Shown: positions 1 through 64,000 of the stretch, in pieces | Position numbering within the stretch: the first letter of the stretch is position 1 | Layout of the letters: each line of letters begins with the position of its first letter | IMG/VR virus record: IMGVR_UViG_3300050122_000027 | Strand: one strand, 5' to 3' | Length of the DNA: 64,000 bases | Source: a virus | Position numbers and translations under genes: made by a program | The notes under the pieces: model-generated | What the model was told of the DNA's origin: nothing | Seen by the model: the letters and a program-made list of their open reading frames with translations, nothing else | Database searches by the model: none

Positions 1-30
1 AAAAAGAAGTGTGGAATTAAAACAACACAC

Positions 31-59
31 TTGCTACCGACCCGGAAGTGAAGTATAAC
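31..59 (+). promoter_or_regulatory. sigma70-like promoter
   Basis: TTGCTA-N17-TATAAC with an A-rich upstream tract. Confidence 0.5.
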
Positions 60-69
60 TAAGTTGTGG

Positions 70-118
70 GACGAACGACGCGACGAACGACGACGCGAAG
101 GACGGACGACCGGACGCG
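70..118. repeat. low-complexity GACG/GAC repeat
   Basis: gacgaacgacgcgacgaacgacgacgcgaaggacggacgaccggacgc. Confidence 0.5.
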
Positions 119-421
119 GTAACGATAGCCGCAAATTTTACAATTCGGAGCCCTTAGTTGGGCATGCGGGACGGATGATGTCGGGTCGCGGTGGCGGCCA
201 GAATCATTGTCGGCGGCGAGTCGGAATTTATTCCGGCCGAATGGCTCACACCATTCGCTAAAACGTCTGGCCTACAAACGTCGGGTTGAATGGCATAGCC
301 ATTCGAGTCCTCTTAAGGATACCCAAACTGGCCCATCGGGGTCAGGTGTACACAACTCCGGTACGGTGCTCGGATAGGACGTTACTATCTGCTATATCTG
401 TACTAACTCAAAAGTACACAA

Positions 422-462
422 GTTTCGAGTCTAGCCTAGTCGCTACTCTTGAATGTCGCCGG
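422..462. repeat. 41 bp inverted repeat, left copy
   Basis: 38/41 identical to the reverse complement of 1524-1564; the pair brackets the ParB-like gene. Confidence 0.9.
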
Positions 463-578
463 GAAGCCGGAACGGTTTAATCGCCGTTTCGGCTTATGGT
501 AAGCCGACCGGAATGTCCGGTCGGATACCTGTCCGTCCGATACGCTGGCAAGATGCCAGTTTCAAGGGGAATGCTACA

Positions 579-1517
579 ATGGCCGTTTCACAGAAGCTCA
601 AGAACGTTTCGACCGACCTCATCTTCGCCGACTTCGACCGCAACATGCGGATGGCTTCGAGGTACGATGCCTCGCCGGAGTCCGGGCTGTTCAAGGACAT
701 GGACGCCAACGGATTCCGGGAAGACAAACCCCTCGTCGTGTCCATTCAACCGGATGGACGGGTCAGGGTCATTCAGGGTCACCGCCGGTTCAAGGTCGCC
801 GTCGCCATCCGGGAGAAGAACCCGGACAAGTTGAAGTCCATCCCGTGCATCGTCTTCTCGGGTCTGACCGAGGCCGATGAGCTGAAGATGATGGTCGACC
901 AGTTCCATGTCCAGTCTCTCAACGACTTCGAGACGTACCTCGCCGTGAAGACCCTTCTCTTGACGGGTCTTTCGGAGGAGGCCATCGGCCAGCAGATCGG
1001 CAAGTCGCGGGGCTTCGTCCAGCGGCGGAAGCAGATCGCCCGGCTCCCCCAGCGGGTCGAAGACCTCTACCGTGCGAACGCCGAAGGCGGGAAGGACGCC
1101 CCGACGTTCAAGTTCACGGATAAGGATCTCCAGAAGCTCGACCAGGCCGCGAACGACGACGTGAAGGCTGGACGCGACCCGGTCGCCGAAGGCTCTCTCT
1201 TCGCCGAACGCTGGAACGAGTTGGTCACGACCGGACAGGCCGCACCGAGCGACCCGAAGGCCAAGACCCGGAAGGAATGCCTCGACATGGACCTCATCCT
1301 GAAGGACGCCATCATCGGCTCGGTGCTCCATTGGGCCGCTGGTGATCCCGTCGCCCTCGGGGATGTCAAGGACCAGATCGCCGTCCTTCGCCTGAAGGCC
1401 GACCAGTTCAACGACACCGCCAACGAATTGCGGGTCGCCGAGGCCCTCATCGCCCAATTGCGGGGCGAGATCGAAGTCTTGACGGCTCCGCCGACCGGCG
1501 AGGCCGCGACCGCCTGA
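579..1517 (+). CDS. ParB/Srx-like N-terminal domain protein
   Basis: GFREDKPLVVS...VRVIQGHRRF motif followed by an HTH-like region; AAGGGGA RBS before ATG 579; high GC. Confidence 0.75.
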   Translation: MAVSQKLKNVSTDLIFADFDRNMRMASRYDASPESGLFKDMDANGFREDKPLVVSIQPDGRVRVIQGHRRFKVAVAIREKNPDKLKSIPCIVFSGLTEADELKMMVDQFHVQSLNDFETYLAVKTLLLTGLSEEAIGQQIGKSRGFVQRRKQIARLPQRVEDLYRANAEGGKDAPTFKFTDKDLQKLDQAANDDVKAGRDPVAEGSLFAERWNELVTTGQAAPSDPKAKTRKECLDMDLILKDAIIGSVLHWAAGDPVALGDVKDQIAVLRLKADQFNDTANELRVAEALIAQLRGEIEVLTAPPTGEAATA

Positions 1518-1523
1518 TAACGA

Positions 1524-1564
1524 CCGGCGACATTTGAGAGTACCGACTAGGCTAGACTCGAAAC
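1524..1564. repeat. 41 bp inverted repeat, right copy
   Basis: Reverse complement of 422-462 with 3 mismatches. Confidence 0.9.
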
Positions 1565-1683
1565 GGGTGGGATAGCGGTGAGCCAAATGGCTTTCGCAAT
1601 CTTTTTTCTAATCTTAGAAAACGGATTGCTGAAAGCCATTCGGCCCGCCTCTATCCCATCCCTGCTTAGGAGACCGAAAGACA

Positions 1684-2160
1684 ATGACTCAGTTGATGAT
1701 GGACGCGAGCAAGTGCGATATTTGCGGCAACGCAATTACCGATACTTGCATCGACGGTCGAACCAAGACCGGCCAGTGGGGTTTGCTTTGTCCGGGTTGC
1801 CATCGCCGAAATGGTGTGGGTCTCGGAATCGGCAAAGGACAACTTTACACCAAGCGGGCGGACGGAACCTTCTGGAAAGATGGAACCGGCCCGCCCATTG
1901 CTGACAAGCCGAAGCCCAAATGGATCGTCAAGATCCAGAAGCCGATCGAAGAGGAGAAGATCGCTCCGCCGGTCAAGCCGACCAGCGTGGTCGATCGAAC
2001 CGGGCTGATCGATCTTCGCAAGCTTCATGGCCAGTGCGATCCGATCCTGGATCGCGACCGACTGAAAAAGGAATTGGGACTGACAGACGCGGAAATCGAC
2101 CAGATCAAGCCGAAGCCGTTCGTTCCCGATGATCAGGATGACGATCCTTGGTTCAATTAA
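1684..2160 (+). CDS. phage hypothetical protein with Cys-pair (Zn-binding) N-terminus
   Basis: CDICG...DGRTKTGQWGLLCPGC...GVGLGIGKGQLY. Confidence 0.6.
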   Translation: MTQLMMDASKCDICGNAITDTCIDGRTKTGQWGLLCPGCHRRNGVGLGIGKGQLYTKRADGTFWKDGTGPPIADKPKPKWIVKIQKPIEEEKIAPPVKPTSVVDRTGLIDLRKLHGQCDPILDRDRLKKELGLTDAEIDQIKPKPFVPDDQDDDPWFN

Positions 2161-2259
2161 GACTTATTGATTGGGCAAGCGTCTAACAAGACCGGATGCG
2201 GCCGACCGATATCGGCCGCTGGCTCACTGCTATCTCTACCTATTGATTGCGAGAATCAA

Positions 2260-2457
2260 ATGTCCGACTATGCAAAGTTGCTGGCGTCTTCTATTGCCAG
2301 CATGCCTCTCGATCCGATTCTGATCAAAGTCGAGTCCGATGGCAAGTATCGGGTTCTCCGAGGCCATCGGAGGTTCGCCGCGATCGGAGCCTTTTGCCAG
2401 CATCCGACGCTGTTGCAGAGGCTTCGTCGGATCGTCGAGCGGTTCCTCGGTCGATGA
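2260..2457 (+). CDS. short or truncated ParB-like protein
   Basis: PILIKVESDGKYRVLRGHRRFAAI resembles the ParB GxxR region of 579..1517; only 65 aa. Confidence 0.5.
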   Translation: MSDYAKLLASSIASMPLDPILIKVESDGKYRVLRGHRRFAAIGAFCQHPTLLQRLRRIVERFLGR

Positions 2458-2913
2458 CCATCGGTCGAAAGTCTACCAACTCGGTTAACTCTATTGATCG
2501 GAGCAATCATGCCTCTGGTGCTTGAATGGGTTCTTGACGTGATCGATAACGATACGTCAATTCCAAGCGGTCTTCGGATCGCCTTGCGGCAACGGATTCT
2601 TGATCGCGTCAATCGGGAATTGGAAGAGATTCCCATGATGGAAGATCCGAATCCGGAAGGCTTTCCGGAAGGTGCCTTCGCCTCGGAAGGCCATTGATCG
2701 TAACGTGTTGGGACCGTCCGTAAACGGTCCCTGGCTCACCGCTATCTAAGCAAACAGGGAGCAATCAATGAAGGGTCTTGGAACGATCGCGTTAGCGTCT
2801 TTGCTCTTATTGATTGTTGCAATCCTCGATCAGATTAAGGATCTTGAAATCGCATTCTACTTTGATGCGGCAACGAGGCTCGGATTCTGTATCGGGATCG
2901 TGGCAATCATTGT

Positions 2914-3402
2914 TTGGCTTCTGCGGAGGAGCTAGTGGAGCTTTTCACAAGCAACGGTCCTGTAGCGTTGGTTGATGAAATCGACTTCTCCCACTGCCTC
3001 GCGTACATTCCTTGGAGCCTGAACGGTGAAGGGTATGTACACGCTTGGATTCCCAAAGGCAAAGGGAAGAAGCTCTATCTTCATCATTTCATTGCAGCCC
3101 GCATGCAATTGATTGTTCCAATCGGTTGTATCATTGATCATGAGGATCGAGATCGATGTAACAATCGAAGGGACAATTTGCGGGCTGTCACGCAAAGCTA
3201 CAATCGATTGAACGGTAAGACGGCTTCAACCAATTCGAGCGGATTCAAACACATTTTCGCTGAAGGCGACCAATGGGTTGTGAGATTCCGTATTCGGAAT
3301 GTTGAAGATCATTATGGACCGTTCGATTTGATTACCGCAATCCAGATTCGGGACGAGCATCTTATCCGGTACGGATTGCCGAAAGCGGACGATACTGTTT
3401 GA
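2914..3402 (+). CDS. HNH homing endonuclease (HNH_3 + AP2-like)
   Basis: IDHEDRDRCNNRRDNLR; SGFKHI C-terminal motif. Confidence 0.8.
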   Translation: MASAEELVELFTSNGPVALVDEIDFSHCLAYIPWSLNGEGYVHAWIPKGKGKKLYLHHFIAARMQLIVPIGCIIDHEDRDRCNNRRDNLRAVTQSYNRLNGKTASTNSSGFKHIFAEGDQWVVRFRIRNVEDHYGPFDLITAIQIRDEHLIRYGLPKADDTV

Positions 3403-3444
3403 ATCAGGCCACCCCTGCGAGGAATGGATGCCTCGTTACCTTCT

Positions 3445-3496
3445 GACCGCCTCATGATGATCCTATTCAGGATCATTATGGGGCGGTCTTTTTTTT
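3445..3496 (+). terminator. intrinsic terminator
   Basis: 20 bp stem (2 G-U) with ATTC loop, followed by a T-run; ends the plus-strand block. Confidence 0.8.
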
Positions 3497-3699
3497 GGTT
3501 TTTGATTAAAGGACTTTGATTGCCCAATCTGATTACATAATCAAATTATATTTTGATTACACGAGCAAAATAAACTTCATTTGAATTTTTAAAAAGAGGG
3601 TCAGTTGATTGGATTGCGGACCTTCCGATCAGTAGAATCAAACTAATGGATTTCCCAATCAATATGTCGAGAAGCGGATGAAGCGGTCGGCGACACCAT

Positions 3700-4122
3700 C
3701 TAGTCGGGTGACACCTCACCGTAATGTTCAAGCTCAAGTTGCTTACGAGCATCAATTGCTTGAGCAATCGTTTTGAATGTTCCAACATATTCACCACGAA
3801 AATCAAGAGCATAGTTACCTGCTGGTGTTTCATGCACACCTTTACAGCCAAGAGAATTGGTTGTAAGATTGTTGTGGCCTCTAGTAACAATACGAAGATT
3901 ATATCGTTGATTGTTAAGTTTGTTTCGATCTTCGTGATCAATCTCATGTCCGCTTGGGACAATCAGTCCCATTCGTTGAATAACAAATTGATGAAGCATG
4001 ATAGCTTTTTTGTTGTGCCAACAATAAGTCGTATGTGGGTGCCATGTTCGTGCAAGTGCATACGGTTGATCTTCAGAATCCAATTGTGAAAACAAACCAT
4101 TGCTAAGCATAACTAATAACAT
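3700..4122 (-). CDS. HNH homing endonuclease
   Basis: IDHEDRNKLNNQRYNLR; N-terminus parallels 7178..7666. Confidence 0.8.
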   Translation of the reverse strand: MLLVMLSNGLFSQLDSEDQPYALARTWHPHTTYCWHNKKAIMLHQFVIQRMGLIVPSGHEIDHEDRNKLNNQRYNLRIVTRGHNNLTTNSLGCKGVHETPAGNYALDFRGEYVGTFKTIAQAIDARKQLELEHYGEVSPD

Positions 4123-4190
4123 AGTCAATATCCGCTTTTCCACGATCCGATTGGGCAATCATAAGCGAGAATTGATTGTAGGCCGACCCC

Positions 4191-4326
4191 AATCATGTAT
4201 AGCATCGTTGATATGTGTTGTGGCGTATAGACTTACGGAAATGTTCTGATTACTTATTTAAAGTCATCCATAAGGCAGTATAAAAGGCAAAAAATAGGGG
4301 TAAGATATATATAGCAATTGAGACGC
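4191..4326. repeat. block-conserved inverted repeat, left copy (partner at 63499-63632)
   Basis: Shared blocks aatcatgta / ttgatatgtgttgtgg / tatagacttacg / tctgattactt.tttaaagtcatccataagg / agcaattga.acgc, ungapped over the first ~97 bp. Confidence 0.9.
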
Positions 4327-6527
4327 CCTCGGTCAGTGAATTAGCGTAAGTGTATATAGGGTATGTCTTTAGGTCAAAATGGCAAAATGCAGGGGTCAAG
4401 TCGAGGGGTCTGCCGCTGGCGACTAGTAGCTCTGGAGCCCTCACAGTGAATACATACACGCCAGATTGGCCATAGGGGCATTTTCAGCCCCTAGGGGTAG
4501 CCACATTGCCGGTTTTCTCACAACCTCCCTACGAGACGTATAGGCCATTCTAGGGCATGATGTACACTTGTATAGATGTTAAACAATTGTTTCACAAGGT
4601 ACTTTGTGTCGTTACCACAAAACATCGAAAACATGCTTTTCCAGAATCATAGTACCGATTGTAGTAATCACACATCACGATCAAAGATGTTAGATCGCCT
4701 TCCATTTTTCCTTGCATCAATTGATCGTTTTCTGCTTTCCATAATCCGTTTCTTCACCATTGTGTGCTCATGAAAAGCAATTCCCAAGGCCACTAGAAAC
4801 GCCGCTGCTCCGAACAATGACATACTTAGCAACATTCTATTTAACATTGATCCGATCCCTCACATATTCTAGGAACAATGGAAGCTCATCTTCTTTGATT
4901 ACGGCAATCAATGTGGTCGAACTATCTGTCTGGGGTTTGTGATAGATTTCCCAAAACTGTAACAGAGCATCCTCGAAATCCGTAGCCTCGATATGGTAAT
5001 AAGCCAACACTCTCTTGGATTGTGTAAGATGTCCTTCAAGCTCAATGGTAGTATCTTCGACTTTGCAAAGCAATGTAAGATTCATTTTGTTTTCAACTAA
5101 GCTCATCTATCGCTCCTTGCAGCTGCCTTGTACGAATCATACTCCTTGGGCGGCTTTTGTCCGATCTTCTCAGCGAACTTCTGTGGATTGATGATTCGCA
5201 TCTTAGTCGCTCCCCATCGTTGCCTTGGCGGTTCGGATCTCCATACGCCCGGGATTGAAATACATCTTGCGTTGACTGTTGCCTGAGATGTAGGTCAACT
5301 GATTGACCAATCCGCGATCAATGGCCCTTTGAATGTAATAAGTGAAATCATCACCATGCAATGCTTCGTCGAAGATGCTTTCCATCTGATAATCTTCAAC
5401 GAAGTTGCTGAAATGCAAGTTGTGATCTAGGATGCGATCAAGTGTCTCGCATCTACAGAAATCGAAACCGCAATTCAGGCATTTGCCATCTTCTCGGCGC
5501 TCGCTATCGTAGACTTCGGACATGATTGTAAAAATCCCTGTATTGACGATATACGTCAGCGAATAATAGTAGTCCCCAACAACTATAGGCTAACGCTAGT
5601 CGCCTCATTTATCCGTGATCCTAACTTGATCATCAATCAACTGAAGCATATCATTCAATGCCTGGATATAACATGCTCTTCCCATCAATTGCATGTACAA
5701 CAGGCGTATCGATATGTGGCAAGCGTCAATCATGTTCAACGTTGCACGATCGACTTGGATCATTTTTCGTTTTCTCATTCCGCACTTTCAATACGTTTGC
5801 GAATAGTACGGGCATCCATGCCCTTGACAATCATTTGGTCGCGAACTCCGGCTCTGCCCTCACAGCATCGAGCGACTTCACGAAGCTGAAGAGCATGTAA
5901 TCCAGCCGTTGTTCCGGCTCGATGGTCCATAGTGCGAGCATGACCTTGATCTCTGCTTGGGCAAGCTCTCGCGTAGGAAAGTGCCACATGAAATACAGCT
6001 TGCGATCATTGGATCGCGGCATCAGAATATGCTGCCTGCCACAATGCTCGAATACGATCATGTAATCTCCTGAATAAGATCCTGGACGGGAACGAGAAAA
6101 TTCATTTGAGGATGTTGATGGTCCCACTGGATCTTCGCAATCGTCATTGCACTATCTGGATACCGATGAAAGGCAACAACGGTTCCTCTTGCCGCTGTTG
6201 TGCCAAGAGCCTTCCTGGCTCGGGATTCATCCTTAAACTGAACGCGATCATGGATCTTGAAACAATACATATGTCATTCCTTGAATAGCATGCTCATGTA
6301 ATCCGTTACGCAGCCTTGGCGACTTCATCTCCCTTGAGCCAGTTGTTGCTCTTGAGATCAATGTCTTCCATCTTCGGATCATGTTGCCACGACTTGCGAA
6401 GCTTGATGGCGCAATCAATGGCGTTCTGATTGTTTTGGTATTTGTAACGCCACGTCTGGTTGCTGGAGATGTAATAGAAACCGTTGCTGTAGACGATGTT
6501 CATAATAGTGAACCCTTTGGGGAAAAA

Positions 6528-6538
6528 GCCATCCTGGC
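6528..6538 (-). promoter_or_regulatory. CsrA-type GGA hairpin
   Basis: GCCA-GGA-TGGC in an intergenic leader. Confidence 0.5.
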
Positions 6539-7053
6539 AATATATCTTAGTCAAGTTTGCCGCTCGTCTTCTTCAGATCCTCACCGATCTTGAAATCATC
6601 CCGCCACACGGTCGGGCGGAAGTTCTTCAAGCCTTTGTCCGTCTTGACCACCAACCAGTCTTTCTGGATGATGTAGATTCGGACACAATCCTTTGGGCGA
6701 GTTGTGCTCTTGATTTCGTAAATCTGTGAGCCCAACCCATAGCCCGGTGTTGTGTACCTGACATTTGACTCTATCTTGGAATGATAGACCGGCGTCTGAC
6801 AGACCATGCTCGCCGCAATCAACACCGCAAACATCTGCAATCCAATCAACTCCGATGCTCATTTTCATCGGAGGGGTTGAAATGGTCCGATGGCTCGATA
6901 TATAGGACGTTTCCCCGAACGATACGGGACAACCGCCAAGTGTCTCATGAGGGCTCGTCCTAGAGGCTAGGCGAGACGCTAGAGACACGTTGTAAGTGTC
7001 GCGGACAGTTTGTAGGGGAAACACAGTCAATTTACAGTGTCCTAAAACAGACG

Positions 7054-7082
7054 AGTCTATCGGCGAAAACCCATTGTAGCAA
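7054..7082 (-). promoter_or_regulatory. sigma70-like promoter
   Basis: TTGCTA-N17-TAGACT. Confidence 0.55.
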
Positions 7083-7177
7083 AATGTCCGATACCCTGGA
7101 AGCCAGCATTTACAAAATACCACACTAACACTATCGGCTAATGATTGGCTTATGGTCATCTTACGTTGATTTTGCAA

Positions 7178-7666
7178 TCAGTCTTCATTCATCCAATGAG
7201 GAGAAAACTTACCAAAGTATTCCAGTTCCGCCGTAATTCGTGCCGCTTTTGCTTCCTCAAATGTATCATAATATCCAAGTCTCTTCTTACCAAAACCTTT
7301 CAAATCAATATATGCAAGAAATCTTCCATCTTCAAGGGGACAAACACCAATCTTACCTGATGTATTATTTGATGACGTCTTACGGTTCATGGCATTTTGT
7401 GAGACTGTGGCAATACGCAAATTCTCTTTTTGATTATTCAATCCATCTCGGTCCTTATGATCAAGTTGGTAACCTTCTGGAACCAATAGTCCTGTTCTAT
7501 TAGCAACGAAATAGTGCAGATAAAGCGTCTTGCCATGAATATGTGTACTCGCATACTCAGTTCCACTTCTAGTCTTCAAATAATTCCAACTGATTGCCAA
7601 AGCGTAAGGCTGAACTTCATCATCCAGCTTGGCGAATAGTCCATTGGTAAGCATGACGTACTTCAT
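7178..7666 (-). CDS. HNH-AP2 homing endonuclease
   Basis: LDHKDRDGLNNQKENLR; SGKIGV...AP2-like LGYYDTFEEAKAAR. Confidence 0.85.
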   Translation of the reverse strand: MKYVMLTNGLFAKLDDEVQPYALAISWNYLKTRSGTEYASTHIHGKTLYLHYFVANRTGLLVPEGYQLDHKDRDGLNNQKENLRIATVSQNAMNRKTSSNNTSGKIGVCPLEDGRFLAYIDLKGFGKKRLGYYDTFEEAKAARITAELEYFGKFSPHWMNED

Positions 7667-7707
7667 AAATATCTCCAAGCCAATCAGATATGTTTGTCTC
7701 AATATCC

Positions 7708-7736
7708 ATTGTACCATAATATTCGGCACAATTCAA
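7708..7736 (-). promoter_or_regulatory. sigma70 promoter, extended -10
   Basis: TTGAAT-N17-TACAAT with a TG extension. Confidence 0.7.
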
Positions 7737-7796
7737 GATGTTGCAAATATACTACATCAACATTAAATGATTGGCTTACTTGTTGATTACATAATC

Positions 7797-7824
7797 GAAA
7801 ATGGGGAATCCTTTCGGACTCCCC
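7797..7824 (-). terminator. intrinsic terminator after csrA
   Basis: GGGGAGTCC-GAAA-GGATTCCCC-ATTTT. Confidence 0.65.
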
Positions 7825-7832
7825 ACTCGGGC

Positions 7833-8003
7833 TTACTTTGTTGCCTCATTGATAGCGATTTGGACTTCTTCCCGATGAACCGAAACGTTCTTCGGAGCGT
7901 CGATTCCGATACGAATCCTGTCGCCTCGGATCTCAACAATCGTGATCTTGATACCTCCCGCGATGATGATGGACTCGTCTTTCTTCCGTGACAGCACGAG
8001 CAT
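7833..8003 (-). CDS. csrA: carbon storage regulator CsrA/RsmA
   Basis: MLVLSRKKDESIIIAGGIKITIVEIRGDRIRIGIDAPKNVSVHREEV is canonical CsrA; GGAGAGG RBS. Confidence 0.95.
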   Translation of the reverse strand: MLVLSRKKDESIIIAGGIKITIVEIRGDRIRIGIDAPKNVSVHREEVQIAINEATK

Positions 8004-8019
8004 ATTTGCCTCTCCTAGA

Positions 8020-8538
8020 TTATCCCGATTGCCCAAACCCTTTTCCACCGCGAGCAGTGGCTTCGAAATCTTGACATTCCTCGAGGAGTGGTAGCTCAAC
8101 TCGTTGAATGACAAGTTGTGTAAGTTTCATCCCTTTGGTGATTCGTCGTGCTTGTAAGTGCTGGTGGGGTGCTCCTGAAATCAATGCTAACAAAATAGCA
8201 TTGACATCTACGAATGAGACAACGATCTTGACCTCGTCAGTGTAGCCGTTATCGATGACGCCACCGAGCACTGTGAGACCACTTGCAGCGATTCCACTTT
8301 TGTCCCAAACGAATGCTCCAAGAGTCCAATCAACATTGTATCCACTGTTCCATTGATCATTGAGATCAAGTGTAGGCTGAACACAGATTCCCGTGCGAAT
8401 CGTTTTGACTTCACCTGGGTATATTTCGATCTCTTCAGCCGAGAAGAAATCGATACCTGAATCTGTAGGATGTCTACGATTCGGCATGATGGCATCAGGA
8501 CAATCCGTTGCTCTGTGCCATAGGAGGGTCGTTGCCAT
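8020..8538 (-). CDS. dut: trimeric dUTPase
   Basis: DSGIDF, DKSGIA, GGVIDNGYTDEVKI, TQLVI, RGGKGFGQSG motifs. Confidence 0.9.
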   Translation of the reverse strand: MATTLLWHRATDCPDAIMPNRRHPTDSGIDFFSAEEIEIYPGEVKTIRTGICVQPTLDLNDQWNSGYNVDWTLGAFVWDKSGIAASGLTVLGGVIDNGYTDEVKIVVSFVDVNAILLALISGAPHQHLQARRITKGMKLTQLVIQRVELPLLEECQDFEATARGGKGFGQSG

Positions 8539-8990
8539 TGTCGGTCTCGTAGATTGTGACAAGCGAACTGAGCGTATCAACATACAACTGCTCTAGTGGT
8601 TCAAGATCACCTTTAAGCAATTGTACAACGAGTTTGTTTGCGATTGTTGCTTGAGTCTGATTCTCGATTGGCATAAGCGGACAGGCATCGATGCACTGTG
8701 TCCACGTCATGTTGTTTTGCTCTTTGAAATCAAGGCTCTCTGAACTCTGAAAATAACATATCGACCCGCATAGCACATAGGCTCGCATATGTGTCATTAC
8801 TTGGAACACAATCAATATATGTTCTCACGTAATCCCAAACTTCACTGCGAGTAACAGGCATCATTTCACCATTGCTCTTGGCAACTTGTAACACTTGGAT
8901 CAGGATGTTACGATCAATATGTCTCCTGATCTCGATTGTGAAAAGCCCGTCTTCAAGAACCGGATCTTTTTTGTGTCGTGGCATGTTGTG

Positions 8991-10163
8991 TTAGGGGAGT
9001 TGGAACTTATAATGATCTGCGATCAGTTGAGCAATATCGCTACCCTTCATATTCGAGACTGTATCAACGATTTGATAATCAATATTGGCAGCTTGAATTG
9101 CGGGAGCAATAACATTGTAATTATCTTGTTGTGATTGGCTAGTTTTACCACTGTTGTAGTCTTGTATTTGTTGGTTTGTTTCATACCAACTTTCATCAGC
9201 CGTCCAAAGTCCTGGACCACCACTACCATCTCTAGGTGGTGGTGAAATATCATCGTCATATGTTCCTTGAACATATCCTCCGATGCCTGGAACGTTGAAT
9301 TGTAAGTCTGGCATGTAGATACGAACGCTGTATCCTTTCATGCTTGGAGCAATCGTCGGCAAATTCGCTGTGAAATAACTTGGATAAAGATATGGTGCTG
9401 GTGAATATCCGGCAATAATATGTAGAAAATCCGTTCCATAAAATGTGCTTTGTGGTGGTACAAGCAATCCTGAGAATCCGTAAGTATTATAATAGTCCGA
9501 TCGGAACACCGCTGTATACGCTGGATCTAGTGAATATGGATCTGTTTGACTAAACGGTGAGCAAATATCAACGAATGTAATTCCGGCTCTTGCTGATTCT
9601 ATAATCTGTTTAGCTTCATTGAAGGCATCCAACATGCCTGTGAATTCATCTGTATATGGATTGTCAATCACCCATAGTTGGTCGAATTCTCTTGATCCAT
9701 TATTGTAAAATACACCGTAAGTTGGACCATTTCCGACTTGCGGTGGTATATAATCATAATTATATGAATGTGAATTGAGAATCGATGTTGACGGCGGATC
9801 TTTTGGCCCGAGAACAATACCAAAAGAAGTCCAATCCTCTGTAATAGTTTCAGATGCAGGAAGACTATTTGCTCCAGGATACACGAAACTATATTCTGTA
9901 TATTCTTGATGATATACAATACTATATCCGTACATCACCCAATCGGTTCTTGGATATCCGCTTGGCAAAGCAGTAAGATAAACAACTTGCGGAGCCCGAG
10001 CTGCAAGTGTACCTATTGCTGGCCAACGATTCGGAGCAACATATGGGGTAATACTGGTCGCATAATATGTAGGTTGACCGAGAGTGAGACCTTGTCCTGG
10101 AGCAATATATGAAATCCTATTTCCGTTTAGAAATTTTCTGCGATCATAAATCAAACCGCTCAT
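8991..10163 (-). CDS. hypothetical Tyr/Pro/Thr-rich protein
   Basis: 390 aa ORF coupled to the upstream gene; no family recognised. Confidence 0.6.
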   Translation of the reverse strand: MSGLIYDRRKFLNGNRISYIAPGQGLTLGQPTYYATSITPYVAPNRWPAIGTLAARAPQVVYLTALPSGYPRTDWVMYGYSIVYHQEYTEYSFVYPGANSLPASETITEDWTSFGIVLGPKDPPSTSILNSHSYNYDYIPPQVGNGPTYGVFYNNGSREFDQLWVIDNPYTDEFTGMLDAFNEAKQIIESARAGITFVDICSPFSQTDPYSLDPAYTAVFRSDYYNTYGFSGLLVPPQSTFYGTDFLHIIAGYSPAPYLYPSYFTANLPTIAPSMKGYSVRIYMPDLQFNVPGIGGYVQGTYDDDISPPPRDGSGGPGLWTADESWYETNQQIQDYNSGKTSQSQQDNYNVIAPAIQAANIDYQIVDTVSNMKGSDIAQLIADHYKFQLP

Positions 10164-10624
10164 TGTGTTTTCTCAAATGTTAGTGTAAGAACCAATTCAT
10201 CTTCTTGGAATAGATCCATGTATACATTCAAATACTTTCCATCCGTCTGCAAGATCAATAGTGTAATAGCATTTGTCGTATCGCAACTAATAATACTACC
10301 ACCACGAGCTAATGCTGGTCTTGCAAGATCCGCTGCTAGTGTAGGATTCCTATTGAATTGCAAATGGATCTTGCAATCAGTTTTCTGGCCGTGGTACATT
10401 GATTCTACCTATAATATGATCACTTCCATTCCATGTTTCGATCTTTGTCATCGAACTGTTGTTTCAGTTCGGCATGTCGGGCGTCGCCGTCTTTGGGCTC
10501 AAGGCCACAACCTTTTCGCCAAACTTGATAATCGATTAAGGCTTGGTGTGCCTCTTCACGATTGTTTGCTTCGAGATGTTGCTTGGCGAGAGCAAGAGCT
10601 GTTTCAGGGTCCACGTATTTATCC

Positions 10625-11032
10625 TCAAGTGTTGAGTAATGTAATTTCTTTGACCCACGAGGCACGAAGATCACTTTCTTCAGGAGTAAGAGGATAACTC
10701 CACTTGTGCTCAAGAAATCTAAGCAGAATATCGCATTGCTGTTGTTTGCCAATAAGATGTGGACGAATTGCTTTCAAAAATCCATGAATATCTTTGGCAT
10801 GAACTCGCCAAATGTAATTTCTTTTTCTTCCTGCTATCTTAGTACCTTCTCCAACATTACCGATTCCTGTCACTTTGAGTAAATGCATTAGAATAAGTAA
10901 ATTAGTATTTGAAACCTGTACTACAGGTCGGATACTTAACCCATGCCAATATTTCTTTCGTGATTCTGCAAGTGTAAGTGTACCTTCGCCATCAATCATT
11001 GCCGCTAGATAACCTAAATCAATATCTCGCAT
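10625..11032 (-). CDS. single-motif LAGLIDADG endonuclease
   Basis: LGYLAAMIDGEGTL...VQVSNTN...LIGKQQQ. Confidence 0.85.
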   Translation of the reverse strand: MRDIDLGYLAAMIDGEGTLTLAESRKKYWHGLSIRPVVQVSNTNLLILMHLLKVTGIGNVGEGTKIAGRKRNYIWRVHAKDIHGFLKAIRPHLIGKQQQCDILLRFLEHKWSYPLTPEESDLRASWVKEITLLNT

Positions 11033-11055
11033 ATGATTATTGCAATCTAATATGT

Positions 11056-11071
11056 GGGGCATCCGTGCCCC
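11056..11071 (-). promoter_or_regulatory. CsrA-type GGA hairpin
   Basis: GGGGCA-CGGA-TGCCCC upstream of the LAGLIDADG gene. Confidence 0.55.
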
Positions 11072-11078
11072 GGCTCGT

Positions 11079-11951
11079 TTAGTTCACGTAGCCATTGTAA
11101 ATCAGGAGATTGTCGGAAGCCCATCCGACTCCTGATTTGAGAACGTTGAATTCCTTTCCAACATTGTTGTCGAGGAAGGCCACTGTATCATTCTGGATCA
11201 GGTTTTCCATCTGTGTCGCCTTGCTTGTGCCGGCGAAGTTGCCTGTCACGGTGCCGCTGCCACCGTAGTATGTCGGAATCGTAACAGGCAATGCTTGAGT
11301 CTGCAAGATCGAAGTTGCCGAAGTCATGGCTTCGGGTGAATAAACAAATGCCGTTGCCACCTGTTGGACAGACATGGCATTGGTGTTGATCTCGTTGACC
11401 CAGAAGGCCAACCCACCGGCATCAGGTGCTCGTCCGAGCACGTTCTCATAGAGCGATGTGACGAATTGTGTTTGATTGGCGTTGGCTGTGCCGGTGTTGT
11501 CTTGAATGTATTCATTGCTTGTGACAATCACGTTCACCATCTGCTGAAGTGTCGTGCCTGTCTCCAAGGCTTGAACGTCGTAGTATATACCTACTGGATC
11601 GGGTTCTCTGCCCAATAATATCTCATACAGATTGGTAACGGCAGTTGTCGCTTGTGTGGTGGTTGGTGTCGTCGTGCCCTTTTGGAATGCCGCCACGTCC
11701 TTCTCCAGAATGGGAAGGAGCTGGCTTTCGCCAAGCGGAATATGAGTAACATATCCTGCGAGAGCCGCATCGGTTGGGTTGGCCGCAATGGTGGGAACTT
11801 GGGCGTTGATCTGATGAAAGCTGTTGGATGTGAAGTTGAGTTGTGGCGATGTGCTCGGATAACGTGGGATGTTGAGATTCACGACGTAGCCTGACATCAG
11901 GCTACGATCTTCGAGCATCTCGATTGAGCCAATCTGTCTACGATTCTTCAT
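11079..11951 (-). CDS. DUF4214 surface protein with planctomycete-type export leader
   Basis: MKNRRQ...IEMLEDRSLMSG leader; two LYE.(L/V)LGR.PD..G repeats. Confidence 0.8.
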   Translation of the reverse strand: MKNRRQIGSIEMLEDRSLMSGYVVNLNIPRYPSTSPQLNFTSNSFHQINAQVPTIAANPTDAALAGYVTHIPLGESQLLPILEKDVAAFQKGTTTPTTTQATTAVTNLYEILLGREPDPVGIYYDVQALETGTTLQQMVNVIVTSNEYIQDNTGTANANQTQFVTSLYENVLGRAPDAGGLAFWVNEINTNAMSVQQVATAFVYSPEAMTSATSILQTQALPVTIPTYYGGSGTVTGNFAGTSKATQMENLIQNDTVAFLDNNVGKEFNVLKSGVGWASDNLLIYNGYVN

Positions 11952-11975
11952 CTTCGGTACTCCATTCAGATTGTG

Positions 11976-12020
11976 CGGCTTACAGGGATCAGGCTGCCGA
12001 AGCCTGATCCCTGTAAGCCG
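11976..12020. repeat. perfect 20 bp hairpin, 5 nt loop
   Basis: cggcttacagggatcaggct-gccga-agcctgatccctgtaagccg. Confidence 0.9.
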
Positions 12021-12943
12021 TTCCCTACGGTACAGTCCCACTCAAGTAAGGTAATACGTCAAGGGGATTGTAACGGCGGTACGATCCGGTCGTCATCACC
12101 GGACTATGTGGAATTGGAATCGGTACATCGATACTATGATCAACGTATCGGTTCCTCTTCAACATCCAAAAGTAAAGAAGCAGGTCTGCTACGGGTAGCA
12201 TTAGTCACCGTTGCTCTTGCTGGTGCTTGCCACAAGCCGTGGCCGTGGCACCTGATTGTCAAGCAGAAAGAATCGGATCTTCTCAATCGCGATTCGCATT
12301 TCCTCAGAGCCGTCGCCTTTGGAAATATTCAATGAGATGCGACGCTTACCGAAATACAACCGATAGCCGTTGCGGCCGTTCTCATCGATCTCGTTGATAC
12401 GAGATGCTTTGGCGAGGTTGAGATGTTGCCCGTCAAAGCTGATCCAGGAATTCATCTATGTCTCCGAAATAGCTTCCGGCTCACCAAGAGCCATGAATTT
12501 TCCCGCTGTGTCGAAATAATACAGGGTGCCGCGAACGTCTACTTCCCACTTAGCAGGTGAATCCCCTAATCCATCTGCTAATTCTTTACTGTGAAAGTCA
12601 GCACCGGATCTTGCAAGCATATTAACGAAGACATCGTATTCTGACATACTGTTTTCATTCATGGGGTGTTCGCTCATTTGTGGTTCTCAACTCCAAACGA
12701 TTGGCACACTCACGCAACGCCTTAATCACTTCTTTCCGTTGAGCGTTGGAAACATACTGTGTTTCCATATTGTTTTCAAATACAACCAAAGCAAATAGAT
12801 CACCAACAGGAAGAACGCTTTGAATCATTTCCGCGAGGGCTGAGAAATATTTCCTAAGCGTTGGCTCGTCCATTTCCGATAGTGTTTTAGCTTTCGGCTT
12901 GCCATCAGGATTCAACTTATGACGACGCTTTGGACGAGCCATC

Positions 12944-13375
12944 TTACATTCCACGTTTGTTGAGTTCAGTCATTTCTGCAAGCATAACGCGACGAAGTGT
13001 ATTATCTTCATCAGTCAGAGGCCAACTCCATTTTCGCCGTAAGAATTCTAAAACAATTTCACACTGATCTCGCTTGATAATAAGATAGGGTTGAATTGTT
13101 TCAAGAAATTCTTGCATCTCATGTTTGCGTGGCTTCCAAACAAAGCCAAGCTTATGTTTTGGATTTTGTCTTGGTTGTGGATTGATAATACCAATCCCTG
13201 TGATCCTTGAAATATATGTAAGAAAAATCATATTAGTGTTAGCAATTGTTACCCAAGGAAACGCACTAACACCAAGCATGCCTCTAATATTCTTAGAAGA
13301 TGTTATCGAGATTGATCCCTCACCATCAATTGCACAAGCAATGTATCCTTTTTCTGCTTGTGTTAGTTGATTCAT
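12944..13375 (-). CDS. single-motif LAGLIDADG endonuclease
   Basis: GYIACAIDGEGSI...TIANTN...LIIKRDQ. Confidence 0.85.
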   Translation of the reverse strand: MNQLTQAEKGYIACAIDGEGSISITSSKNIRGMLGVSAFPWVTIANTNMIFLTYISRITGIGIINPQPRQNPKHKLGFVWKPRKHEMQEFLETIQPYLIIKRDQCEIVLEFLRRKWSWPLTDEDNTLRRVMLAEMTELNKRGM

Positions 13376-15126
13376 AGAAAGCTTTCGCGATCATCTTCAA
13401 TGTTGGCTGCTTCATCCTCGATGACCGCATCTTCGATATTGGCTTGCTCGCGAGCTTCCTGTTCCTCTTCGGTTTCGTTCGCGATTGCTTGTCTCTTGAG
13501 AAGCGTATACATCATGCAAGCAAGTTGTGCTGCACTTGCTGCCGCAACGGGTCCGAAGTTTGTTTCAAAGACCTTGATCGCTTCAGAAAGGAAGTGTGCA
13601 AGGTCTGGTTGATCTTCCTTGATTTCATCAATCCGTGCATGTGTCGCCTTTTCAACATCGAATGGACGAGATGCAGGGTCTACGTAAGCGAGAATAACTT
13701 CTTTGGTGACAACGGGGAGCATATTACCTCATGTCTCTAACGTATGGCAAAGGGTTCCCGAAAGAATAAAGCACGCAATCTGTGGGTCCACCTGAATGAA
13801 CACCCTCATGTTCTTGTGGAATCGGAATGGATTCCTCAAACACGAAAAAGAAGCTGGCGGCTTGAACGAACTTCTTCCATTTGGAATGTGGAAAGCAACG
13901 CTTGCATCCCTTGGAACAATCGTGAATCTTGAGCTTGGAGAAACGCTTGCCCAACTTGAGCAAGATACCGAGTGCCATTTCCTCTGCTTGGAACTTGTTC
14001 CAAACATTGGCAATCACGAGTTCAGTTGGGTCATCGTCATCGAAGCAAATGAACCAAGGGTGTTCAGCCCATGATCCATGAAGGACCGGGTTCTTGTAAT
14101 AGACGCCATCTTCAGCCCGAGCATATGTGGGAACGAGGCTCATAATAATCTCCTTGGCTTGCAATAATCAATTGGAAATAGTATCGTGCTCGACTTTGAC
14201 TAACCTACTATTCTCGTTAAAGTACCACGTAGAATATGACGTGGCACCACGAACTTCTACCTCCCACCGTGCTATGACACGATTGTAGCAATCCCGATGA
14301 TAAAATTCTGCATTACAATTGATAAGCGATTGAATGAAATTTTCAAGTGTCATTGCGTTTCTCATTGGTACTTTGATCGTAGCCAGCCATGATCATGTTA
14401 GCACACCAACCGATGGCTTCATCCTTGGGAATTGAAGGCCATCTTTTTATCAATTCATCTGCCCATTTCTGGGCGTCGGTTCCTAATCGTTGCAACAATT
14501 CGCCACTTGTTTCAATAGTCATATTAGATCCTGATTGGTAAAGACTCTGACCGGTTTCCAAACGGTTCCCGGTTCGCCCGGAATCATTCCACCACAGATT
14601 GTGGTCCAATGATTGCCGCCAACCTTGACCAATAGCTCTGGAAGAACTCTCTTGATTGTCGGAATCACGGGCTCATATACTGTTGTATCGGAGCCAACAT
14701 AAAAGTATAAATGATTGGTGGCATCCCAAAAGTAACCGCGACCCCAAGTGTCCAAAGCATTTTCAGGGAGCTTAAGATGTTCGGCCCATTCCTGGTGGCT
14801 GTTGGCAACATGCCGAATCGTGTAGATGAATCCATTAGGATTCAATAGAAACATTCTTCGATAACCGTGGAATCGTTTAATCTTTTGTTCGATTTCGGTC
14901 ATCTTCTTCTCCAGCGACTTCAACAATCAGAACTTCGATATCACTATCTGATTGAATATCAAACTCTTTTGACAAACAAGCTAATGCTCGTTGTCGAATC
15001 TCTTCAGCCTTGTGGCTGTATAGGTGATGTATACTAACTTCCATTGATACATACACAATCATTGTCAATCCTCCATGATTGCTGCAAACCAATCAGTCTG
15101 TAATATCGATAGACTTCTTAGCCTTT

Positions 15127-15156
15127 ATTGTACCATGAAACCAAATCGGTTGTCAA
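15127..15156 (-). promoter_or_regulatory. sigma70 promoter
   Basis: TTGACA-N18-TACAAT with TG; the TGA stop of 15153..15545 lies inside TTGACA. Confidence 0.75.
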
Positions 15157-16059
15157 CCATTTTCTTTATCGCGGTCTGTTGATTGGCTTATCTTCTCTAC
15201 GAAGCGAATGCAAAGATCCGTTCCCATCCAAAAGTGAACAGCGATGCGAGAATACTTGTCTGCATCGTATCCTCGCTTGGCCAATCCGTTTCTGAAGTGC
15301 TCGAAGAATGACTTCGTGGTCTCATGATAAATAGTGCCACTGTTCCTAATAGGAAAGCCTGTTCTTTCTCGAACAACGTGGCTGATGTGTTCAATGTATG
15401 TATTGTATTGTGCTGTGTTCAATCCACGAACGATTCCTGTGACCAATATTTGTTCAGTTTCAGCATGATCAATATTGTAATACCAATCATAATATTCCTC
15501 TGGATCATAATCCATCTGCAAGCTGAAAATATCGCCGTCATTCATTAGTTCTTCTCGGCGTTGATGGATTGCAAGATCCGAGATCCGTTCAACTGATTGA
15601 TGCCATCAGCAATGTGGCTAAGTAAAGTATGAAGCCACTTGCCTTCTTCATCACTAGCATCTGGAAGTTGTATTGATGATTCCAATCCCCGGCGTGTAAT
15701 CGCAAGTCGAAGTGTCTTACCTTGAAGACGCTTCGGTGCATCGATATCGTTGATTATATAATCGTATTTCATACATACTCCATAGATTTGCGTGCAAGAA
15801 TACGTCGCAAAGGTTCCGGTACTTGGGAAATATGAATCTTCAGAGTTGCCTCTTCATCTGGTGTGTAGTATCTTTGGATTTCTTTTGTTTCTTGATCGTA
15901 GTAATCAATATTGTACCAACCGTTAGAATCACCGCAACTGATGATTCCGAACAACAATTCAATGGGTGCTGAACGTACAAATTCGTTTTTGAAGATGAAG
16001 ATAACAATGTCGCCCATTGACAATTCGTTCTTACTCATGTCAAGCATATTTGATTCCTT

Positions 16060-16120
16060 ATAAGGGTGAGGTATATTCGGGCTTCTCAACGAGAGAAGCC
16101 CGAATATACCTCACCCTTAT
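16060..16120. repeat. perfect 28 bp hairpin, 5 nt loop
   Basis: ataagggtgaggtatattcgggcttctc-aacga-gagaagcccgaatatacctcacccttat. Confidence 0.95.
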
Positions 16121-16316
16121 TCCAAGTTGTAATCAGCCTTTGTCAAGTTGCTCTTCTACCAATGCTTTTACTTCCTCTTCATTTGCGTTGGGATGTTCTT
16201 CCATGACAGCTTCGACGATATCTTCGATTGTTGCATCGGAGTCCGATGCTCCGACGTGATAGAGGACGGATTCTTTAAGTGTCATGTTCTTTGCTCTCAA
16301 TTAAAGATTATTTGAA

Positions 16317-16386
16317 GGTGGGATAAGAACCTCTTTATTGATTATTCAGAGCCCTTGAAAGGGCTTCGACCAATACTTACCCCACC
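16317..16386 (-). ncRNA. rod-like structured RNA candidate
   Basis: GGTGGGGTAAG/CTTATCCCACC closing stem; TATTGGT/ATCAATA; AGCCCT-TTCA-AGGGCT. Confidence 0.35.
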
Positions 16387-16388
16387 AA

Positions 16389-16441
16389 AGCCACCTCTCG
16401 GAATCGAACCCTGTCCGTCGCTCCCAATTGAGCAAGGTGCC
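16389..16441 (-). pseudogene. degenerate tRNA remnant with no anticodon arm
   Basis: GGCACCTT-GCTCAATTGGGAGC...GGTTCGATTCC...AGGTGGC; T-stem broken. Confidence 0.5.
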
Positions 16442-16866
16442 TAATCTCCTCGTTTATTCAATTCTGCCATTTCTGCAATCATAATTCTTCGTAAAGAATT
16501 ATCTTCCTCATTAAGAGGATTTGACCATTTTCTCGTAATGAATTCAAGAACAATAGCACATTGATCCCATTTGATTACAAGATCATCTTGGATCTGTGGC
16601 AATAGTTCTTTCATTTCATGTACACGAATATTCCAAACATACTTTTGTTTATGTCCTTCTTGTTTGAATCCTGGTGCAATACGTCCGATTCCTGTAATCC
16701 GATGTAAGTATGCTAGTAGTACCATATTTGTATTTGAAACATTTACGGTTGCAAAAGCTGTTACTCCTACAGCTTTGTTCTTTGAGTTGGCATTAATAGT
16801 AATGCAACCTTCACCGTCAAAGATTGCTGCAACATATGATTTCTGTTTCTCTGTGAGGCGTTTCAT
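16441..16866 (-). CDS. single-motif LAGLIDADG endonuclease
   Basis: SYVAAIFDGEGCI...NVSNTN...LVIKWDQ; ATG 3 nt after tRNA-Thr. Confidence 0.85.
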   Translation of the reverse strand: MKRLTEKQKSYVAAIFDGEGCITINANSKNKAVGVTAFATVNVSNTNMVLLAYLHRITGIGRIAPGFKQEGHKQKYVWNIRVHEMKELLPQIQDDLVIKWDQCAIVLEFITRKWSNPLNEEDNSLRRIMIAEMAELNKRGD

Positions 16867-16868
16867 AA

Positions 16869-16941
16869 AGGTCCGGGTGAGGGTCGAACTCACAACCTGT
16901 CGATTACAAATCGACGACTCTGCCAATTGAGCTACCGGACC
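16869..16941 (-). tRNA. tRNA-Thr(UGU)
   Basis: Complete cloverleaf: GGTCCGG/CCGGACC; GTCGA-TT-TGT-AA-TCGAC; GTGAG-TTCGACC-CTCAC; no encoded CCA. Confidence 0.92.
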
Positions 16942-16972
16942 AACGGTGCTCTGCCAATTGAGCTAAGGTGAC
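16942..16972 (-). pseudogene. isolated tRNA 5' half
   Basis: GTCACCT-TA-GCTCAATTGGCAGAGC-A-CCGTT, abutting tRNA-Thr. Confidence 0.6.
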
Positions 16973-17981
16973 TTGTGTTAAGGATTCTCTTTCTCAGCGG
17001 AAACGAATAGGATGATTTCCCCTTCGAAAAGTTCCATCAACAGATGATCGACAAGTTCCCGTGATCCATTGGACCACAATAGCTCGCCGCAATCATTGGG
17101 TGGGTTGTCTGGTTGTCCAAACTGTTCAATGATCTTGGCAATCCGAACTTGACCTTCTGTTCCGAAATCATATGATACTGCGACGATCATATCATCTCCA
17201 ATTTGTGACGCGATCCATTACGGTTTCCAACCGCAACAATCGGTCTTCAAGAAGTCGAATAGGTGATTGGGCAATCGAATCTGCAATAGCTTGCCATGCT
17301 TCCTTTTCGTGGCGTGTAAGTTCCTGCCAAACAAGCATGTTTGGTGGACACAGTGTTGTAATATAGATTTGGTAAAGCATCTCTGCTGTGATCATTGGCA
17401 ATATCCTTTCATTGCCTATCATCTAATATTTTCCTACGTCGGCGAAGGAAGTCTTTGAAATCTTCGATGATTGCTGCATCGTTTACGGTATCAATTTGAT
17501 GTCCACATTTCGGACATGGTGGACAATCACTTGTCTCGCCAACGAAGCCAAATCTTTTCTTGCATTTCGGACATTGGCAATCATGAAATGCACTCATAAT
17601 TAACCTTGTGGTTACATATCGTTGTCACCGCAAAGTTTGCATGTACAACAAAAGAATCCTCCCTCGACGGCTGAACTACCGTCATGGTATTTGTGATCGC
17701 ATGCTCTGGCGAGCCTTGCCCAAGTTTCTTCTGCTTGGGCAAGCTCTCGTCGATGCCGTTCTCGAATCCTGCTGTGTGCTTCGGCTGAAGCTTCTTTGAG
17801 TGTGTTGATCTGGTCCTGTGTCATGGCAGTTTTCCTGCAATAGTAGCAACGTAAGCAATAACGGCTCCAGCCGCAACGAATACGAAGGCGAGGCATCCAC
17901 CGTGAATAGTGCGGTGCTTAATCGTACCAACGATACCTGCAATAATCATCGTGACGCCGATAATGTACACAATCCAATGTA

Positions 17982-18599
17982 TCATGTTTCTTCTCTTGGC
18001 TTGCGACGATCAATTGTAATAGGCGGTGTGTGTCCAGTGTTCATCAACAAATAAACAACTGGAATAGCTAACATTGTAAATATCCAGGGAATAATCATGC
18101 TAACAACATCGTCAGCAGCTTTTCGTTGATTAAGCAATCGTTCTTCCTCATCAACAATACTATGTATGATATCATCAATATGTCCTTTAATAGGAATACC
18201 TTCTGCAATCATGATTTCTGTTGCATGTTTCTGATCTGTTACCGCTGTTCGCATTACCTCAGCAGCTTCAGTTTTGCTTGTAATAAGCAAGGCATCGAGT
18301 TCAGCAATTCTTCGTGTTTGAGACACGTTGTCATGTGTTGAAGTATTGAGCACTTTACTGAGTTGTTCAATTTCTTTGTGGACCCGATAGTATTCTTGTT
18401 GATACCGCTTGTCCAATGTGAAACAATACATGCGTTTGGCAAGAAGACTCTTGTCAACTGTCGAAATAATAAGTTCTGCTTGTATCATCACCTTATACGT
18501 GTGTTCCATCCAATAGACAGTGATTGTCTTGATGTATAAGTTCAACCAAAAACCAACGCACAACATCGAAACGATTGCGACCGGGCGAAGAAATTTCAT
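17982..18599 (-). CDS. stand-alone CHASE3-like membrane protein
   Basis: TM, then W.EHT..V ... RMYCFT.D.RY...Y ... EEERLL.QR, then TM; no output domain. Confidence 0.65.
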   Translation of the reverse strand: MKFLRPVAIVSMLCVGFWLNLYIKTITVYWMEHTYKVMIQAELIISTVDKSLLAKRMYCFTLDKRYQQEYYRVHKEIEQLSKVLNTSTHDNVSQTRRIAELDALLITSKTEAAEVMRTAVTDQKHATEIMIAEGIPIKGHIDDIIHSIVDEEERLLNQRKAADDVVSMIIPWIFTMLAIPVVYLLMNTGHTPPITIDRRKPREET

Positions 18600-19245
18600 G
18601 TTACCCTTTGCGAGGTATGTTTGGAAACAAAATAGCTTGCAATCTAACAAATAGGGGTTCTGGAAATTGTTCGCTCATTAATTCATGTGCGAACGATTCA
18701 ATATGTATCATACAAACCATAACTTCATCATCGACTACCGATCGACTCTTGAGAGCCCGAATCATACGGCCAAAATGAGGCAACCGGAATCCTTCGGCGT
18801 CGAATTCTGAATTCGGGTGTTCCCGATTACGAAGATCAATAAGATACTTTTGTAATACATTTTCAATATCATTAATCAAATAATGAAGTTCTTCATTCTC
18901 CAATAACATTCAATCATCTTCTATAATGTCTAAAGGATAGAAGTTGACCGTAGTATGTTCTGCTCGCTGTGCTGTATATCGTCGCAAGCCAAGGATAATA
19001 GACTTACGTGGAATCTTGAGCTTTGCTGTAGGATAGGCTTCATGCCAACCATCAGCCCGAAATTGTTTCTCTAGAATCGTTTTGCCTTCTTGGTACAGTA
19101 CATAGAAAATCATTCTCTGACTTTCACATTCAACAAAGTTGTCAACTGAACAACATTTACCTCAGTTTGTTTAGTTTCCTTGTCTTGGTTGTTGTGAACC
19201 GTTGTGATAGTCAACAACAACGGTTCAGATTTTACAATCCCTGGA

Positions 19246-20157
19246 TCAGGCGATGATAAAGTCTCGGTCTTTGTAAGGTCCTTCCAGGAGAGCGACAAGA
19301 TCAACCTCCTTAAAAGATTCATTCGGGATCATGTGACGATATTGATTATACCCAGGCATATTGCCGCCATTACGATCAGTATCACCGCGTGCTTCATTGG
19401 GATGTTCTGTTGGTGTTGCGTGAGCCAGTCTCACACAATCATCATGTCGTGCCTTGGCTTGTTCGTATGTTGCGATCTTGTCATCGACCGTCTTGTAGCT
19501 TACCCAAGCAGAACGGGCAACTGACCAATGTGTAAGTACGCCAAGCTCCTCTTTGCTGACGGTTCTAAGATTGATTGGACCACGATGGAGATCCTTGACA
19601 AATGGCATATGCCAATCGCCGACATCCAAGAGTGTAGGACGCGAGGCAACATATTCTCTTGCCATGTTGACCGCAAGGCGTTGGATTCTGGGTTCGGCGA
19701 ATGGTGTCATTCGCAATCCACAAAAGTTCATGAATCCTGCTCGGGGCCAAGTCGAAACGACATTGATCCAACCGAATGCTTCAATGAACCGATTGACGAT
19801 CTCTTTGTGAAGTTCATAATCTTTGACGAGGTGTTCACATTCGTCAATGTCAACATACAGGATCTTGAGAAGCTTGGCACGAGCACCGATGACATCATCG
19901 ATTTCGGCACCAGCTTGCATTCCTGCTTTGTTGGTTCCAAAATGCAACGGCATGGCAGGATCATTCATGATCCATGCCTTCATTTTACGCCAAGGAATCG
20001 CTCTCGAAGAGCTTGCATTGCGGCTCGCTGAACGGTGCGTCATGAACTCCGCGTGTATTACTCTTTCATGGCAATGTGTAAAGGTAATGGCTTCACAGCC
20101 AACAATATTTACGCTATGAAGTTCAAGATGTGCCTTGAAATTACCCTTTTGAATCAC
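19246..20157 (-). CDS. thyX: FAD-dependent thymidylate synthase
   Basis: HAEFMTHRSASRNASSSRAIP, AEPRIQRLA, WHMPF, HATPTEH. Confidence 0.9.
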   Translation of the reverse strand: MIQKGNFKAHLELHSVNIVGCEAITFTHCHERVIHAEFMTHRSASRNASSSRAIPWRKMKAWIMNDPAMPLHFGTNKAGMQAGAEIDDVIGARAKLLKILYVDIDECEHLVKDYELHKEIVNRFIEAFGWINVVSTWPRAGFMNFCGLRMTPFAEPRIQRLAVNMAREYVASRPTLLDVGDWHMPFVKDLHRGPINLRTVSKEELGVLTHWSVARSAWVSYKTVDDKIATYEQAKARHDDCVRLAHATPTEHPNEARGDTDRNGGNMPGYNQYRHMIPNESFKEVDLVALLEGPYKDRDFIIA

Positions 20158-20375
20158 GATGACTCATCTCCGATGATTGCAGAATCCACAGGTTCCGTTA
20201 TAAATAATTAGACCGACTGTGCCACAACGGAAACAATATGTGCCATCGATCTTGACGACACATTGAGAATGTTCAAGCTCGAAATCTACATTTGAATGTG
20301 ATTTCGTACCGCAACGTTGGCAAAGATAATATTTACCATCGAATGCCAACCAATAGAGGATCATGTGATGTTGCA

Positions 20376-20864
20376 TCAAATCTTTGGCTTCCACGTCCGA
20401 TTATTTGCAATATTGTAAATGCCCGCAATACCAATTCTGTTTCTGAATCTTGGCATAGCTGCAATTTCTTTTGCAGTAATACCAAACGCTCTTAGTCGTC
20501 TAATTTCATCGGCATCTGATTGGTCAATCAAAGATTGATTCTGACCACCTGGTAATTTACCTTTGTTACGTTCTTTGCTTGAGCAATCATCTATATTTTC
20601 TTGTTGTGTTCCATCGAATAAATGATTTGGGCGACAACAAGGAGGATTGTCGCAGGTGTGTAATATTTGTTTATCCCCTGGCCAAATATTGTTTGTTAAA
20701 TAATACGCAATAATGTGGGCTCCATAACTACGACGTTGGTAACAAACAACACCGTAGTTATATGTAGTTCTACTGCCACTCCAAGGCCAACAACCATCTT
20801 TTGGTTGATGGACTCGGTTCCAAAACTCAATACGATCTTGTTCTGTAATGCTTGGAATAATCAT
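20376..20864 (-). CDS. HNH endonuclease, MIIP family (HNH + HTH)
   Basis: DGCWPWSG...ILHTCDNPPCCRPNHL..GT. Confidence 0.85.
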   Translation of the reverse strand: MIIPSITEQDRIEFWNRVHQPKDGCWPWSGSRTTYNYGVVCYQRRSYGAHIIAYYLTNNIWPGDKQILHTCDNPPCCRPNHLFDGTQQENIDDCSSKERNKGKLPGGQNQSLIDQSDADEIRRLRAFGITAKEIAAMPRFRNRIGIAGIYNIANNRTWKPKI

Positions 20865-21691
20865 TCTTGGCCTTGAATAATTGTATCTTTGACAATAAAG
20901 CCTGCTGCTGGCTTATGCCCTCCTCCCCCAAATAGCTTGGCGACGGCTGAAACGTCGAAGCCATTGTTTGATCGAAGTGACCATTTCATGCCACCAGGCA
21001 CATCATGGTAAATTGCAGAGAATGGAGCATCTGGATTCAGTTGACAGATCCGCTCTCCAATTTCGGATTGCAAGATCAATGAATACACCGCAGGTATGGT
21101 ATGTTCGCCGATCACCTTCGGTTGTGCAACACTGGCAAGGTAATTCACTTTGCCTTGAATATACTTCAACACTGCTGTTCCGGATGCAACGATTGTTGAT
21201 TCATCATCAACGAGCTTGAGAGCGAAATCAGACCAGCTTTGGAATGTTCGCTCTTCAAGATCCAAAGCTGCTGAAACTTCTCGGCTGTGTGGGAGCTTCC
21301 ATGTCCAGAGATCACGATCTTGTATGTACTCAATGAGCGTTGGGGCATCGCTGTGTGGATTGAAATATTCCCAGGCGAGCATAGCTCCACTCTTAGTCAT
21401 GTCGAAGATGATCTCGCCACCACTTTGAAGTTGCAATCCTTCAAGGGATGTTTGAGCGGTAGTATGATGGTCCAAGCAAATAACTTTGTGCTTGGTTCCC
21501 AGATCAATCATTGTCTCTCTTGGGAAGGAAAAGTCCAAGATGTAGACCGTTTCCGTATCGATTGGAGGAATTGGATCTCCGTAATCGATCGGAATATACT
21601 TGGCCCAATCGCCCAAGGTAAGATACGCTGCCCAGGCGGCACCGTAACCATCGGGACAAACTGGACCATGATACAATACTGTACTGTTCAT
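20861..21691 (-). CDS. DHH/DHHA1 phosphoesterase
   Basis: CPDGYGAA, ILDFSF, LDHH, YIQDRDLW, WSLRS, GGGGHKPAAGF. Confidence 0.9.
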   Translation of the reverse strand: MNSTVLYHGPVCPDGYGAAWAAYLTLGDWAKYIPIDYGDPIPPIDTETVYILDFSFPRETMIDLGTKHKVICLDHHTTAQTSLEGLQLQSGGEIIFDMTKSGAMLAWEYFNPHSDAPTLIEYIQDRDLWTWKLPHSREVSAALDLEERTFQSWSDFALKLVDDESTIVASGTAVLKYIQGKVNYLASVAQPKVIGEHTIPAVYSLILQSEIGERICQLNPDAPFSAIYHDVPGGMKWSLRSNNGFDVSAVAKLFGGGGHKPAAGFIVKDTIIQGQE

Positions 21692-22858
21692 CCGTTGCCC
21701 TCAATTTGAATAACGGTACGTGGAAGCAGTCCGTCCGGTGAACCGCTGTAGACGCCGAAATACTCTTGTAGAATGGTTGTCAACAATGCTCCATTAGGAG
21801 CAACATAGAACATTGTGTACATACCATCAGCGAACTTGCTTGTGTCAATCTTGAATTCCCAAAGCTGTGTAGGGCCGGGAAATGTGTATGTTGTTGTTAC
21901 TGCAAGGTTCTGTACAACTTGCACCTTTGGATCTGGGTTCGGCATCTGGACGAATGTTTTGCTTGCCCAATCATACACTGTTCCATTATAAAACAGTGTG
22001 ATTCCTACTTGCTGTGTGCCAGGTCCAATATATTGGACTAAGTAAAACGGATTGCGAACCCAAAGAGCCATATCGCCTCCTATGATTGCATATGTCGAAA
22101 ACGTTCAATCGCGTCAGCCATTCGCAATGGCATTACTTCGCGATCTTGTTCAATCTTCATAATATCGAATGTTCCATCATTGACGAGAATGGTTGAAGGT
22201 CGGAAGATGATTGCCAAATCATGATCGATCTTCTGAAGCTGAACTGTTTGATCCATTAACTCAAAGAATCCAAGAATCTTAATCATGCTGAACGTAACAG
22301 CGAAGCCACTGTTTTGATTATATAGTTCACGACACGGATTGTTGAGAATACTGCAAGGATCAACTTCGATCAACGCATTGAGCCGATCAAGGGTCTCTTC
22401 ATCCCATTTATCATGGGGTCGAATCCAACGCCCAATTTTATCAAGATCGCGACCTTTGGTATCGATCTCGCTGCAAGGATTGGGGACTCGCACACCAAAT
22501 TGATTGATGTAGCCACTTGACATATTAGGTGTGTACCCGAAATTGATCATAATAATCCTGAATAGAATAGCGGGGCGTCCGTTCCCCGCCTAGTGTCAAG
22601 AGCTAAACACACCATCCTTGTCGAGTTTGCCCTTGTAGGTTGAATCAGAGTGACTGCGAATAATGATTTCGACCGGGCCTTCTTCGACACGTTCATCAAT
22701 GGTGATTGTAAAATCACCTTGTGGACTATTCACAGCAATGCCTTCAACCTCGCTGTGTTCAAACTTGACCGTTGCGTCGCAACGTAAGCCTTTTACATCC
22801 CTGGGATTGCCTTCAATAACTTTGATCATGATATCTCCGGTTGTTGGTTAGTAACTAA

Positions 22859-22926
22859 ATGTTAAGTGTGGAATCGAACCACAATCGCTAGGGTTCCCTA
22901 GTGCTCGACCGTTGAGCTACTTAACA
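22859..22926 (-). ncRNA. tRNA-like RNA with anticodon deleted
   Basis: TGTTAAG/CTTAACA acceptor; canonical D- and T-arms; anticodon stem CTAGG/CCTAG closes only GAAC. Confidence 0.75.
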
Positions 22927-22936
22927 CCCTTTCCCC

Positions 22937-23081
22937 TAATAGGTAGCCTAGGACCTACTAGAGTTCTGTAACATATGCGGTATGCTGTCTTTTACACCAT
23001 AGCCCGAAAGCTTGAACCTCCGCATGTTTTGGCAAGGCTCAGAACAGGCACCTTTTGAAGAACATGCTTGCCGCCATGTTC
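22937..23081 (-). ncRNA. multi-branch structured RNA candidate
   Basis: GAACATG/CATGTTC; GTTCTG/CAGAAC; AGCT-TTCG-GGCT; TAGTAGGT/ACCTATTA; no ORF. Confidence 0.45.
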
Positions 23082-23144
23082 AAGTAATCCCATTCTTAAT
23101 AGGCGTTCTCTGACTAAGATATCCATCCAGGCGTCAGAAACCGC

Positions 23145-23402
23145 TTATCCGGAAAAATGCTTTTCAAGAGTAAGAAACGTCTTCGCGTCCTTGTGTTCTT
23201 CCCACATCTTCTCGAAGCGTGGCTTGCCGTTAATGATCTCCTCGAATTCGCTTTCCACGCGGTCGTAGTTTTGCCCTTCGGCATTACGATAATGAACTCG
23301 GCGTTGCTTGGCAGGAGCTGCATTGTCCGCATTGATCGCCGTGGCAACGACACGATATACGTTGCCTGTCTTGTGATGAATGTACAAACCAACTACAATC
23401 AT
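23145..23402 (-). CDS. DUF1653-like protein
   Basis: GLYIHHKTGNVYRVVATA...VHYR...R..SEF...I.GKPRF. Confidence 0.65.
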   Translation of the reverse strand: MIVVGLYIHHKTGNVYRVVATAINADNAAPAKQRRVHYRNAEGQNYDRVESEFEEIINGKPRFEKMWEEHKDAKTFLTLEKHFSG

Positions 23403-24374
23403 GGACGCCTCGCAGGTTGCAATAGTTCAAGTGTACGTTGCCACCATTCTGGATTCTTGATGCCTCGGATCTCGAAATTAGTAATTGCGATTTCGAGATC
23501 CGAATTACGCCAATCGTCGAAGAAGTCTCTAACCCTTTGGCAATTCGCCACCGACAGATCCAGGTGGGCCTTTAGGGTCGGCGTGCTTAACTTCGACTCC
23601 ATGAGTGTCAGCGATCTTGAGATTGTCGGCTTGTTTGATCGGTTCGGGCTTGCTTGGAGCAAGCAGAAAGGCATTGAGTTCCTTCTTGAATGCCTCAGGG
23701 AGGAACGGTTTGTCGCGGATCTTCTCCAGTTCTGCCCGATCCGCTTCTCCGAGCTTCTTGCCGCTCTCGGGGCCGCAGTCCTTCGGAATGACGAGAGCGG
23801 CGAGTTCCTCCATCGGCTTGGGCTTTGTCAAGCCCATCTTCTTGTCTTCGCAATCCTTTTGGGCAGCTTCTTGCGTGTCGCCGAAGCCTTCGGCTCCGGT
23901 GTCATTGCATGTCGCAACAATTTTTCCACCTTGGCGAGCGAACTGGTATGTGCCTGTCATCTTCGTTCCTTTGATTGTACTCTCAAATATCTCCTGATTT
24001 CATGAGTGCAATATAGGCCGCGATCTCTTCTTCTGTTGTGAATACGGCACCAACAGGTTCGCCCGGTTCCGGCAGATCGCACGGTTCCAATTCTTCGGGA
24101 AGAATACCAAAGACTTTTCTCTCGAACACAACAGCATTATACAAGCCGAGAACGAGCACTGTCAGTTTGACAATGCCATCTTCTGCTTGGTAAAAGCTGT
24201 AGACTTTGACTTTGTGGTCGCTCGTTTTCAAGCGATACAGGGTCCACGGATTGAAATTCTCCGCGACCACACGAATAGGCTCAGGTCGCTCAGCGACCCA
24301 AGCATTCCAAGAGTTCCGTTGCTCAGGTGTGGGCTCAAATAGCGGCTTCATGTTCAATATCTCGATTGAAAGAA

Positions 24375-24386
24375 GCCATCCGTGGC
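24375..24386 (-). promoter_or_regulatory. CsrA-type GGA hairpin
   Basis: GCCA-CGGA-TGGC, intergenic. Confidence 0.5.
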
Positions 24387-24399
24387 AAATAAATCCTAC

Positions 24400-24564
24400 T
24401 CAGTCGCGAGGTACGTTCCCCGATTTGCCGGGTGCCGTGCTCGGAACCGGCTTCTCGGGAACATGCTTCGGATCGCTGTGCGGTTTGCCGGAATCGTGCT
24501 TGGTGGGCTCGTGCTTGGCCGGCTCGTGCTTGATCTCTTCAGGATGCTTCGGATTGTTTGCCAT
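24400..24564 (-). CDS. small His/Pro/Lys-rich repeat protein
   Basis: KHEPAKHEPTKHD repeats; AAGGGAAG RBS. Confidence 0.5.
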   Translation of the reverse strand: MANNPKHPEEIKHEPAKHEPTKHDSGKPHSDPKHVPEKPVPSTAPGKSGNVPRD

Positions 24565-24594
24565 TGTGTTCTTCCCTTGACTGAGATTGACGAA

Positions 24595-24607
24595 AGCCAT
24601 CCTGGCT
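24595..24607 (-). promoter_or_regulatory. CsrA-type GGA hairpin
   Basis: AGCCA-GGA-TGGCT, intergenic. Confidence 0.5.
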
Positions 24608-25030
24608 ACCGATACTTCCTATACGGTTTCGACTTCTTTGAGGTATGCGAAAACAACCTCATGAGCCGCATTGATTTGTCGGGTATCTTCTTCCATCTCT
24701 TCGGCGTCAGGAATGTTACCTGTCCAAGCATGCCATTGATGGAATGCTTCTTCAATCAATTTCTTGGCACGGCTCGAACGATTGGAACGTTTCTTACGAA
24801 CACGCTTCTTGACGAAGAATTTGAATTCCAAGTATGAAAGCGTGATCGCATGATCAAGAAATTTGACTTGATCTTGGAAATCGAGTTTTGCGAGTTCAAT
24901 AATGTTTGGCAGTTTGATCCTGCCAGACGTGATAGCATCAATTGCTGCCGGTGCGAACTGATGGCCGCCTTCTGGATAATCTAATTTCATGGCGTTCTCC
25001 GATTGCAATAATCATCCTTGAAAATATATC

Positions 25031-25501
25031 CTAACCGTTCCAGACTTTGCCTTGCAGGATTTTATAAATCCCGTAAATACCAATCTTCCCTTTGAATCTT
25101 GGCATCTGTGATATTTCTTTTACAGAAATATCAAAAAGTCTAAGTCGTCGAATCTCATCTGCATCAGCTTGTGTAAGCCAAGTATGGTGCGATCCACCAA
25201 TTCCACCTGGCTGTCTATTTTTACTTGCACAATCGGCCATGTTGTCTTGATGTGTGCCGTCAATAAGATGATCGGGACGACAACAGCGTGGATTGTCGCA
25301 AGTATGTAAAATATTTCTATCACCAGGCCAAACACCAATAGTAAGATAAAACGCAATAATATGTGTTCTGTATTGTCTTCCTTGATACGTTACAACACCA
25401 TAGTTGCCGTTAACTGTGGCACCTGTCCAAAGCCAACAACCTTCTGACGAAAATTGAACTCGTTTCCAGAATTCTACTTTATCAACGATTGGAATAATCA
25501 T
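25031..25501 (-). CDS. HNH endonuclease, MIIP family
   Basis: EGCWLWTG...ILHTCDNPRCCRPDHL. Confidence 0.85.
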   Translation of the reverse strand: MIIPIVDKVEFWKRVQFSSEGCWLWTGATVNGNYGVVTYQGRQYRTHIIAFYLTIGVWPGDRNILHTCDNPRCCRPDHLIDGTHQDNMADCASKNRQPGGIGGSHHTWLTQADADEIRRLRLFDISVKEISQMPRFKGKIGIYGIYKILQGKVWNG

Positions 25502-25521
25502 CTAACACCAAGAATAAGTAA

Positions 25522-25539
25522 GAGGGAATCCGTTCCCTC
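25522..25539 (-). promoter_or_regulatory. GGA-loop hairpin (CsrA site or terminator)
   Basis: GAGGGAA-CGGA-TTCCCTC followed by a T-rich tail. Confidence 0.5.
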
Positions 25540-25844
25540 CGGGGCTGAATCAACGTCCGCTGGCACCACGCCGAGGGGTATCGCCGGAGATCAGGAACAC
25601 GTCAGTTGGCTTGACGAAGTTCACGATCAGATCCTTGCCTTCCTCAAGCGGGTTGCGATTCCAGGCTTCGGACAGATTGTCCAAGCATTCCTGAGCGTCG
25701 GCCTCACGCTCGTACTTGAACCAATACATGCGACCGTCCGCATGTTCAATGTGAAAGTAACCCTTGATCTTGACAATCCGCATGCGGCTCATATCGACTC
25801 CCAAGCCAATCAACCCTAGCAATATTTGGAATGGACCGATCTAC

Positions 25845-25874
25845 AGTCTACCATGAATAAGGCGAACTATGCAA
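25845..25874 (-). promoter_or_regulatory. sigma70-like promoter
   Basis: TTGCAT-N18-TAGACT with TG. Confidence 0.6.
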
Positions 25875-26327
25875 GGCCAGTGTTTCCATTTTGTAACGTC
25901 CTATAAGACGTTCTAACGCATCCTTTGTTTACAGTGTCCTAACGTTCTATCTGCTATGTAAGATAGCTTAAAACGCATCCTAGAACGTCCTAGCGTTAAG
26001 ATAATTTGTACTGTACTTGTTTCGTTCGATTTCGCGACCCATGTCACTGATTGGCTTGCAGCCGTAATTGGATGAAAGATACCAACGCTCATGTTGAGTT
26101 AGATTCTTCAAATCAAAATGAAAAGCAATGCTTCCATAACCAATGTTAATAACATCATTGAACCAATAATGAGCCATTTGATTATTACAAGCGGACGAAT
26201 CAATTTCAATGTAGTATGTTGAATTAAAAAGTCCTATAAGATTACACTTACGGGTTTTACATGCAGATTGTATGAAATTATATTGACTTGGATTCAATTC
26301 TGCAAAACTGATTTTCACAATCATTCT

Positions 26328-26339
26328 GACATCCTTGTC
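26328..26339 (-). promoter_or_regulatory. CsrA-type hairpin over the RBS
   Basis: taaGACA-AGGA-TGTCagaATG; matches the ACA(R)GGAUGU consensus at the SD position. Confidence 0.65.
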
Positions 26340-26900
26340 TTAGTTTTGGTCCCACGGATATTTGGCTGAATTAACAACTTGAAATCCGTAAGATTGCATG
26401 AAATTGATCCAGTAATCAAGATCCTCATCTTCAGAATATCCTTCATCTCCGGTCTGATAGTTTCGTTCTGTTAAGCCAAGATACAACAGATTATCATCTT
26501 CACGAAACCAGGCTGCAAAAGGATTCGTGATTTCTTCTTCAAGATATGATCCCTGCTTGTTGGGACCAAAGAAAACCTTGTGTCCTTGTGCGGGAATAGC
26601 CGGAAGCAATACATCCTTGTGCATTACGACCGACTCTTCGCCGAACATAATCCTAATGAAGCAGCGAATTGGAATCAACGCTGGCGTCTCCAATCATCGA
26701 AGTCACTTTCATCTTCAAACAGGATCGCAAGAATCCGTCTCCATTTGGACTCGCGAACCTTCTGACTCGGAGCAACACTCTTGAACCAACGTTCGTTGGT
26801 TGAAGGTTGCTTGGCGACTGGTAGCAGCGGCGGCTTCTTAATATTCCGCATGAATCTCATTCCTTCCAAGTTTTACCTTGGGCAATATTGTATTTCGCAA

Positions 26901-27368
26901 TCAATCAGACTTCCATGTCTTCTTTGCAATAATCTTCCAAACCCCATCCCTACCAATTCTTCCTTTGAATTGGGTCATTTCTGAAATTTCTTTTGGAGAA
27001 AAATCAAATAATGCAAGTCTACGAATTTCAGCAACATCTTGTTGTGTAAGAAATGTTTGACTTGGTGGTTTGCATGTTCTACGACCTTTGCTTATACAAT
27101 CATTTATATTTTCTTTATTTGTACCACCGATCAAGTGGTCAGGACGACAGCATGGCGGATTGTCGCAAGTATGTAATATATGTCTGTCTCCTGGCCAAAT
27201 ACCAATTGATAGATAGAATGCAACAATATGTGTGTAATATCTTTGACCTTGGTACACAACTGTACCATAGCCATCATCTGTTCGATATCTAGTCCACGTC
27301 CAGCAGCCTTCTTCGGGTTTGTGGACCCAAGACCAGAATTCATTTGCATCGATGATTGGAATAATCAT
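26901..27368 (-). CDS. HNH endonuclease, MIIP family
   Basis: EGCWTWT...ILHTCDNPPCCRPDHL. Confidence 0.85.
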   Translation of the reverse strand: MIIPIIDANEFWSWVHKPEEGCWTWTRYRTDDGYGTVVYQGQRYYTHIVAFYLSIGIWPGDRHILHTCDNPPCCRPDHLIGGTNKENINDCISKGRRTCKPPSQTFLTQQDVAEIRRLALFDFSPKEISEMTQFKGRIGRDGVWKIIAKKTWKSD

Positions 27369-28147
27369 TTGCTGCTCTTGACTCCTCTGCAATATCAATA
27401 TATAGCTCGAGATTTTCTTCCCAATCATTCTCGTTAAGAATAGATAAGATGTCATCCCACGGCAGAGGAAGCAATAGTTTGTATTGCTCCATTGTGACAA
27501 TGCCGCGTTGCCAGCATTGCCACAATGAAGTAATACGTGTTGGATCAAGTTGTGGTGCATACTGTCGATCGCGAGGATCGGCTTCTTTTTCTGTTGATCG
27601 GAGAAGTTTGATTTCCCAATCAACGATTTGAAACCAATCCCATGTGTACATCGAATAACGGAGCTTGCCTTCTCTTAAGGCGTCGGAGTAGTGTTGATAT
27701 GATTCATGGTAATCGAGCCATCCTCGATTAGACAAATCGTCATACTTTGGATGACGCCCACCAAATAATAGAAACATCTATCCTCCTGATTAATGTTTGC
27801 TGTCCCATTCAGGGTCATGATCGACATTATCTTCAACTGTAATAGTTTTCGTCTTATCGCCTGGCTTAGCCGGAGCCTTGTGAATCTTCATCTGTTCCAG
27901 GACAGCTTTCTTGACAGTAGGCGGTAATTGATAAGGATCAATAGTCATACAATCTGTTTCAGGATTCAAAATTTCTTCTCGCCAATCACCATCTTTGGCG
28001 AAGCCATTGACAATGATGAAGGTGTCGGCGATTGTACGCACAACACCCACAGTCAATGTAGCGGCAAGTTTGCTGAAATAAACAACAATGCCACCGATTT
28101 CAAGTTCAGCTTCGTATATGTCTTTCATTGTGCTCGTGTTGTTGAGG

Positions 28148-29143
28148 CTACTGTGCTCTCGTTGCGTTGAGGAACCAACGATCGTTCGCCGTTCCATCAC
28201 CAACGAGAGCGTTCGCTTGACGGTCAAGCAAACTGCAACGACGTGCAGAGTCCACTTGATCCATATCGCGAAAGAAATGGTCCGAGTGAATGATTTCCCA
28301 AGCGTTGCAATAACGCTCGAAAGCTTGACGTTGGAAAATCTCGCTAACACGAAGCCGATGCTCGGCAACTCGGATCGCGGGAAGATCGCCCTTCGTTGCG
28401 TCGCAACAGAGCTGATCGATTGCGACAATGAATTTGGAGCCAACTGGTTGGCCACAGAGCCAAGCATACGTACTGAGCTGTGTTGCCCATTCCTTGTTCA
28501 AATGTTCAAGGTATGTGGCAACGTTGATCATGGTGCCGTCAACCATCATCGGTTGACACAGCTTGTGCGATCCGTGGTTCGTTCCACCAGCAGAACGCAT
28601 TTTCAAATAATGTGGCATCGGTGACGGTGCTTGTGCCGAGCAATAGCCGTTGACTTTGAAATCCAGGACGACAAGATGTCCGGCCGAATTGATGTATGTT
28701 GCGTCCGGCTTGCCCATCAGGACGACATTGCCGATCCGCTTTTCGACGCCTTCACGGTAGCCGTTGACAGCTCCCTTGACATCGAACTCGAACCTTGGAT
28801 TGGTTCCAGCTTGCAGCTCAAGCATCAGATCGCTGAGAGCACCTGTCTGCTTGTACTGCTCGAAAACGTATTTGCCGTGTTCCCAAGCCCATGTTCGGTG
28901 TTGTGATTCGACTTGTGCTTCGAAAAGCGTCTGCAAGTCGAACTTGGGATCGTTGCCCTTGCCAAAGAGCTTCTCATGAAGCCATGCCTTGACATAAGCG
29001 TCAAAGCTTGAACCGATTGCCATAGGTTGATTCTGAGGAAATCGTGGCGGTCGGTTCTCTGTCAAGTACCTCAAGTAATATTCCGAAGGATCTTTTTCAA
29101 AAACCGAAAGAGCCGAAGGTGACAAATATTCAATCGAACGCAT
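28148..29143 (-). CDS. PD-(D/E)XK (RecB/Cas4-like) nuclease
   Basis: YLSPSAL..F...P..YYLRY; GSSFD; GKPD; VLDFK. Confidence 0.75.
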   Translation of the reverse strand: MRSIEYLSPSALSVFEKDPSEYYLRYLTENRPPRFPQNQPMAIGSSFDAYVKAWLHEKLFGKGNDPKFDLQTLFEAQVESQHRTWAWEHGKYVFEQYKQTGALSDLMLELQAGTNPRFEFDVKGAVNGYREGVEKRIGNVVLMGKPDATYINSAGHLVVLDFKVNGYCSAQAPSPMPHYLKMRSAGGTNHGSHKLCQPMMVDGTMINVATYLEHLNKEWATQLSTYAWLCGQPVGSKFIVAIDQLCCDATKGDLPAIRVAEHRLRVSEIFQRQAFERYCNAWEIIHSDHFFRDMDQVDSARRCSLLDRQANALVGDGTANDRWFLNATRAQ

Positions 29144-29172
29144 CTGATGCTCCTAGTCTTGGATTGGAATAA

Positions 29173-29652
29173 TCAACTCTTCGGTTTCCAGGTATTACCT
29201 TTGCTAATATGGTAAATACCGTCGATGCCAATTTTTCCTTTGAATCTTGGCATATTAGCAATTTCCTTCGCAGAAATATCAAACAAGCGAAGGCGTCGAA
29301 TCTCGTCAGCATCCTCCTTCGTAATAAATGTATGATTACCATTTCCTCTATTACCGCGACCTTTGCGAATGCAATCGATACTATTATCTAAATTTGTACC
29401 ATCAATCAAGTGTTCAGGGCGACAACAGGGTGGATTGTCGCATGTGTGCATGACCAATCTATCACCAGGCCAAACACCGACTGACAAATAGAAAGCAATA
29501 ACGTGTGTATAATAAGAACGGCCTTCGTATCGAAAAGAACCGTAGCCGGATTTAAAACGACTCTCAGACCAAAGCCAACAGCCTTCTTGTGGTTGTTGAA
29601 CTCTGGTCCAGAATTCAATCCGTTCTTGTTCGCTGATGATTGGAATAATCAC
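29173..29652 (-). CDS. HNH endonuclease, MIIP family, flanked by 14 bp direct repeats
   Basis: VMHTCDNPPCCRPEHL; TGATTATTCCAATC at 29638-29651 and 29162-29175. Confidence 0.85.
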   Translation of the reverse strand: MIIPIISEQERIEFWTRVQQPQEGCWLWSESRFKSGYGSFRYEGRSYYTHVIAFYLSVGVWPGDRLVMHTCDNPPCCRPEHLIDGTNLDNSIDCIRKGRGNRGNGNHTFITKEDADEIRRLRLFDISAKEIANMPRFKGKIGIDGIYHISKGNTWKPKS

Positions 29653-30408
29653 GTTTCGGTGGTCCGAGATTGAACTCTTCGTGGAATGCTTTACATGCTT
29701 CGAAGATCGTAATCTCAGAAGCAATAGCGTCGGGTTTGTATTGTGTGCTGTACCAGGCAAATAATCTTACTGCCGACCAGTGAATAATCCGCTTGGGCAA
29801 TCGATTTGCAATAAATCCACAAAGATCACATTTGCAATCATACCAGAACGTTCCGTTCCGTATGGATACTTTCCAGAGTCTAAGTAGGGCCTTCACTGCT
29901 GATAACTACCTCCTCGATAGAGTAAATGCGGTGGCAATCGAAATGTTTGACGAGATATTCAATGAAAAGATCAAGTGCTGCACCATTGTCATCAACCCAA
30001 GGTTTCTTAAGTTTGGCATATTCTGAACGAACATATAATGCACTTCGCTTTTTGAAAGCTTCGAAAGCTGGTCCTTCTGTTTCCTCTGGTTTCTCAAGTT
30101 CCTTTTGCATTGAAGCTTGAAATTGTTCAAATAACATTCCAATATCAAGAGGGTTCGGTGCACCAAAATATTGCGGCTGTGACGACACATTGAAAAAATA
30201 AACATTCATGACAACTCCAGTTTGATGACTTGAGCAATCCAAATATCTGGAATTGCTGTCAAAAGTGTGGTAAGTGTAACCGTAGTTGACAATCTACGGT
30301 TATTGTTTTCATCCTCTTGGATTTCAAACTTCAAATCAAAATAACGATCGAGCTTTGTGATCAACAACATATGTGCCGGATTGTTGAGATCGATAGTAAG
30401 TGTCAAGG

Positions 30409-31473
30409 TCATGCGTCGAATTTCCTAAAAAATCTTCCCTCCTTTGGAATACCTTTGTCTGTCAGCTCACGGTACTTGAACGTGACAATCGTACCCAATG
30501 GAAAAGACAACGCATAATAAGGCATAGGAAGATCCTTGCCTGGATTCTGTCTTGCCCAATCACGAGCCTCATCATTGTTGAGACAACGTTCTTCGTCGGT
30601 GAATCCAGACAACTCGAACCGTTGGCCTTTGTATTCTGTAACCAAAGCTCCCATCATGCCAAGCAGTTTGGAGCCCTTGTCAGTTTCACGGCCAGCGGTG
30701 TAGCCAATCACCTTGGCTTCATCGTCTTCGTAGGTTTTCACCTTGAGGCAATCGTATGTACGAGTGTTTGTCCAAGGTGTTGCATACTTCCGAAGAACGA
30801 GACCCTCACCACCAGCATCAATGACTTGTTCCAGGAGATCATCAATACGTGTCTGTGCATTTGCTGTCCCGAAATCAAGTCGTTCTTGATGCACCAGTTC
30901 AAGATTACGAGATCCAGTCAACTCTTTGCTCAGCCATTTATAGGCTGATTCGAAACTGATGAATGAATCCACCAGTGGTGTTGTGACGTGTTGCTCGTAC
31001 CAATCAAGACATCCTTTGAAAGTCTTACGGTACTGTGGCTCATTGATCGTGCCATCAGCAAACACGATTTGTAATGGCGGTGTGTCAAACACACTGTACA
31101 TGATCTCCGACCATTCGGGGCCGGGGCGATGATGCTTGACAGTGCTCATCACAAACTGTTGTCGTCCAACACCGGCATACAATTCACCATCCAAGGGAAA
31201 CTCAGGAAGTTGATCAAGGAAATCATTCGGTGCATAGATCACTTTGCCGTAACGTGACCACAAGCCTGTTGCGATCGACGTATTGATCAGGCGAGCGTCT
31301 TTTTCAACATTGGCCCAAGGTACGTCATTTGCTTTCATACCTCGGGTAACACCGCCATCAAAGAAGCAACGCATGCCATCGAGTTTCTGACTCACGAACC
31401 ACCCGTTAATGGCATGACGTTTGGGGTCGAACGTGTGTGCAAGTTGAAGAAAGACCCTTTTTGCCATGATCAT
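30409..31473 (-). CDS. ATP-dependent DNA ligase
   Basis: SQKLDGMRC, LDGELY, VFDTP, EGLVLR, LKVK motifs plus OB fold. Confidence 0.92.
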   Translation of the reverse strand: MIMAKRVFLQLAHTFDPKRHAINGWFVSQKLDGMRCFFDGGVTRGMKANDVPWANVEKDARLINTSIATGLWSRYGKVIYAPNDFLDQLPEFPLDGELYAGVGRQQFVMSTVKHHRPGPEWSEIMYSVFDTPPLQIVFADGTINEPQYRKTFKGCLDWYEQHVTTPLVDSFISFESAYKWLSKELTGSRNLELVHQERLDFGTANAQTRIDDLLEQVIDAGGEGLVLRKYATPWTNTRTYDCLKVKTYEDDEAKVIGYTAGRETDKGSKLLGMMGALVTEYKGQRFELSGFTDEERCLNNDEARDWARQNPGKDLPMPYYALSFPLGTIVTFKYRELTDKGIPKEGRFFRKFDA

Positions 31474-31967
31474 TGTTCCTTAATAATGTTCAGGTAAGCG
31501 AATTTACCGAAATATTTCTTTGCTGCAATGTTGTAAGCTGTTGCAGCTTGTTGCTTTGAATAATATGTACCTAAGTATAGATACTTACCGTTGACGGTAA
31601 TCTGTGAAAGATACGTTCCTGATACTGTAAGGTATACTCCTTTGTATCCTGTTGTATTATGTTTTGGTGCAGGGCGATTTGACATATTTTGAGCATGCGT
31701 TGCTTGTCTCAAGTTATGTCTTTGATTGTTCAATCCATTTAAGTCTCTATGATCTATAAGACCATACATTCCAAATGCTTCTGCAATCAATGTATGTAAG
31801 TAAATCATACGCCCTTTTCTATATCTTGTTTCCCCTTTGAACATATTGCGAACCGCATAAATCATATCACCTTTTCGGCAAGCAAACCATCTGTAGTCTT
31901 GTGTAATGTTAGTGTCGATTTCATCAATCAATACTGATTCACCAGAATATAGTCGGAAGCTTACCAT
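31470..31967 (-). CDS. HNH-AP2 homing endonuclease
   Basis: IDHRDLNGLNNQRHNLR; TGYKGV; AATAYNIAA. Confidence 0.85.
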   Translation of the reverse strand: MVSFRLYSGESVLIDEIDTNITQDYRWFACRKGDMIYAVRNMFKGETRYRKGRMIYLHTLIAEAFGMYGLIDHRDLNGLNNQRHNLRQATHAQNMSNRPAPKHNTTGYKGVYLTVSGTYLSQITVNGKYLYLGTYYSKQQAATAYNIAAKKYFGKFAYLNIIKEQ

Positions 31968-32020
31968 GTAAAGCTTGTCCAATCCAATCAAGGGCCAATA
32001 ACAATGTAGCCTTCCTCTTC

Positions 32021-32050
32021 ATTGTACCATAGAAATAATCCGGGTGTCAA
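32021..32050 (-). promoter_or_regulatory. sigma70 promoter
   Basis: TTGACA-N18-TACAAT with TG; the upstream gene's TGA stop lies in TTGACA. Confidence 0.75.
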
Positions 32051-32701
32051 TACGAATCTTCGATTCGTTCCATCGCACTGATTGGATTGGGGATCATAGC
32101 AAGGAATGTAAAGTGATCTCTTGCTTGTGAAAGCTTTGTATGAGGACAAAGATTCTCTGTTGTAATATGTGTAATGTTTTCGATTGTGGTAAGCATTGCA
32201 CGCATTTCAACAACATAGTGTGTCCCGAATGTATTGTTGATCCAACGAACGAAATAATTCCAACCATCTAAGGGAACGAAGTCATTTTCAATCGTTTGAG
32301 TTTTCTTGACTTGTTTGGTTTCGTGAGTTGATTTCGCAATCACTGTGCTCAATTGTACAACAAGTTCATTTGCAGTATGCTCAAAATAAGAATTCAATTC
32401 AACAGGATTGGGAAAACGTAATTGTTCTTCTGAGATACGAACACCAGAATAACAACGAATGCGTTCAATTGCAATATTCACTACACCATTGTCTTTATTC
32501 ATTCTAATATCCTTGGTTTTCCTGTGGTCTCATTCTTCTTACATAGCTGATCGTATAAGCTACAATGTAGTTCAATAACTTTCCAGCCGGATCTTGATAA
32601 TCCAGCCAGCTTCGAAGCAAAGTCGTTCATCGTTGACGCTTGCCCAATCACTTGGGTCGTGCCGAACTCGTCCTTTGCACCGAAGCTGGCCATGAATCTC
32701 C

Positions 32702-33277
32702 TTAGTATGCGTTGAACGTCCAATAGGCTCCGCTCGCTGCGATCCCAATCATGCTGATTGTGGGATCAAGCAAGGCATCTTGGTGTGCAGGTGATGCCAT
32801 CCACATGGGCCAGACTGTTTGTGCGGCACCCATCCCCGCATTCTGCCTGCGAGCATAGCCCATCACATGATGACCCATGCCAAAAGCGTGTTGTTGTCCG
32901 TTATTGACTGCTGCCCAACCTGAAAGATTGGCGTCGTATCCAACGGCTCCTCGACCGTATTGGCCACGAATACCATTCAACCAGGCAAGGAAACCGTATG
33001 GATCGCCGTAAGCGATTTGAACTGGTTCAGGTTCGTAAATATGATAGGGAACGTACTTCCCCTTCAAGTCGCCTTCGAGAACTTCTGCTGCTTCTGCCCA
33101 ACGTTGCTTGTTCCGCAAGAACGTGAGCTTGACCGGACCTTGTTTGAACTCAGGTCGGCGAAGAGTCCATTCTCCGTTCTTCTCTGTTTCTCCCGGATTG
33201 GGAGCCGTTTCGACTTGCGTCTTCTCCGAGGGTGATTGTGCAATCAACAACGACGCCAAGATCAACGATGAAATCAT
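32702..33277 (-). CDS. exported CAP/SCP-domain protein
   Basis: Signal peptide; LN..R...G....YD..L..WA; WMASPAHQDALL. Confidence 0.75.
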   Translation of the reverse strand: MISSLILASLLIAQSPSEKTQVETAPNPGETEKNGEWTLRRPEFKQGPVKLTFLRNKQRWAEAAEVLEGDLKGKYVPYHIYEPEPVQIAYGDPYGFLAWLNGIRGQYGRGAVGYDANLSGWAAVNNGQQHAFGMGHHVMGYARRQNAGMGAAQTVWPMWMASPAHQDALLDPTISMIGIAASGAYWTFNAY

Positions 33278-33562
33278 CCATTCCTCCGTGGTGTGATAAT
33301 GGCTTACACCATTATCAGGTGAGAATCCAGATTGACACTATTATCAATCCAGATTATCCTTTAAGACGTCCAGTGCTGCAACCAACAACACTGAACGCTT
33401 TGTTCCGCAGAATCTTTTCACTGTTTGTTCACATTGTTGATAGGTGCAATCACCATTTCCAGTGATTGAAACAATCAATTGTGCCAGTGACGCTGCGGTT
33501 TTACAATTAGATAATCCTTCTTGAAAGAGCCCTCGTAGATCAGTAGTCATTACATTGACCTC

Positions 33563-33577
33563 ACACCATCCTGGTGT
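33563..33577 (-). promoter_or_regulatory. CsrA-type GGA hairpin
   Basis: ACACCA-GGA-TGGTGT directly before a GAGG RBS. Confidence 0.6.
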
Positions 33578-33813
33578 TACTTTGACATAACCTCATAGAT
33601 GCCATCAGCAGCGATAGCAACTGTCACCGGGACCATACAAAGGCGAGGATCGAAATCCATACCTTGTAAGTGTTTTGACGCATCTTCCACGTTGGCAAAT
33701 AATCCAACGGGAGTTTGGAACCAAACTTCAAAGGCAAGGATTGGATGTTCCTTGCCTCGAAGCGTGATTGTACGCTCAGGTAGATTGTACATAGTTGCCA
33801 TCGCGTTCGTAGA

Positions 33814-34311
33814 TCACCCGAGGAGCATACTCAGAATGCCCATGAATCGGCTCTTGCTCTCCGCAAGCCGAGCCGCATCGGAAAGCTTCTCAAACGTCTC
33901 CCGATCGAGTTCAGCGAACCGAACGGCCTTGACGTTGTGCTTGCCTTCCGAGAGCACGTCGCCATTGGATCGAGCGACAAACTCCCACATGCTGATAGCG
34001 TAGCCGAGGCAAGCAGTGACCTCATCAACGTCGCCGTCTGAGTTTTCGAGCGTGACGTACATCGCAAAATATTTCCACTCAGTCGGCAGTTCAGGCATAC
34101 TTCGACCAACCCGCCACTTGCAGTCGCACTTGCGACAGACAATCGGCTCGTCATCGACCGTGATGAGATTGTTGATAGTGGTCGGCTTGTCAGAATCATC
34201 ATACTGGAGACCGTAGACGTGGAACTTGTTGCCACAATGGCATTCGACGCGAGTCGTGACATCAGCGACATCAAGGATCGTCATGTTGCCGATCTTGATC
34301 GGAGTGTTCAT
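33814..34311 (-). CDS. hypothetical protein with Zn-ribbon-like Cys pairs
   Basis: CHCG...CRKC; GAGGA RBS. Confidence 0.5.
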   Translation of the reverse strand: MNTPIKIGNMTILDVADVTTRVECHCGNKFHVYGLQYDDSDKPTTINNLITVDDEPIVCRKCDCKWRVGRSMPELPTEWKYFAMYVTLENSDGDVDEVTACLGYAISMWEFVARSNGDVLSEGKHNVKAVRFAELDRETFEKLSDAARLAESKSRFMGILSMLLG

Positions 34312-34339
34312 TGAAATAGTCCTCGTTCGATTTGAATAA

Positions 34340-34825
34340 TCAGTCGTGCCGATGCTCAATGACATTCAATTGAGCAAACTCTTTGAATAAGTTGATTGCC
34401 GCAATGTTGTACGCTTCAGCTGCACAACAATCATAATCAAAATAGCCGAGTCCTTGTCCATGATTGTCAACTGTAATTTTCGCGACCCATTGTTGGGTTC
34501 GTGTATACCAGCTAACACCTATGTATGGACTTGTGTTGCCTGAACTATTCTTATTGCGACTATTTTGTTGGTTTGTCGCAATTCTAAGATTCGTTCTTTG
34601 GCAATCTAGTCTATTAAGATTACGGTGATCAACTTGTCGGCCTGGAATCCAAATACCCATTGATTTTGCAATTTCAACATGCAAATAAATATGGGTATTT
34701 GTTGCCTTGTGTCCGCGTCGAGCATATTTATCTGTGCCAAATGACCAAAGCCATTGTGCATGATAATTATAATCAAGTTGGTCAAGCAAGACTTCCTTGC
34801 CTCGTGTTAATAAGATACGAGCCAT
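34340..34825 (-). CDS. HNH-AP2 endonuclease, DC variant
   Basis: VDHRNLNRLDCQRTNLR; AP2-like C-terminus. Confidence 0.8.
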   Translation of the reverse strand: MARILLTRGKEVLLDQLDYNYHAQWLWSFGTDKYARRGHKATNTHIYLHVEIAKSMGIWIPGRQVDHRNLNRLDCQRTNLRIATNQQNSRNKNSSGNTSPYIGVSWYTRTQQWVAKITVDNHGQGLGYFDYDCCAAEAYNIAAINLFKEFAQLNVIEHRHD

Positions 34826-35009
34826 TACTGCTCCGGCTCGAATTCAAGGGGCTCCCAACCGTTGTCTTCTGCCGCGACCATCCATGAAAGCTTATCATAA
34901 GCTTTGGCCACCGCCTCCTGAAGTGCTACCGTGCGATCAAGTCGATAGGCCCTGCAAGCAATGACATACTCTCTTGCAGCGGCGGCGATGGCATCCTTGT
35001 ACTCCAATA

Positions 35010-35237
35010 TCAATTCAGATTCTCCGATCCTGGCAATCTCCATTCGAGATTATTACGCCGATTATCGTGAACGTTACCGTTCTTGTAAGCAAGACGGTGC
35101 TCTGGTGTTGGCCTTGGACGACCGTGTTTGGTGAGTATCATCTCACCCATCAGGAGACAAATCCTTTTGTCATCCTGAGTAACAACAGTGTAGATGTAGT
35201 GCTTGCCCTCCTCAAGCTCTGGCGGAATAATCAGCAT
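35010..35237 (-). CDS. degenerate HNH-like small protein
   Basis: RPTPEHRLAYKNGNVHDNRRNNLEW with the catalytic His replaced by Tyr. Confidence 0.5.
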   Translation of the reverse strand: MLIIPPELEEGKHYIYTVVTQDDKRICLLMGEMILTKHGRPRPTPEHRLAYKNGNVHDNRRNNLEWRLPGSENLN

Positions 35238-35247
35238 ACATCCTTCC

Positions 35248-35739
35248 TCAAGGGATCTGATTGAGATAAGCAAATTCGCCAAATAAACGAATTGCAGCAT
35301 CATTGTAAGCTAATGCAGCTTCTTCTGGTGTGTCAAAGTAACCCAATCGTGTCTTGTGTCTTTCATAAATAATAGTTGCAATAAATTTTCTAGTTCTCGT
35401 ATCGAATTGAACACCTTTGTAGCCAGTCCTATTATTTGATCTGAGACCAGTATTATAATTGTTTTGTGTATATGTAGCGACTCGCAAGTTGTATCTTTGA
35501 TTATTCAATGTGTTACGGTCAGTATGATCAACCAATCTACCAAAGATTGGAAGATCCATTCTTTCTGCAATTACTCTAGCAAGATAAATAATTTGTTTGC
35601 TAGAGCCTATTCGTTGTGACCTCGTGATATACGTTCGATTCTTAATAATATTTGTATTCCAACTGTGACGATCGACGACATCGAAATCGATGTCGTCGAT
35701 CAGGAAAATATGCCCACTGCTTGCAATAATCTCTCTCAT
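35248..35739 (-). CDS. HNH-AP2 homing endonuclease
   Basis: VDHTDRNTLNNQRYNLR; TGYKGV; EEAALAYNDAA. Confidence 0.85.
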   Translation of the reverse strand: MREIIASSGHIFLIDDIDFDVVDRHSWNTNIIKNRTYITRSQRIGSSKQIIYLARVIAERMDLPIFGRLVDHTDRNTLNNQRYNLRVATYTQNNYNTGLRSNNRTGYKGVQFDTRTRKFIATIIYERHKTRLGYFDTPEEAALAYNDAAIRLFGEFAYLNQIP

Positions 35740-37265
35740 TTTTCTCCTGGCTCTTTGAGAATAGTATACAACTCCTGCTGGCTGCGGGTAATCATAACAA
35801 ACAGAAGATTCTTCTCCTGTTTACGAGCGCGGTCAGATTTCGCTCGAGGGTGCGGGCAGAGATCCCGTCGCAGCAAGAACACCCTCATTGCTTCAAGACC
35901 TTTCGCCTTGTGCCCCGTCATGAAGGTGACGCCATCGCTGTTCTGATCGCTGAAGACTCGTTCGATCTTCAAGATCAACTGTGCGACGAAATCGCACTCT
36001 TCCGCAAGAGCTTCAAGTGTGTCGCATTTATCAGTCAACGCCACCAACTGCTCGTCCTTGCCCATTGCCTCGAAGCGTGCGGATTGCTCTCCTCGGTAAC
36101 GGCCAAGATCATTCAGAAGTTTCTGAATGTCGCTGATTGCTGGTTGTCTGCCGCTTGCAAGGTCATTGTAGTCCCGCTTGAGGGAGAACTTGTTCTGATG
36201 GATCTTCTCAATCAGGTCGACAAGGCCATTGCCGAGATCACGACCCTTGACGCTCGCCTTGCGACCCTGGCGGATCAGTTGAAGGCAACGTGTGACCAGC
36301 GGTGCCGTTGTGCGGCAGAGAACGAAATCTCCATCACGAACATCTGTCAGGAACTCTTGTGTGGTGATGGTTGCCACAATCCCTTTGCCGTTGGGATTGG
36401 GAACCGGAGCCTCGATGTTCGGATTGATCTTCTTCGCTTCCGCGATCACGTCGTCCGGGCAGCGGTAGCAGATTGGCAATGGCAATGCGGTGGCCTTGAG
36501 CATGGCAGCCGCATTCCGCAGTGCATCCGAATCTGCTCCTCGAAATCCGTAGATGGCTTGCCATTCGTCGCCCACGATGGCGACTCGACCGGCCGATCCG
36601 AGGCGTCCGACGAACTCGATCTGAACCGGACTGAGATCCTGTCCTTCGTCCACGATCACCCAATCGTAGTACGGCAGCGGGCTGTTGCGATAGATCGGCT
36701 GGAAGAGCTGATCGTCGTAATCCATGCTGTGCGTCGTGTTGATCGTCTCGTCGTAGACGCCAGCGAGGATCATGTCGAAGCGATCGTGCGGGCCGAAGGG
36801 TGGGATCTCAATTCCGCAGAGATCCGCCACATCCATGTAGCCTTCAGTATCATGCTTGTTAAAAGCACGAAGAGCCGAGACCATCCGAAGCACGGTGCCG
36901 CGAACCTTCCAATATCGCGGGGCATCGAATTCGGGATTGCAGATCGTCTTCAGAATCTTGTCGACCTTGTCTTTGACAAGCACGACGCTTCGATTGATGC
37001 TCTCCCGGCAGACACTCCAGCCCGCCGAATTGAGCGTGCTGGATTGTACATGCCTCGGAACCTTTGTCTTCAGCGTGGCTGCAATAGCTGAATTGAAGGC
37101 CAGCATAATAATCTTGTCAGTCGTCGGAAGTTGACTGGCGAGTTCAACCATCGTGGTTGTTTTGCCGCTGCCCGGACCTGCTTCTATTATCAGGTTGCCT
37201 GGTTGTTCCGTCGGAAAACGGAAGATAGCTTGTTGGTAGTGTGACCACTGGCGTTCGATTGTCAC
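35736..37265 (-). CDS. UvrD/Rep SF1 helicase
   Basis: AGPGSGKT, LAFN, VDEGQD, VGDEWQAIYGFRGA, TGHKAKGLE, VMITR. Confidence 0.92.
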   Translation of the reverse strand: MTIERQWSHYQQAIFRFPTEQPGNLIIEAGPGSGKTTTMVELASQLPTTDKIIMLAFNSAIAATLKTKVPRHVQSSTLNSAGWSVCRESINRSVVLVKDKVDKILKTICNPEFDAPRYWKVRGTVLRMVSALRAFNKHDTEGYMDVADLCGIEIPPFGPHDRFDMILAGVYDETINTTHSMDYDDQLFQPIYRNSPLPYYDWVIVDEGQDLSPVQIEFVGRLGSAGRVAIVGDEWQAIYGFRGADSDALRNAAAMLKATALPLPICYRCPDDVIAEAKKINPNIEAPVPNPNGKGIVATITTQEFLTDVRDGDFVLCRTTAPLVTRCLQLIRQGRKASVKGRDLGNGLVDLIEKIHQNKFSLKRDYNDLASGRQPAISDIQKLLNDLGRYRGEQSARFEAMGKDEQLVALTDKCDTLEALAEECDFVAQLILKIERVFSDQNSDGVTFMTGHKAKGLEAMRVFLLRRDLCPHPRAKSDRARKQEKNLLFVMITRSQQELYTILKEPGEK

Positions 37266-37753
37266 GATCCGGACTCCTCAATAAAGTGTTCGCAAGGCTC
37301 GACAATATTCAAGACGGCAAACTCTTTGAATATGTTGATTGCAGCATTGTTGTAAATTCGTGCAGCACAATGCTTGCATCGAGAATACCCCAACGGATTA
37401 GTTACATTGTGTGAAATAATACGAATCTGCCATTGTTGTGATTTCATCTGCCATTTCACACCAATATAACCACTTGATCCACGTTGCGTTTCTCGATTGA
37501 CCGTGGTTTGTTGTTGTGTTGCGACTCTTAAGTTTTGACGGCGACAATCAAGTTTGTTAAGATTCTTGTGATCCACTTCAAGTCCCGCAATCCATATCCC
37601 CATATCCTTTGCAATTTCAACGTGCAAGAAGATATTTTTTCCGTTCTGCTTTCTAATAGCATAGCCACTATATCGCCACAAATAAATGGCATGCTTGGCA
37701 TAATCAATTTCATCAAGTAAGGCTTCTTTGCCTTGGGTTAATAATATACGCAT
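37262..37753 (-). CDS. HNH-AP2 endonuclease, DC variant
   Basis: VDHKNLNKLDCRRQNLR; CKHCAA. Confidence 0.8.
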   Translation of the reverse strand: MRILLTQGKEALLDEIDYAKHAIYLWRYSGYAIRKQNGKNIFLHVEIAKDMGIWIAGLEVDHKNLNKLDCRRQNLRVATQQQTTVNRETQRGSSGYIGVKWQMKSQQWQIRIISHNVTNPLGYSRCKHCAARIYNNAAINIFKEFAVLNIVEPCEHFIEESGS

Positions 37754-37802
37754 GCCCAATCCAATCAGGTTGCCGTTCCTTGTTAGAAACACTGGCAAAC
37801 CT

Positions 37803-37832
37803 ATTGTACCATGATTCAGCCCGACCATACAA
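37803..37832 (-). promoter_or_regulatory. sigma70 promoter
   Basis: TTGTAT-N18-TACAAT with TG. Confidence 0.65.
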
Positions 37833-38420
37833 TAGGATTTGCGATAGTGGCCGAATAATGAGAATTAAAAGAAACATGCCAACTATTGATTGGATTATCA
37901 ATCTACATGAATACCTTTTGACTCCAAATAGTTACAATCCATGTAATCGTCCATGATATTGGATTGTAAAAGCTTCTCCGAGATTCGGATTATAAAATTC
38001 CTTTTGAATAATGTCTTGTTGTCGGCAAATTTCTGTCCATTCGGCCATTGTTATCCGGCCTTCAGGTTTGGCTCCTCGACCAAGAATCTCAAGAGCAGTC
38101 TCAACGCCTTTGGATCTTACCAAGCAGCTATTGAATGTTGTGATACATTGCTGACAAGGAAGATTCTCACCGCGATGTAGCTCACAGTATCCTTGGCCCC
38201 AATGCCACTTCTCAGAATCAATCATAGTTGTGGCTTTCGTGTCCGCCAGGTTTCCATCTTTTGCAATTCAGTAATTCGCTCACGCATTTGCTGTACAGTT
38301 GTACAATTCTTACCAGATTCATTGATCTGTTTGAGGTTAGTAAGATGATGCTTGATTGACGCAATCCGATCCTTTGGAATGCGTTCATTCAATTTAGTCA
38401 ACATATCGTCACTTGCCATA

Positions 38421-38990
38421 TTATCTCCGAATGATTGCCACGAGCTTGATACCAGCAGCCTTACAAGCCTGATAACGCATCCAACCGTCAACGAGATAAT
38501 ACTCCTGATCCAAGATCAAGGGCTGTGTGTATTGATGTTCTTGTGCAGAGATCGTACCAGCAGAGAAACTGGCCCTTCGATCCTTCTGACTTGGACGAAT
38601 CCGAATCATCTCAATATCAATGACTTCAACTCGCTGTCGATTGGCAGGAGCAATCTTTTGACAATCGAGACAAGTGCGAACGGTAGTTGGACCAATCATC
38701 TCAAGCGTCGTGTGCTTGATCTGTTTGCAATTTTCGCATTGCTCGTTGTCACGCGGAACCCATTCATCTGGCATATCACACCTAATAATTGGGACGTAAG
38801 TGATACCTGATTCTAAATAGGCTCGATACCGCATCCAGCCTGCAATAAGATTGTACTTGTCATCGATCGTAATAGGAAGCGGTGTTGTTAAAATAGTTTG
38901 CTTTATGCGTTCAAGATCCGCATAAATTTGTCTTCTTTCGCTTCTACGTTTGTGAATTCGGATTCTTGAAATAAGTATGTATTCGATCAT
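38421..38990 (-). CDS. tandem ParB-like domain protein with central Cys pairs
   Basis: PITIDDKYNLIAGWMRY.A and PLILDQEYYLVDGWMRY.A, separated by CENC...CLDC. Confidence 0.65.
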   Translation of the reverse strand: MIEYILISRIRIHKRRSERRQIYADLERIKQTILTTPLPITIDDKYNLIAGWMRYRAYLESGITYVPIIRCDMPDEWVPRDNEQCENCKQIKHTTLEMIGPTTVRTCLDCQKIAPANRQRVEVIDIEMIRIRPSQKDRRASFSAGTISAQEHQYTQPLILDQEYYLVDGWMRYQACKAAGIKLVAIIRR

Positions 38991-39457
38991 GACTCTTGGA
39001 AATAATCAAAAGTTGCTGTCCAATAATCATTGCCATCCGTGCCAGTTGATGATCCCAATCCAACGAGATCATAACTACCAAGCATATTAGCCCGGTGTGG
39101 TGGGCTGTTGATCCATTGCTGGACAACATCCTGTGCATCCGTGTATTGATTGTATTCAACGTTTTCGGCCGCTGCTGTGTTCGGATGTACGGCTTCAATA
39201 CGTTGAGCAAAACCATCGTGATCAATACGTTGCTGTCTTGCCATGTCAACAGAATGGGCTTGTGCTTGTGCAGCTAAGCCAGGATCGTATGCAAGTTGTA
39301 CGAGACCCTTGCTTTTACGAAACGTATTGATCTGTTGAAATACTTCAGTGACTAACGATTGCGGGAGCGGGCTCGGTGGCGTCACCGGGCTTGGTGGCGT
39401 CACCGGACTCGGTGGGCTCGGATGCCATAGATTGTGCCACCATTGCCAAGGGTTCAT
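38987..39457 (-). CDS. CAP/SCP (YkwD-like) domain protein
   Basis: INTFR...L.YD..LAAQAQAHSVDMA...HDG...AENV...WINSPPHRANML; PPSPVT repeats. Confidence 0.85.
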   Translation of the reverse strand: MNPWQWWHNLWHPSPPSPVTPPSPVTPPSPLPQSLVTEVFQQINTFRKSKGLVQLAYDPGLAAQAQAHSVDMARQQRIDHDGFAQRIEAVHPNTAAAENVEYNQYTDAQDVVQQWINSPPHRANMLGSYDLVGLGSSTGTDGNDYWTATFDYFQES

Positions 39458-39911
39458 TGGTTAGTCCCTCAAACATATGATACAAAACAGTGCCGAACGT
39501 AAATGACGTGACATACATCATGTCATCCGGCACTATTTGTCCGTATGTGAAACATTGAAAATTCCGTGTCTCCATTGGATTGGCATAATCGCCAAGGAAA
39601 TGGAGAAGCACATGCCACTTATCATCCTCTAAGGAAAGGATATGTGATCCTTGTGGCATGGCTATACTGAAAGGAAAACTCTGCGTAATCTGTACACGAG
39701 CAATAGATTGCATATTAGTGCATCTGCATCCGAATAAAGTTGATAACGATGATCCCGACGACCAACAACACCACGATTCCTGCAATCCGATATGCGATTT
39801 CAGGAATCGGAAGTTTCATTGCCCGGATGATCATGTACGCAATGCCGCAAATGGCTGCCGCACACAGCAGCCAAATTGCCAATCCACCAATGTCGGCCGG
39901 AAGTACCATGA

Positions 39912-40403
39912 TCAACTCCTATGTTCGCAAGGTTCAACGTTGTTCAGAATCGCAAATTCCTTGAAAGCATTGATAGCAACTCTATCCCGTTCGATTGCAG
40001 CACAATGCTTGCAGTTAAATGTGCCTAGACTAATTGTAATTCTATTCAACCTAATATGAGCTTCCCAACATTGTGTTGTTCCATATCGACGAACACCTAA
40101 ATACCCGCTCTCTCCTCGTTGGGTTTCTGTATTTGCATTGTTTTGTTGTCTTGTTGCCATTCTTAGATTTTGACGTTGACAATCAAGCTTGTTACGATTC
40201 TTATGATCAACTTGAAGTTCTGGAATCCAAATGCCCATATCCTTGACAATTTCGACATGCAACAAAACGATTTTTCTGTCTTCAACTCTACGAGCATAGC
40301 CTCCAGTAATGTCCTTTTTGTAATACCAAAGCTTCTGTGCTTGCTTGATATAATCAATTTCATCAAGCAAGACTTCCCGGCTTTGTGTAAGCAAGATTCT
40401 CAT
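39912..40403 (-). CDS. HNH-AP2 endonuclease, DC variant
   Basis: VDHKNRNKLDCQRQNLR; CKHCAA. Confidence 0.8.
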   Translation of the reverse strand: MRILLTQSREVLLDEIDYIKQAQKLWYYKKDITGGYARRVEDRKIVLLHVEIVKDMGIWIPELQVDHKNRNKLDCQRQNLRMATRQQNNANTETQRGESGYLGVRRYGTTQCWEAHIRLNRITISLGTFNCKHCAAIERDRVAINAFKEFAILNNVEPCEHRS

Positions 40404-41217
40404 TGAAATATCCTACTTACAATGCTCGTCAATATACGCTTCCAGTCGCGTGATCCAGCCGTGGCCGCTCAATACGATTGCATGAATCTCAGACCAAGGG
40501 CGAGATTGCAACTGCTTGTATTGTACCATGTTCACTCGTGAGCCTTGAAACAAAGCCCACAAGGATGTGTATGTTCTTGAAGCCATTTCAGCTTCGGCTT
40601 GTGCAGCACGAAGTTTGATAGCTTCTTCCTCGTTATAAACGAGTTCGAGATTGTCAATATGGATGATCTGAAACCAAAGCCAGATGCCATCCTTGAATCG
40701 CTTGAGGCAATCATCCTTCATGGCTTGGAAGTCATCGCCTTTATACTGAAATGATTCCCAGCCACGGCAATCATTCTGTCCTGCAAGGACAATATACATA
40801 CGATCTCCGATTGGAATAATCAGTCTTCGATCACGATACCTTCTTGTGAATGGAACTCTTTGTCATACAATGCAACGGCTTCACCCTCATTGATCTCTGC
40901 GATCTGACAAAGAGAATTCAATCGTCGATGGATGATCTTAATGGTTTCCACGAGAGTAAGCTTGCAATAGCCAGTTTTCTTGCAATGGTTCCAGATGATC
41001 GGGACAGTCGTCGGGGCATATTCATGGTGTGTGACGTAGTGGCCTTGTTCCTGAACCTCAATGCGAACCGCCCATGACAATTCCTCACTGTCGCAATCAA
41101 CACTAATGACGACATCGAATCTCTCATTATAAAAGTGAAGAAGCCATTCAAGTTCGCTCTTGACAAAATGCTCTTCTTCTCCAAGAGAATCGTGTTGTTC
41201 TTGTACAATATTCCGCA

Positions 41218-41754
41218 TTAGGGTCGTAGCCTCTGGTGTAAATAAGGTAATCCGCTTGCCACAAGCGAATAGTTGCTATTCCATATCCTTGGATAAAGAA
41301 TGCCGCGACCACCACCTACGTTGAAAGCATCAATATTCTTATCCCAATCATCGATCAGGATACTATTCGGTGTAGCTAGGAAATGTTTGGCGGGGCCGAG
41401 TAGAAAATTGTCCAGATATTCTGGAAGATTCTTCTCAATCCAACCGATCTTTCCACCTGCACCTTTGGAATGGAAACCAACATAATACGGTGTACGTGAG
41501 ATCAGACAAATATCTTTCTTGTCGAAACACGATTCGATGATTGCCAGGATCTCTCTACCATCCGGCATGAATGGTAGATCAACCCAAAACTGTTCTGTCA
41601 TACCGTCCCAAAATCTTTCGATTGGGAAATCATACACTGTAGGCATATCATATATGCCTACAGGCCACGGCTTATTTAACGTGATACCATGTAACTTTTC
41701 CCAACCAGAAATGAAATTGACGAGCACACCATCAAGATCAACAAGACATCTCAT
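41218..41754 (-). CDS. HAD-family 5'(3')-deoxyribonucleotidase-like
   Basis: VDLDGVLVNF, GKIGWI, LIDDW. Confidence 0.8.
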   Translation of the reverse strand: MRCLVDLDGVLVNFISGWEKLHGITLNKPWPVGIYDMPTVYDFPIERFWDGMTEQFWVDLPFMPDGREILAIIESCFDKKDICLISRTPYYVGFHSKGAGGKIGWIEKNLPEYLDNFLLGPAKHFLATPNSILIDDWDKNIDAFNVGGGRGILYPRIWNSNYSLVASGLPYLHQRLRP

Positions 41755-41866
41755 ATGTATTCCTATCAGGGCTCTGTGTCGTCCAGAGCCCTTCGTGAAT
41801 GTGATAGTGGCGATCAATTTGTGTATTGTGTAAAGACGAGCCTCGGTTTAAATGAGGTACTACGTT

Positions 41867-42094
41867 AGATGCCTCTTTCTTATTAGGTGACATCTCTCCG
41901 GCACTACAACGGATCATCCGTTGAGTCGGATCGAGACTGACGGCCGGGGCCGACGAGCGCTCAAGTGCAATCATTGGTGTCATGGTGGCAAGCCACCGGA
42001 GATGCTCGATTACGCATCTGAGCCTTTCTAGCCTTTAAGGAAGGCTGTTAGGAGTTTCGGATCTATATCCAATATCTACTGACCACGTCAGTAG
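41867..42094 (-). ncRNA. hairpin-dense intergenic RNA candidate
   Basis: At least eight contiguous stems, e.g. CTACTGAC/GTCAGTAG, AGATGC/GCATCT, GGTGGC/GCCACC, CAACGGA/TCCGTTG; no credible ORF. Confidence 0.5.
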
Positions 42095-42369
42095 TTAGGA
42101 TCGGTAACCTTCGCTGATGATCTCGTCATCTTCGATCTTGACGGTCTCTCCACCATACCGCCGCAGTCCGTAGCCCGCTCCTGTTCGCATGTCGCCGAAC
42201 TGCTTGGTCAATCGTTCGTCGATGGCTTGCGACCCTGTACTGTATGAGCCCATATGAAGGCTCTTTTCGTACATCTCACGATCGAAGTCTTTGACGAGTT
42301 CCGATCGTTCAGGCGGAATACGTGGTTCGGGATTTGGCTTCTTGTAATCATAGGGCACGTTCAAGTCTC

Positions 42370-42849
42370 CTAATGATTGTGGTCATCTGGTACTGTATTC
42401 GGGATAAATCTATCCTTGAATACATTTACTGCTACACGATTCCATTCTTGTGCAGCACAATGCTCACAATCAAATTCCCCAAGTCGGAAATTAGACTTGT
42501 TCGTTTTGATTTGACAAAGCCATTTTCTTCTTGTACTGTCCCAACTAACACCACGATACTCGGACGTACCGCCAAGAGCATGGATATTTGCTTTATTTTG
42601 TTTGCGTGTTGCTGGCCTAAGATTGTGTCTTTGACAATCCAAAGGATTCAGATTCTTGTGGTCAACTTCTTGACCAGGAATCCAAATCTCCATATCTTTT
42701 GCAATTTCAACATGCAAAAAGATAAGGCCAACTTGCCGCCTATAAGCATAGCCAGATGTAGTATAACACCACAAATGCTGTGCTTGCTTTTTATAATCAA
42801 CTTCATCAACAATAGCTTCTTTGTGGCGTGTCAATAATATAATTGGCAT
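42370..42849 (-). CDS. HNH-AP2 endonuclease, DC variant
   Basis: VDHKNLNPLDCQRHNLR; CEHCAA. Confidence 0.8.
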   Translation of the reverse strand: MPIILLTRHKEAIVDEVDYKKQAQHLWCYTTSGYAYRRQVGLIFLHVEIAKDMEIWIPGQEVDHKNLNPLDCQRHNLRPATRKQNKANIHALGGTSEYRGVSWDSTRRKWLCQIKTNKSNFRLGEFDCEHCAAQEWNRVAVNVFKDRFIPNTVPDDHNH

Positions 42850-42867
42850 TTGTTCCTCAAATAAGGT

Positions 42868-42883
42868 AGGGCATCCTTGCCCT
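42868..42883 (-). promoter_or_regulatory. CsrA-type GGA hairpin
   Basis: AGGGCA-AGGA-TGCCCT in the HNH leader. Confidence 0.6.
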
Positions 42884-42890
42884 TGTGGCA

Positions 42891-52143: not shown

Positions 52144-54435
52144 TCATTTTTCACTCCAATTCTTCATAAACGGATTCCATTCCATTTTAATAAGTGGGAC
52201 TTTGGGCCGGAATGTTTCCACCGCGTCATAAACAATCTTCTCAACTTGATTGACATAATCAGGGTCGGTAGGACACATGATTTCGTCATGGATATTCATC
52301 GGAATAACACGCCAAGGATGAATACCCGACGGCTGAAGTTCCCAGATTTGTCGTTGAACTGCTTTGGTAATCTGGGCTCCTGAACTCTGAATAACATGAT
52401 TAGCCGCTGCACGCATATTGTTGCCTTGCAAGCCGAATGCGGCTCCGAACAAAGCAGTTTGCGTTGCACCGCCGACAAGCTGTTCTCGATCTCGACGAAC
52501 CACCTTAGTATTGATCTCTTTCCAATGCTTCGGTGGATGCTCTCCAAGATCAAAGAGTGCTTTGCAAATCATATTCTCAACAGTAAAGTAACGACGGAAA
52601 CCCATCAACGACTCAATGTACTCGGCTGGATCGGCCCAAATAACTCGGCTACCGATTCCATTGGGTTGAGTCATTGAACAGAAAGCTGTGAAAATCTTCT
52701 GTCGAGCCAAACCGACGCCATGATAACGACCAACAAAACGTTGGTATGCTGCTTCTGCAATCTCAACCGGAATACCGATTCGAGAATGTAGTGTGTTATG
52801 GTCGCCACCATAGATCAAAGCGAATACACCCCGCTTCGACATATCGTACATATCGAGTTCGCGGTCGCCGGCCGATGCTACAATATCTTCGTAAGTTTTT
52901 CCGGGAAACAAATATTGACCAAACAAAGCATGAATCTTCTTGCCCGATAGAAGATCATTTCGCAAATCAATATCATTGTACGCAGCATCTGCAAGCACTA
53001 CTTCAAATCCCGCAAAATCTCCTCCAGAGAGTTGCATGCCCGAGAAAGCAAGCGGAAAGCATCTTCGCACTTCTTTAGTTCGTTTGATACCTTGTGCATT
53101 GAGTTGGTCAGTGCCAGACATGCGAGACGATTTCGTTCCAATGATGACGAAACTCGCATGAAATCTTCCGGCTTGTAAAAGCTTGTCATAAAGTTCAAGT
53201 TCTTTGCCCGCACCGCGAGCATCGAGAACATTACGAGCACGTTCGGCGGCTGGATGTGGAACACGACCTGTTCCCTTGCAAATTGCACAGGGGTAGCCAA
53301 CTGGCATATCAATGCAGTCTTCGCAATCTTGTTCAGTGAGTGAAGCCACTTCTTCAAGAACAACCTTCTTGGTTGATCCCTTCATCGCAAGAATCTCTGT
53401 CGGATGCATCTTCTCTGTTACGTATCGCATTGCTGGGCCGGGTGCTGTTGGATAAGCTTTCTTCTTATCCAAAGCTGATTGACGCAATCGTTTGATGCCT
53501 TCAACATCGATTGCGAAACCCTTCCAACGAACTGCACCAACCATGCAAGCAAGTTCGGAATCATCGTCTCCCAATTCAGGTGAGCCGAAATACCGATACA
53601 ATTTACGAGTAATGTCAACATCATTAGCCGCATACTTTCGAGCATACGTATTGAATCCCCAATGATCAATGTGATGCTCGATAACGTCCGGCCAGGCTCC
53701 CTTCCAATTGTGACGAGAACCGATTGCACGAGCAAATGGTGCGTATCCGAGTTCAACCGGATGGAACTTGGAATCAATATCAATATCCTGAAAGAACGTA
53801 ACAAGATCCGGTTGAAGGCCCAAAGCGTCGGCCGCAAGTGTCTTCAACGCTGAAGACGGAGCGAATGTTAATACAACATCTTTGAAATCAGGAACGATGT
53901 CACCTTCGGCATCTTCGATATCAAAGACATTCCAACGGGGAGCCCACTTGTTTTTCTTCTTGGCGAAATAAATATCCTTCAGTTGTACACGTCGCTCAAG
54001 TTCTTGTGCAAGATGCCATGCAAGAGCGGTTGGCACGCGACGGATTCGTACCTCATCCCTCCGCATCATTGATTGATACGGGCCTTTGCGAGCATGGAGC
54101 ATCAGATCCATCGCTCGAACTGGCTTGAGGCAATCACCATCGCGTGCCAACGGTTCATACTCAGCAAGCTCTTCGATCTGCTCGTCCGGATAAGAATCCT
54201 TATCTGGGAGCATGCTGAGCATAGAATAGATTTTGCAAATCTGGAACCAGTCGAACGTCAGGTTGAATCCGACGATTCCGCCCGGATGATTGACGATCTC
54301 CTCGATTACCGAAAGTGTAGACGCGACGGTTTCCCGCCAGATTTCGTGAAGAATGATCTCCTCATCATCCTTCGCGTACTGTAGGAGTACAGCGGGACCG
54401 ACGAATCCACACGTTTCAGTATCAAGAAATATCAT
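52144..54435 (-). CDS. polA: family A DNA polymerase with 3'-5' exonuclease
   Basis: FLDTET, GFNLTFD, SRMSG, DFAGFEV (motif A), SKRGVFALIYGG (motif B), NIHDEI (motif C). Confidence 0.92.
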   Translation of the reverse strand: MIFLDTETCGFVGPAVLLQYAKDDEEIILHEIWRETVASTLSVIEEIVNHPGGIVGFNLTFDWFQICKIYSMLSMLPDKDSYPDEQIEELAEYEPLARDGDCLKPVRAMDLMLHARKGPYQSMMRRDEVRIRRVPTALAWHLAQELERRVQLKDIYFAKKKNKWAPRWNVFDIEDAEGDIVPDFKDVVLTFAPSSALKTLAADALGLQPDLVTFFQDIDIDSKFHPVELGYAPFARAIGSRHNWKGAWPDVIEHHIDHWGFNTYARKYAANDVDITRKLYRYFGSPELGDDDSELACMVGAVRWKGFAIDVEGIKRLRQSALDKKKAYPTAPGPAMRYVTEKMHPTEILAMKGSTKKVVLEEVASLTEQDCEDCIDMPVGYPCAICKGTGRVPHPAAERARNVLDARGAGKELELYDKLLQAGRFHASFVIIGTKSSRMSGTDQLNAQGIKRTKEVRRCFPLAFSGMQLSGGDFAGFEVVLADAAYNDIDLRNDLLSGKKIHALFGQYLFPGKTYEDIVASAGDRELDMYDMSKRGVFALIYGGDHNTLHSRIGIPVEIAEAAYQRFVGRYHGVGLARQKIFTAFCSMTQPNGIGSRVIWADPAEYIESLMGFRRYFTVENMICKALFDLGEHPPKHWKEINTKVVRRDREQLVGGATQTALFGAAFGLQGNNMRAAANHVIQSSGAQITKAVQRQIWELQPSGIHPWRVIPMNIHDEIMCPTDPDYVNQVEKIVYDAVETFRPKVPLIKMEWNPFMKNWSEK

Positions 54436-54588
54436 CCGGTAATCCGAGCCTGTAACGGAATAATAATCGTATCCTGAGATTCCTCGTTAGAAACCTCAAC
54501 ATACGTCGGAGGAAGATTACAGGTGTGATTGCAAGAATCACAACGGTAATAGAAACCCCGACGGGCCGATTGAACACACATCATCCCG

Positions 54589-55419
54589 TCAGGACAGCGG
54601 GGACAAAGCTTCTTTTGGAACTTCATAGGGGACGCTCTTCTCCTGGGCGAGTGTCTTGATATCACCGAAAAGATCCGAATCGGCGATCTCTCCGGCTGCC
54701 CACGCAAGACATCGTGTTCCCATGTTGTTGCCGACACTTTCCCGAATGTGATCCATCATGAGAAAAATCTCCTGACGATCACGAAGCTTCCGGGTCGAGG
54801 CTGGCCGCTTGATCGGTTCCTTGATCTTGATCTTCTCTCCCCGTTCTTTTCCTTCTTTGATCTTGCGAACAGCCTCGAACTGCTTCTCCTTGTTCCCGAG
54901 GGTGTAGAGATCCCGGATCTGCTGTTGAGAAAGCAAACCCCCGGCCGCTTCAACCTGGATCTCGGTGGGCAGTGTCAGCACGTAATAACGAATCTGAACC
55001 CAGCCACGCGACTGGTGCAAATCCGCCGCGACCTGCTCCTGTGTCATACCCGCTATATACAGCTTCTCAAGAGCCTTGGCCTCTTGAACGATGTTGAGAT
55101 CCTTGCGAGCAAGATTCTCGTCCAAGTTCATCAACCGAGCCTGGATATCCGTAAGGCCCACAACAATGTTACAAGGTGCAACTGGCTTCTCCAAAAGCTG
55201 GAGCGCCTTGAACCTTCTGTATCCACTGATGAGTCGGTACTTGAACCCCGTTTTGGCTTGGGCTGCTTCGTCGTAGGGCTGAATAACGAGAGCGTTCTGC
55301 AACTGATTCGCATCAATACTTCGGGCGAGGTCAACGACATCGATTGGAGCGATCACTCCGCGACAGTTGAAGTCACTGTCAGCGTGGATCTCACCAAGCG
55401 GAATATCCTTCACATCCAT
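54589..55419 (-). CDS. ParB/Spo0J-like protein
   Basis: LARSI...LQNALVI...YRLISGYRRF.A...NLDENLARKDL...HTH. Confidence 0.8.
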   Translation of the reverse strand: MDVKDIPLGEIHADSDFNCRGVIAPIDVVDLARSIDANQLQNALVIQPYDEAAQAKTGFKYRLISGYRRFKALQLLEKPVAPCNIVVGLTDIQARLMNLDENLARKDLNIVQEAKALEKLYIAGMTQEQVAADLHQSRGWVQIRYYVLTLPTEIQVEAAGGLLSQQQIRDLYTLGNKEKQFEAVRKIKEGKERGEKIKIKEPIKRPASTRKLRDRQEIFLMMDHIRESVGNNMGTRCLAWAAGEIADSDLFGDIKTLAQEKSVPYEVPKEALSPLS

Positions 55420-55476
55420 AGCATACTCCCAAGCCAATCAATAGGTGAGGTAAATTCGCATTTCACCTCATACCTT

Positions 55477-55506
55477 ATACTACGGCAAAAGGTGAAAATT
55501 TTGAAG
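55477..55506 (-). promoter_or_regulatory. phage promoter, class CTTCAAA-N-TTTGCCG-TARKAT
   Basis: TTCAAA-N17-TAGTAT; same design at 63351 and 63713. Confidence 0.75.
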
Positions 55507-56367
55507 CCGACTCTGTTTGTTGATTGGATTGCGGCAATCAGAGCGAGTCTCGCTCAGATTGTGCAATCGGTTCCAGCATACGGTCAATAGCTGGGCCGAG
55601 AACGATCATAATACGGTCGGTGATTGATCTTGCAATCGACGACCGGACCTCGGCAGCAATCTTTACAACGAGTAACTCGTCCCTAAGTTCTAGTTCCGAC
55701 GTTGTGATTGTGGTCACAATCGTCCTATCCATAGGTCGATGAAACGATGAAACATCCATTTAGTTTCTCGATGGTTCTAATTTAATCATAAGATCCGGTC
55801 GTTGTGCTTCAAGACACCGTATCGTATGATAAGCTAATTCCAACTGTCGTTTCTGTAACTCCACTAATTCTTCAAGTTCTACCTCGCGAGACTTTGTATC
55901 GAACAACCAGGCCAACATTATTTTAGTCCGGCAAGTTTGCCCCTTATATCAGCGGCAAGTTCGGGATAATCAACTTCACATGATTTTGCATATTCCTCAA
56001 GTGCATGTCGAGCATGAACATCATGTGTTCCGTCCAAAACAAATAAAAAGCAATTGCAATGCTTCTTACCTGCAAGGTCCGCACCATCATTCCGAATCAC
56101 TGTGTACTTTGCGTACAGACCTTTCGGGGTATCCATTGCGACGCTCTTGTCTTAGAATTGTAATTGCATTACGCACAGCGGCACGATTAGTCTTGTCATA
56201 ACCTAAATCGAAACATTTTGTTCCGACATAGATTCGATAAGCACCAAATGAGTATTCCTCACTGTAGCAATCTTGTGGACAATCAGAATTCGATCCCACC
56301 AATCCGATATTCGGATCAATGGTTGTTTCAATTGTCAACAAAGATCCACAGATCGGACAGAACATAT

Positions 56368-56814
56368 TTACTTCCCTTGTCTATTCAATTCAGCCATCTC
56401 TAAGCAAATAATTCTTCTGAGTTGTTTTGCACTTTCTGTCAAAGGCATGTTAGATGTACTTGTACATTTAGTAAGAAATTCAAGCATCAATTCTGCTTGG
56501 GCGTGTTTTATAATAAGATAAGGCAACAGTGCTTCAAGAAACGGTTGTATTTGATTAACTTGTAATACCCAAGTATACGCTGTTTTATAATTTTCCTTGT
56601 CTCTTAGCTTAGAGCCAATGCTACCTAATCCTGTTTTCTTTTGTAACCAATCTACTACCGGCTTATATGTATTCGTTACAGATACATGAAGCCCATAAGT
56701 ATAGTCGAGGTACTCTTTACCTCGACGCTTCTTATGTTGGTAAACGGAAATTGAGCCTTCACCGTCAACAATACCAGCGATATATGAAAGCTGGATTGGT
56801 GTAAGCAATTTCAA
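56368..56814 (-). CDS. single-motif LAGLIDADG endonuclease
   Basis: SYIAGIVDGEGSI...SVTNT...LIIKHAQ. Confidence 0.85.
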   Translation of the reverse strand: MKLLTPIQLSYIAGIVDGEGSISVYQHKKRRGKEYLDYTYGLHVSVTNTYKPVVDWLQKKTGLGSIGSKLRDKENYKTAYTWVLQVNQIQPFLEALLPYLIIKHAQAELMLEFLTKCTSTSNMPLTESAKQLRRIICLEMAELNRQGK

Positions 56815-58784
56815 TATTGTCGCTCCGCATGGGCATTAATAATAGACTCTCTGAACAAACCGAGACTCATATCTTGCAACTTTCTCTTCTTCTTCAGATT
56901 CTCGATAATGAGTGCATCGGACGGAAGATGGACTGCATCGATGATTGTGAGACCTTTATTAATATCCATGCCAATGCGGTGAGCGCGGTCTTCTGACTGC
57001 ACACGAGACTCAGCGTTGAAGTCGTTGGAGTAATAATATTCTGTTGGTGATTCTGTGAGTGTAAGCCCAAGACCCCCTGATGCAGGGTGTGCAACGAAAT
57101 TGATCTTGGCAATCTGTCGCGTCTTGTCCTGGAAAAGTTCAAGCATCTCCGATCCGCGTCGTCCATCAAGAATACCTGATCCCTTCCAACCGCGACCATC
57201 TACTCGAATGGTTTCCCATCCAAGCTTCTTGGAAGCCGCCACAATACGATCAATAGAACCTTTGAATCCAGCGAAAGTCACGAACCGACCAACATCTTCA
57301 TGTTGGTCGAGAAGTTCGAGGAGGAAATCCTCTTTTGGACAAGGAACCTGAATGGCTTCTCGTTTGTATGCGGTGACAAAGCCATCTCCACCACAATTCG
57401 GACAAGTGATCTCCGCATCGGTGAAAACGTCTTCAGTGAGAACATCGGCTTTTGGCAATCGGAACAGATCACCAATCTCGACGCCGTAGCCTGAATATTG
57501 GTCGATATTCTCTGACGTGATCTCAATCTCATCTTCGACAAGCATCTTGTGCGTGATGGTCTTGTTGCCATCACAAAGCGGGCATGGCTTGTCACCGACT
57601 TCTTCATCAACATATTGAAAACCATCACTCAGCTCCCGCAGGAGTGTCATTGCCGAGATCGTATTCTTGGCCGATGCCACAATGATCTTGGCAGCGTTCA
57701 GTGTGGCTCTGCTTGGTGCAAGCTCAATCTGTTTGTAAATCTTGTCTGGCAGATCAAGACAATCCTTTTTGAACTTGACTGTGACCAATCCCTTCATACG
57801 CTCATACAGATAGGACACTTCATTGATTGAGGGAATCCAACTATGAGCATCTGCATGAGTAGAGAGAACTTTTGCCATTGGCCCATGAACATCATCAGAC
57901 TTGAGCTTACCACAGATACCACACTTCTCGGTATTGTCAAGCCAAGTGACAAGTTGAGGATACTTGCCACCGGAAACTGCGTCCTTCATAACAATCAGTG
58001 CAAGTCGCTTCTTGAACTTCTGAGGAGTGCCCTCTTTGAGAAAGCCAGGCTGTGCAACCTCACACTGATGCCACCAATCTCCAGGATCTTTCGGTGCTGG
58101 CGATCCGCTCATTTCGATTACATAGCCATTGTAACCGTACTCAGCTCGAACGGAATCAGCAAGATGCCTTGCAGCAACGGATCTCTGAGCCATTGGATTC
58201 TTGATCCGGCTTGATTCGTCGAAGATAACACCTTGTGGTGCCGGTTTCCCAACAGGCCAGTTCTCGACAATCTTCTTCAAGCCCTCGTAAGTGCAGAATG
58301 TCGGCTTGATCCGACAGCCCCACTTCTTCATCTCCAATTGAGCCGCGAAAAGAGCGCTCTTGGGAGCCACCCAGAACCAATCCGTGATGCCTGAATGCTC
58401 CATCACTTCGATTGCGGCAAGCGTCTTTCCGACGCCCATCTCTGCCGCCATGATATTGTAGTGATAGGTCAAAGCATCAACAACCAGATCGATCTGGTGC
58501 TTGTAAAGCGACCGGGTCGGCTGGTAGTCGGCGATCTTCGGTCTATCGAACCAAGCGTAAGGGTTCTGTCCGCCCAAGAATGAGAGTTGAAATCGATTCC
58601 TATAAGTATCCTTAATCGTCCAAGATTTGTCGTCTGGATTCCAGCGAGCACCTTCGAAGGATTTGACTTCCTCAATCAGCTTCTTGTTGAAGCCGAATTT
58701 GAGTGTGATATTCTTTGTGTCCGAAGTGATTGTGGCGGGATAAAGAAGTGAATTGGCCATCAATTTGGTTGGGAGCATGAACAT
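56811..58784 (-). CDS. SNF2-family helicase
   Basis: EMGVGKT, IFDES, MSGSP, GLGLTLT, QSEDRAHRIG. Confidence 0.9.
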   Translation of the reverse strand: MFMLPTKLMANSLLYPATITSDTKNITLKFGFNKKLIEEVKSFEGARWNPDDKSWTIKDTYRNRFQLSFLGGQNPYAWFDRPKIADYQPTRSLYKHQIDLVVDALTYHYNIMAAEMGVGKTLAAIEVMEHSGITDWFWVAPKSALFAAQLEMKKWGCRIKPTFCTYEGLKKIVENWPVGKPAPQGVIFDESSRIKNPMAQRSVAARHLADSVRAEYGYNGYVIEMSGSPAPKDPGDWWHQCEVAQPGFLKEGTPQKFKKRLALIVMKDAVSGGKYPQLVTWLDNTEKCGICGKLKSDDVHGPMAKVLSTHADAHSWIPSINEVSYLYERMKGLVTVKFKKDCLDLPDKIYKQIELAPSRATLNAAKIIVASAKNTISAMTLLRELSDGFQYVDEEVGDKPCPLCDGNKTITHKMLVEDEIEITSENIDQYSGYGVEIGDLFRLPKADVLTEDVFTDAEITCPNCGGDGFVTAYKREAIQVPCPKEDFLLELLDQHEDVGRFVTFAGFKGSIDRIVAASKKLGWETIRVDGRGWKGSGILDGRRGSEMLELFQDKTRQIAKINFVAHPASGGLGLTLTESPTEYYYSNDFNAESRVQSEDRAHRIGMDINKGLTIIDAVHLPSDALIIENLKKKRKLQDMSLGLFRESIINAHAERQY

Positions 58785-58833
58785 GATCAATCCTCGAAAG
58801 CTGCAAGCAGCTTGGGTGACTTGCTTTCGCAAG

Positions 58834-59370
58834 TTATATGAATACGAGAGTTCCGTCTGCTAAGCCTTGCTTCGACCACTTGCTCCAGACATCTTTCAAA
58901 TGCTGTTCGGTAGCAAGTCTAAAATAAATGAGATTGAAGAAAATTCGTAACTCATAAGATGTATGTTCTTGACAAATCTCCACAATAATATTCTTCCACA
59001 CTCTCAGATTGGCCGTTGCAATAAATACGGTGTCACTGTTGCAATCGATCAATAAGTCCGTTCCAAGTTTCAAGATTTCAATAAGCAAGGCTGGTTTGAC
59101 TTCACAAAGAAACGTAAGTGTAATATGCTGTAGGATGTGTTCCGCATGTTGAATCGCAACGTGTGCATCGCTACCAGGATGTCGAAATGCCGCCAAGGTT
59201 GGAATGAGTGATAGTAATGATCCCGCCTTGATTCCTGCATTGTCGCAACCGCGTGTCGGAGATACACCAGTAATAATGTGTGTATCATTGACGAAATTGT
59301 GCCAATCAAACTGCGGCACGCTAATTAATCTAACGTGCATTCCTTTTACGTACTTTTGTATTTGGCTCAT
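58834..59370 (-). CDS. possible degenerate ThyX-like protein
   Basis: V.LIS N-terminus and H..HILQHITLTF resemble the ThyX H.S..EH...TF region; lacks RHR. Confidence 0.3.
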   Translation of the reverse strand: MSQIQKYVKGMHVRLISVPQFDWHNFVNDTHIITGVSPTRGCDNAGIKAGSLLSLIPTLAAFRHPGSDAHVAIQHAEHILQHITLTFLCEVKPALLIEILKLGTDLLIDCNSDTVFIATANLRVWKNIIVEICQEHTSYELRIFFNLIYFRLATEQHLKDVWSKWSKQGLADGTLVFI

Positions 59371-59898
59371 CTAACGTTGATCCTACAGGATACTCACCGA
59401 GCAATATGAGACTATTGAGTCTCGCTTGAGCATCCACATGCTTGAAGCAACTCATTTGATTTGGAAAAGCTTTACCTTTGTAATAGACGTAATGCTTTTT
59501 GTTTTCAAACCCAAAAAATGCAACGACCGCATCTCGTTCTGGAGATGGAGCCATTGCATCAATTGATTCATTGAGTGTAACCATATAATACTTGAGTTTC
59601 AGTTCCCCGAACCCAAGTTGCCTTGCTTTTGAGAGGTTGATTGGAATAAGACTTTTGGCTTTGGTTTTAACCTTGGTTTCCTCGGGGCTTCTGTTACCGG
59701 AGGATAAGATCCTGGTTGCGACAATCGATAAAGATCAGCTTTGACTTTTGGTTTGTTCATCTTTGCTCTGGTAGATAAATGATAACCCCGAGCTGGGATA
59801 AATCCCCATGTATTGCTTTGTACAAGCAATATCACTGCTCCACTCGGGGGTAACTTTCCAACGTATACGATTGAAAATTACGCCAGGACAATGGCGTC

Positions 59899-60095
59899 TT
59901 GTTATGAATCGCGGAGACCCAACGTCCGCGTCCATTTCTCAATGTGGATTACTGGCTTCTGGTTCCAAGCATCCACAATCGAGAGAACAATAGTTGCTCT
60001 TGCGAATCAACTATCTTGTATGTGTGTTACTTCGATTACTCGAAGCGCTACACAAAACAACTTCCGAGTAGCCAGACACTACTCATCCATAACAA
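59899..60095 (-). ncRNA. multi-branch RNA domain
   Basis: 11 bp closing stem TTGTTATGGAT/ATTCATAACAA; GTAA and GCAA tetraloop hairpins inside. Confidence 0.6.
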
Positions 60096-60098
60096 GAG

Positions 60099-60166
60099 CC
60101 CTACACCTAGGATTCGAACCTAGCCGATTAACGTCGCGAAACATTAATCGTTTCCTGAAGAGTAGG
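60099..60166 (-). ncRNA. tRNA-like RNA with no D-arm and a long hairpin in place of the anticodon arm
   Basis: CCTACTC/GTGTAGG; CTAGG-TTCGAAT-CCTAG; CGATTAA...TTAATCG. Confidence 0.55.
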
Positions 60167-60170
60167 TAAA

Positions 60171-60241
60171 TCCTGATTGAGTATTTGCTTCTAAGAAGCA
60201 AATAACGAACCATCTTACAAGGACGACTCTCCCAACCAGGA
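60171..60241 (-). ncRNA. three-way-junction RNA domain
   Basis: TCCTGGTTGGG/CTCAATCAGGA; TATTTGCTTC-TTA-GAAGCAAATA. Confidence 0.5.
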
Positions 60242-60242
60242 G

Positions 60243-60444
60243 CGGGCAGAGATGGAATCGAACCACCGACCACAGAAACATTGATTGGTAGAATGAAGCG
60301 GTGGGATTTGAACCCACGATCAGCGTGAGTTTTGCCAACCAGACTGGCACTCACGAGCTTTTGTCATGGTTCACCGTTGAGCCGCTACGGCACGCTAATT
60401 CTTACAATGATGTTTCTGTTGCTCTACCATTGAGCTATCCACCC
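60243..60444 (-). ncRNA. tRNA scaffold with a 128 nt insert containing a second tRNA-like fold
   Basis: GGGTGGA/TCTGCCC; TAGCTCAATGGTAGAGC; GGTGG-TTCGATT-CCATC; anticodon stem extended to ACAGAAACAT/ATGTTTCTGT; inner GTGGG-TTCAAAT-CCCAC. Confidence 0.75.
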
Positions 60445-60450
60445 AAATAT

Positions 60451-60830
60451 GCCGATTGAGCAAGCCGAAGCTTCTTGAAATTTGTACAAGGTGTTCTGCC
60501 GAAGCAGTTCAGCAATGTTCAAGATTCCAAGTAATCTCTCAATCAGCCGTTTGACCTTGCGACCAAACGTCGCTACCGTCGATTCAACGATAACGATAAT
60601 CAATTGGCATCCCGCACACCACAATCGGGATTAGTCTTGCACCGGCTTTACATGGTAACATATATGAGTTACCTCATATACGCTTAGCCGATTCAGATTT
60701 CAGTGATCCGATCGTAAGATCGAATACTGGAATCCTATGCCTTCCCAACTGATATCAAGTGGTAAGAAGCAACAGCTCATTTATTGAGCCAATCCTCCGA
60801 AGAGGGTTCGCCAAAACTACTTCCCACCAT
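60451..60830 (-). ncRNA. structured RNA domains with UUCG/GNRA tetraloops
   Basis: GCTGATTGAG/CTCAATCGGC; CTGC-TTCG-GCAG; AAGC-TTCG-GCTT; CCTC-TTCG-GAGG; TATATGAG-GTAA-CTCATATA; 13 bp TGGTGGGAAGTAG/TTGCTTCTTACCA. Confidence 0.6.
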
Positions 60831-60831
60831 C

Positions 60832-60929
60832 AGGGATCGCTGGAATTGAACCAGTCTTTCGTCCTTGGAAAATAGATCCTCAGAGAGGCTAATTCCAAGT
60901 TCGACGTGCAGCCGTTACACCGCAATCCC
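60832..60929 (-). ncRNA. tRNA scaffold with extended anticodon arm
   Basis: GGGATTG/CGATCCC; CTGG-TTCAATT-CCAG; CTTGGAA/TTCCAAG capped by CCTC-TCT-GAGG. Confidence 0.6.
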
Positions 60930-60932
60930 AAA

Positions 60933-61045
60933 GGCCCAGCCAGGTTACGAGCCTGATGTGTCACTAATGATTGTATTGAGTCTACGTCTCGTAAACACAG
61001 ACTGTGCAATCATTCCGACACCGCTAGGCCATGTAAGGGCCGGGC
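60933..61045 (-). ncRNA. divergent tRNA-like scaffold with extended anticodon arm
   Basis: GCCCGGC/GCTGGGC; CAGG-CTCGTAA-CCTG; AATGATTG/CAATCATT; AGTCTG/TAGACT. Confidence 0.45.
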
Positions 61046-61286
61046 ATAATAAGATTTACCGAATATTCTCGCATCGTAAGATGGGAGACATCCGACAGTG
61101 ATCTACAAAGTGTTCCGGCCCCGCACACCGTTGAACGTTTCCGTAACGGGTACTAGTGATTACCGAAGGCCGATTTGGCAATCACCTTCCGACTTCACAA
61201 CGACTTGGCCCGTTGCTGTCATCGGAATCCACACGCCACCGATCAAGATGACGTGCAGCCGGTTCGGTCACTAAGACCGTTCCAAA

Positions 61287-61553
61287 TTACGAAGGTGGAA
61301 CCTGCTTGGACGGTTGAGCCGGATAGCCCATCGGCATTTGCTGGCCGGATGGCATCGGAGCTTGTCCGACCGGGCCGGTGTACGAGTACGTCAACGTCTC
61401 ATACCCACTGCAAGGAGCCATTTGCATCTGACCCTTGCAAGCCTGCTTGGCTGCTCTCTTGGCGGCTTTCGCAGCCTTGTGGCACTTGCCAGCCTCAGCC
61501 GGAAGTGACATCGCAATCAAGGCCACGAAAGCAAGTAGCATCCGAATCATCAG
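61287..61553 (-). CDS. small exported protein
   Basis: MIRMLLAFVALIAMSLPAEA signal peptide; ATGA overlap with the upstream gene. Confidence 0.6.
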   Translation of the reverse strand: MMIRMLLAFVALIAMSLPAEAGKCHKAAKAAKRAAKQACKGQMQMAPCSGYETLTYSYTGPVGQAPMPSGQQMPMGYPAQPSKQVPPS

Positions 61554-62218
61554 CGAGCCCTCGTACTCCCGGCCGCTTCCGGTGCCTGCTCGACCACCGT
61601 CTCGGGCGGAGAGAGAAACGTCTTGGTGACATCTGCAATCTCTCCGAGATCCGGGATCTCGAAGGGTGTCGAGCAGTCCTTGCAGACGGGTCCGTGCCAC
61701 GAGTAGGAGGTGTTCTTGATGAGCTTGACGCTCAGCGAGGCCGCTTTGCCAAGCAGTGCCTTGACGTTCGGGGCTTCTCGCCGGGCTGTCTTCGAGCCCA
61801 TCAGGAAGGTCGCGAACTTCTGGACCTTGGGAAGGTAGACGAGGTACTCTGGTCCGTACATGCACCCCGAATTCGGCTGGTCAGCTCGCTCTTGAAGCTT
61901 CTGAAAAGCGGGCGAGTCGGGATTGTGATAAGCGACGACCGGATCGGAGCCCGTATCGATCGCCTTCGGACGCCACTGAATCACCAACACGTCCACTTCC
62001 GCTCCGAGATCGATCACGTCCTTGTCCTTGACAAGTCCGTAGTGACCCATTGGGAAGGTTCCCTCCTTCACCGCATCGGAATTGCTTCCGAAAAGCTGAA
62101 GTCGAGGAAGGTAGTTGGCAGCGGCGGCAATCTTGGCGAACGCCTTCTCGTCATACGGATTCGCCGCGACGGGAATCAGTGCTCCAGGAGCAGCAACCGG
62201 CTCGATGTCAGACATCAT
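61550..62218 (-). CDS. conserved phage protein, possible ssDNA-binding protein
   Basis: YLPRLQL...WRPKAI...GPEYLV..P; position in the replication module; function inferred. Confidence 0.4.
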   Translation of the reverse strand: MMSDIEPVAAPGALIPVAANPYDEKAFAKIAAAANYLPRLQLFGSNSDAVKEGTFPMGHYGLVKDKDVIDLGAEVDVLVIQWRPKAIDTGSDPVVAYHNPDSPAFQKLQERADQPNSGCMYGPEYLVYLPKVQKFATFLMGSKTARREAPNVKALLGKAASLSVKLIKNTSYSWHGPVCKDCSTPFEIPDLGEIADVTKTFLSPPETVVEQAPEAAGSTRAR

Positions 62219-62284
62219 GTTCCTCAATGAAAATGATCATGAAAAGCGGCTGGCCCACCATTGAACCAGCCTTCCCCTGTTGGA

Positions 62285-63250
62285 TCAGGCCGTCACGAGA
62301 TCGGCCTTCGTCTCGGCCGCAGCGTTCGCCTTCGCGGCCTCACGATCCGCCTTACGTTGAGCCTTGACCTCTTCATCCTTCTTGCGTCGGTCGGCGTCCT
62401 TCTGGCGATCCGCTTCGATGGACATCGAATCCATATGAAGCGTCCAGGCAACGCCCGTCTTGAACCCTTCGAGAGCCGTTGTCAGTCCGAGTTCGGCGAC
62501 CAGTCGCGGGCCGACCTCATTCTGCTCGAACTCTGTCTTGATTTCGCCAAGCTTCCGGCAGTGCGGAACCGGCATGAACTCAGCGGCGTTCGGATTCCGA
62601 CCTTGACGCTTGGCGTCGCGAAGTTCTTTGACGCGGGTATTGACGGTCGGAACGAACTCGTTCGGCTGCATTGTCATCGCACGATCGACGAAGTGTGCTT
62701 GCTCATCAGCAGGCAGCTTCGCCAAAGCGTAGGCGTTGGACAAGTTGATCTTGTCCTCATCCACCAGCTTGGCGATGCGGGCTTCGAGCTTGATTAGCCC
62801 AAGCCGTTCAGAGATCCAGGTCGGCGACTTGGCCAACTTGGTCGCCAAAGACGCAGCGGTCATGGTCGGGTTGCCCGCCAGAATCCGCATGAGCTGCTTG
62901 CTGTACTCGACTGGCCGAGTCTCGACCTTGTGGATGTTCGTGATGATCTGGGCTTCGAGGACTTCGGCGTCGCTTGCCTCAATCACGTTGGCCGGGATCT
63001 CAGTCAGTCCAGCGTCGAGCGCTCCGGTGAATCGGTGCAGGCCGTCGATCAAGCCGTAAGTGATGTTACCATCACTGTCCTTGATCTCACGGACGACGAC
63101 CGGATTCAGCACGCCCTTGGCCCGGATTGAATCCACCAATCCGAGGTAGTCTTCGGCCGTCTTGTTGACGTTCCGTAGAGCGGAAGGGTTCTCCCGAATC
63201 TGCGAAAGTTGGACAACTTTCGGTCGCGTCTTCGGGGTTGTACTTGCCAT
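62285..63250 (-). CDS. ParB/Spo0J-like protein
   Basis: LVDSIRAKGVLNPVVVR...YGLIDGLHRF..A...I.A.V...N. Confidence 0.85.
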   Translation of the reverse strand: MASTTPKTRPKVVQLSQIRENPSALRNVNKTAEDYLGLVDSIRAKGVLNPVVVREIKDSDGNITYGLIDGLHRFTGALDAGLTEIPANVIEASDAEVLEAQIITNIHKVETRPVEYSKQLMRILAGNPTMTAASLATKLAKSPTWISERLGLIKLEARIAKLVDEDKINLSNAYALAKLPADEQAHFVDRAMTMQPNEFVPTVNTRVKELRDAKRQGRNPNAAEFMPVPHCRKLGEIKTEFEQNEVGPRLVAELGLTTALEGFKTGVAWTLHMDSMSIEADRQKDADRRKKDEEVKAQRKADREAAKANAAAETKADLVTA

Positions 63251-63350
63251 ACTGGCCACTCCTAATTTGCTTGCCGCAATCCTCATTGGTTGGCGTTGAA
63301 AGGAATACGCAATCCAATCAATCGTCGAGCCCTGCTGACACTTTCACTCT

Positions 63351-63380
63351 ATCTTACGGCAAAGGGCCGAAAGTTTGAAG
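63351..63380 (-). promoter_or_regulatory. phage promoter, class CTTCAAA
   Basis: TTCAAA-N17(..TTTGCCG)-TAAGAT. Confidence 0.75.
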
Positions 63381-63498
63381 GCCAGTTTTCTCCGAATGCC
63401 GGATTAATTATCTTGCCTATTCTACTGACTCAGCCTAGATTACCATTTCGACGTAACCCTATACCTGAAAACAACTTACGGCAAATGTCTTACTAGCC

Positions 63499-63632
63499 GC
63501 GTTTCAATTGCTCTATAAGGATGATATAGGGTTTTCCTTTAAAGTCTCCTTATGGATGACTTTAAAAAAGTAATCAGAGAATAAGCGTAAGTCTATATCC
63601 CACAACACATATCAAATATCACCTACATGATT
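63499..63632. repeat. block-conserved inverted repeat, right copy
   Basis: Reverse complement of 4191-4326; lies between divergent promoters. Confidence 0.9.
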
Positions 63633-63712
63633 GTAGTCAGTCAGTAATCAATCAACATATACACAGTCACTTATGGTTGTAACTCGTTATCCTATATAGG
63701 GTTAAAATTCAC

Positions 63713-63741
63713 TTCAAACTTACCGCATTTTGCCGTAGGAT
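63713..63741 (+). promoter_or_regulatory. phage promoter, class CTTCAAA (divergent)
   Basis: TTCAAA-N17(..TTTTGCCG)-TAGGAT. Confidence 0.75.
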
Positions 63742-64000
63742 AGGATAGCCGACCATAGTACGACGTTGTACAGAATGATTGGCTTGGATGATTGCGTAAG
63801 CCAATCAAGATGGCTTATGTAATCAATTATATAACGGATTGGAAGATCATGTTCGGTACATACGCTGTCATTATTGGTACACGTACACGCATCACAGACG
63901 ATCTGACACAAGCAAAGAAGTGGCTTGCACAATCAGGTGAGGCCGGACTTTATCGTCTGATTTGTAATACAAAAGACCACTATTGGGGCCTCAAGCCGAA

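Follow-up and report, generated by a model that had tools for sequence, protein, structure and literature searches.

The C1 repressor of phage P1 acts at asymmetric 17-bp operators that are dispersed over the genome. GalR with HU loops the operators at −60.5 and +53.5 in the E. coli gal repressosome, and in the P1 ParB–parS system one flexible ParB dimer bridges motifs termed box A and box B that lie on two arms. The known sites of ParB, KorB and Noc are palindromic. In the KorB regulon of the IncP-1 plasmid RK2, KorB slides from its operator and is locked by KorA (PMC11790492).

Here, we describe a 10-base word, TGATTGGMTT, pairs of which bracket about ten promoters in the replication-gene arm of an uncultured phage from peat with a 110-kb genome, of which a stretch of 64,000 nucleotides (the window) was analysed. 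Similarly to the KorB regulon, a short word recurs at many promoters across a mobile replicon that codes for HTH-bearing CTPases of the ParB family, sites lie beside the core promoter, and the regulator's own genes would be among the targets if the candidate phage binder is the right one. The KorB operator is, however, a 13-bp palindrome that is usually single per promoter, whereas the phage word is, unlike the sites of ParB, KorB and Noc, non-palindromic and is paired ~100 bp apart; moreover, the KorB system has KorA, whereas no KorA or ParA partner was seen in the phage and its ParB binder is a candidate. With P1 C1 the phage shares an asymmetric monomer-type word at many promoters of one genome, as expected for joint control, but P1 is temperate, C1 maintains lysogeny and its operators overlap promoters without forming flanking pairs, and no C1-like protein was detected in the phage. 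The gal operators, like the phage pairs, lie on both sides of the promoter, ~100 bp apart and outside the polymerase footprint; in gal, the operators are palindromic, serve just one cellular operon and repress by being bridged, whereas the phage has the 10-mer at ~ten promoters and looping is suggested by the geometry. The P1 boxes are likewise short and asymmetric, are flexible in orientation and spacing and are bridged at a distance, a likeness that holds if the candidate binder does, while parS is one IHF-bent centromere that serves partition and not promoter control. Finally, T4-type promoter–stem-loop cassettes are likewise small promoter units that recur at gene junctions in a lytic phage, but they are proposed recombination modules at variable regions, whereas the phage boxes hold stable positions and repeat only their 10-bp arms.

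The window contains 21 exact matches to TGATTGGMTT against 0.76 expected, a count reached in 0 of 100 shuffles and in agreement with the roughly 21 copies listed in the initial annotation. Because one-mismatch forms (17) are only at about chance level, the word is sharply defined; the sole exception is the variant at 15086 (TGATTGGTTT), the partner of 15180. Seven close pairs are present (7677/7768, 15086/15180, 31981/32079, 37758/37887, 43534/43635, 46446/46548 and 55431/55521), with start-to-start spacings of 91, 94, 98, 129, 101, 102 and 90 bp, respectively. These are the seven boxed pairs of the initial annotation, whose coordinates are 1–3 nt off because flanking bases were included; its six spacings of ~90–105 bp stand (90–102 bp), while the seventh, given as 131 bp, is 129 bp. 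In a permutation test, 0.09 (−,+) neighbours at 85–135 bp were expected and at most three arose in 100,000 trials, against the seven observed, and hence the genome-wide scan and spacing statistics that had been proposed as a check gave a highly non-random outcome for copies and pairs alike. The earlier list can be extended by three wider pairs around longer control regions, 6839/7142 (303 bp), 25803/26048 (245 bp) and 63311/63776 (465 bp), by an everted pair at 63776/63798 and by a lone copy at 3606. All word copies in the 59-kb minus-strand gene arm fall in (−,+) pairs, this inverted layout being found in 10/10 pairs, and the word is absent from a further 43.8 kb of genome beyond the window, which comprises the primase arm, tail genes, terminase and late genes. 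The word is restricted to one arm of the phage genome, which we count in favor of an operator. The features are as follows, each box being given by its two copies, or arms, and named by their coordinates.

3606..3615, plus strand: lone exact copy, near the 3' border of the minus-strand gene arm
6839..6848, minus strand: sense (downstream) arm of wide box 6839/7142, ahead of a 77-aa ORF
7073..7081, minus strand: extended −10 (TGCTACAAT) inside wide box 6839/7142, followed by a leader of ~225 nt
7142..7151, plus strand: antisense (upstream) arm of box 6839/7142
7677..7686, minus strand: sense arm, abutting GGAG-N6-ATG of the HNH endonuclease gene (7178-7666)
7708..7736, minus strand: sigma70-like promoter, TTGAAT-17-TG-n-TACAAT
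7768..7777, plus strand: antisense arm of the 7677 box, centre ~−71.5
15086..15095, minus strand: sense arm, one-mismatch variant
15127..15156, minus strand: sigma70-like promoter, TTGACA-18-TACAAT with extended −10 TG, 11/12 hexamer positions
15180..15189, plus strand: antisense arm, within the 3' end of the upstream gene (15153-15545)
25803..25812, minus strand: sense arm, abutting GGGAG-N5-ATG of an 80-aa ORF
26048..26057, plus strand: antisense arm of the wide (245 bp) box, which also contains TAGGAC-type repeats
31981..31990, minus strand: sense arm, ahead of an HNH-AP2 gene (31470-31967) and a ligase gene
32021..32050, minus strand: sigma70-like promoter, TTGACA-18-TACAAT with extended −10 TG
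32079..32088, plus strand: antisense arm, within the 3' end of gene 32047-32502
37758..37767, minus strand: sense arm, ahead of the HNH / UvrD-helicase operon
37803..37832, minus strand: promoter with exact TGGTACAAT
37887..37896, plus strand: antisense arm of the 129-bp box, centre ~−95.5
43534..43543, minus strand: sense arm; orthologous arm at 12164 in relative L001
43574..43603, minus strand: promoter, TTGAAT-18-TACACT with extended −10 TG
43635..43644, plus strand: antisense arm, 1 nt from the upstream gene's stop codon
45240..45926, minus strand: phage sigma-factor-like gene (weak Sigma70_r2 and r4 matches; PHROG sigma factor), second gene behind 46446/46548
46446..46455, minus strand: sense arm, ahead of a 135-aa gene and the sigma-like gene; orthologous boxes in L001, L233, L310, L287, L312 and others
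46492..46521, minus strand: promoter with TGATACAAT, −10 kept in L001
46548..46557, plus strand: antisense arm, 2-nt overlap with the upstream gene's stop codon
54589..55419, minus strand: ParB1, ParB/Noc-type CTPase and candidate binder (HTH_ParB, GYRRFKA and ENLARKDLN motifs)
55431..55440, minus strand: sense arm, abutting GGGAG-N6-ATG of ParB1
55477..55506, minus strand: ParB1 promoter region of TTGCCGTAGTATAAGGT type, conserved in relatives
55521..55530, plus strand: antisense arm of the ParB1 box
62285..63250, minus strand: ParB2 (ParB_N and HTH_ParB), head of the gene arm in all relatives examined
63311..63320, minus strand: sense arm, ahead of ParB2, the first gene of the minus-strand gene arm
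63776..63807: everted pair TGATTGGCTT-N12-AAGCCAATCA, on the far side of the divergent control region and facing the DUF5906 primase arm

On the transcribed strand, the boxes read stop codon, antisense arm (~−68), −35/−10, 5'UTR hairpin, sense arm (~+28), Shine-Dalgarno and ATG. The arm centres, at ~−65 to −72 and +20 to +35, lie just beyond the region that RNA polymerase would cover, and according to the gene calls the copies at 15180 (15179 in the initial annotation) and 32079 do fall within coding sequence, in the last 10–14 codons of the upstream genes. The earlier placement of a promoter between the paired copies holds for all seven close pairs: six enclose a −35 and an extended −10 element (TGnTACAAT-type) on the coding (minus) strand, and the 55431 pair encloses a promoter of a different kind, the TTGCCGTAGTATAAGGT type. 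All strongly predicted extended −10 promoters in the intergenic gaps of the gene arm are boxed, and a comparable promoter is found in 0/17 unboxed gaps. Thus, as in a dispersed operator regulon, the word is over-represented and concentrated at promoters, all its copies in the gene arm flanking one. Behind these promoters lie, among others, the two conserved ParB genes and the operons of the phage sigma factor, the polymerase, the ligase and the helicase.

In L001 (75% polA identity), both arms are kept at three orthologous promoters, while between them only the −10 and the 5'UTR hairpin survive and the rest has diverged; the L001 hairpin has a different sequence and still pairs. Such conservation of sites at orthologous promoters amid diverged DNA, again a property of dispersed operator regulons, indicates that the arms are under purifying selection. 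In more distant relatives, the word is replaced by one-step variants, TGATTTGATT, TGCTTGGATT (the word of L319) or 16-bp palindromes with the half-site TGATTG, which flank promoters ~100 bp apart, above all those of sigma-factor and ParB genes. In ~1.06 Mb of relatives, TGATTTGATT has 79 copies against 3.7 expected, 72% of them intergenic although intergenic DNA makes up 15% of the sequence; it lies ≤450 bp upstream of the sigma-like gene in 13 of 42 relatives, and neighbouring copies cluster 89–121 bp apart around sigma70-like promoters in −+, +−, ++ and −− orientations. L002 and L318 have the word TGCNCNGCTCTT in the same architecture as the window, the L233 junction that corresponds by orthology to 46446/46548 carries 16-bp palindromes (TTGATTGYRCAATCAA), and the divergent control region of ParB2 in relatives contains compact palindromes (1-, 4-, 5- and 12-bp spacers) and 18-bp direct arrays. 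A layout kept to this extent in related phages suggests that a phage regulator most likely docks at the word.

We consider it probable that TGATTGGMTT is the operator word of a phage-encoded, sequence-specific DNA-binding regulator. Of the two interpretations in the initial annotation, DNA-level control by a phage factor is the better supported, because the arms are conserved while the interiors diverge and because the relatives' words flank promoters in any orientation and also form compact palindromes; the other, a portable cassette, is not supported. In our model, one factor would switch the boxed operons together, and protein bound at both arms might be bridged across the ~100-bp promoter segment. 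The site downstream of the promoter points to repression or timed shut-off, in which the ParB genes would regulate themselves and the sigma factor would be gated; alternatively, the upstream site may serve activation. Since the sigma-like gene (45240-45926) lies behind the most conserved box, 46446/46548, it appears to be a target of control rather than a likely binder. The box system would then be an elegant variation on an established type of control. Several observations count against the operator: the word lacks the palindromic form of known ParB, KorB and Noc sites, a simple operator needs neither the strictly inverted arms of all ten window pairs nor a sense arm directly next to the Shine-Dalgarno, the 90–102 bp spacings show no phasing with the DNA helix, and exact TGATTTGATT pairs are absent from most relatives at 50–58% identity.

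The inverted arms and the position of the sense arm would be accounted for by an RNA-level device, in which the arms pair in read-through transcripts and close the intergenic unit into a stem ending at the Shine-Dalgarno. Translation or processing of the first gene would then depend on whether its mRNA arises by read-through or from the boxed promoter, the upstream arm being missing in the latter case. Its appeal lies in the 10/10 inverted pairs and in the sense arm in the 5'UTR, 10–13 nt upstream of the ATG in at least five boxes and likewise in L001, L002 and L239; minimum-free-energy folds also pair the arms in 7/7 units (z −2.1 to −5.4), as follows from their complementarity itself. Compensatory changes that keep the pairing were, however, found neither among the window pairs, where the variable position does not covary between arms (~5/10 pairs match), nor between the window and L001, where a downstream arm changed from C to A with its partner unchanged. 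Moreover, complementarity ends at the 10-mer, a stem needs no identical sequence at each site, L287 and L312 have their downstream arm ~50 nt away from the ATG, the boxes match no Rfam family, and the direct-orientation boxes, 1–5-bp-spacer palindromes and direct arrays of relatives cannot work as stems, making this device improbable. The direct-orientation boxes speak equally against invertible promoter switches flipped by a site-specific recombinase (invertons), for which the inverted repeats flanking the promoters would be suited. No integrase or resolvase family was found among Pfam hits to gene calls over ~99 kb and 21 larger ORFs in the first 9 kb, two assemblies (contigs only) are identical and in the same orientation at the four boxes compared, and arms of 10 bp around an interior of ~80 bp are shorter than those known for invertible segments; we give this explanation next to no credence.

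Portable or recombinogenic cassettes, consisting of a promoter with 10-bp terminal inverted repeats and spreading or shuffling genes in the manner of MITEs or T4-type modules, would explain why the arms lie exactly at the edges of the intergenic unit (stop codon and Shine-Dalgarno) and why 3/10 boxes head HNH homing-endonuclease genes. The ParB1, sigma-operon and ParB2 boxes have no HNH gene, however, and boxes lie at the same junctions in phages with 50–75% polymerase identity, where a MITE-like element would have variable sites. Their interiors are non-homologous (48% mean column identity, from promoter elements only), no flanking direct repeats of the kind left by target-site duplication were found by eye, no transposase or recombinase was found, and 10 bp is insufficient for homologous recombination, so that such cassettes are very unlikely. 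Altogether, the evidence argues against an RNA stem, an invertible switch and a mobile cassette. A host nucleoid-associated protein or global regulator recruited by the phage to its early promoters would fit the host-type, sigma70-like boxed promoters, the phage binder itself being a candidate. We nevertheless find it quite unlikely, given that the word differs among close relatives (window versus L002, L319 and L311), that a single word family spans phages of peat, saline lakes, sediments and sludge with 35–62% GC, and that the word is by eye unlike the IHF consensus.

For the operator reading, ParB1, a conserved ParB-type CTPase, is tentatively the leading candidate binder. Three HTH-bearing ParB-like genes are present in the phage, and both conserved ParB genes lie directly behind boxes. 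ParB1 has, as a ParB–parS clamp would, the CTPase fold with GxxRxxA and an HTH; its CTP-binding motifs are intact, and it matches Myxococcus ParB at E 9e-13 (ParB2, E 1e-16). The recognition helix of ParB1 is conserved among phages whose words are a single step apart, and L311, whose word is unrelated, has a different helix. Between the window and L002 or L318, however, the helix is almost unchanged despite clearly different words, so that covariation of helix and word is weak, and it is also confounded with phylogeny; in ParB2, the helix is variable among phages with the same word. No ParA-type partner (ParA, CbiA or AAA_31) was found among Pfam hits to the same ~99 kb of gene calls and 21 larger ORFs. 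By analogy to P1 ParB and its boxes, a flexible ParB1 dimer could bridge sites in any orientation. We also speculate, while considering it unlikely, that a ParB-type CTP clamp has its loading site split into half-sites flanking each promoter, such that closure of the dimer over ~100 bp cages the promoter; in a lytic phage, a partition-type protein would then act as the master switch for the early genes and for the phage's own sigma factor. The palindromic loading site of ~16 bp expected for ParB–parS is not seen in the window, and palindromic forms of the word occur only in L233, L277, L312 and L258, where, under such a split-site clamp, the compact palindromes would represent the unsplit ancestral site.

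The word TGATTGGMTT is present in 21 exact copies in the window, where 0.76 are expected, in agreement with the roughly 21 copies that the initial annotation had described, and its one-mismatch forms are at chance level with the sole exception of 15086. Within the large minus-strand replication arm, every copy belongs to a pair in which the minus-strand copy comes first. Seven of these pairs are tight, with spacings of 90-129 bp, where random placement predicts 0.09; the seven inverted pairs proposed to flank promoters are confirmed, and a motif scan with spacing statistics finds enrichment and pairing to be strongly non-random. The word is absent from the 43.8 kb of genome sequence retrieved from outside the window. 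The other word copies are:

three wider pairs, spacing 245, 303 and 465 bp
63776/63798, an everted pair
3606, a lone copy

We refer to two word copies (arms) that bracket one promoter as a box. On the coding strand, a boxed promoter has the following order:

antisense arm (AAKCCAATCA)
spacer of 25-50 nt
-35 hexamer
spacer of 17-18 nt
extended -10
21-36 nt, usually with a small hairpin
sense arm
G(G)GAG immediately after the sense arm, with the start codon 5-8 nt on

The extended -10 is exactly TGGTACAAT in four boxed units. On the assumption that transcription starts 7 nt past the -10, the upstream arms are centred at -64.5 to -72.5 (-95.5 in one unit) and the downstream arms at +19.5 to +34.5, barely beyond the DNA expected to be covered by a bound RNA polymerase. 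The antisense arm adjoins, overlaps or sits within the 3' end of the preceding gene, and the two arms therefore form the borders of an intergenic unit. Between 9 and 64 kb, the word is found in 8 of the 25 intergenic gaps of at least 60 bp, and all gaps with a strongly predicted extended -10 promoter are among these eight. Because the promoter-like sequence inside the boxes of the two ParB-like genes ParB1 and ParB2 is of a different kind (TTGCCGTA type), and is also conserved in relatives, the box is independent of promoter type.

Several smaller elements accompany the boxes. The word TTGCCGTARG (55479-55488, 63353-63362, 63475-63484 and 63730-63739) recurs in the promoter regions of ParB1 and ParB2 and in that of the opposite primase arm; GCCGTAAGGTA is retained upstream of ParB1 in the related loci L002, L318 and L319, and the form in L001 is more diverged. 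TTGCCGTARG may be an additional operator or else represent a second promoter class, perhaps one used by the phage sigma factor. The hairpin between the -10 and the sense arm at 46456-46491 has a counterpart at 10010-10056 of L001 that differs in sequence and retains the pairing, and similar 5'UTR hairpins are found in other boxes. The exact 14-mer TAGGACACTGTAAA lies on the minus strand at 7031-7044 and 25928-25941 inside two wide boxes, which also hold further TAGGAC/AGGACGTT-type repeats, and the 6839/7142 box has a leader of ~225 nt; these repeats may constitute a second set of operators or a small structured RNA.

The boxed units, ten in all, head the following genes:

62285-63250, minus strand, ParB2, the first gene of the replication arm
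54589-55419, minus strand, ParB1, then the polymerase
a 135-aa gene behind box 46446/46548, then the sigma-like gene (45240-45926, minus strand)
an HNH-AP2 gene, then the ligase
an HNH gene, then the UvrD helicase
another HNH gene
in the remaining units, several small genes without known function

The window represents 64 kb of a ~110-kb phage contig twice assembled from peat metagenomes, of which all but ~2 kb was viewed via its own proteins. In the sequencing-run listing, the phage is carried by three contig sets only, all from peat metagenomes, and no RNA run is listed as containing it. Genes are on the minus strand nearly throughout ~4.8 to 63.3 kb of the window, an arm devoted to replication and nucleotide metabolism (family A DNA polymerase, SNF2 and UvrD helicases, class II ribonucleotide reductase, ThyX, ligase, dUTPase and nucleases) that is interrupted by HNH or HNH-AP2 endonuclease genes, of which the window has at least 11. 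The window also contains four ParB-like genes and one divergent sigma-factor-like gene. Past the window, the opposite arm is short (DUF5906 primase, Dam-type methylase and a MazZ-like domain protein) and is followed by tail, head and terminase genes. The phage has no near match in the phage database, the polymerase query found no match in viral_contigs, and the polymerase shares no more than 23% identity with those of database phages, leaving no close cultured relative. Polymerase homologues in metagenomes number more than 1,900 at E <= 0.001, the best 120 being 50-75% identical; the phage is a member of a large uncultured clade with genome sizes of ~90-140 kb. The other enriched word, TGATTATTCC, is unrelated: TGATTATTCC(AATC) lies on the minus strand at eight gene junctions from 18088 to 40813, where it is a stop/start overlap followed by the common N-terminus (M-I-I-P-I) of HNH endonuclease paralogues.

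In L001, the locus of a relative with a 75% identical polymerase, the same word and architecture occur at three orthologous promoters, with arms that match the word exactly or are one step away. Between the arms, the two phages differ almost totally except for the -10 and the 5'UTR hairpin, which has a different sequence with pairing retained. More widely, the word differs among relatives by single steps and the architecture is constant at the ParB1 and sigma-operon promoters:

TGATTTGATT, many distant relatives, L239 and one arm of L001
TGATTGGMTT, the window and L001
TGCTTGGATT, L319
TGCNCNGCTCTT, more distant, L002 and L318

In ~1.06 Mb of relatives' DNA, TGATTTGATT has 79 copies against 3.7 expected, 72% of them intergenic although intergenic DNA makes up 15%, and in 13 of 42 relatives it lies at most 450 bp upstream of the sigma-like gene. 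Its pairs are 89-121 bp apart with a sigma70-like promoter between, and all four orientation combinations are seen, including direct repeats in L273, L244 and L292. Screens of 80 relatives for exact 9-mer or 8-mer inverted pairs were too strict and missed most boxes, which word counts recovered. Two pattern scans for spaced arm pairs in viral_contigs, and a literature search on the words themselves, returned only single chance matches and unrelated matches, respectively. In the divergent control region ahead of ParB2, relatives have word palindromes with spacers of 1, 4, 5 or 12 bp, at the position equivalent to that of the everted pair 63776/63798; in L277 this region holds three direct word copies at 18-bp intervals. 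At the junction orthologous to 46446/46548, the L233 promoter is surrounded by five 16-bp palindromes whose half-site is TGATTG. Other relatives have abundant 9-12-mers of their own (L255, L257, L272, L281, L284 and L297), and throughout the 15-kb locus L311 a GAATCTAGTAGAGTC-type 14-mer occurs ~35 times in both orientations, within genes too, a density far above that of an operator set.

This comparative evidence decides between the possible readings of the word. Three observations point to a trans-acting factor that reads the sequence: all sites of a given genome carry one exact word, the word persists while the DNA around it diverges, and from genome to genome it changes stepwise with its positions fixed. 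Protein operators typically show arrangements such as the short-spacer palindromes, direct arrays and boxes in direct orientation. Because the word family spans widely differing habitats and GC contents and close relatives can differ, a phage-encoded rather than a host factor is favoured. We therefore read the motif as a putative operator of a phage regulator. A role of the word in promoter recognition by the phage sigma factor was rejected: no second conserved element lies at a fixed distance, the late region has no copies, and half of the copies would fire antisense.

Formation of an RNA stem by the two arms would account for two features that the operator model does not need, namely that the window keeps strictly to the inverted orientation and that the sense arm lies next to the Shine-Dalgarno sequence, and the boxed units do fold with their arms paired. 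Against this, pairing is confined to the 10-mer, its variable position shows no covariation, and the palindromes, arrays and direct-orientation boxes of relatives cannot form stems, arguing against a general function of this kind; a secondary RNA role may exist in the sub-clade of the window. The direct-orientation boxes also contradict the idea that the boxes are invertons, as do the palindromes and arrays, which cannot serve as inversion substrates, and the lack of a recombinase among Pfam matches of the ~99 kb of gene calls and of 21 larger ORFs in the first 9 kb. The two assemblies are identical at the boxes compared; as contigs, they carry no information on inversion, starts or ends. Finally, the portable promoter cassette that the initial annotation had entertained is contradicted by orthologous positions that are stable and interiors that are non-homologous.

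In our model of the putative operator, the phage regulator would co-ordinate the early/replication-arm promoters, including those of the ParB genes and the sigma-factor operon, and might do so by bridging two sites across the promoter. Bridging is suggested by the constant ~100 bp spacing and by sites just beyond the polymerase footprint; because spacings of 90-102 bp show no phasing with the DNA helix, a flexible bridge fits better than a rigid loop. Of the DNA-level control proposed earlier, operator-type control is supported by conserved arms and stepwise word change, and looping or bridging is something we infer from geometry. For the downstream arm, a position of +20 to +35 is suggestive of repression; the upstream arm positions are also like those of class I activators.

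Which protein might bind the word? Three of the phage's ParB-like proteins bear an HTH, and their recognition helices differ. ParB1, which adjoins the polymerase in 60 relatives' loci and carries the CTP-binding signatures of true ParB, Noc and KorB clamps, is a tentative candidate, with a chance that we rate well short of even. Its recognition helix SRGW-V/I-Q-V/I-R is retained where the word differs by single steps, differs in L311 with its unrelated 14-mer, and is near-identical in L002 and L318 despite a clearly different word, all three comparisons being confounded with phylogeny. The ParB2 helix is variable among phages with one common word. The third ParB-like gene (453-1517), whose helix is unlike those of ParB1 and ParB2, lies within 46-nt inverted repeats (417-462/1524-1569, 89% complementary). 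The 221-aa protein encoded after ParB2 (61550-62215, minus strand) was set aside as a binder: its confident model (pLDDT 88.6) has only weak matches, all to OB-fold ssDNA-binding proteins such as T4/RB69 gp32 (E 0.03-0.2), and this conserved protein is probably the phage SSB. Also set aside were the 135-aa protein behind box 46446, which has no family match and is limited to a sub-clade, and small conserved ORFs around the polymerase, which matched no regulator family. No further regulator families were detected among the phage proteins examined; because many small phage proteins have no assignment, an undetected small repressor is quite possible.

The closest working likeness is to dispersed operator regulons, such as those of KorB of RK2 (PMC11790492) and C1 of P1, and the box geometry is similar to that of the gal repressosome. 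Membership in ParB-parS is undemonstrated, as the word is non-palindromic and its ParB binder a candidate; no ParA partner was found among Pfam matches of the ~99 kb of gene calls and the 21 larger ORFs of the first 9 kb. What is new is how strictly the bracketing geometry is repeated and that, in a large uncultured clade, it is linked to ParB-type CTPases and a phage sigma factor. The boxes provide a ready map of early and middle phage promoters and point to a regulon that places replication operons, two ParB-type CTPases and a phage sigma factor under one word, and their unusual geometry (~-68/+28) offers a clean test bed for control of a bacterial promoter by bracketing sites. If a ParB binds, it would be a further ParB-family CTPase acting as a transcription regulator, beside KorB, VirB and BisD; if an ordinary small repressor binds, the system would be tidy and unsurprising.

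A 189-aa protein (38421-38990, minus strand) with a faint ParB N-domain match and no HTH recalls the ParB activators of phage thymine dioxygenases, which are without a DNA-binding domain (PMC13229309). As an explanation of the ParB-like proteins at large this system was rejected on account of that missing domain, and no dioxygenase family was seen. The primase arm past the window encodes a protein with a dGTP_diPhyd_N (MazZ-like) domain (L313 3927-4661, on the same contig) and, at 2514-3674 of L313, a D12-class adenine methylase of 386 aa; a PurZ-like gene was not found, and a modified-base pathway is only hinted at. A perfect 28-nt inverted repeat with a 5-nt loop (16060-16120) occupies the intergenic gap beside the tRNA region. 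Lastly, a 121-nt inverted repeat (4171-4291/63532-63652, 77% complementary) brackets the entire 59-kb minus-strand arm, indicating that the divergent control region is partly duplicated at the far end of the arm.

Follow-up and report, generated by a model that had tools for sequence, protein, structure and literature searches.

Between a conserved gene for a 225-amino-acid protein and a conserved gene for a protein of about 177 amino acids, upstream of an SNF2 helicase gene, the genome of an uncultured peat phage carries an RNA island of about 1.3 to 1.4 kb that encodes no proteins and reads on the minus strand (positions 59872-61190 of the window, which is the whole 64,000-nucleotide stretch that we analysed from IMG/VR record IMGVR_UViG_3300050122_000027). 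ParB-like genes lie on one side of this neighbourhood and primase, helicase, and polymerase genes on the other. The non-coding stretch is limited upstream by a small signal-peptide ORF, whose stop codon lies at 61287, and downstream by a terminator-like hairpin (59897-59880) with a U-tract running to about 59872; the core of the extent originally proposed (59860-61190) stands, with the non-coding run now corrected to reach from 61287 down to about 59872. In line with the earlier impression that no credible ORF is present, the island contains no ATG-start ORF, and six island ORFs compared with Pfam and PHROGs gave no match. The 225-amino-acid neighbour resembles Pam3_Gp34/DUF5895-type phage proteins and has no link to RNA, and the idea of a partner protein was rejected, since the conserved genes on either side enclose small ORFs that are themselves unconserved. 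A consensus scan found no sigma-70-like promoter for the island. One RNA-library contig continues past the putative terminator to 59805, and beyond the terminator lies a further hairpin, adjoining the next ORF on its upstream side (ATG at 59760), which may be a separate element from the island. Read along the minus strand, the features are as follows.

61046..61190, minus strand: 5' hairpin domain, two closed hairpins, one with C(UUCG)G (-45.9 kcal/mol, z -2.4)
60933..61045, minus strand: module A, a rod-like hairpin of 113 nt with an 8-bp closing helix
60832..60929, minus strand: module B, a tRNA-like RNA (fold z -3.0)
60445..60831, minus strand: multi-hairpin domain, not tRNA-like, 387 nt (MFE -141 kcal/mol, z -6.2)
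60243..60444, minus strand: module C, a canonical tRNA body whose unconstrained MFE structure is a cloverleaf (z -3.7)
60293..60389, minus strand: module D, nested in C (19.8 bits with our own tRNA model, E 7e-5 in 3 kb)
60171..60241, minus strand: Y-shaped module, 71 nt, a closing helix and two hairpins (MFE -28.1 kcal/mol, z -5.5)
60099..60166, minus strand: module E, a mini-tRNA without a D-stem (fold z -3.0)
59899..60098, minus strand: 3' domain, a 12-bp closing helix and a junction of five hairpins (MFE -87 kcal/mol, z -6.1)
59872..59897, minus strand: terminator-like hairpin, 6 bp, four of the six G-C, then AAUUUUC (consensus scan)
59784..59849, minus strand: 66-nt closed hairpin or weak cloverleaf (9.7 bits with our own tRNA model, E 0.07)

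The back-to-back folded domains that the original prediction placed on the minus strand are in agreement with the thermodynamics of the island. The whole-island MFE was -500.9 kcal/mol on the minus strand versus -418.9 kcal/mol on the plus strand, a gap of 82 kcal/mol, the two structures contained 62 and 29 G-U pairs, respectively, and the z-scores of the modules against dinucleotide shuffles ranged from -2.4 to -6.2. Loop motifs are likewise strand specific, as had been claimed: C(UUCG)G loops near 60798, 60500, and 60466 and GNRA loops (GAAA, two GUAA, and two GCAA) are present on the minus strand only. The T-loop motif GGTTCRANTCC occurs six times in the window, always on the minus strand and four times inside the island, against an expectation of 0.36 for the whole window, and none of 100 shuffles reached six. 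Most island modules are closed by their own terminal helix and separated by 1-4 nt, a packing like that of tRNA operons. When the pair span was limited to 230 nt, the partition function showed domain boundaries at both ends of module C (60451-60446 and 60243-60242); without a span limit, its domain boundaries were uninformative. The Y-shaped module has a domain boundary at 60171-60169.

The original prediction listed five tRNA-like folds, and B, C, and E are solid examples of tRNA-like bodies without decoding capacity. Module C is the most complete. Its anatomy, taken from the unconstrained MFE and a descriptor scan, includes a fully paired acceptor (7/7), a D-arm of 4 bp and 7 nt, the variable loop GGUC, a T-arm reading GGUGG-UUCGAUU-CCAUC, and G73, and it has the canonical nucleotides U8, A14, G18G19, A21, G53, U54U55C56, A58, and C61. 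The anticodon position is taken by a perfect 10-bp helix, which runs on into an interrupted rod and has 128 nt enclosed within it. Module B combines a 7-bp acceptor with a GG-bearing D-arm, a T-stem of 4 bp, and a UUCAAUU T-loop, and its anticodon arm is lengthened to 4+7 bp with a 21-nt loop; it scored 24 bits across positions 1-71 of the Rfam tRNA model RF00005 (gathering score 29), with an insert of 40 nt where the model expects 11. In module E, the 7-bp acceptor, which has a single U-U mismatch, is accompanied by a GG-containing linker of 9 nt, a 9-11-bp hairpin, and a consensus T-arm. The tRNA elbow, defined as a 7-bp acceptor on a UUCRANY T-arm together with the GG of the D-loop, is complete in C, is present in B with the 4-bp T-stem, and in E comprises acceptor, T-arm, and linker GG in the absence of a D-stem.

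Module D is tRNA derived but partial. It has an acceptor-like helix and a T-arm (GUGGG-UUCAAAU-CCCAC) and no D-stem, and its fold is ambiguous (z -2.4). Its long arm comprises a 7-bp helix (CGUGAGU/ACUCACG), a bulge, and a 4-5-bp stem with a 5-7-nt loop; the distal hairpin can form a 7-nt loop, GUCUGGU, in which position 33 is U and position 37 a purine. The assertion that no fold in the island has a 7-nt anticodon loop therefore holds for B, C, and E and is inexact for D. Nevertheless, an arm of 11-12 bp is too long for decoding, and a 5-bp anticodon stem with a 7-nt loop was found in none of B, C, D, and E. The nesting of D within C might suggest an intron, an idea that we rejected since removing either D or the whole insert leaves a helix without an anticodon loop. 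Module A was also rejected as tRNA-like: it is an unbranched rod (MFE -50.0 kcal/mol, z -5.8) with a loop that departs from the T-loop consensus, and it scored only 3 bits with our own tRNA model. Overall, the view of this region as a non-decoding, structured RNA locus on the minus strand is upheld in its structure, strand, and tRNA bodies, and the replacement of anticodon arms by long helices or domains is borne out in the genuine tRNA bodies, with A lost as a tRNA and D retained only in part.

Module A and the other non-tRNA domains (60445-60831, 60171-60241, and 59899-60098) are lineage-specific folded RNAs. The 60445..60831 domain contains several hairpins of 9-12 bp with almost perfect pairing, besides UUCG, GUAA, and GCAA loops, and has no Rfam match, and a single-sequence covariance model of the 3' domain found no homolog in 82 related sources. 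Since these domains are unconserved in the 82 sources and the islands share only tRNA-like pieces, a function for them is not arguable from conservation.

No Rfam family matches the island; GOLLD, ROOL, YrlA, tmRNA, and group I introns, all named for comparison in the original prediction, are absent. Rfam searches at gathering thresholds, and with permissive filters up to an E of 10, returned only the sub-threshold tRNA match of B and T-arm fragments; there was no full-length tRNA match for C, D, or E, and the only sequence in the window to pass the tRNA gathering score was a tRNA-Thr at 16869-16941. ARAGORN reported no tRNA, no tmRNA, and no tag reading frame in the island. GOLLD gave no match at E up to 10 in 59000-62000 or at E up to 1 in the islands of four relatives (L004, L006, L007, and L009), and the ROOL covariance model matched neither the island nor these four. 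The tmRNA model RF00023 found only 18-nt T-arm matches (15.8 and 9.3 bits, compared with a gathering score of 47), group I introns had no Rfam match in the island, and YrlA had none either, with no TROVE domain among the 91 window ORFs scanned.

Some of these systems nevertheless resemble the island in part. The YrlA tRNA-like module, known from bacteria and some phages and partnered by Ro60, is a circular permutation whose ends lie on the anticodon side, whereas the island modules keep normal tRNA connectivity. The tRNA-like domain of YrlA and bacterial Y RNA was reportedly described by Chen et al. in 2014 as a non-decoding mimic with T-arm, D-arm, and acceptor. In tmRNA, a D-stem-less acceptor/T-arm domain recalls E, and a long helix with a large folded insert recalls C, but the island has no tag frame, no passing score, and no G3-U70 in any module. 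T-even tRNA clusters yield stable non-tRNA RNAs, the T4 species 1 and 2 RNAs, which are co-transcribed and then released by RNase P. The stable RNAs of T-even phages and T5 are like the island modules in being non-tRNA or tRNA-like RNAs in phage tRNA loci with spacers of a few nucleotides, a likeness by description only; the island is far larger, has almost no decoding tRNA, and contains tRNA bodies whose anticodon positions hold large inserts, including a nested one. RNase P cuts the dimeric pre-tRNAs of phage T4, with spacers shorter than 5 nt, as well as many tRNA-like RNAs (PMC11143913), and stable RNAs and "tRNA-like molecules" of phage tRNA clusters were catalogued by Moen, Seidman and McClain in 1978 (cited in PMC11143913). 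In plant mitochondria, t-elements are tRNA-like structures that direct processing by RNase P and RNase Z (PMC1920247); like tRNA punctuation in general, they mark cleavage sites within longer transcripts. Both t-elements and the island modules are non-decoding tRNA-like structures, but cleavage in the island is only predicted, and t-elements flank organelle mRNAs whereas the island is a phage non-coding array with cargo in its anticodon arms.

The position of the island is that of the tRNA/tmRNA locus of a large phage family, and islands persist there in several lineages. In L004, L007, and L009, the homolog of the 225-amino-acid gene is followed by a gene-free, strongly folded syntenic gap (z -4 to -8, gene strand), each with at least one tRNA-like element lacking a normal anticodon loop. 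Across 80 further relatives, this position is occupied by ordinary tRNAs, by two true tmRNAs (L027, 143 bits, and L034, 137 bits, with Rfam), and by tRNA bodies whose anticodon arms are capped or enlarged (L014, L051, L071, L049, L074, L032, and L069 1406-1501). Detection of these two tmRNAs shows that the search is able to find tmRNA in this phage family; L027 4524-4614, considered as a TLD-only mini-tmRNA, is actually the 3' end of the full tmRNA. Anticodon arm size varies from 3 bp with a 3-nt loop in L014 and about 4 bp with a 6-nt loop in L007 to 68 nt in L004 versus 148 nt in the window island, and the same tRNA body with such widely varying arms fits a scaffold that tolerates anything at the anticodon position. 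The architecture of E recurs in L004 (4805-4867) and L006 (4770-4838). Compared by descriptor scan, the three copies have fully different stem sequences, yet 20 of 21 acceptor positions and all 15 T-stem positions pair, suggesting selection on shape.

Pairwise blastn among the islands of the window, L004, L006, L007, and L009 matched only tRNA-like pieces of 18-24 nt; a motif present in five copies in the L069 tRNA array (GGCCGGA...GGTTATC) is absent from the window island, and a search with a loose D-arm regular expression gave mostly noise. No exact 28-mers of the island were found in IMG/VR, and blastn and tblastn against GenBank phages gave no DNA match. The helicase is at most 27% identical to those of cultured phages, and a helicase-anchored search of JGI metagenomes recovered only two distant loci, neither with an island.

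RNA libraries support transcription of the 3' non-tRNA domain, and the support is limited to it. Two independent metatranscriptomes have contigs covering only 59805-60084 within the 3.5 kb compared, evidence that consists of assembled contigs rather than reads, from libraries of a kind that can contain DNA. The contigs represent a variant strain with two substitutions, at 59906 and 59907, in the closing helix of the 3' domain. Both libraries share the variant, and both substitutions keep pairing (59906 with G60088 and 59907 with G60087), so that G-C/G-U becomes G-U/G-C, an exchange that is neutral only for a minus-strand RNA. In addition, a soil metatranscriptome contig carries a diverged homolog of 61095-61190, in the 5' hairpin domain.

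We consider it reasonably probable that the island is an operon of stable RNAs on the minus strand, made up of tRNA-derived modules that cannot decode and of folded domains, and that tRNA-processing enzymes cut it apart. Modules B, C with its nested D, and E would be three or four tRNA derivatives that kept the acceptor/T-arm stack and mostly the elbow and lost decoding, a long helix or branched domain standing in for the anticodon arm. Host tRNA maturation enzymes would recognise these bodies, RNase P at the 5' side and RNase Z or exonucleases, possibly with the CCA-adding enzyme, at the 3' side, and would cut the transcript into discrete nuclease-resistant RNAs, the bodies acting as processing and stability handles for RNA inserted in or lying between them. 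Several features count against this model: the scan for a sigma-70-like promoter was negative, an RNA-library contig passes the putative terminator, the non-tRNA domains are unconserved, the acceptor/T stacks of B and D are 11 bp rather than 12 bp, E has its acceptor mismatch, and global thermodynamic folding also gives long-range pairs between modules.

A more specific proposal, which we put forward tentatively as a possibility, is that the tRNA bodies serve this phage lineage as a natural expression chassis from which the host's enzymes would release cargo, carried in the anticodon arm or between handles; the same enzymes would stabilise the cargo and might add CCA to it, and the cargo, evolving fast, would act against host factors. 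A close parallel is artificial. Ponchon and Dardel are said to have engineered in 2007 a tRNA scaffold in which cargo replaces the anticodon stem-loop and the cell's tRNA machinery processes and stabilises the chimera. Module C has the same layout, although the scaffold is a laboratory design and C is known from sequence alone; to our knowledge, no natural counterpart of the engineered scaffold has been described.

The long-range helices of the global MFE are what would be expected if the island were one giant ornate noncoding RNA working as a whole, with the tRNA-like modules as structural parts or tethered passengers, a reading that seems to us unlikely. The models for it would be GOLLD and ROOL, large ornate phage or prophage RNAs beside tRNA islands; GOLLD has a linker that sometimes contains tRNAs, assembles into a nanocage, and has a universally conserved 3' region (10.1101/2024.12.08.627333, PMC5737381). 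The island is like them in its size class (1.3 kb), phage origin, and adjacency to tRNAs, and its distinct 3' domain is the part seen in RNA libraries. However, neither family matches the island or those of its relatives, and the 3' domain, unlike that of GOLLD, is unconserved. The island has no core conserved across relatives and resembles beads on a string, most modules being self-closed with short spacers, rather than a single multi-junction fold, and the RNA libraries show only the 3' 230 nt and not the whole.

Recurrence of non-decoding bodies in the family, with shape kept while acceptor sequence and anticodon arm change freely, would also suit decoys that titrate or mislead host factors reading tRNA shape without the anticodon, for which acceptor-end toxins, tRNA-modifying or -processing enzymes, and defence sensors are candidate targets. 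This account is compatible with processing, and on it the fast-changing cargo and the rapid turnover of content between relatives would reflect an arms race; at least two further non-decoding tRNA-like elements lie in the window outside the island (22858-22926 and 16441-16388). The best-known tRNA-directed defences, anticodon nucleases, need an anticodon loop that is absent here, and antisense and direct-repeat searches of the island against the rest of the window stayed at chance level (longest match, 14 nt), and we regard decoys as improbable.

Rather doubtful, too, is the suggestion that the island is debris, a decaying tRNA/tmRNA cluster that bears mobile-element scars and does nothing itself today. 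Because homing-endonuclease cassettes insert into tRNA genes, the nesting of one tRNA in another would be accounted for, and the window encodes 14 HNH_3 proteins and one LAGLIDADG endonuclease. A live example of nesting by insertion lies at 16970-16388, where a second tRNA-like gene holds a tRNA-Thr and a LAGLIDADG ORF, placed precisely within its anticodon arm; D resembles a tRNA with insertions, and island content is unconserved. Decay should break stems, yet the z-scores of all modules are strongly negative and the two strands differ greatly. The disrupted gene at 16.4 kb does show decay, with three of five T-stem pairs remaining, whereas C keeps all its canonical tertiary nucleotides and gained its perfect 10-bp helix, a contrast that supports selection on shape. 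The pairing retained in the strain variant and the persistence of equivalent islands in several lineages also argue against debris. Finally, a DNA-level element (a replication origin, packaging site, or recombination hot spot with hairpins that are DNA palindromes) might be imagined from the abundance of inverted repeats and the location between ParB-like and replication genes, but it is very improbable given the asymmetry between strands in folding energy and G-U pairs, the T-loop and cloverleaf features, the one-stranded UUCG and GNRA loops, a base composition without AT skew, and the fact that no direct repeats or iterons were noticed when reading the island sequence.

The tRNA genes of phages are generally attributed to codon supply or to evasion of defences that cut tRNAs. 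In the present case, an entire phage family retains non-decoding tRNA bodies at the locus of real tRNAs and tmRNAs, and in one clade such bodies have grown into a folded RNA island of 1.1-1.4 kb, which provides a concrete system for how tRNA-associated phage noncoding RNAs such as GOLLD, ROOL, and the T4 stable RNAs might be made. If the bodies of the proposed operon are indeed handles, then phages arrived at the tRNA scaffold well ahead of any laboratory, the islands would form a store of uncharacterised, fast-evolving functional RNAs, and a genuine class would lie concealed under the annotation label "tRNA-undetermined". Should the chassis proposal be true, the island would represent nature's own version of the engineered tRNA scaffold, and the anticodon-less tRNAs found across this phage family would constitute a distinct class of functional RNA.

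The minus-strand island at about 59872-61190 contains no ATG-start ORF between 61287, where a small signal-peptide ORF ends, and the following ATG at 59760, and its six longest ORFs found no match in PHROGs, in agreement with the original prediction that it holds no credible ORF. The 1,331 nt fold to a minimum free energy of -500.9 kcal/mol with 62 G-U pairs on the minus strand and to -418.9 kcal/mol with 29 G-U pairs on the plus strand. Neighbouring coding sequence mostly gave z-scores of +1.5 to -2 (about -3.5 in some 200-nt windows in 59301-59700), and the modules of the island gave the following values against dinucleotide shuffles.

61045-60933, minus strand: module A, z = -5.8
60929-60832, minus strand: module B, z = -3.0
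60831-60445, minus strand: 387-nt domain, z = -6.2
60444-60243, minus strand: module C, z = -3.7
60389-60293, minus strand: module D, nested in C
60241-60171, minus strand: 71-nt Y-shaped module, z = -5.5
60166-60099, minus strand: module E, z = -3.0
60098-59899, minus strand: 3' domain, z = -6.1
59897-59872, minus strand: terminator-like hairpin

UUCG and GNRA loops occur on the minus strand only, and together with the module z-scores and the asymmetry in folding energy they bear out the predicted back-to-back folded domains with minus-strand loops. The T-loop motif GGTTCRANTCC is found six times in the window (0.36 expected), always on the minus strand and four times within the island. For the most part, then, the observation of a folded RNA island is real.

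Five tRNA-like folds had been proposed, and B, C and E stand as such. C is beyond doubt a tRNA body. Unconstrained folding gave a cloverleaf in which the acceptor is 7/7, the D-stem 4 bp and the D-loop, containing GG, 7 nt long, with the variable loop GGUC, a consensus T-arm and all the usual tertiary nucleotides. Its anticodon stem forms a perfect helix of 10 bp that continues into an interrupted rod enclosing a 128-nt insert. B aligns end to end with the Rfam tRNA model (24 bits, against a gathering score of 29) and carries 40 nt in place of the anticodon stem-loop. E is a mini-tRNA without a D-stem, in which the acceptor is followed by a 9-nt linker that includes GG, then by a hairpin and a T-arm, and both C and E possess a 12-bp acceptor/T stack and a T-loop. 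D, also without a D-stem, combines a T-arm with an acceptor-like helix and reaches 19.8 bits against a tRNA model built from tRNAs of this phage family. Because its long arm can close a 7-nt loop with U33 and R37, the statement that none of the folds has a 7-nt anticodon loop is not exact. A was ruled out as tRNA-like, being an unbranched rod-like hairpin without a T-loop.

The proposed comparison with Rfam (GOLLD, ROOL, YrlA, tmRNA, group I/II introns) was carried out with Rfam 15. No family matched the island at the gathering score, and at E values up to 10 the only matches were B and T-arm fragments labelled tmRNA, with no GOLLD, ROOL, YrlA, group I/II intron or RNase P RNA. ARAGORN likewise called neither a tRNA nor a tmRNA within the island. 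Stable RNAs are known from phage tRNA clusters, and large tRNA-associated RNAs are also known from phages; a 1.3-kb array made largely of cargo-bearing, anticodon-less tRNA bodies, one of them nested, is absent from Rfam and was not found in the literature searched.

The modules are self-closed by terminal helices and lie 1-4 nt apart (A/B, C/71-nt module, 71-nt module/E and E/3' domain), a spacing typical of tRNA operons. When base pairs were allowed to span no more than 230 nt, the predicted domain boundaries coincided exactly with the two ends of C and also fell before E. RNase P, RNase Z and the CCA-adding enzyme recognise the 12-bp acceptor/T stack and the T-loop. Dimeric precursors of phage T4 with spacers of <5 nt, and many tRNA-like RNAs, are cut by RNase P (PMC11143913), and the t-elements of plant mitochondria are non-decoding tRNA-like processing signals (PMC1920247). 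The island bodies resemble t-elements in being tRNA-like and non-decoding, and we infer a processing role by analogy. From these features and precedents, the island is probably a polycistronic stable-RNA operon, in which tRNA-derived bodies would serve as processing and stability handles for cargo held in the anticodon arm or between bodies; all processing steps of the transcript are presumed. A hypothetical role of the tRNA bodies as decoys would be compatible with this processing model. It is possible that the island is instead a single GOLLD-like giant RNA, but its architecture is modular, and it has neither a model match nor a conserved core.

Contigs from two metatranscriptome runs of separate studies (soil, 2017; permafrost, 2025) provide modest evidence for an island RNA, given that their ends and strand are not readable, that DNA contamination is possible and that the runs were selected by island sequence. 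Across the 3.5 kb compared, 59805-60084 was the sole stretch with contigs; the soil run contained an additional 151-nt contig, a diverged homolog of the island 5' end, and one contig extends beyond the predicted terminator. The upstream limit, 60084, falls 14 nt short of where the 3' domain is predicted to start and would fit release at the 3' side of E. The same variant, with four substitutions, occurs in both runs; two of the substitutions are in the unpaired tail. The others, at 59906 and 59907, have G60088 and G60087 as their partners in the 12-bp helix that closes the 3' domain, where they change G-C/G-U to G-U/G-C, keeping the helix and its energy only as minus-strand RNA; the 177 nt of the 3' domain proper have no substitution. 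This structure-keeping variant, the fold statistics and the strand asymmetry contradict pure decay of the island; together with RNA-specific motifs, the same asymmetry also contradicts a DNA-level element. Scanning 82 related sources with a covariance model built on the 3' domain recovered only that domain itself, marking the non-tRNA domains as lineage-specific. Antisense complementarity of the island to the rest of the window was not above chance.

Two further non-decoding tRNA-like elements lie in the window outside the island, at 22858-22926 and 16441-16388 (54 nt).

22858-22926, minus strand: capped tRNA, otherwise canonical, with a 5-bp anticodon stem and 4-nt loop GAAC; 55 bits with the family model
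16388-16970, minus strand: split tRNA-like gene, 5' half 16970-16942 and 3' part within 16441-16388, broken in the anticodon arm
16941-16869: tRNA Thr-UGU in the insert, the only canonical tRNA of the window
16866-16444: LAGLIDADG endonuclease ORF in the insert, which also holds a degenerate copy of the 5' half

ARAGORN reads the capped tRNA as tRNA-??? with a 2-nt anticodon, and similar capped tRNAs occur in five related contigs (L007, L014, L051, L071 and L086). The outer T-stem of the split gene has decayed to 3 of 5 pairs, and group I intron models found no match at 16388-16970. The 91 window ORFs scanned include 14 HNH_3 homing-endonuclease-type proteins (three with AP2 domains) and one LAGLIDADG; single domain matches were to NYN (predicted RNase), RNase H, DHHA1, DNA ligase OB domain, pyrimidine dimer glycosylase and dUTPase. 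With tRNA-Thr and the LAGLIDADG ORF nested at 16970-16388, tRNA nesting by mobile-cassette insertion is documented in this phage genome, and D may have arrived inside C in this way. Unlike the disrupted 16.4-kb gene, C has a perfect body and a perfect 10-bp helix, which argues that it is maintained.

The window comes from an uncultured phage that occurs in peat metagenomes (peat DNA runs contain as much as 100% of the words sampled), and nearly all of its genes are on the minus strand. A contig of about 112 kb carries the helicase cluster. The window helicase is at most 27% identical to those of GenBank phages, leaving no close cultured phage, and has >2000 relatives, the closest of them 55% identical. 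A family A DNA polymerase, two ParB-like genes and ribonucleotide reductase also lie near the island, with the following genes.

56811-58832: SNF2-type helicase
61287-61541, minus strand: ORF of about 85 aa lying between the island and the conserved 225-aa gene; signal-peptide-like at the N-terminus, tail rich in Pro/Gln; no Pfam or PHROG match, not conserved in related contig L004
61550-62227: 225-aa gene, with a 49% identical homolog in the closest syntenic contigs

In these relatives a gene-free gap follows the 225-aa homolog (1,147 nt in L004, 1,240 nt in L007, 1,127 nt in L009; several smaller gaps in L006); it is absent from L008 and the distant L001. The gaps fold as strongly as the island, with z-scores down to -7.9 on the gene strand, and share no sequence with it except tRNA-like pieces. 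L004 has a C-like tRNA body in which the GCUC...GAGC D-arm, GGUC variable loop and GGUGG T-stem start are all as in C, whereas the acceptor differs and the anticodon insert is 68 nt. E-like elements are a mini-tRNA in L004 and one element in L006; across these and the window copy, acceptor and T stems differ almost everywhere, with pairing kept at 20/21 and 15/15. The anticodon loop is shortened in a tRNA of L007 (53 bits in Rfam), and L009 has an odd multi-hairpin tRNA-like element.

Among 80 IMG/VR relatives, ordinary tRNAs for Gln, Glu, Met, Ile, Leu, Thr, Asn, Asp and Ala occur at the same position upstream of the helicase. This position also holds true tmRNAs in L027 (4292-4616, 143 bits in Rfam) and L034 (4130-4459, 137 bits; ARAGORN tag peptide ATPVRLAA), with tRNA-Glu and tRNA-Gln genes directly downstream, in a slot corresponding to the island. 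Putative suppressor tRNAs are present in L070 (3539-3612, CUA) and L086 (4343-4414, UUA), and some family members may read stop codons. Anticodon arms are capped or enlarged in several relatives.

L014 and L084: 3 bp + 3 nt
L051: 4 bp + 3 nt
L071: 6 bp + 4 nt
L049, 2100-2175, and L074, 9811-9885: capped by a tetraloop on an 8-9-bp stem
L032 and L069: longer anticodon arms

ARAGORN calls the L049 and L074 elements tRNAs with 4-nt anticodons; they look non-decoding rather than like frameshift suppressors. In L069, a tRNA array (465-2140) alternates five canonical tRNAs with tRNA-like elements and contains five copies of GGCCGGA-N(4-8)-G(G/A/C)TTATC, one of which falls within a tRNA-like gene of 96 nt (1406-1501); this motif is absent from the window island and could represent a small element that is mobile or binds protein. 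Overall, the contents of the slot in relatives and the additional window elements show that the island occupies the stable-RNA locus of this phage family, and that tRNA bodies unable to decode recur across the family and are not peculiar to the window.

Follow-up and report, generated by a model that had tools for sequence, protein, structure and literature searches.

The DNA analyzed here is a stretch of 64,000 nucleotides (referred to as the window), which represents most of the genome of a phage that has been assembled elsewhere as contigs of 110–112 kb. Its source environment is peat, since the public runs that contain the same phage are peat metagenomes, and other copies of the locus were found in the same phage only, with 99.95–100% identity. 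Most of the window genes are carried on the minus strand, and they include those for a family A DNA polymerase, an SNF2-type helicase, a class II ribonucleotide reductase, ParB-like proteins, a UvrD helicase, and an ATP-dependent ligase, together with at least 13 HNH endonuclease genes. HNH_3 genes, some of them with an AP2 domain, are spread among many genes across the replication module (window 7178–51148), and a LAGLIDADG-like gene adjoins the SNF2 gene; the load of homing-type endonucleases is unusually heavy. No close relative of the phage is present among the GenBank phages, for which the DNA polymerase finds only distant relatives at 23% identity. More distant relatives of the phage are integrated in Planctomycetota genomes, which suggests that this phage clade infects Planctomycetota.

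Among the small genes upstream of the SNF2 gene lies a non-coding island of 1.3–1.7 kb, which has no DNA match in the GenBank phages and within which the 202-nt gene described in this report is located. The gap left without genes by the gene caller spans 59584–61287, in window coordinates read from locus L004. A sigma-70 scan returned no promoter-like site; promoters of a different type may serve this phage. The segment 59805–60084, immediately downstream of the island's tRNA-like modules and still upstream of the first small gene, is matched at 97–100% identity by RNA contigs of two metatranscriptome studies, one of permafrost and one of soil, and these contigs have four base differences in common (59869, 59874, 59906, and 59907). 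This segment, for which Rfam gave no match, may correspond to a structured RNA of high abundance or to a leader. The RNA contigs do not extend over the 202-nt gene, and RNA runs were not listed for 60230–60460 either, neither of which speaks for or against its expression.

The Outer tRNA Body

The gene itself is a complete tRNA body of 202 nt that reads from 60444 to 60243 on the minus strand (Table 1). A first-pass annotation of this DNA had described textbook acceptor, D, variable, and T elements and an anticodon stem that continues as a perfect 10-bp helix. It made no mention of the strand; all of these elements are present on the minus strand, at coordinates that were borne out. Pair probabilities of the 10-bp helix range from 0.87 to 1.0, and the fold of the whole 202 nt has a z score of −3.7 against 200 shuffles.

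Table 1. Window coordinates of the parts of the 202-nt gene and of other tRNA-like elements of the phage.
Feature	Position	Strand	Remarks
Outer acceptor, 5′ strand GGGUGGA	60438..60444	−	pairs 7/7 with 60244–60250, two G-U
Outer U8 A9	between acceptor and D arm	−	sequence read
Outer D arm, 4-bp stem, 7-nt loop with GG	60421..60435	−	
Outer anticodon stem of 5 bp plus 5-bp extension, 5′ strand	60410..60419	−	perfect 10 bp with 60272–60281
128-nt insert, tRNA-Ser-derived domain plus connector helices	60282..60409	−	
Inner acceptor-like helix, 5′ strand AGAAU-U-AGCG	60393..60402	−	last 4 nt equal tRNA-Ser positions 4–7
Inner D arm, CCGU / 9-nt loop with A14, G18, G19, A21 / ACGG	60374..60390	−	
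Inner anticodon-arm slot, 17 nt	60356..60372	−	from position-by-position alignment with tRNA-Ser
Enlarged variable arm, 32-nt hairpin CGUGAGU/ACUCACG	60324..60355	−	at the site of the long variable arm of tRNA-Ser
Inner T arm GUGGG-UUCAAAU-CCCAC	60301..60317	−	exact match to tRNA-Ser T arm
Inner acceptor-like helix, 3′ strand CGCU-UC-AUUCU, then ACCA	60286..60300	−	first 6 nt equal tRNA-Ser 66–71
Outer anticodon stem plus extension, 3′ strand	60272..60281	−	pairs with 60410–60419
Outer variable loop GGUC, 4 nt	60268–60271	−	
Outer T arm GGUGG-UUCGAUU-CCAUC	60251..60267	−	
Outer acceptor, 3′ strand, and discriminator G at 60243	60243..60250	−	no CCA encoded
Second tRNA-like fold in the same island	60832–60929	−	8-bp terminal stem, D arm, weak T arm
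tRNA-like 3′ module	60095–60170	−	11-bp hairpin, T arm CUAGG-UUCGAAU-CCUAG, 5-bp terminal helix, no D arm
Otherwise canonical tRNA with 5-bp anticodon stem and 4-nt loop	22859–22926	−	ARAGORN 'tRNA-???', 2-base anticodon

In a strict shape scan, which called for 7/7 acceptor pairs, a 4-bp D stem with a GG loop, a 5-bp T stem, and a TTCRA loop at any spacing between the D and T arms, the outer element was recovered together with ordinary tRNAs from about 0.9 Mb of loci, and shuffled copies of these loci yielded none. The spacing between the D and T arms is 153 nt in the outer element as against 22–23 nt in a normal tRNA. Its 21-nt 5′ half is common to many class I tRNAs, and when metagenomes were scanned with it, the matches were YrlA-like modules and unrelated tRNAs of class I (Lys, Ile, Met, His, and others), so that no amino-acid identity can be assigned to the outer tRNA. 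Exact-pattern scans of viral contigs with the 5′ junction, the 3′ half, and the combination of tRNA-Ser with the outer T loop gave no matches, and neither did a scan of genome contigs with the 3′ half.

Standard tools pass over this locus. ARAGORN with default settings called nothing, and Rfam at its gathering thresholds likewise gave nothing; the tRNA family RF00005, with a gathering threshold of 29 bits, had no match at 60243–60444 even when E values up to 10 were admitted. At that setting only chance fragments appeared at the locus, namely a tmRNA T arm, an antisense plastid UTR, and a Tymovirus tRNA-like element. Of the attributes of a decoding tRNA, the outer RNA thus has the 7-bp acceptor, the D arm, and the T arm, and it lacks the anticodon loop, the Rfam score, and the default ARAGORN call. 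As standard tRNA finders and Rfam miss the gene, genes of this kind are probably under-counted in viral genomes.

A Serine-tRNA-Derived Fold in Place of the Anticodon Loop

The first-pass annotation had credited the 128-nt insert with its own T arm, an acceptor-like helix, and a CGTGAGT/ACTCACG arm, all of which are found on the minus strand. Its description of the locus as a tRNA inside a tRNA holds in the literal sense, and a derivative of tRNA-Ser can be recognized in the inner fold, with 23/23 and 20/23 identities in the segments discussed below. What it had not seen is that the anticodon stem of the inner tRNA is lost and that half of its ACCA is taken up by a connector helix.

The inner acceptor-like helix, formed by 60393–60402 with 60290–60300, consists of 5 + 4 bp around a 1×2 internal loop with pair probabilities of 0.83–1.0, and both of its strands are 3 nt longer than those of tRNA-Ser, in complementary fashion. 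Directly after this helix comes the ACCA, the final CA of which is paired in the AUUG/CAAU connector, a 4-bp helix through which the inner acceptor helix stacks on the outer 10-bp stem. The anticodon slot has kept its length and lost all Watson–Crick pairs of its stem, one G-U pair being possible. The hairpin in the place of the variable arm is built from 7 bp, a 3-nt bulge, another 4–5 bp, and a loop, with probabilities of 0.98–1.0 for its inner pairs.

In the nearest-neighbor model, probabilities close to 1 are assigned to the outer helices, the connector, the inner acceptor-like helix, and the long hairpin alike. For the inner D and T arms, the ensemble probability is only about 0.10 in this model, which is devoid of D-loop/T-loop tertiary contacts. 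This low value is due to the segment GGUGAACCAUGA (60376–60365), which runs from the 3′ end of the inner D stem into the first part of the anticodon slot and can pair with the inner T arm; a structure that retains the inner T arm lies about 1 kcal/mol above the minimum free energy.

The ancestry of the insert can be read from two of its segments. The inner T arm together with the next six bases (23 nt) has exact matches at 120 or more bacterial genome loci, and ARAGORN called a tRNA-Ser, with four different anticodons in all, at 114 of the 120 exact loci among the matches listed. The inner 5′ segment, comprising AGCG, UG, and the D arm, is identical at 20 of 23 positions to the tRNA-Ser(UGA) type of Actinomycetota. 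Compared with tRNA-Ser, the T arm and its four adjacent acceptor pairs are unchanged, and the D arm nearly so. A covariance model trained on 24 tRNA-Ser genes, themselves selected through the 23-mer, found a single match in the 64-kb window, which covers the model at full length (60399–60289; 36.4 bits, E about 4e-7). Since this model is not specific for serine, scoring tRNA-Leu higher and class I tRNAs similarly, its match supports a tRNA-like fold only. On its sequence, the insert is a tRNA-Ser by descent and not a working tRNA-Ser, having neither a free 7-bp acceptor end with CCA nor a paired anticodon stem.

Two routes of origin were considered. Capture from a Planctomycetota host found no support in that the tRNA-Ser genes of three genomes with related prophages do not match the inner 23-mer within two mismatches, and an integration scar that duplicated the 3′ half of a tRNA does not fit the inner and outer 3′ halves, which are unrelated. 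No homolog of the insert was present in about 1 Mb of related loci, and an 18-nt motif of the D arm matched genomes within coding sequence only.

Related Islands and Non-Decoding tRNA Bodies

Proteins with about 50–55% identity to the SNF2 helicase of the phage are common. The nearest homolog is 55% identical, and the island that accompanies it does not align with the one described here; in the three best long contigs, a non-coding gap is found at the equivalent position with a sequence that cannot be aligned. In a set of 80 viral contigs from the clade, the gap often contains a single ordinary tRNA, with many tRNA identities represented, and the tRNA content of the island varies widely among relatives. 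SNF2-gene relatives were also seen on large Planctomycetota genome contigs of the Pirellulales, Thermoguttaceae, and Planctomycetaceae (L383–L386, L388–L393, and L395–L399), with three copies on one Thermoguttaceae chromosome and peat (SPRUCE) MAGs among the carriers.

In some of these gaps, a tRNA body is kept and its anticodon arm is altered. The gap of L005 contains a tRNA body with a 6-nt anticodon loop, that of L011 one with a 3-bp anticodon stub, and that of L077 one with an 8-bp stem capped by a tetraloop. L003, the closest relative, has a tRNA body with an insert of about 70 nt, which is different, shorter, and without a T arm. Because the counterpart in L003 is different and has no T arm, the tRNA-Ser cargo is not conserved, and it appears so far to be unique to this phage.

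Within the phage itself, two further tRNA bodies of this kind lie at 22859–22926 and 60832–60929, and a tRNA-like 3′ module lies at 60095–60170 (Table 1). In the fold at 60832–60929, a 7-bp stem and an inner hairpin lengthen the anticodon arm, and its score against the Rfam tRNA model is 24 bits (threshold 29), with an E value of 0.047. Tidy tRNA bodies that are predicted not to decode recur in this phage group, and the maintenance of the island in relatives, with anticodon arms that are capped, shortened, or expanded, suggests that such bodies have been repeatedly retained. A separate tRNA-like RNA lies in the island of another relative (L124:2781-2862), with a 7-bp acceptor stem and a canonical T arm, a 7-bp hairpin replacing the D arm, and no anticodon arm.

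An undescribed phage class of tRNA-shaped RNAs with a structured insert may be characterized by intact acceptor, D, and T arms, a folded insert in place of the anticodon loop, tRNA genes as neighbors, and absence from Rfam, and the 202-nt gene has each of these features. tRNA-shaped RNAs with a structured insert are also present in L003, L343, L261, and L316.

Nested tRNAs in Unrelated Contigs

Viral contigs were scanned for two T-loop motifs 25–55 nt apart, which gave at least 118 loci, and these were filtered for nesting by requiring that the outer tRNA be intact in its acceptor, D arm, anticodon stem, and T arm. Apart from the window, the matches listed included two unrelated contigs, L287 and L338, in which the inner tRNA is complete. 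In L287 (4995–5145), a tRNA-Ile(GAU)-like gene with an encoded ACCA is situated between the two strands of the outer anticodon stem. The outer tRNA is paralogous to the inner one, with the same D and T arm sequences, and would be left with a 10-nt loop upon removal of the latter. In L338 (4972–5121), a tRNA-Phe(GAA) is placed inside the anticodon loop of a GCCA-bearing tRNA, which itself stands in register within an array of 12 tRNAs. Removal of the 76-nt inner unit from L338 gives an outer loop CUUCUAA with the anticodon UCU for arginine, a restoration that is only suggestive, as some acceptable loop would arise in about two-thirds of random cases.

The neighborhood of the nested tRNA of L338 contains, at a distance of 3.7–6.3 kb, genes for an RlaP-like protein (8805–9575) and an AAA_33 plus HD protein of the kinase/HD healing type (10568–11467), and two PD-(D/E)XK endonuclease genes lie close by. 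A search of the retrieved parts of L338 and L287 gave no RNA ligase domain, and no copy of either nested arrangement occurs in the GenBank phages. Searches of the literature, the coverage of which is incomplete, returned neither nested tRNA genes nor phage tRNA decoys without an anticodon, and nested tRNA genes of such kind seem to be undescribed.

These arrangements raise the question of whether tRNA end-processing combined with RNA repair enzymes could serve as a splicing pathway in bacteria. The nested phage tRNAs would then amount to a "tRNA as intron", in which end-processing excises the inner tRNA or tRNA-like RNA and the outer halves, kept together by the extended stem, are resealed by an RNA repair ligase or function as a split molecule, so that one transcript would yield two RNAs, with the window gene being a non-decoding offshoot; we regard this as a long shot.

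A Proposed Non-Decoding Composite RNA

With no usable anticodon in either, neither the outer nor the inner tRNA is predicted to decode. That the 202-nt gene specifies a functional non-decoding RNA of some kind appears probable. The fuller reading preferred here, to which we give roughly even chances, is that of a composite tRNA-derived RNA built on the principle of the tRNA scaffold and displaying a look-alike of tRNA-Ser. Briefly, a class I tRNA body is kept and its anticodon loop is replaced, via the 10 + 4 bp extension, by a tRNA-Ser-derived domain that retains the shape features of tRNA-Ser, namely the D/T elbow and a long variable arm that has become enlarged. The gene would be transcribed from the minus strand together with the neighboring tRNA-like modules of the island, after which the outer ends would be trimmed by the RNase P and 3′-end enzymes of the host and CCA would be added. 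The tRNA body would stabilize the molecule, as it does in the laboratory scaffold.

As a tRNA-Ser look-alike that can presumably be neither charged nor used for decoding, the inner domain would act as a mimic or decoy for a factor recognizing the elbow and the variable arm. Candidate targets, which are conjectural, are seryl-tRNA synthetase and a tRNA-Ser-directed nucleotidyltransferase toxin of the MenT3/AbiEii type. Seryl-tRNA synthetase picks tRNA-Ser by its long variable arm. MenT3 is a member of the DUF1814 nucleotidyltransferase superfamily that also includes the abortive-infection toxin AbiEii. It likewise relies on the long variable loop to select tRNA-Ser (PMC11162799). Proteins with this selectivity exist, which makes a decoy role plausible, and it is the identifiable serine tRNA origin of the cargo that suggests these concrete binding partners; as a specific assignment, the decoy role nonetheless seems rather unlikely. 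Phage tRNA genes are now viewed mainly as tools against host defenses that cut or block tRNAs. A phage RNA with two tRNA shapes and no anticodon would point to uses of tRNA mimicry beyond decoding, such as decoys for tRNA-binding enzymes or toxins, or self-processing carriers of structured RNA.

Alternative Explanations

The gene could instead encode a nested precursor, from which the inner tRNA-like RNA is cut out by RNase P on the 5′ side and by an endo- or exonuclease on the 3′ side, beside the ACCA. This would release a tRNA-Ser-like RNA of 110–120 nt and leave the outer halves held on a 14-bp helix, to be religated or to remain split. RNase P recognizes the coaxial stack of the T arm and acceptor in its substrates, and such a stack is formed by the inner T arm and helix, with the ACCA following the latter directly. 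The inner tRNAs of L287 (with ACCA) and L338 (tRNA-Phe), which occupy the same place and are callable by ARAGORN, add to this evidence, as they look functional and would need to be released in order to act as tRNAs. However, the inner helix of the window gene has 9 bp and an internal loop in place of a 7-bp stem, the CA of its ACCA is engaged in the connector helix, and release of an inner RNA without an anticodon stem would not provide a decoding tRNA, all of which make processing of this kind improbable here.

An equally improbable explanation is that both are dead genes, a fragment of tRNA-Ser having been inserted by illegitimate recombination or endonuclease-driven repair to leave a neutral scar that is possibly still transcribed. 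The 13 or more genes for HNH-type endonucleases render double-strand breaks and gene conversion likely, and a degenerate inner anticodon stem, a nearest relative without the same insert, and an island with highly variable tRNA content are what such a history would leave behind. The decay is nevertheless not uniform: the outer helices and the inner elbow are intact, and a single arm has been erased at unchanged length. Together with the 5 + 4 bp stem extension and the complementary 3-nt lengthening of the acceptor strands, which need coordinated changes, this uneven conservation argues against plain decay, and in several relatives, tRNA bodies that do not decode are kept in tidy form, their stems capped by tetraloops.

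That the 128 nt or a part of them is a true intron, spliced out to give a decoding tRNA, is very improbable indeed. The first-pass annotation had stated that removal of the insert rebuilds no YU-NNN-RN loop and that no group I core is visible, and both statements hold. Enumeration of every single excision produced no 5-bp stem with a 7-nt loop bearing U33 and a purine at 37, a test that is weak alone, as about one-third of random cases would fail it too, and the Intron_gpI model, like other ribozyme families, had no match at E values up to 10. Known bacterial tRNA group I introns are about 200 nt or more in length, as compared with the 128 nt of the insert. The intron mode of ARAGORN, which had been named as a check, does accept the outer tRNA at default thresholds, as a tRNA-Ile(aat) with a 129-nt "intron", but the called loop UCAAUGU has a C at position 33 and is unacceptable, so that a standard anticodon-loop intron is not indicated. 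At the junction, a 4-bp helix between 1×2 and 2×2 internal loops stands in place of a 3-4-3 bulge-helix-bulge, and the relatives are prophages of bacteria, which are not known to have the tRNA splicing endonuclease.

Other classes of RNA were tried and set aside. A hammerhead ribozyme is contradicted by CUGAUC where CUGAUGA would be expected, and the 15-codon open frame of the insert, considered as a tmRNA-like tag, is within the length expected by chance. A tmRNA was not called by ARAGORN with default settings, and the permuted calls obtained at lowered thresholds are spurious.

Comparison with Known Systems

The non-decoding composite RNA proposed above can be set beside several described RNAs, the first of which is the bacterial class II tRNA-Ser (RF00005) itself. 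The insert shares with it the exact 23 nt of the T arm and 3′ acceptor strand, the G18 and G19 of the D loop, the C11:G24 pair, the 17-nt anticodon slot, and a long variable arm in place. It differs in that the anticodon stem is unpaired, the variable arm has about twice the normal length, and the acceptor, extended by 3 nt per strand and interrupted by an internal loop, has no free end and is embedded in another tRNA.

The tmRNA (RF00023) also combines a tRNA-like part without an anticodon with a large internal insert. The 202-nt gene, however, has no series of pseudoknots and no G3:U70 pair, and Rfam aligns only the 18 nt of the inner T arm with this family.

In YrlA (RF02553), a tRNA-like domain is joined through the anticodon stem, and its D-arm sequence is nearly that of the outer tRNA. 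This domain is circularly permuted with a loop-closed acceptor stem, whereas the topology of the 202-nt gene is unpermuted; no match to YrlA was obtained in 59300–61400 at E values up to 1, and no Ro/Rsr gene was seen in the window. Permuted tRNA-like modules are present in six metagenome loci (L093, L094, L099, L102, L118, and L120), in the order of T arm, loop-closed acceptor, D arm, and anticodon-stem strand; in L094, L099, L102, and L118, another T arm and one more closed helix come after the module. Those of L093, L118, and L120 score 40–46 bits against the Rfam YrlA model (threshold 69) and may be unannotated Y-RNA-like genes.

Among the natural RNAs that have been described, those that come nearest are the species 1 RNA (rnaC) and species 2 RNA (rnaD) of phage T4, two small stable RNAs from its tRNA cluster, which are likewise phage-encoded, non-decoding, and adjacent to tRNA genes. 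When fetched and folded, rnaC was found to end with a canonical T arm followed by a terminal helix, reminiscent of the RNA described here, yet the fold obtained has no canonical D arm or 7-bp acceptor stem. rnaD, in its fold, is without a T arm, neither of the two contains a second tRNA, and neither has sequence similarity to the 202-nt gene.

The design principle itself is best known from the tRNA scaffold of Ponchon and Dardel, which preserves the acceptor, D, and T arms and uses the anticodon stem-loop as an insertion site, closed by a hairpin, for a structured RNA, and chimeras made in this way undergo tRNA-like processing and are protected from nucleases (PMC3753655). That scaffold is a laboratory construct, whereas the phage design is natural and its cargo is itself derived from a tRNA. 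The nested layout of the 202-nt gene would thus represent a natural counterpart of the laboratory scaffold, and its new element is a nested tRNA cargo of identifiable origin.
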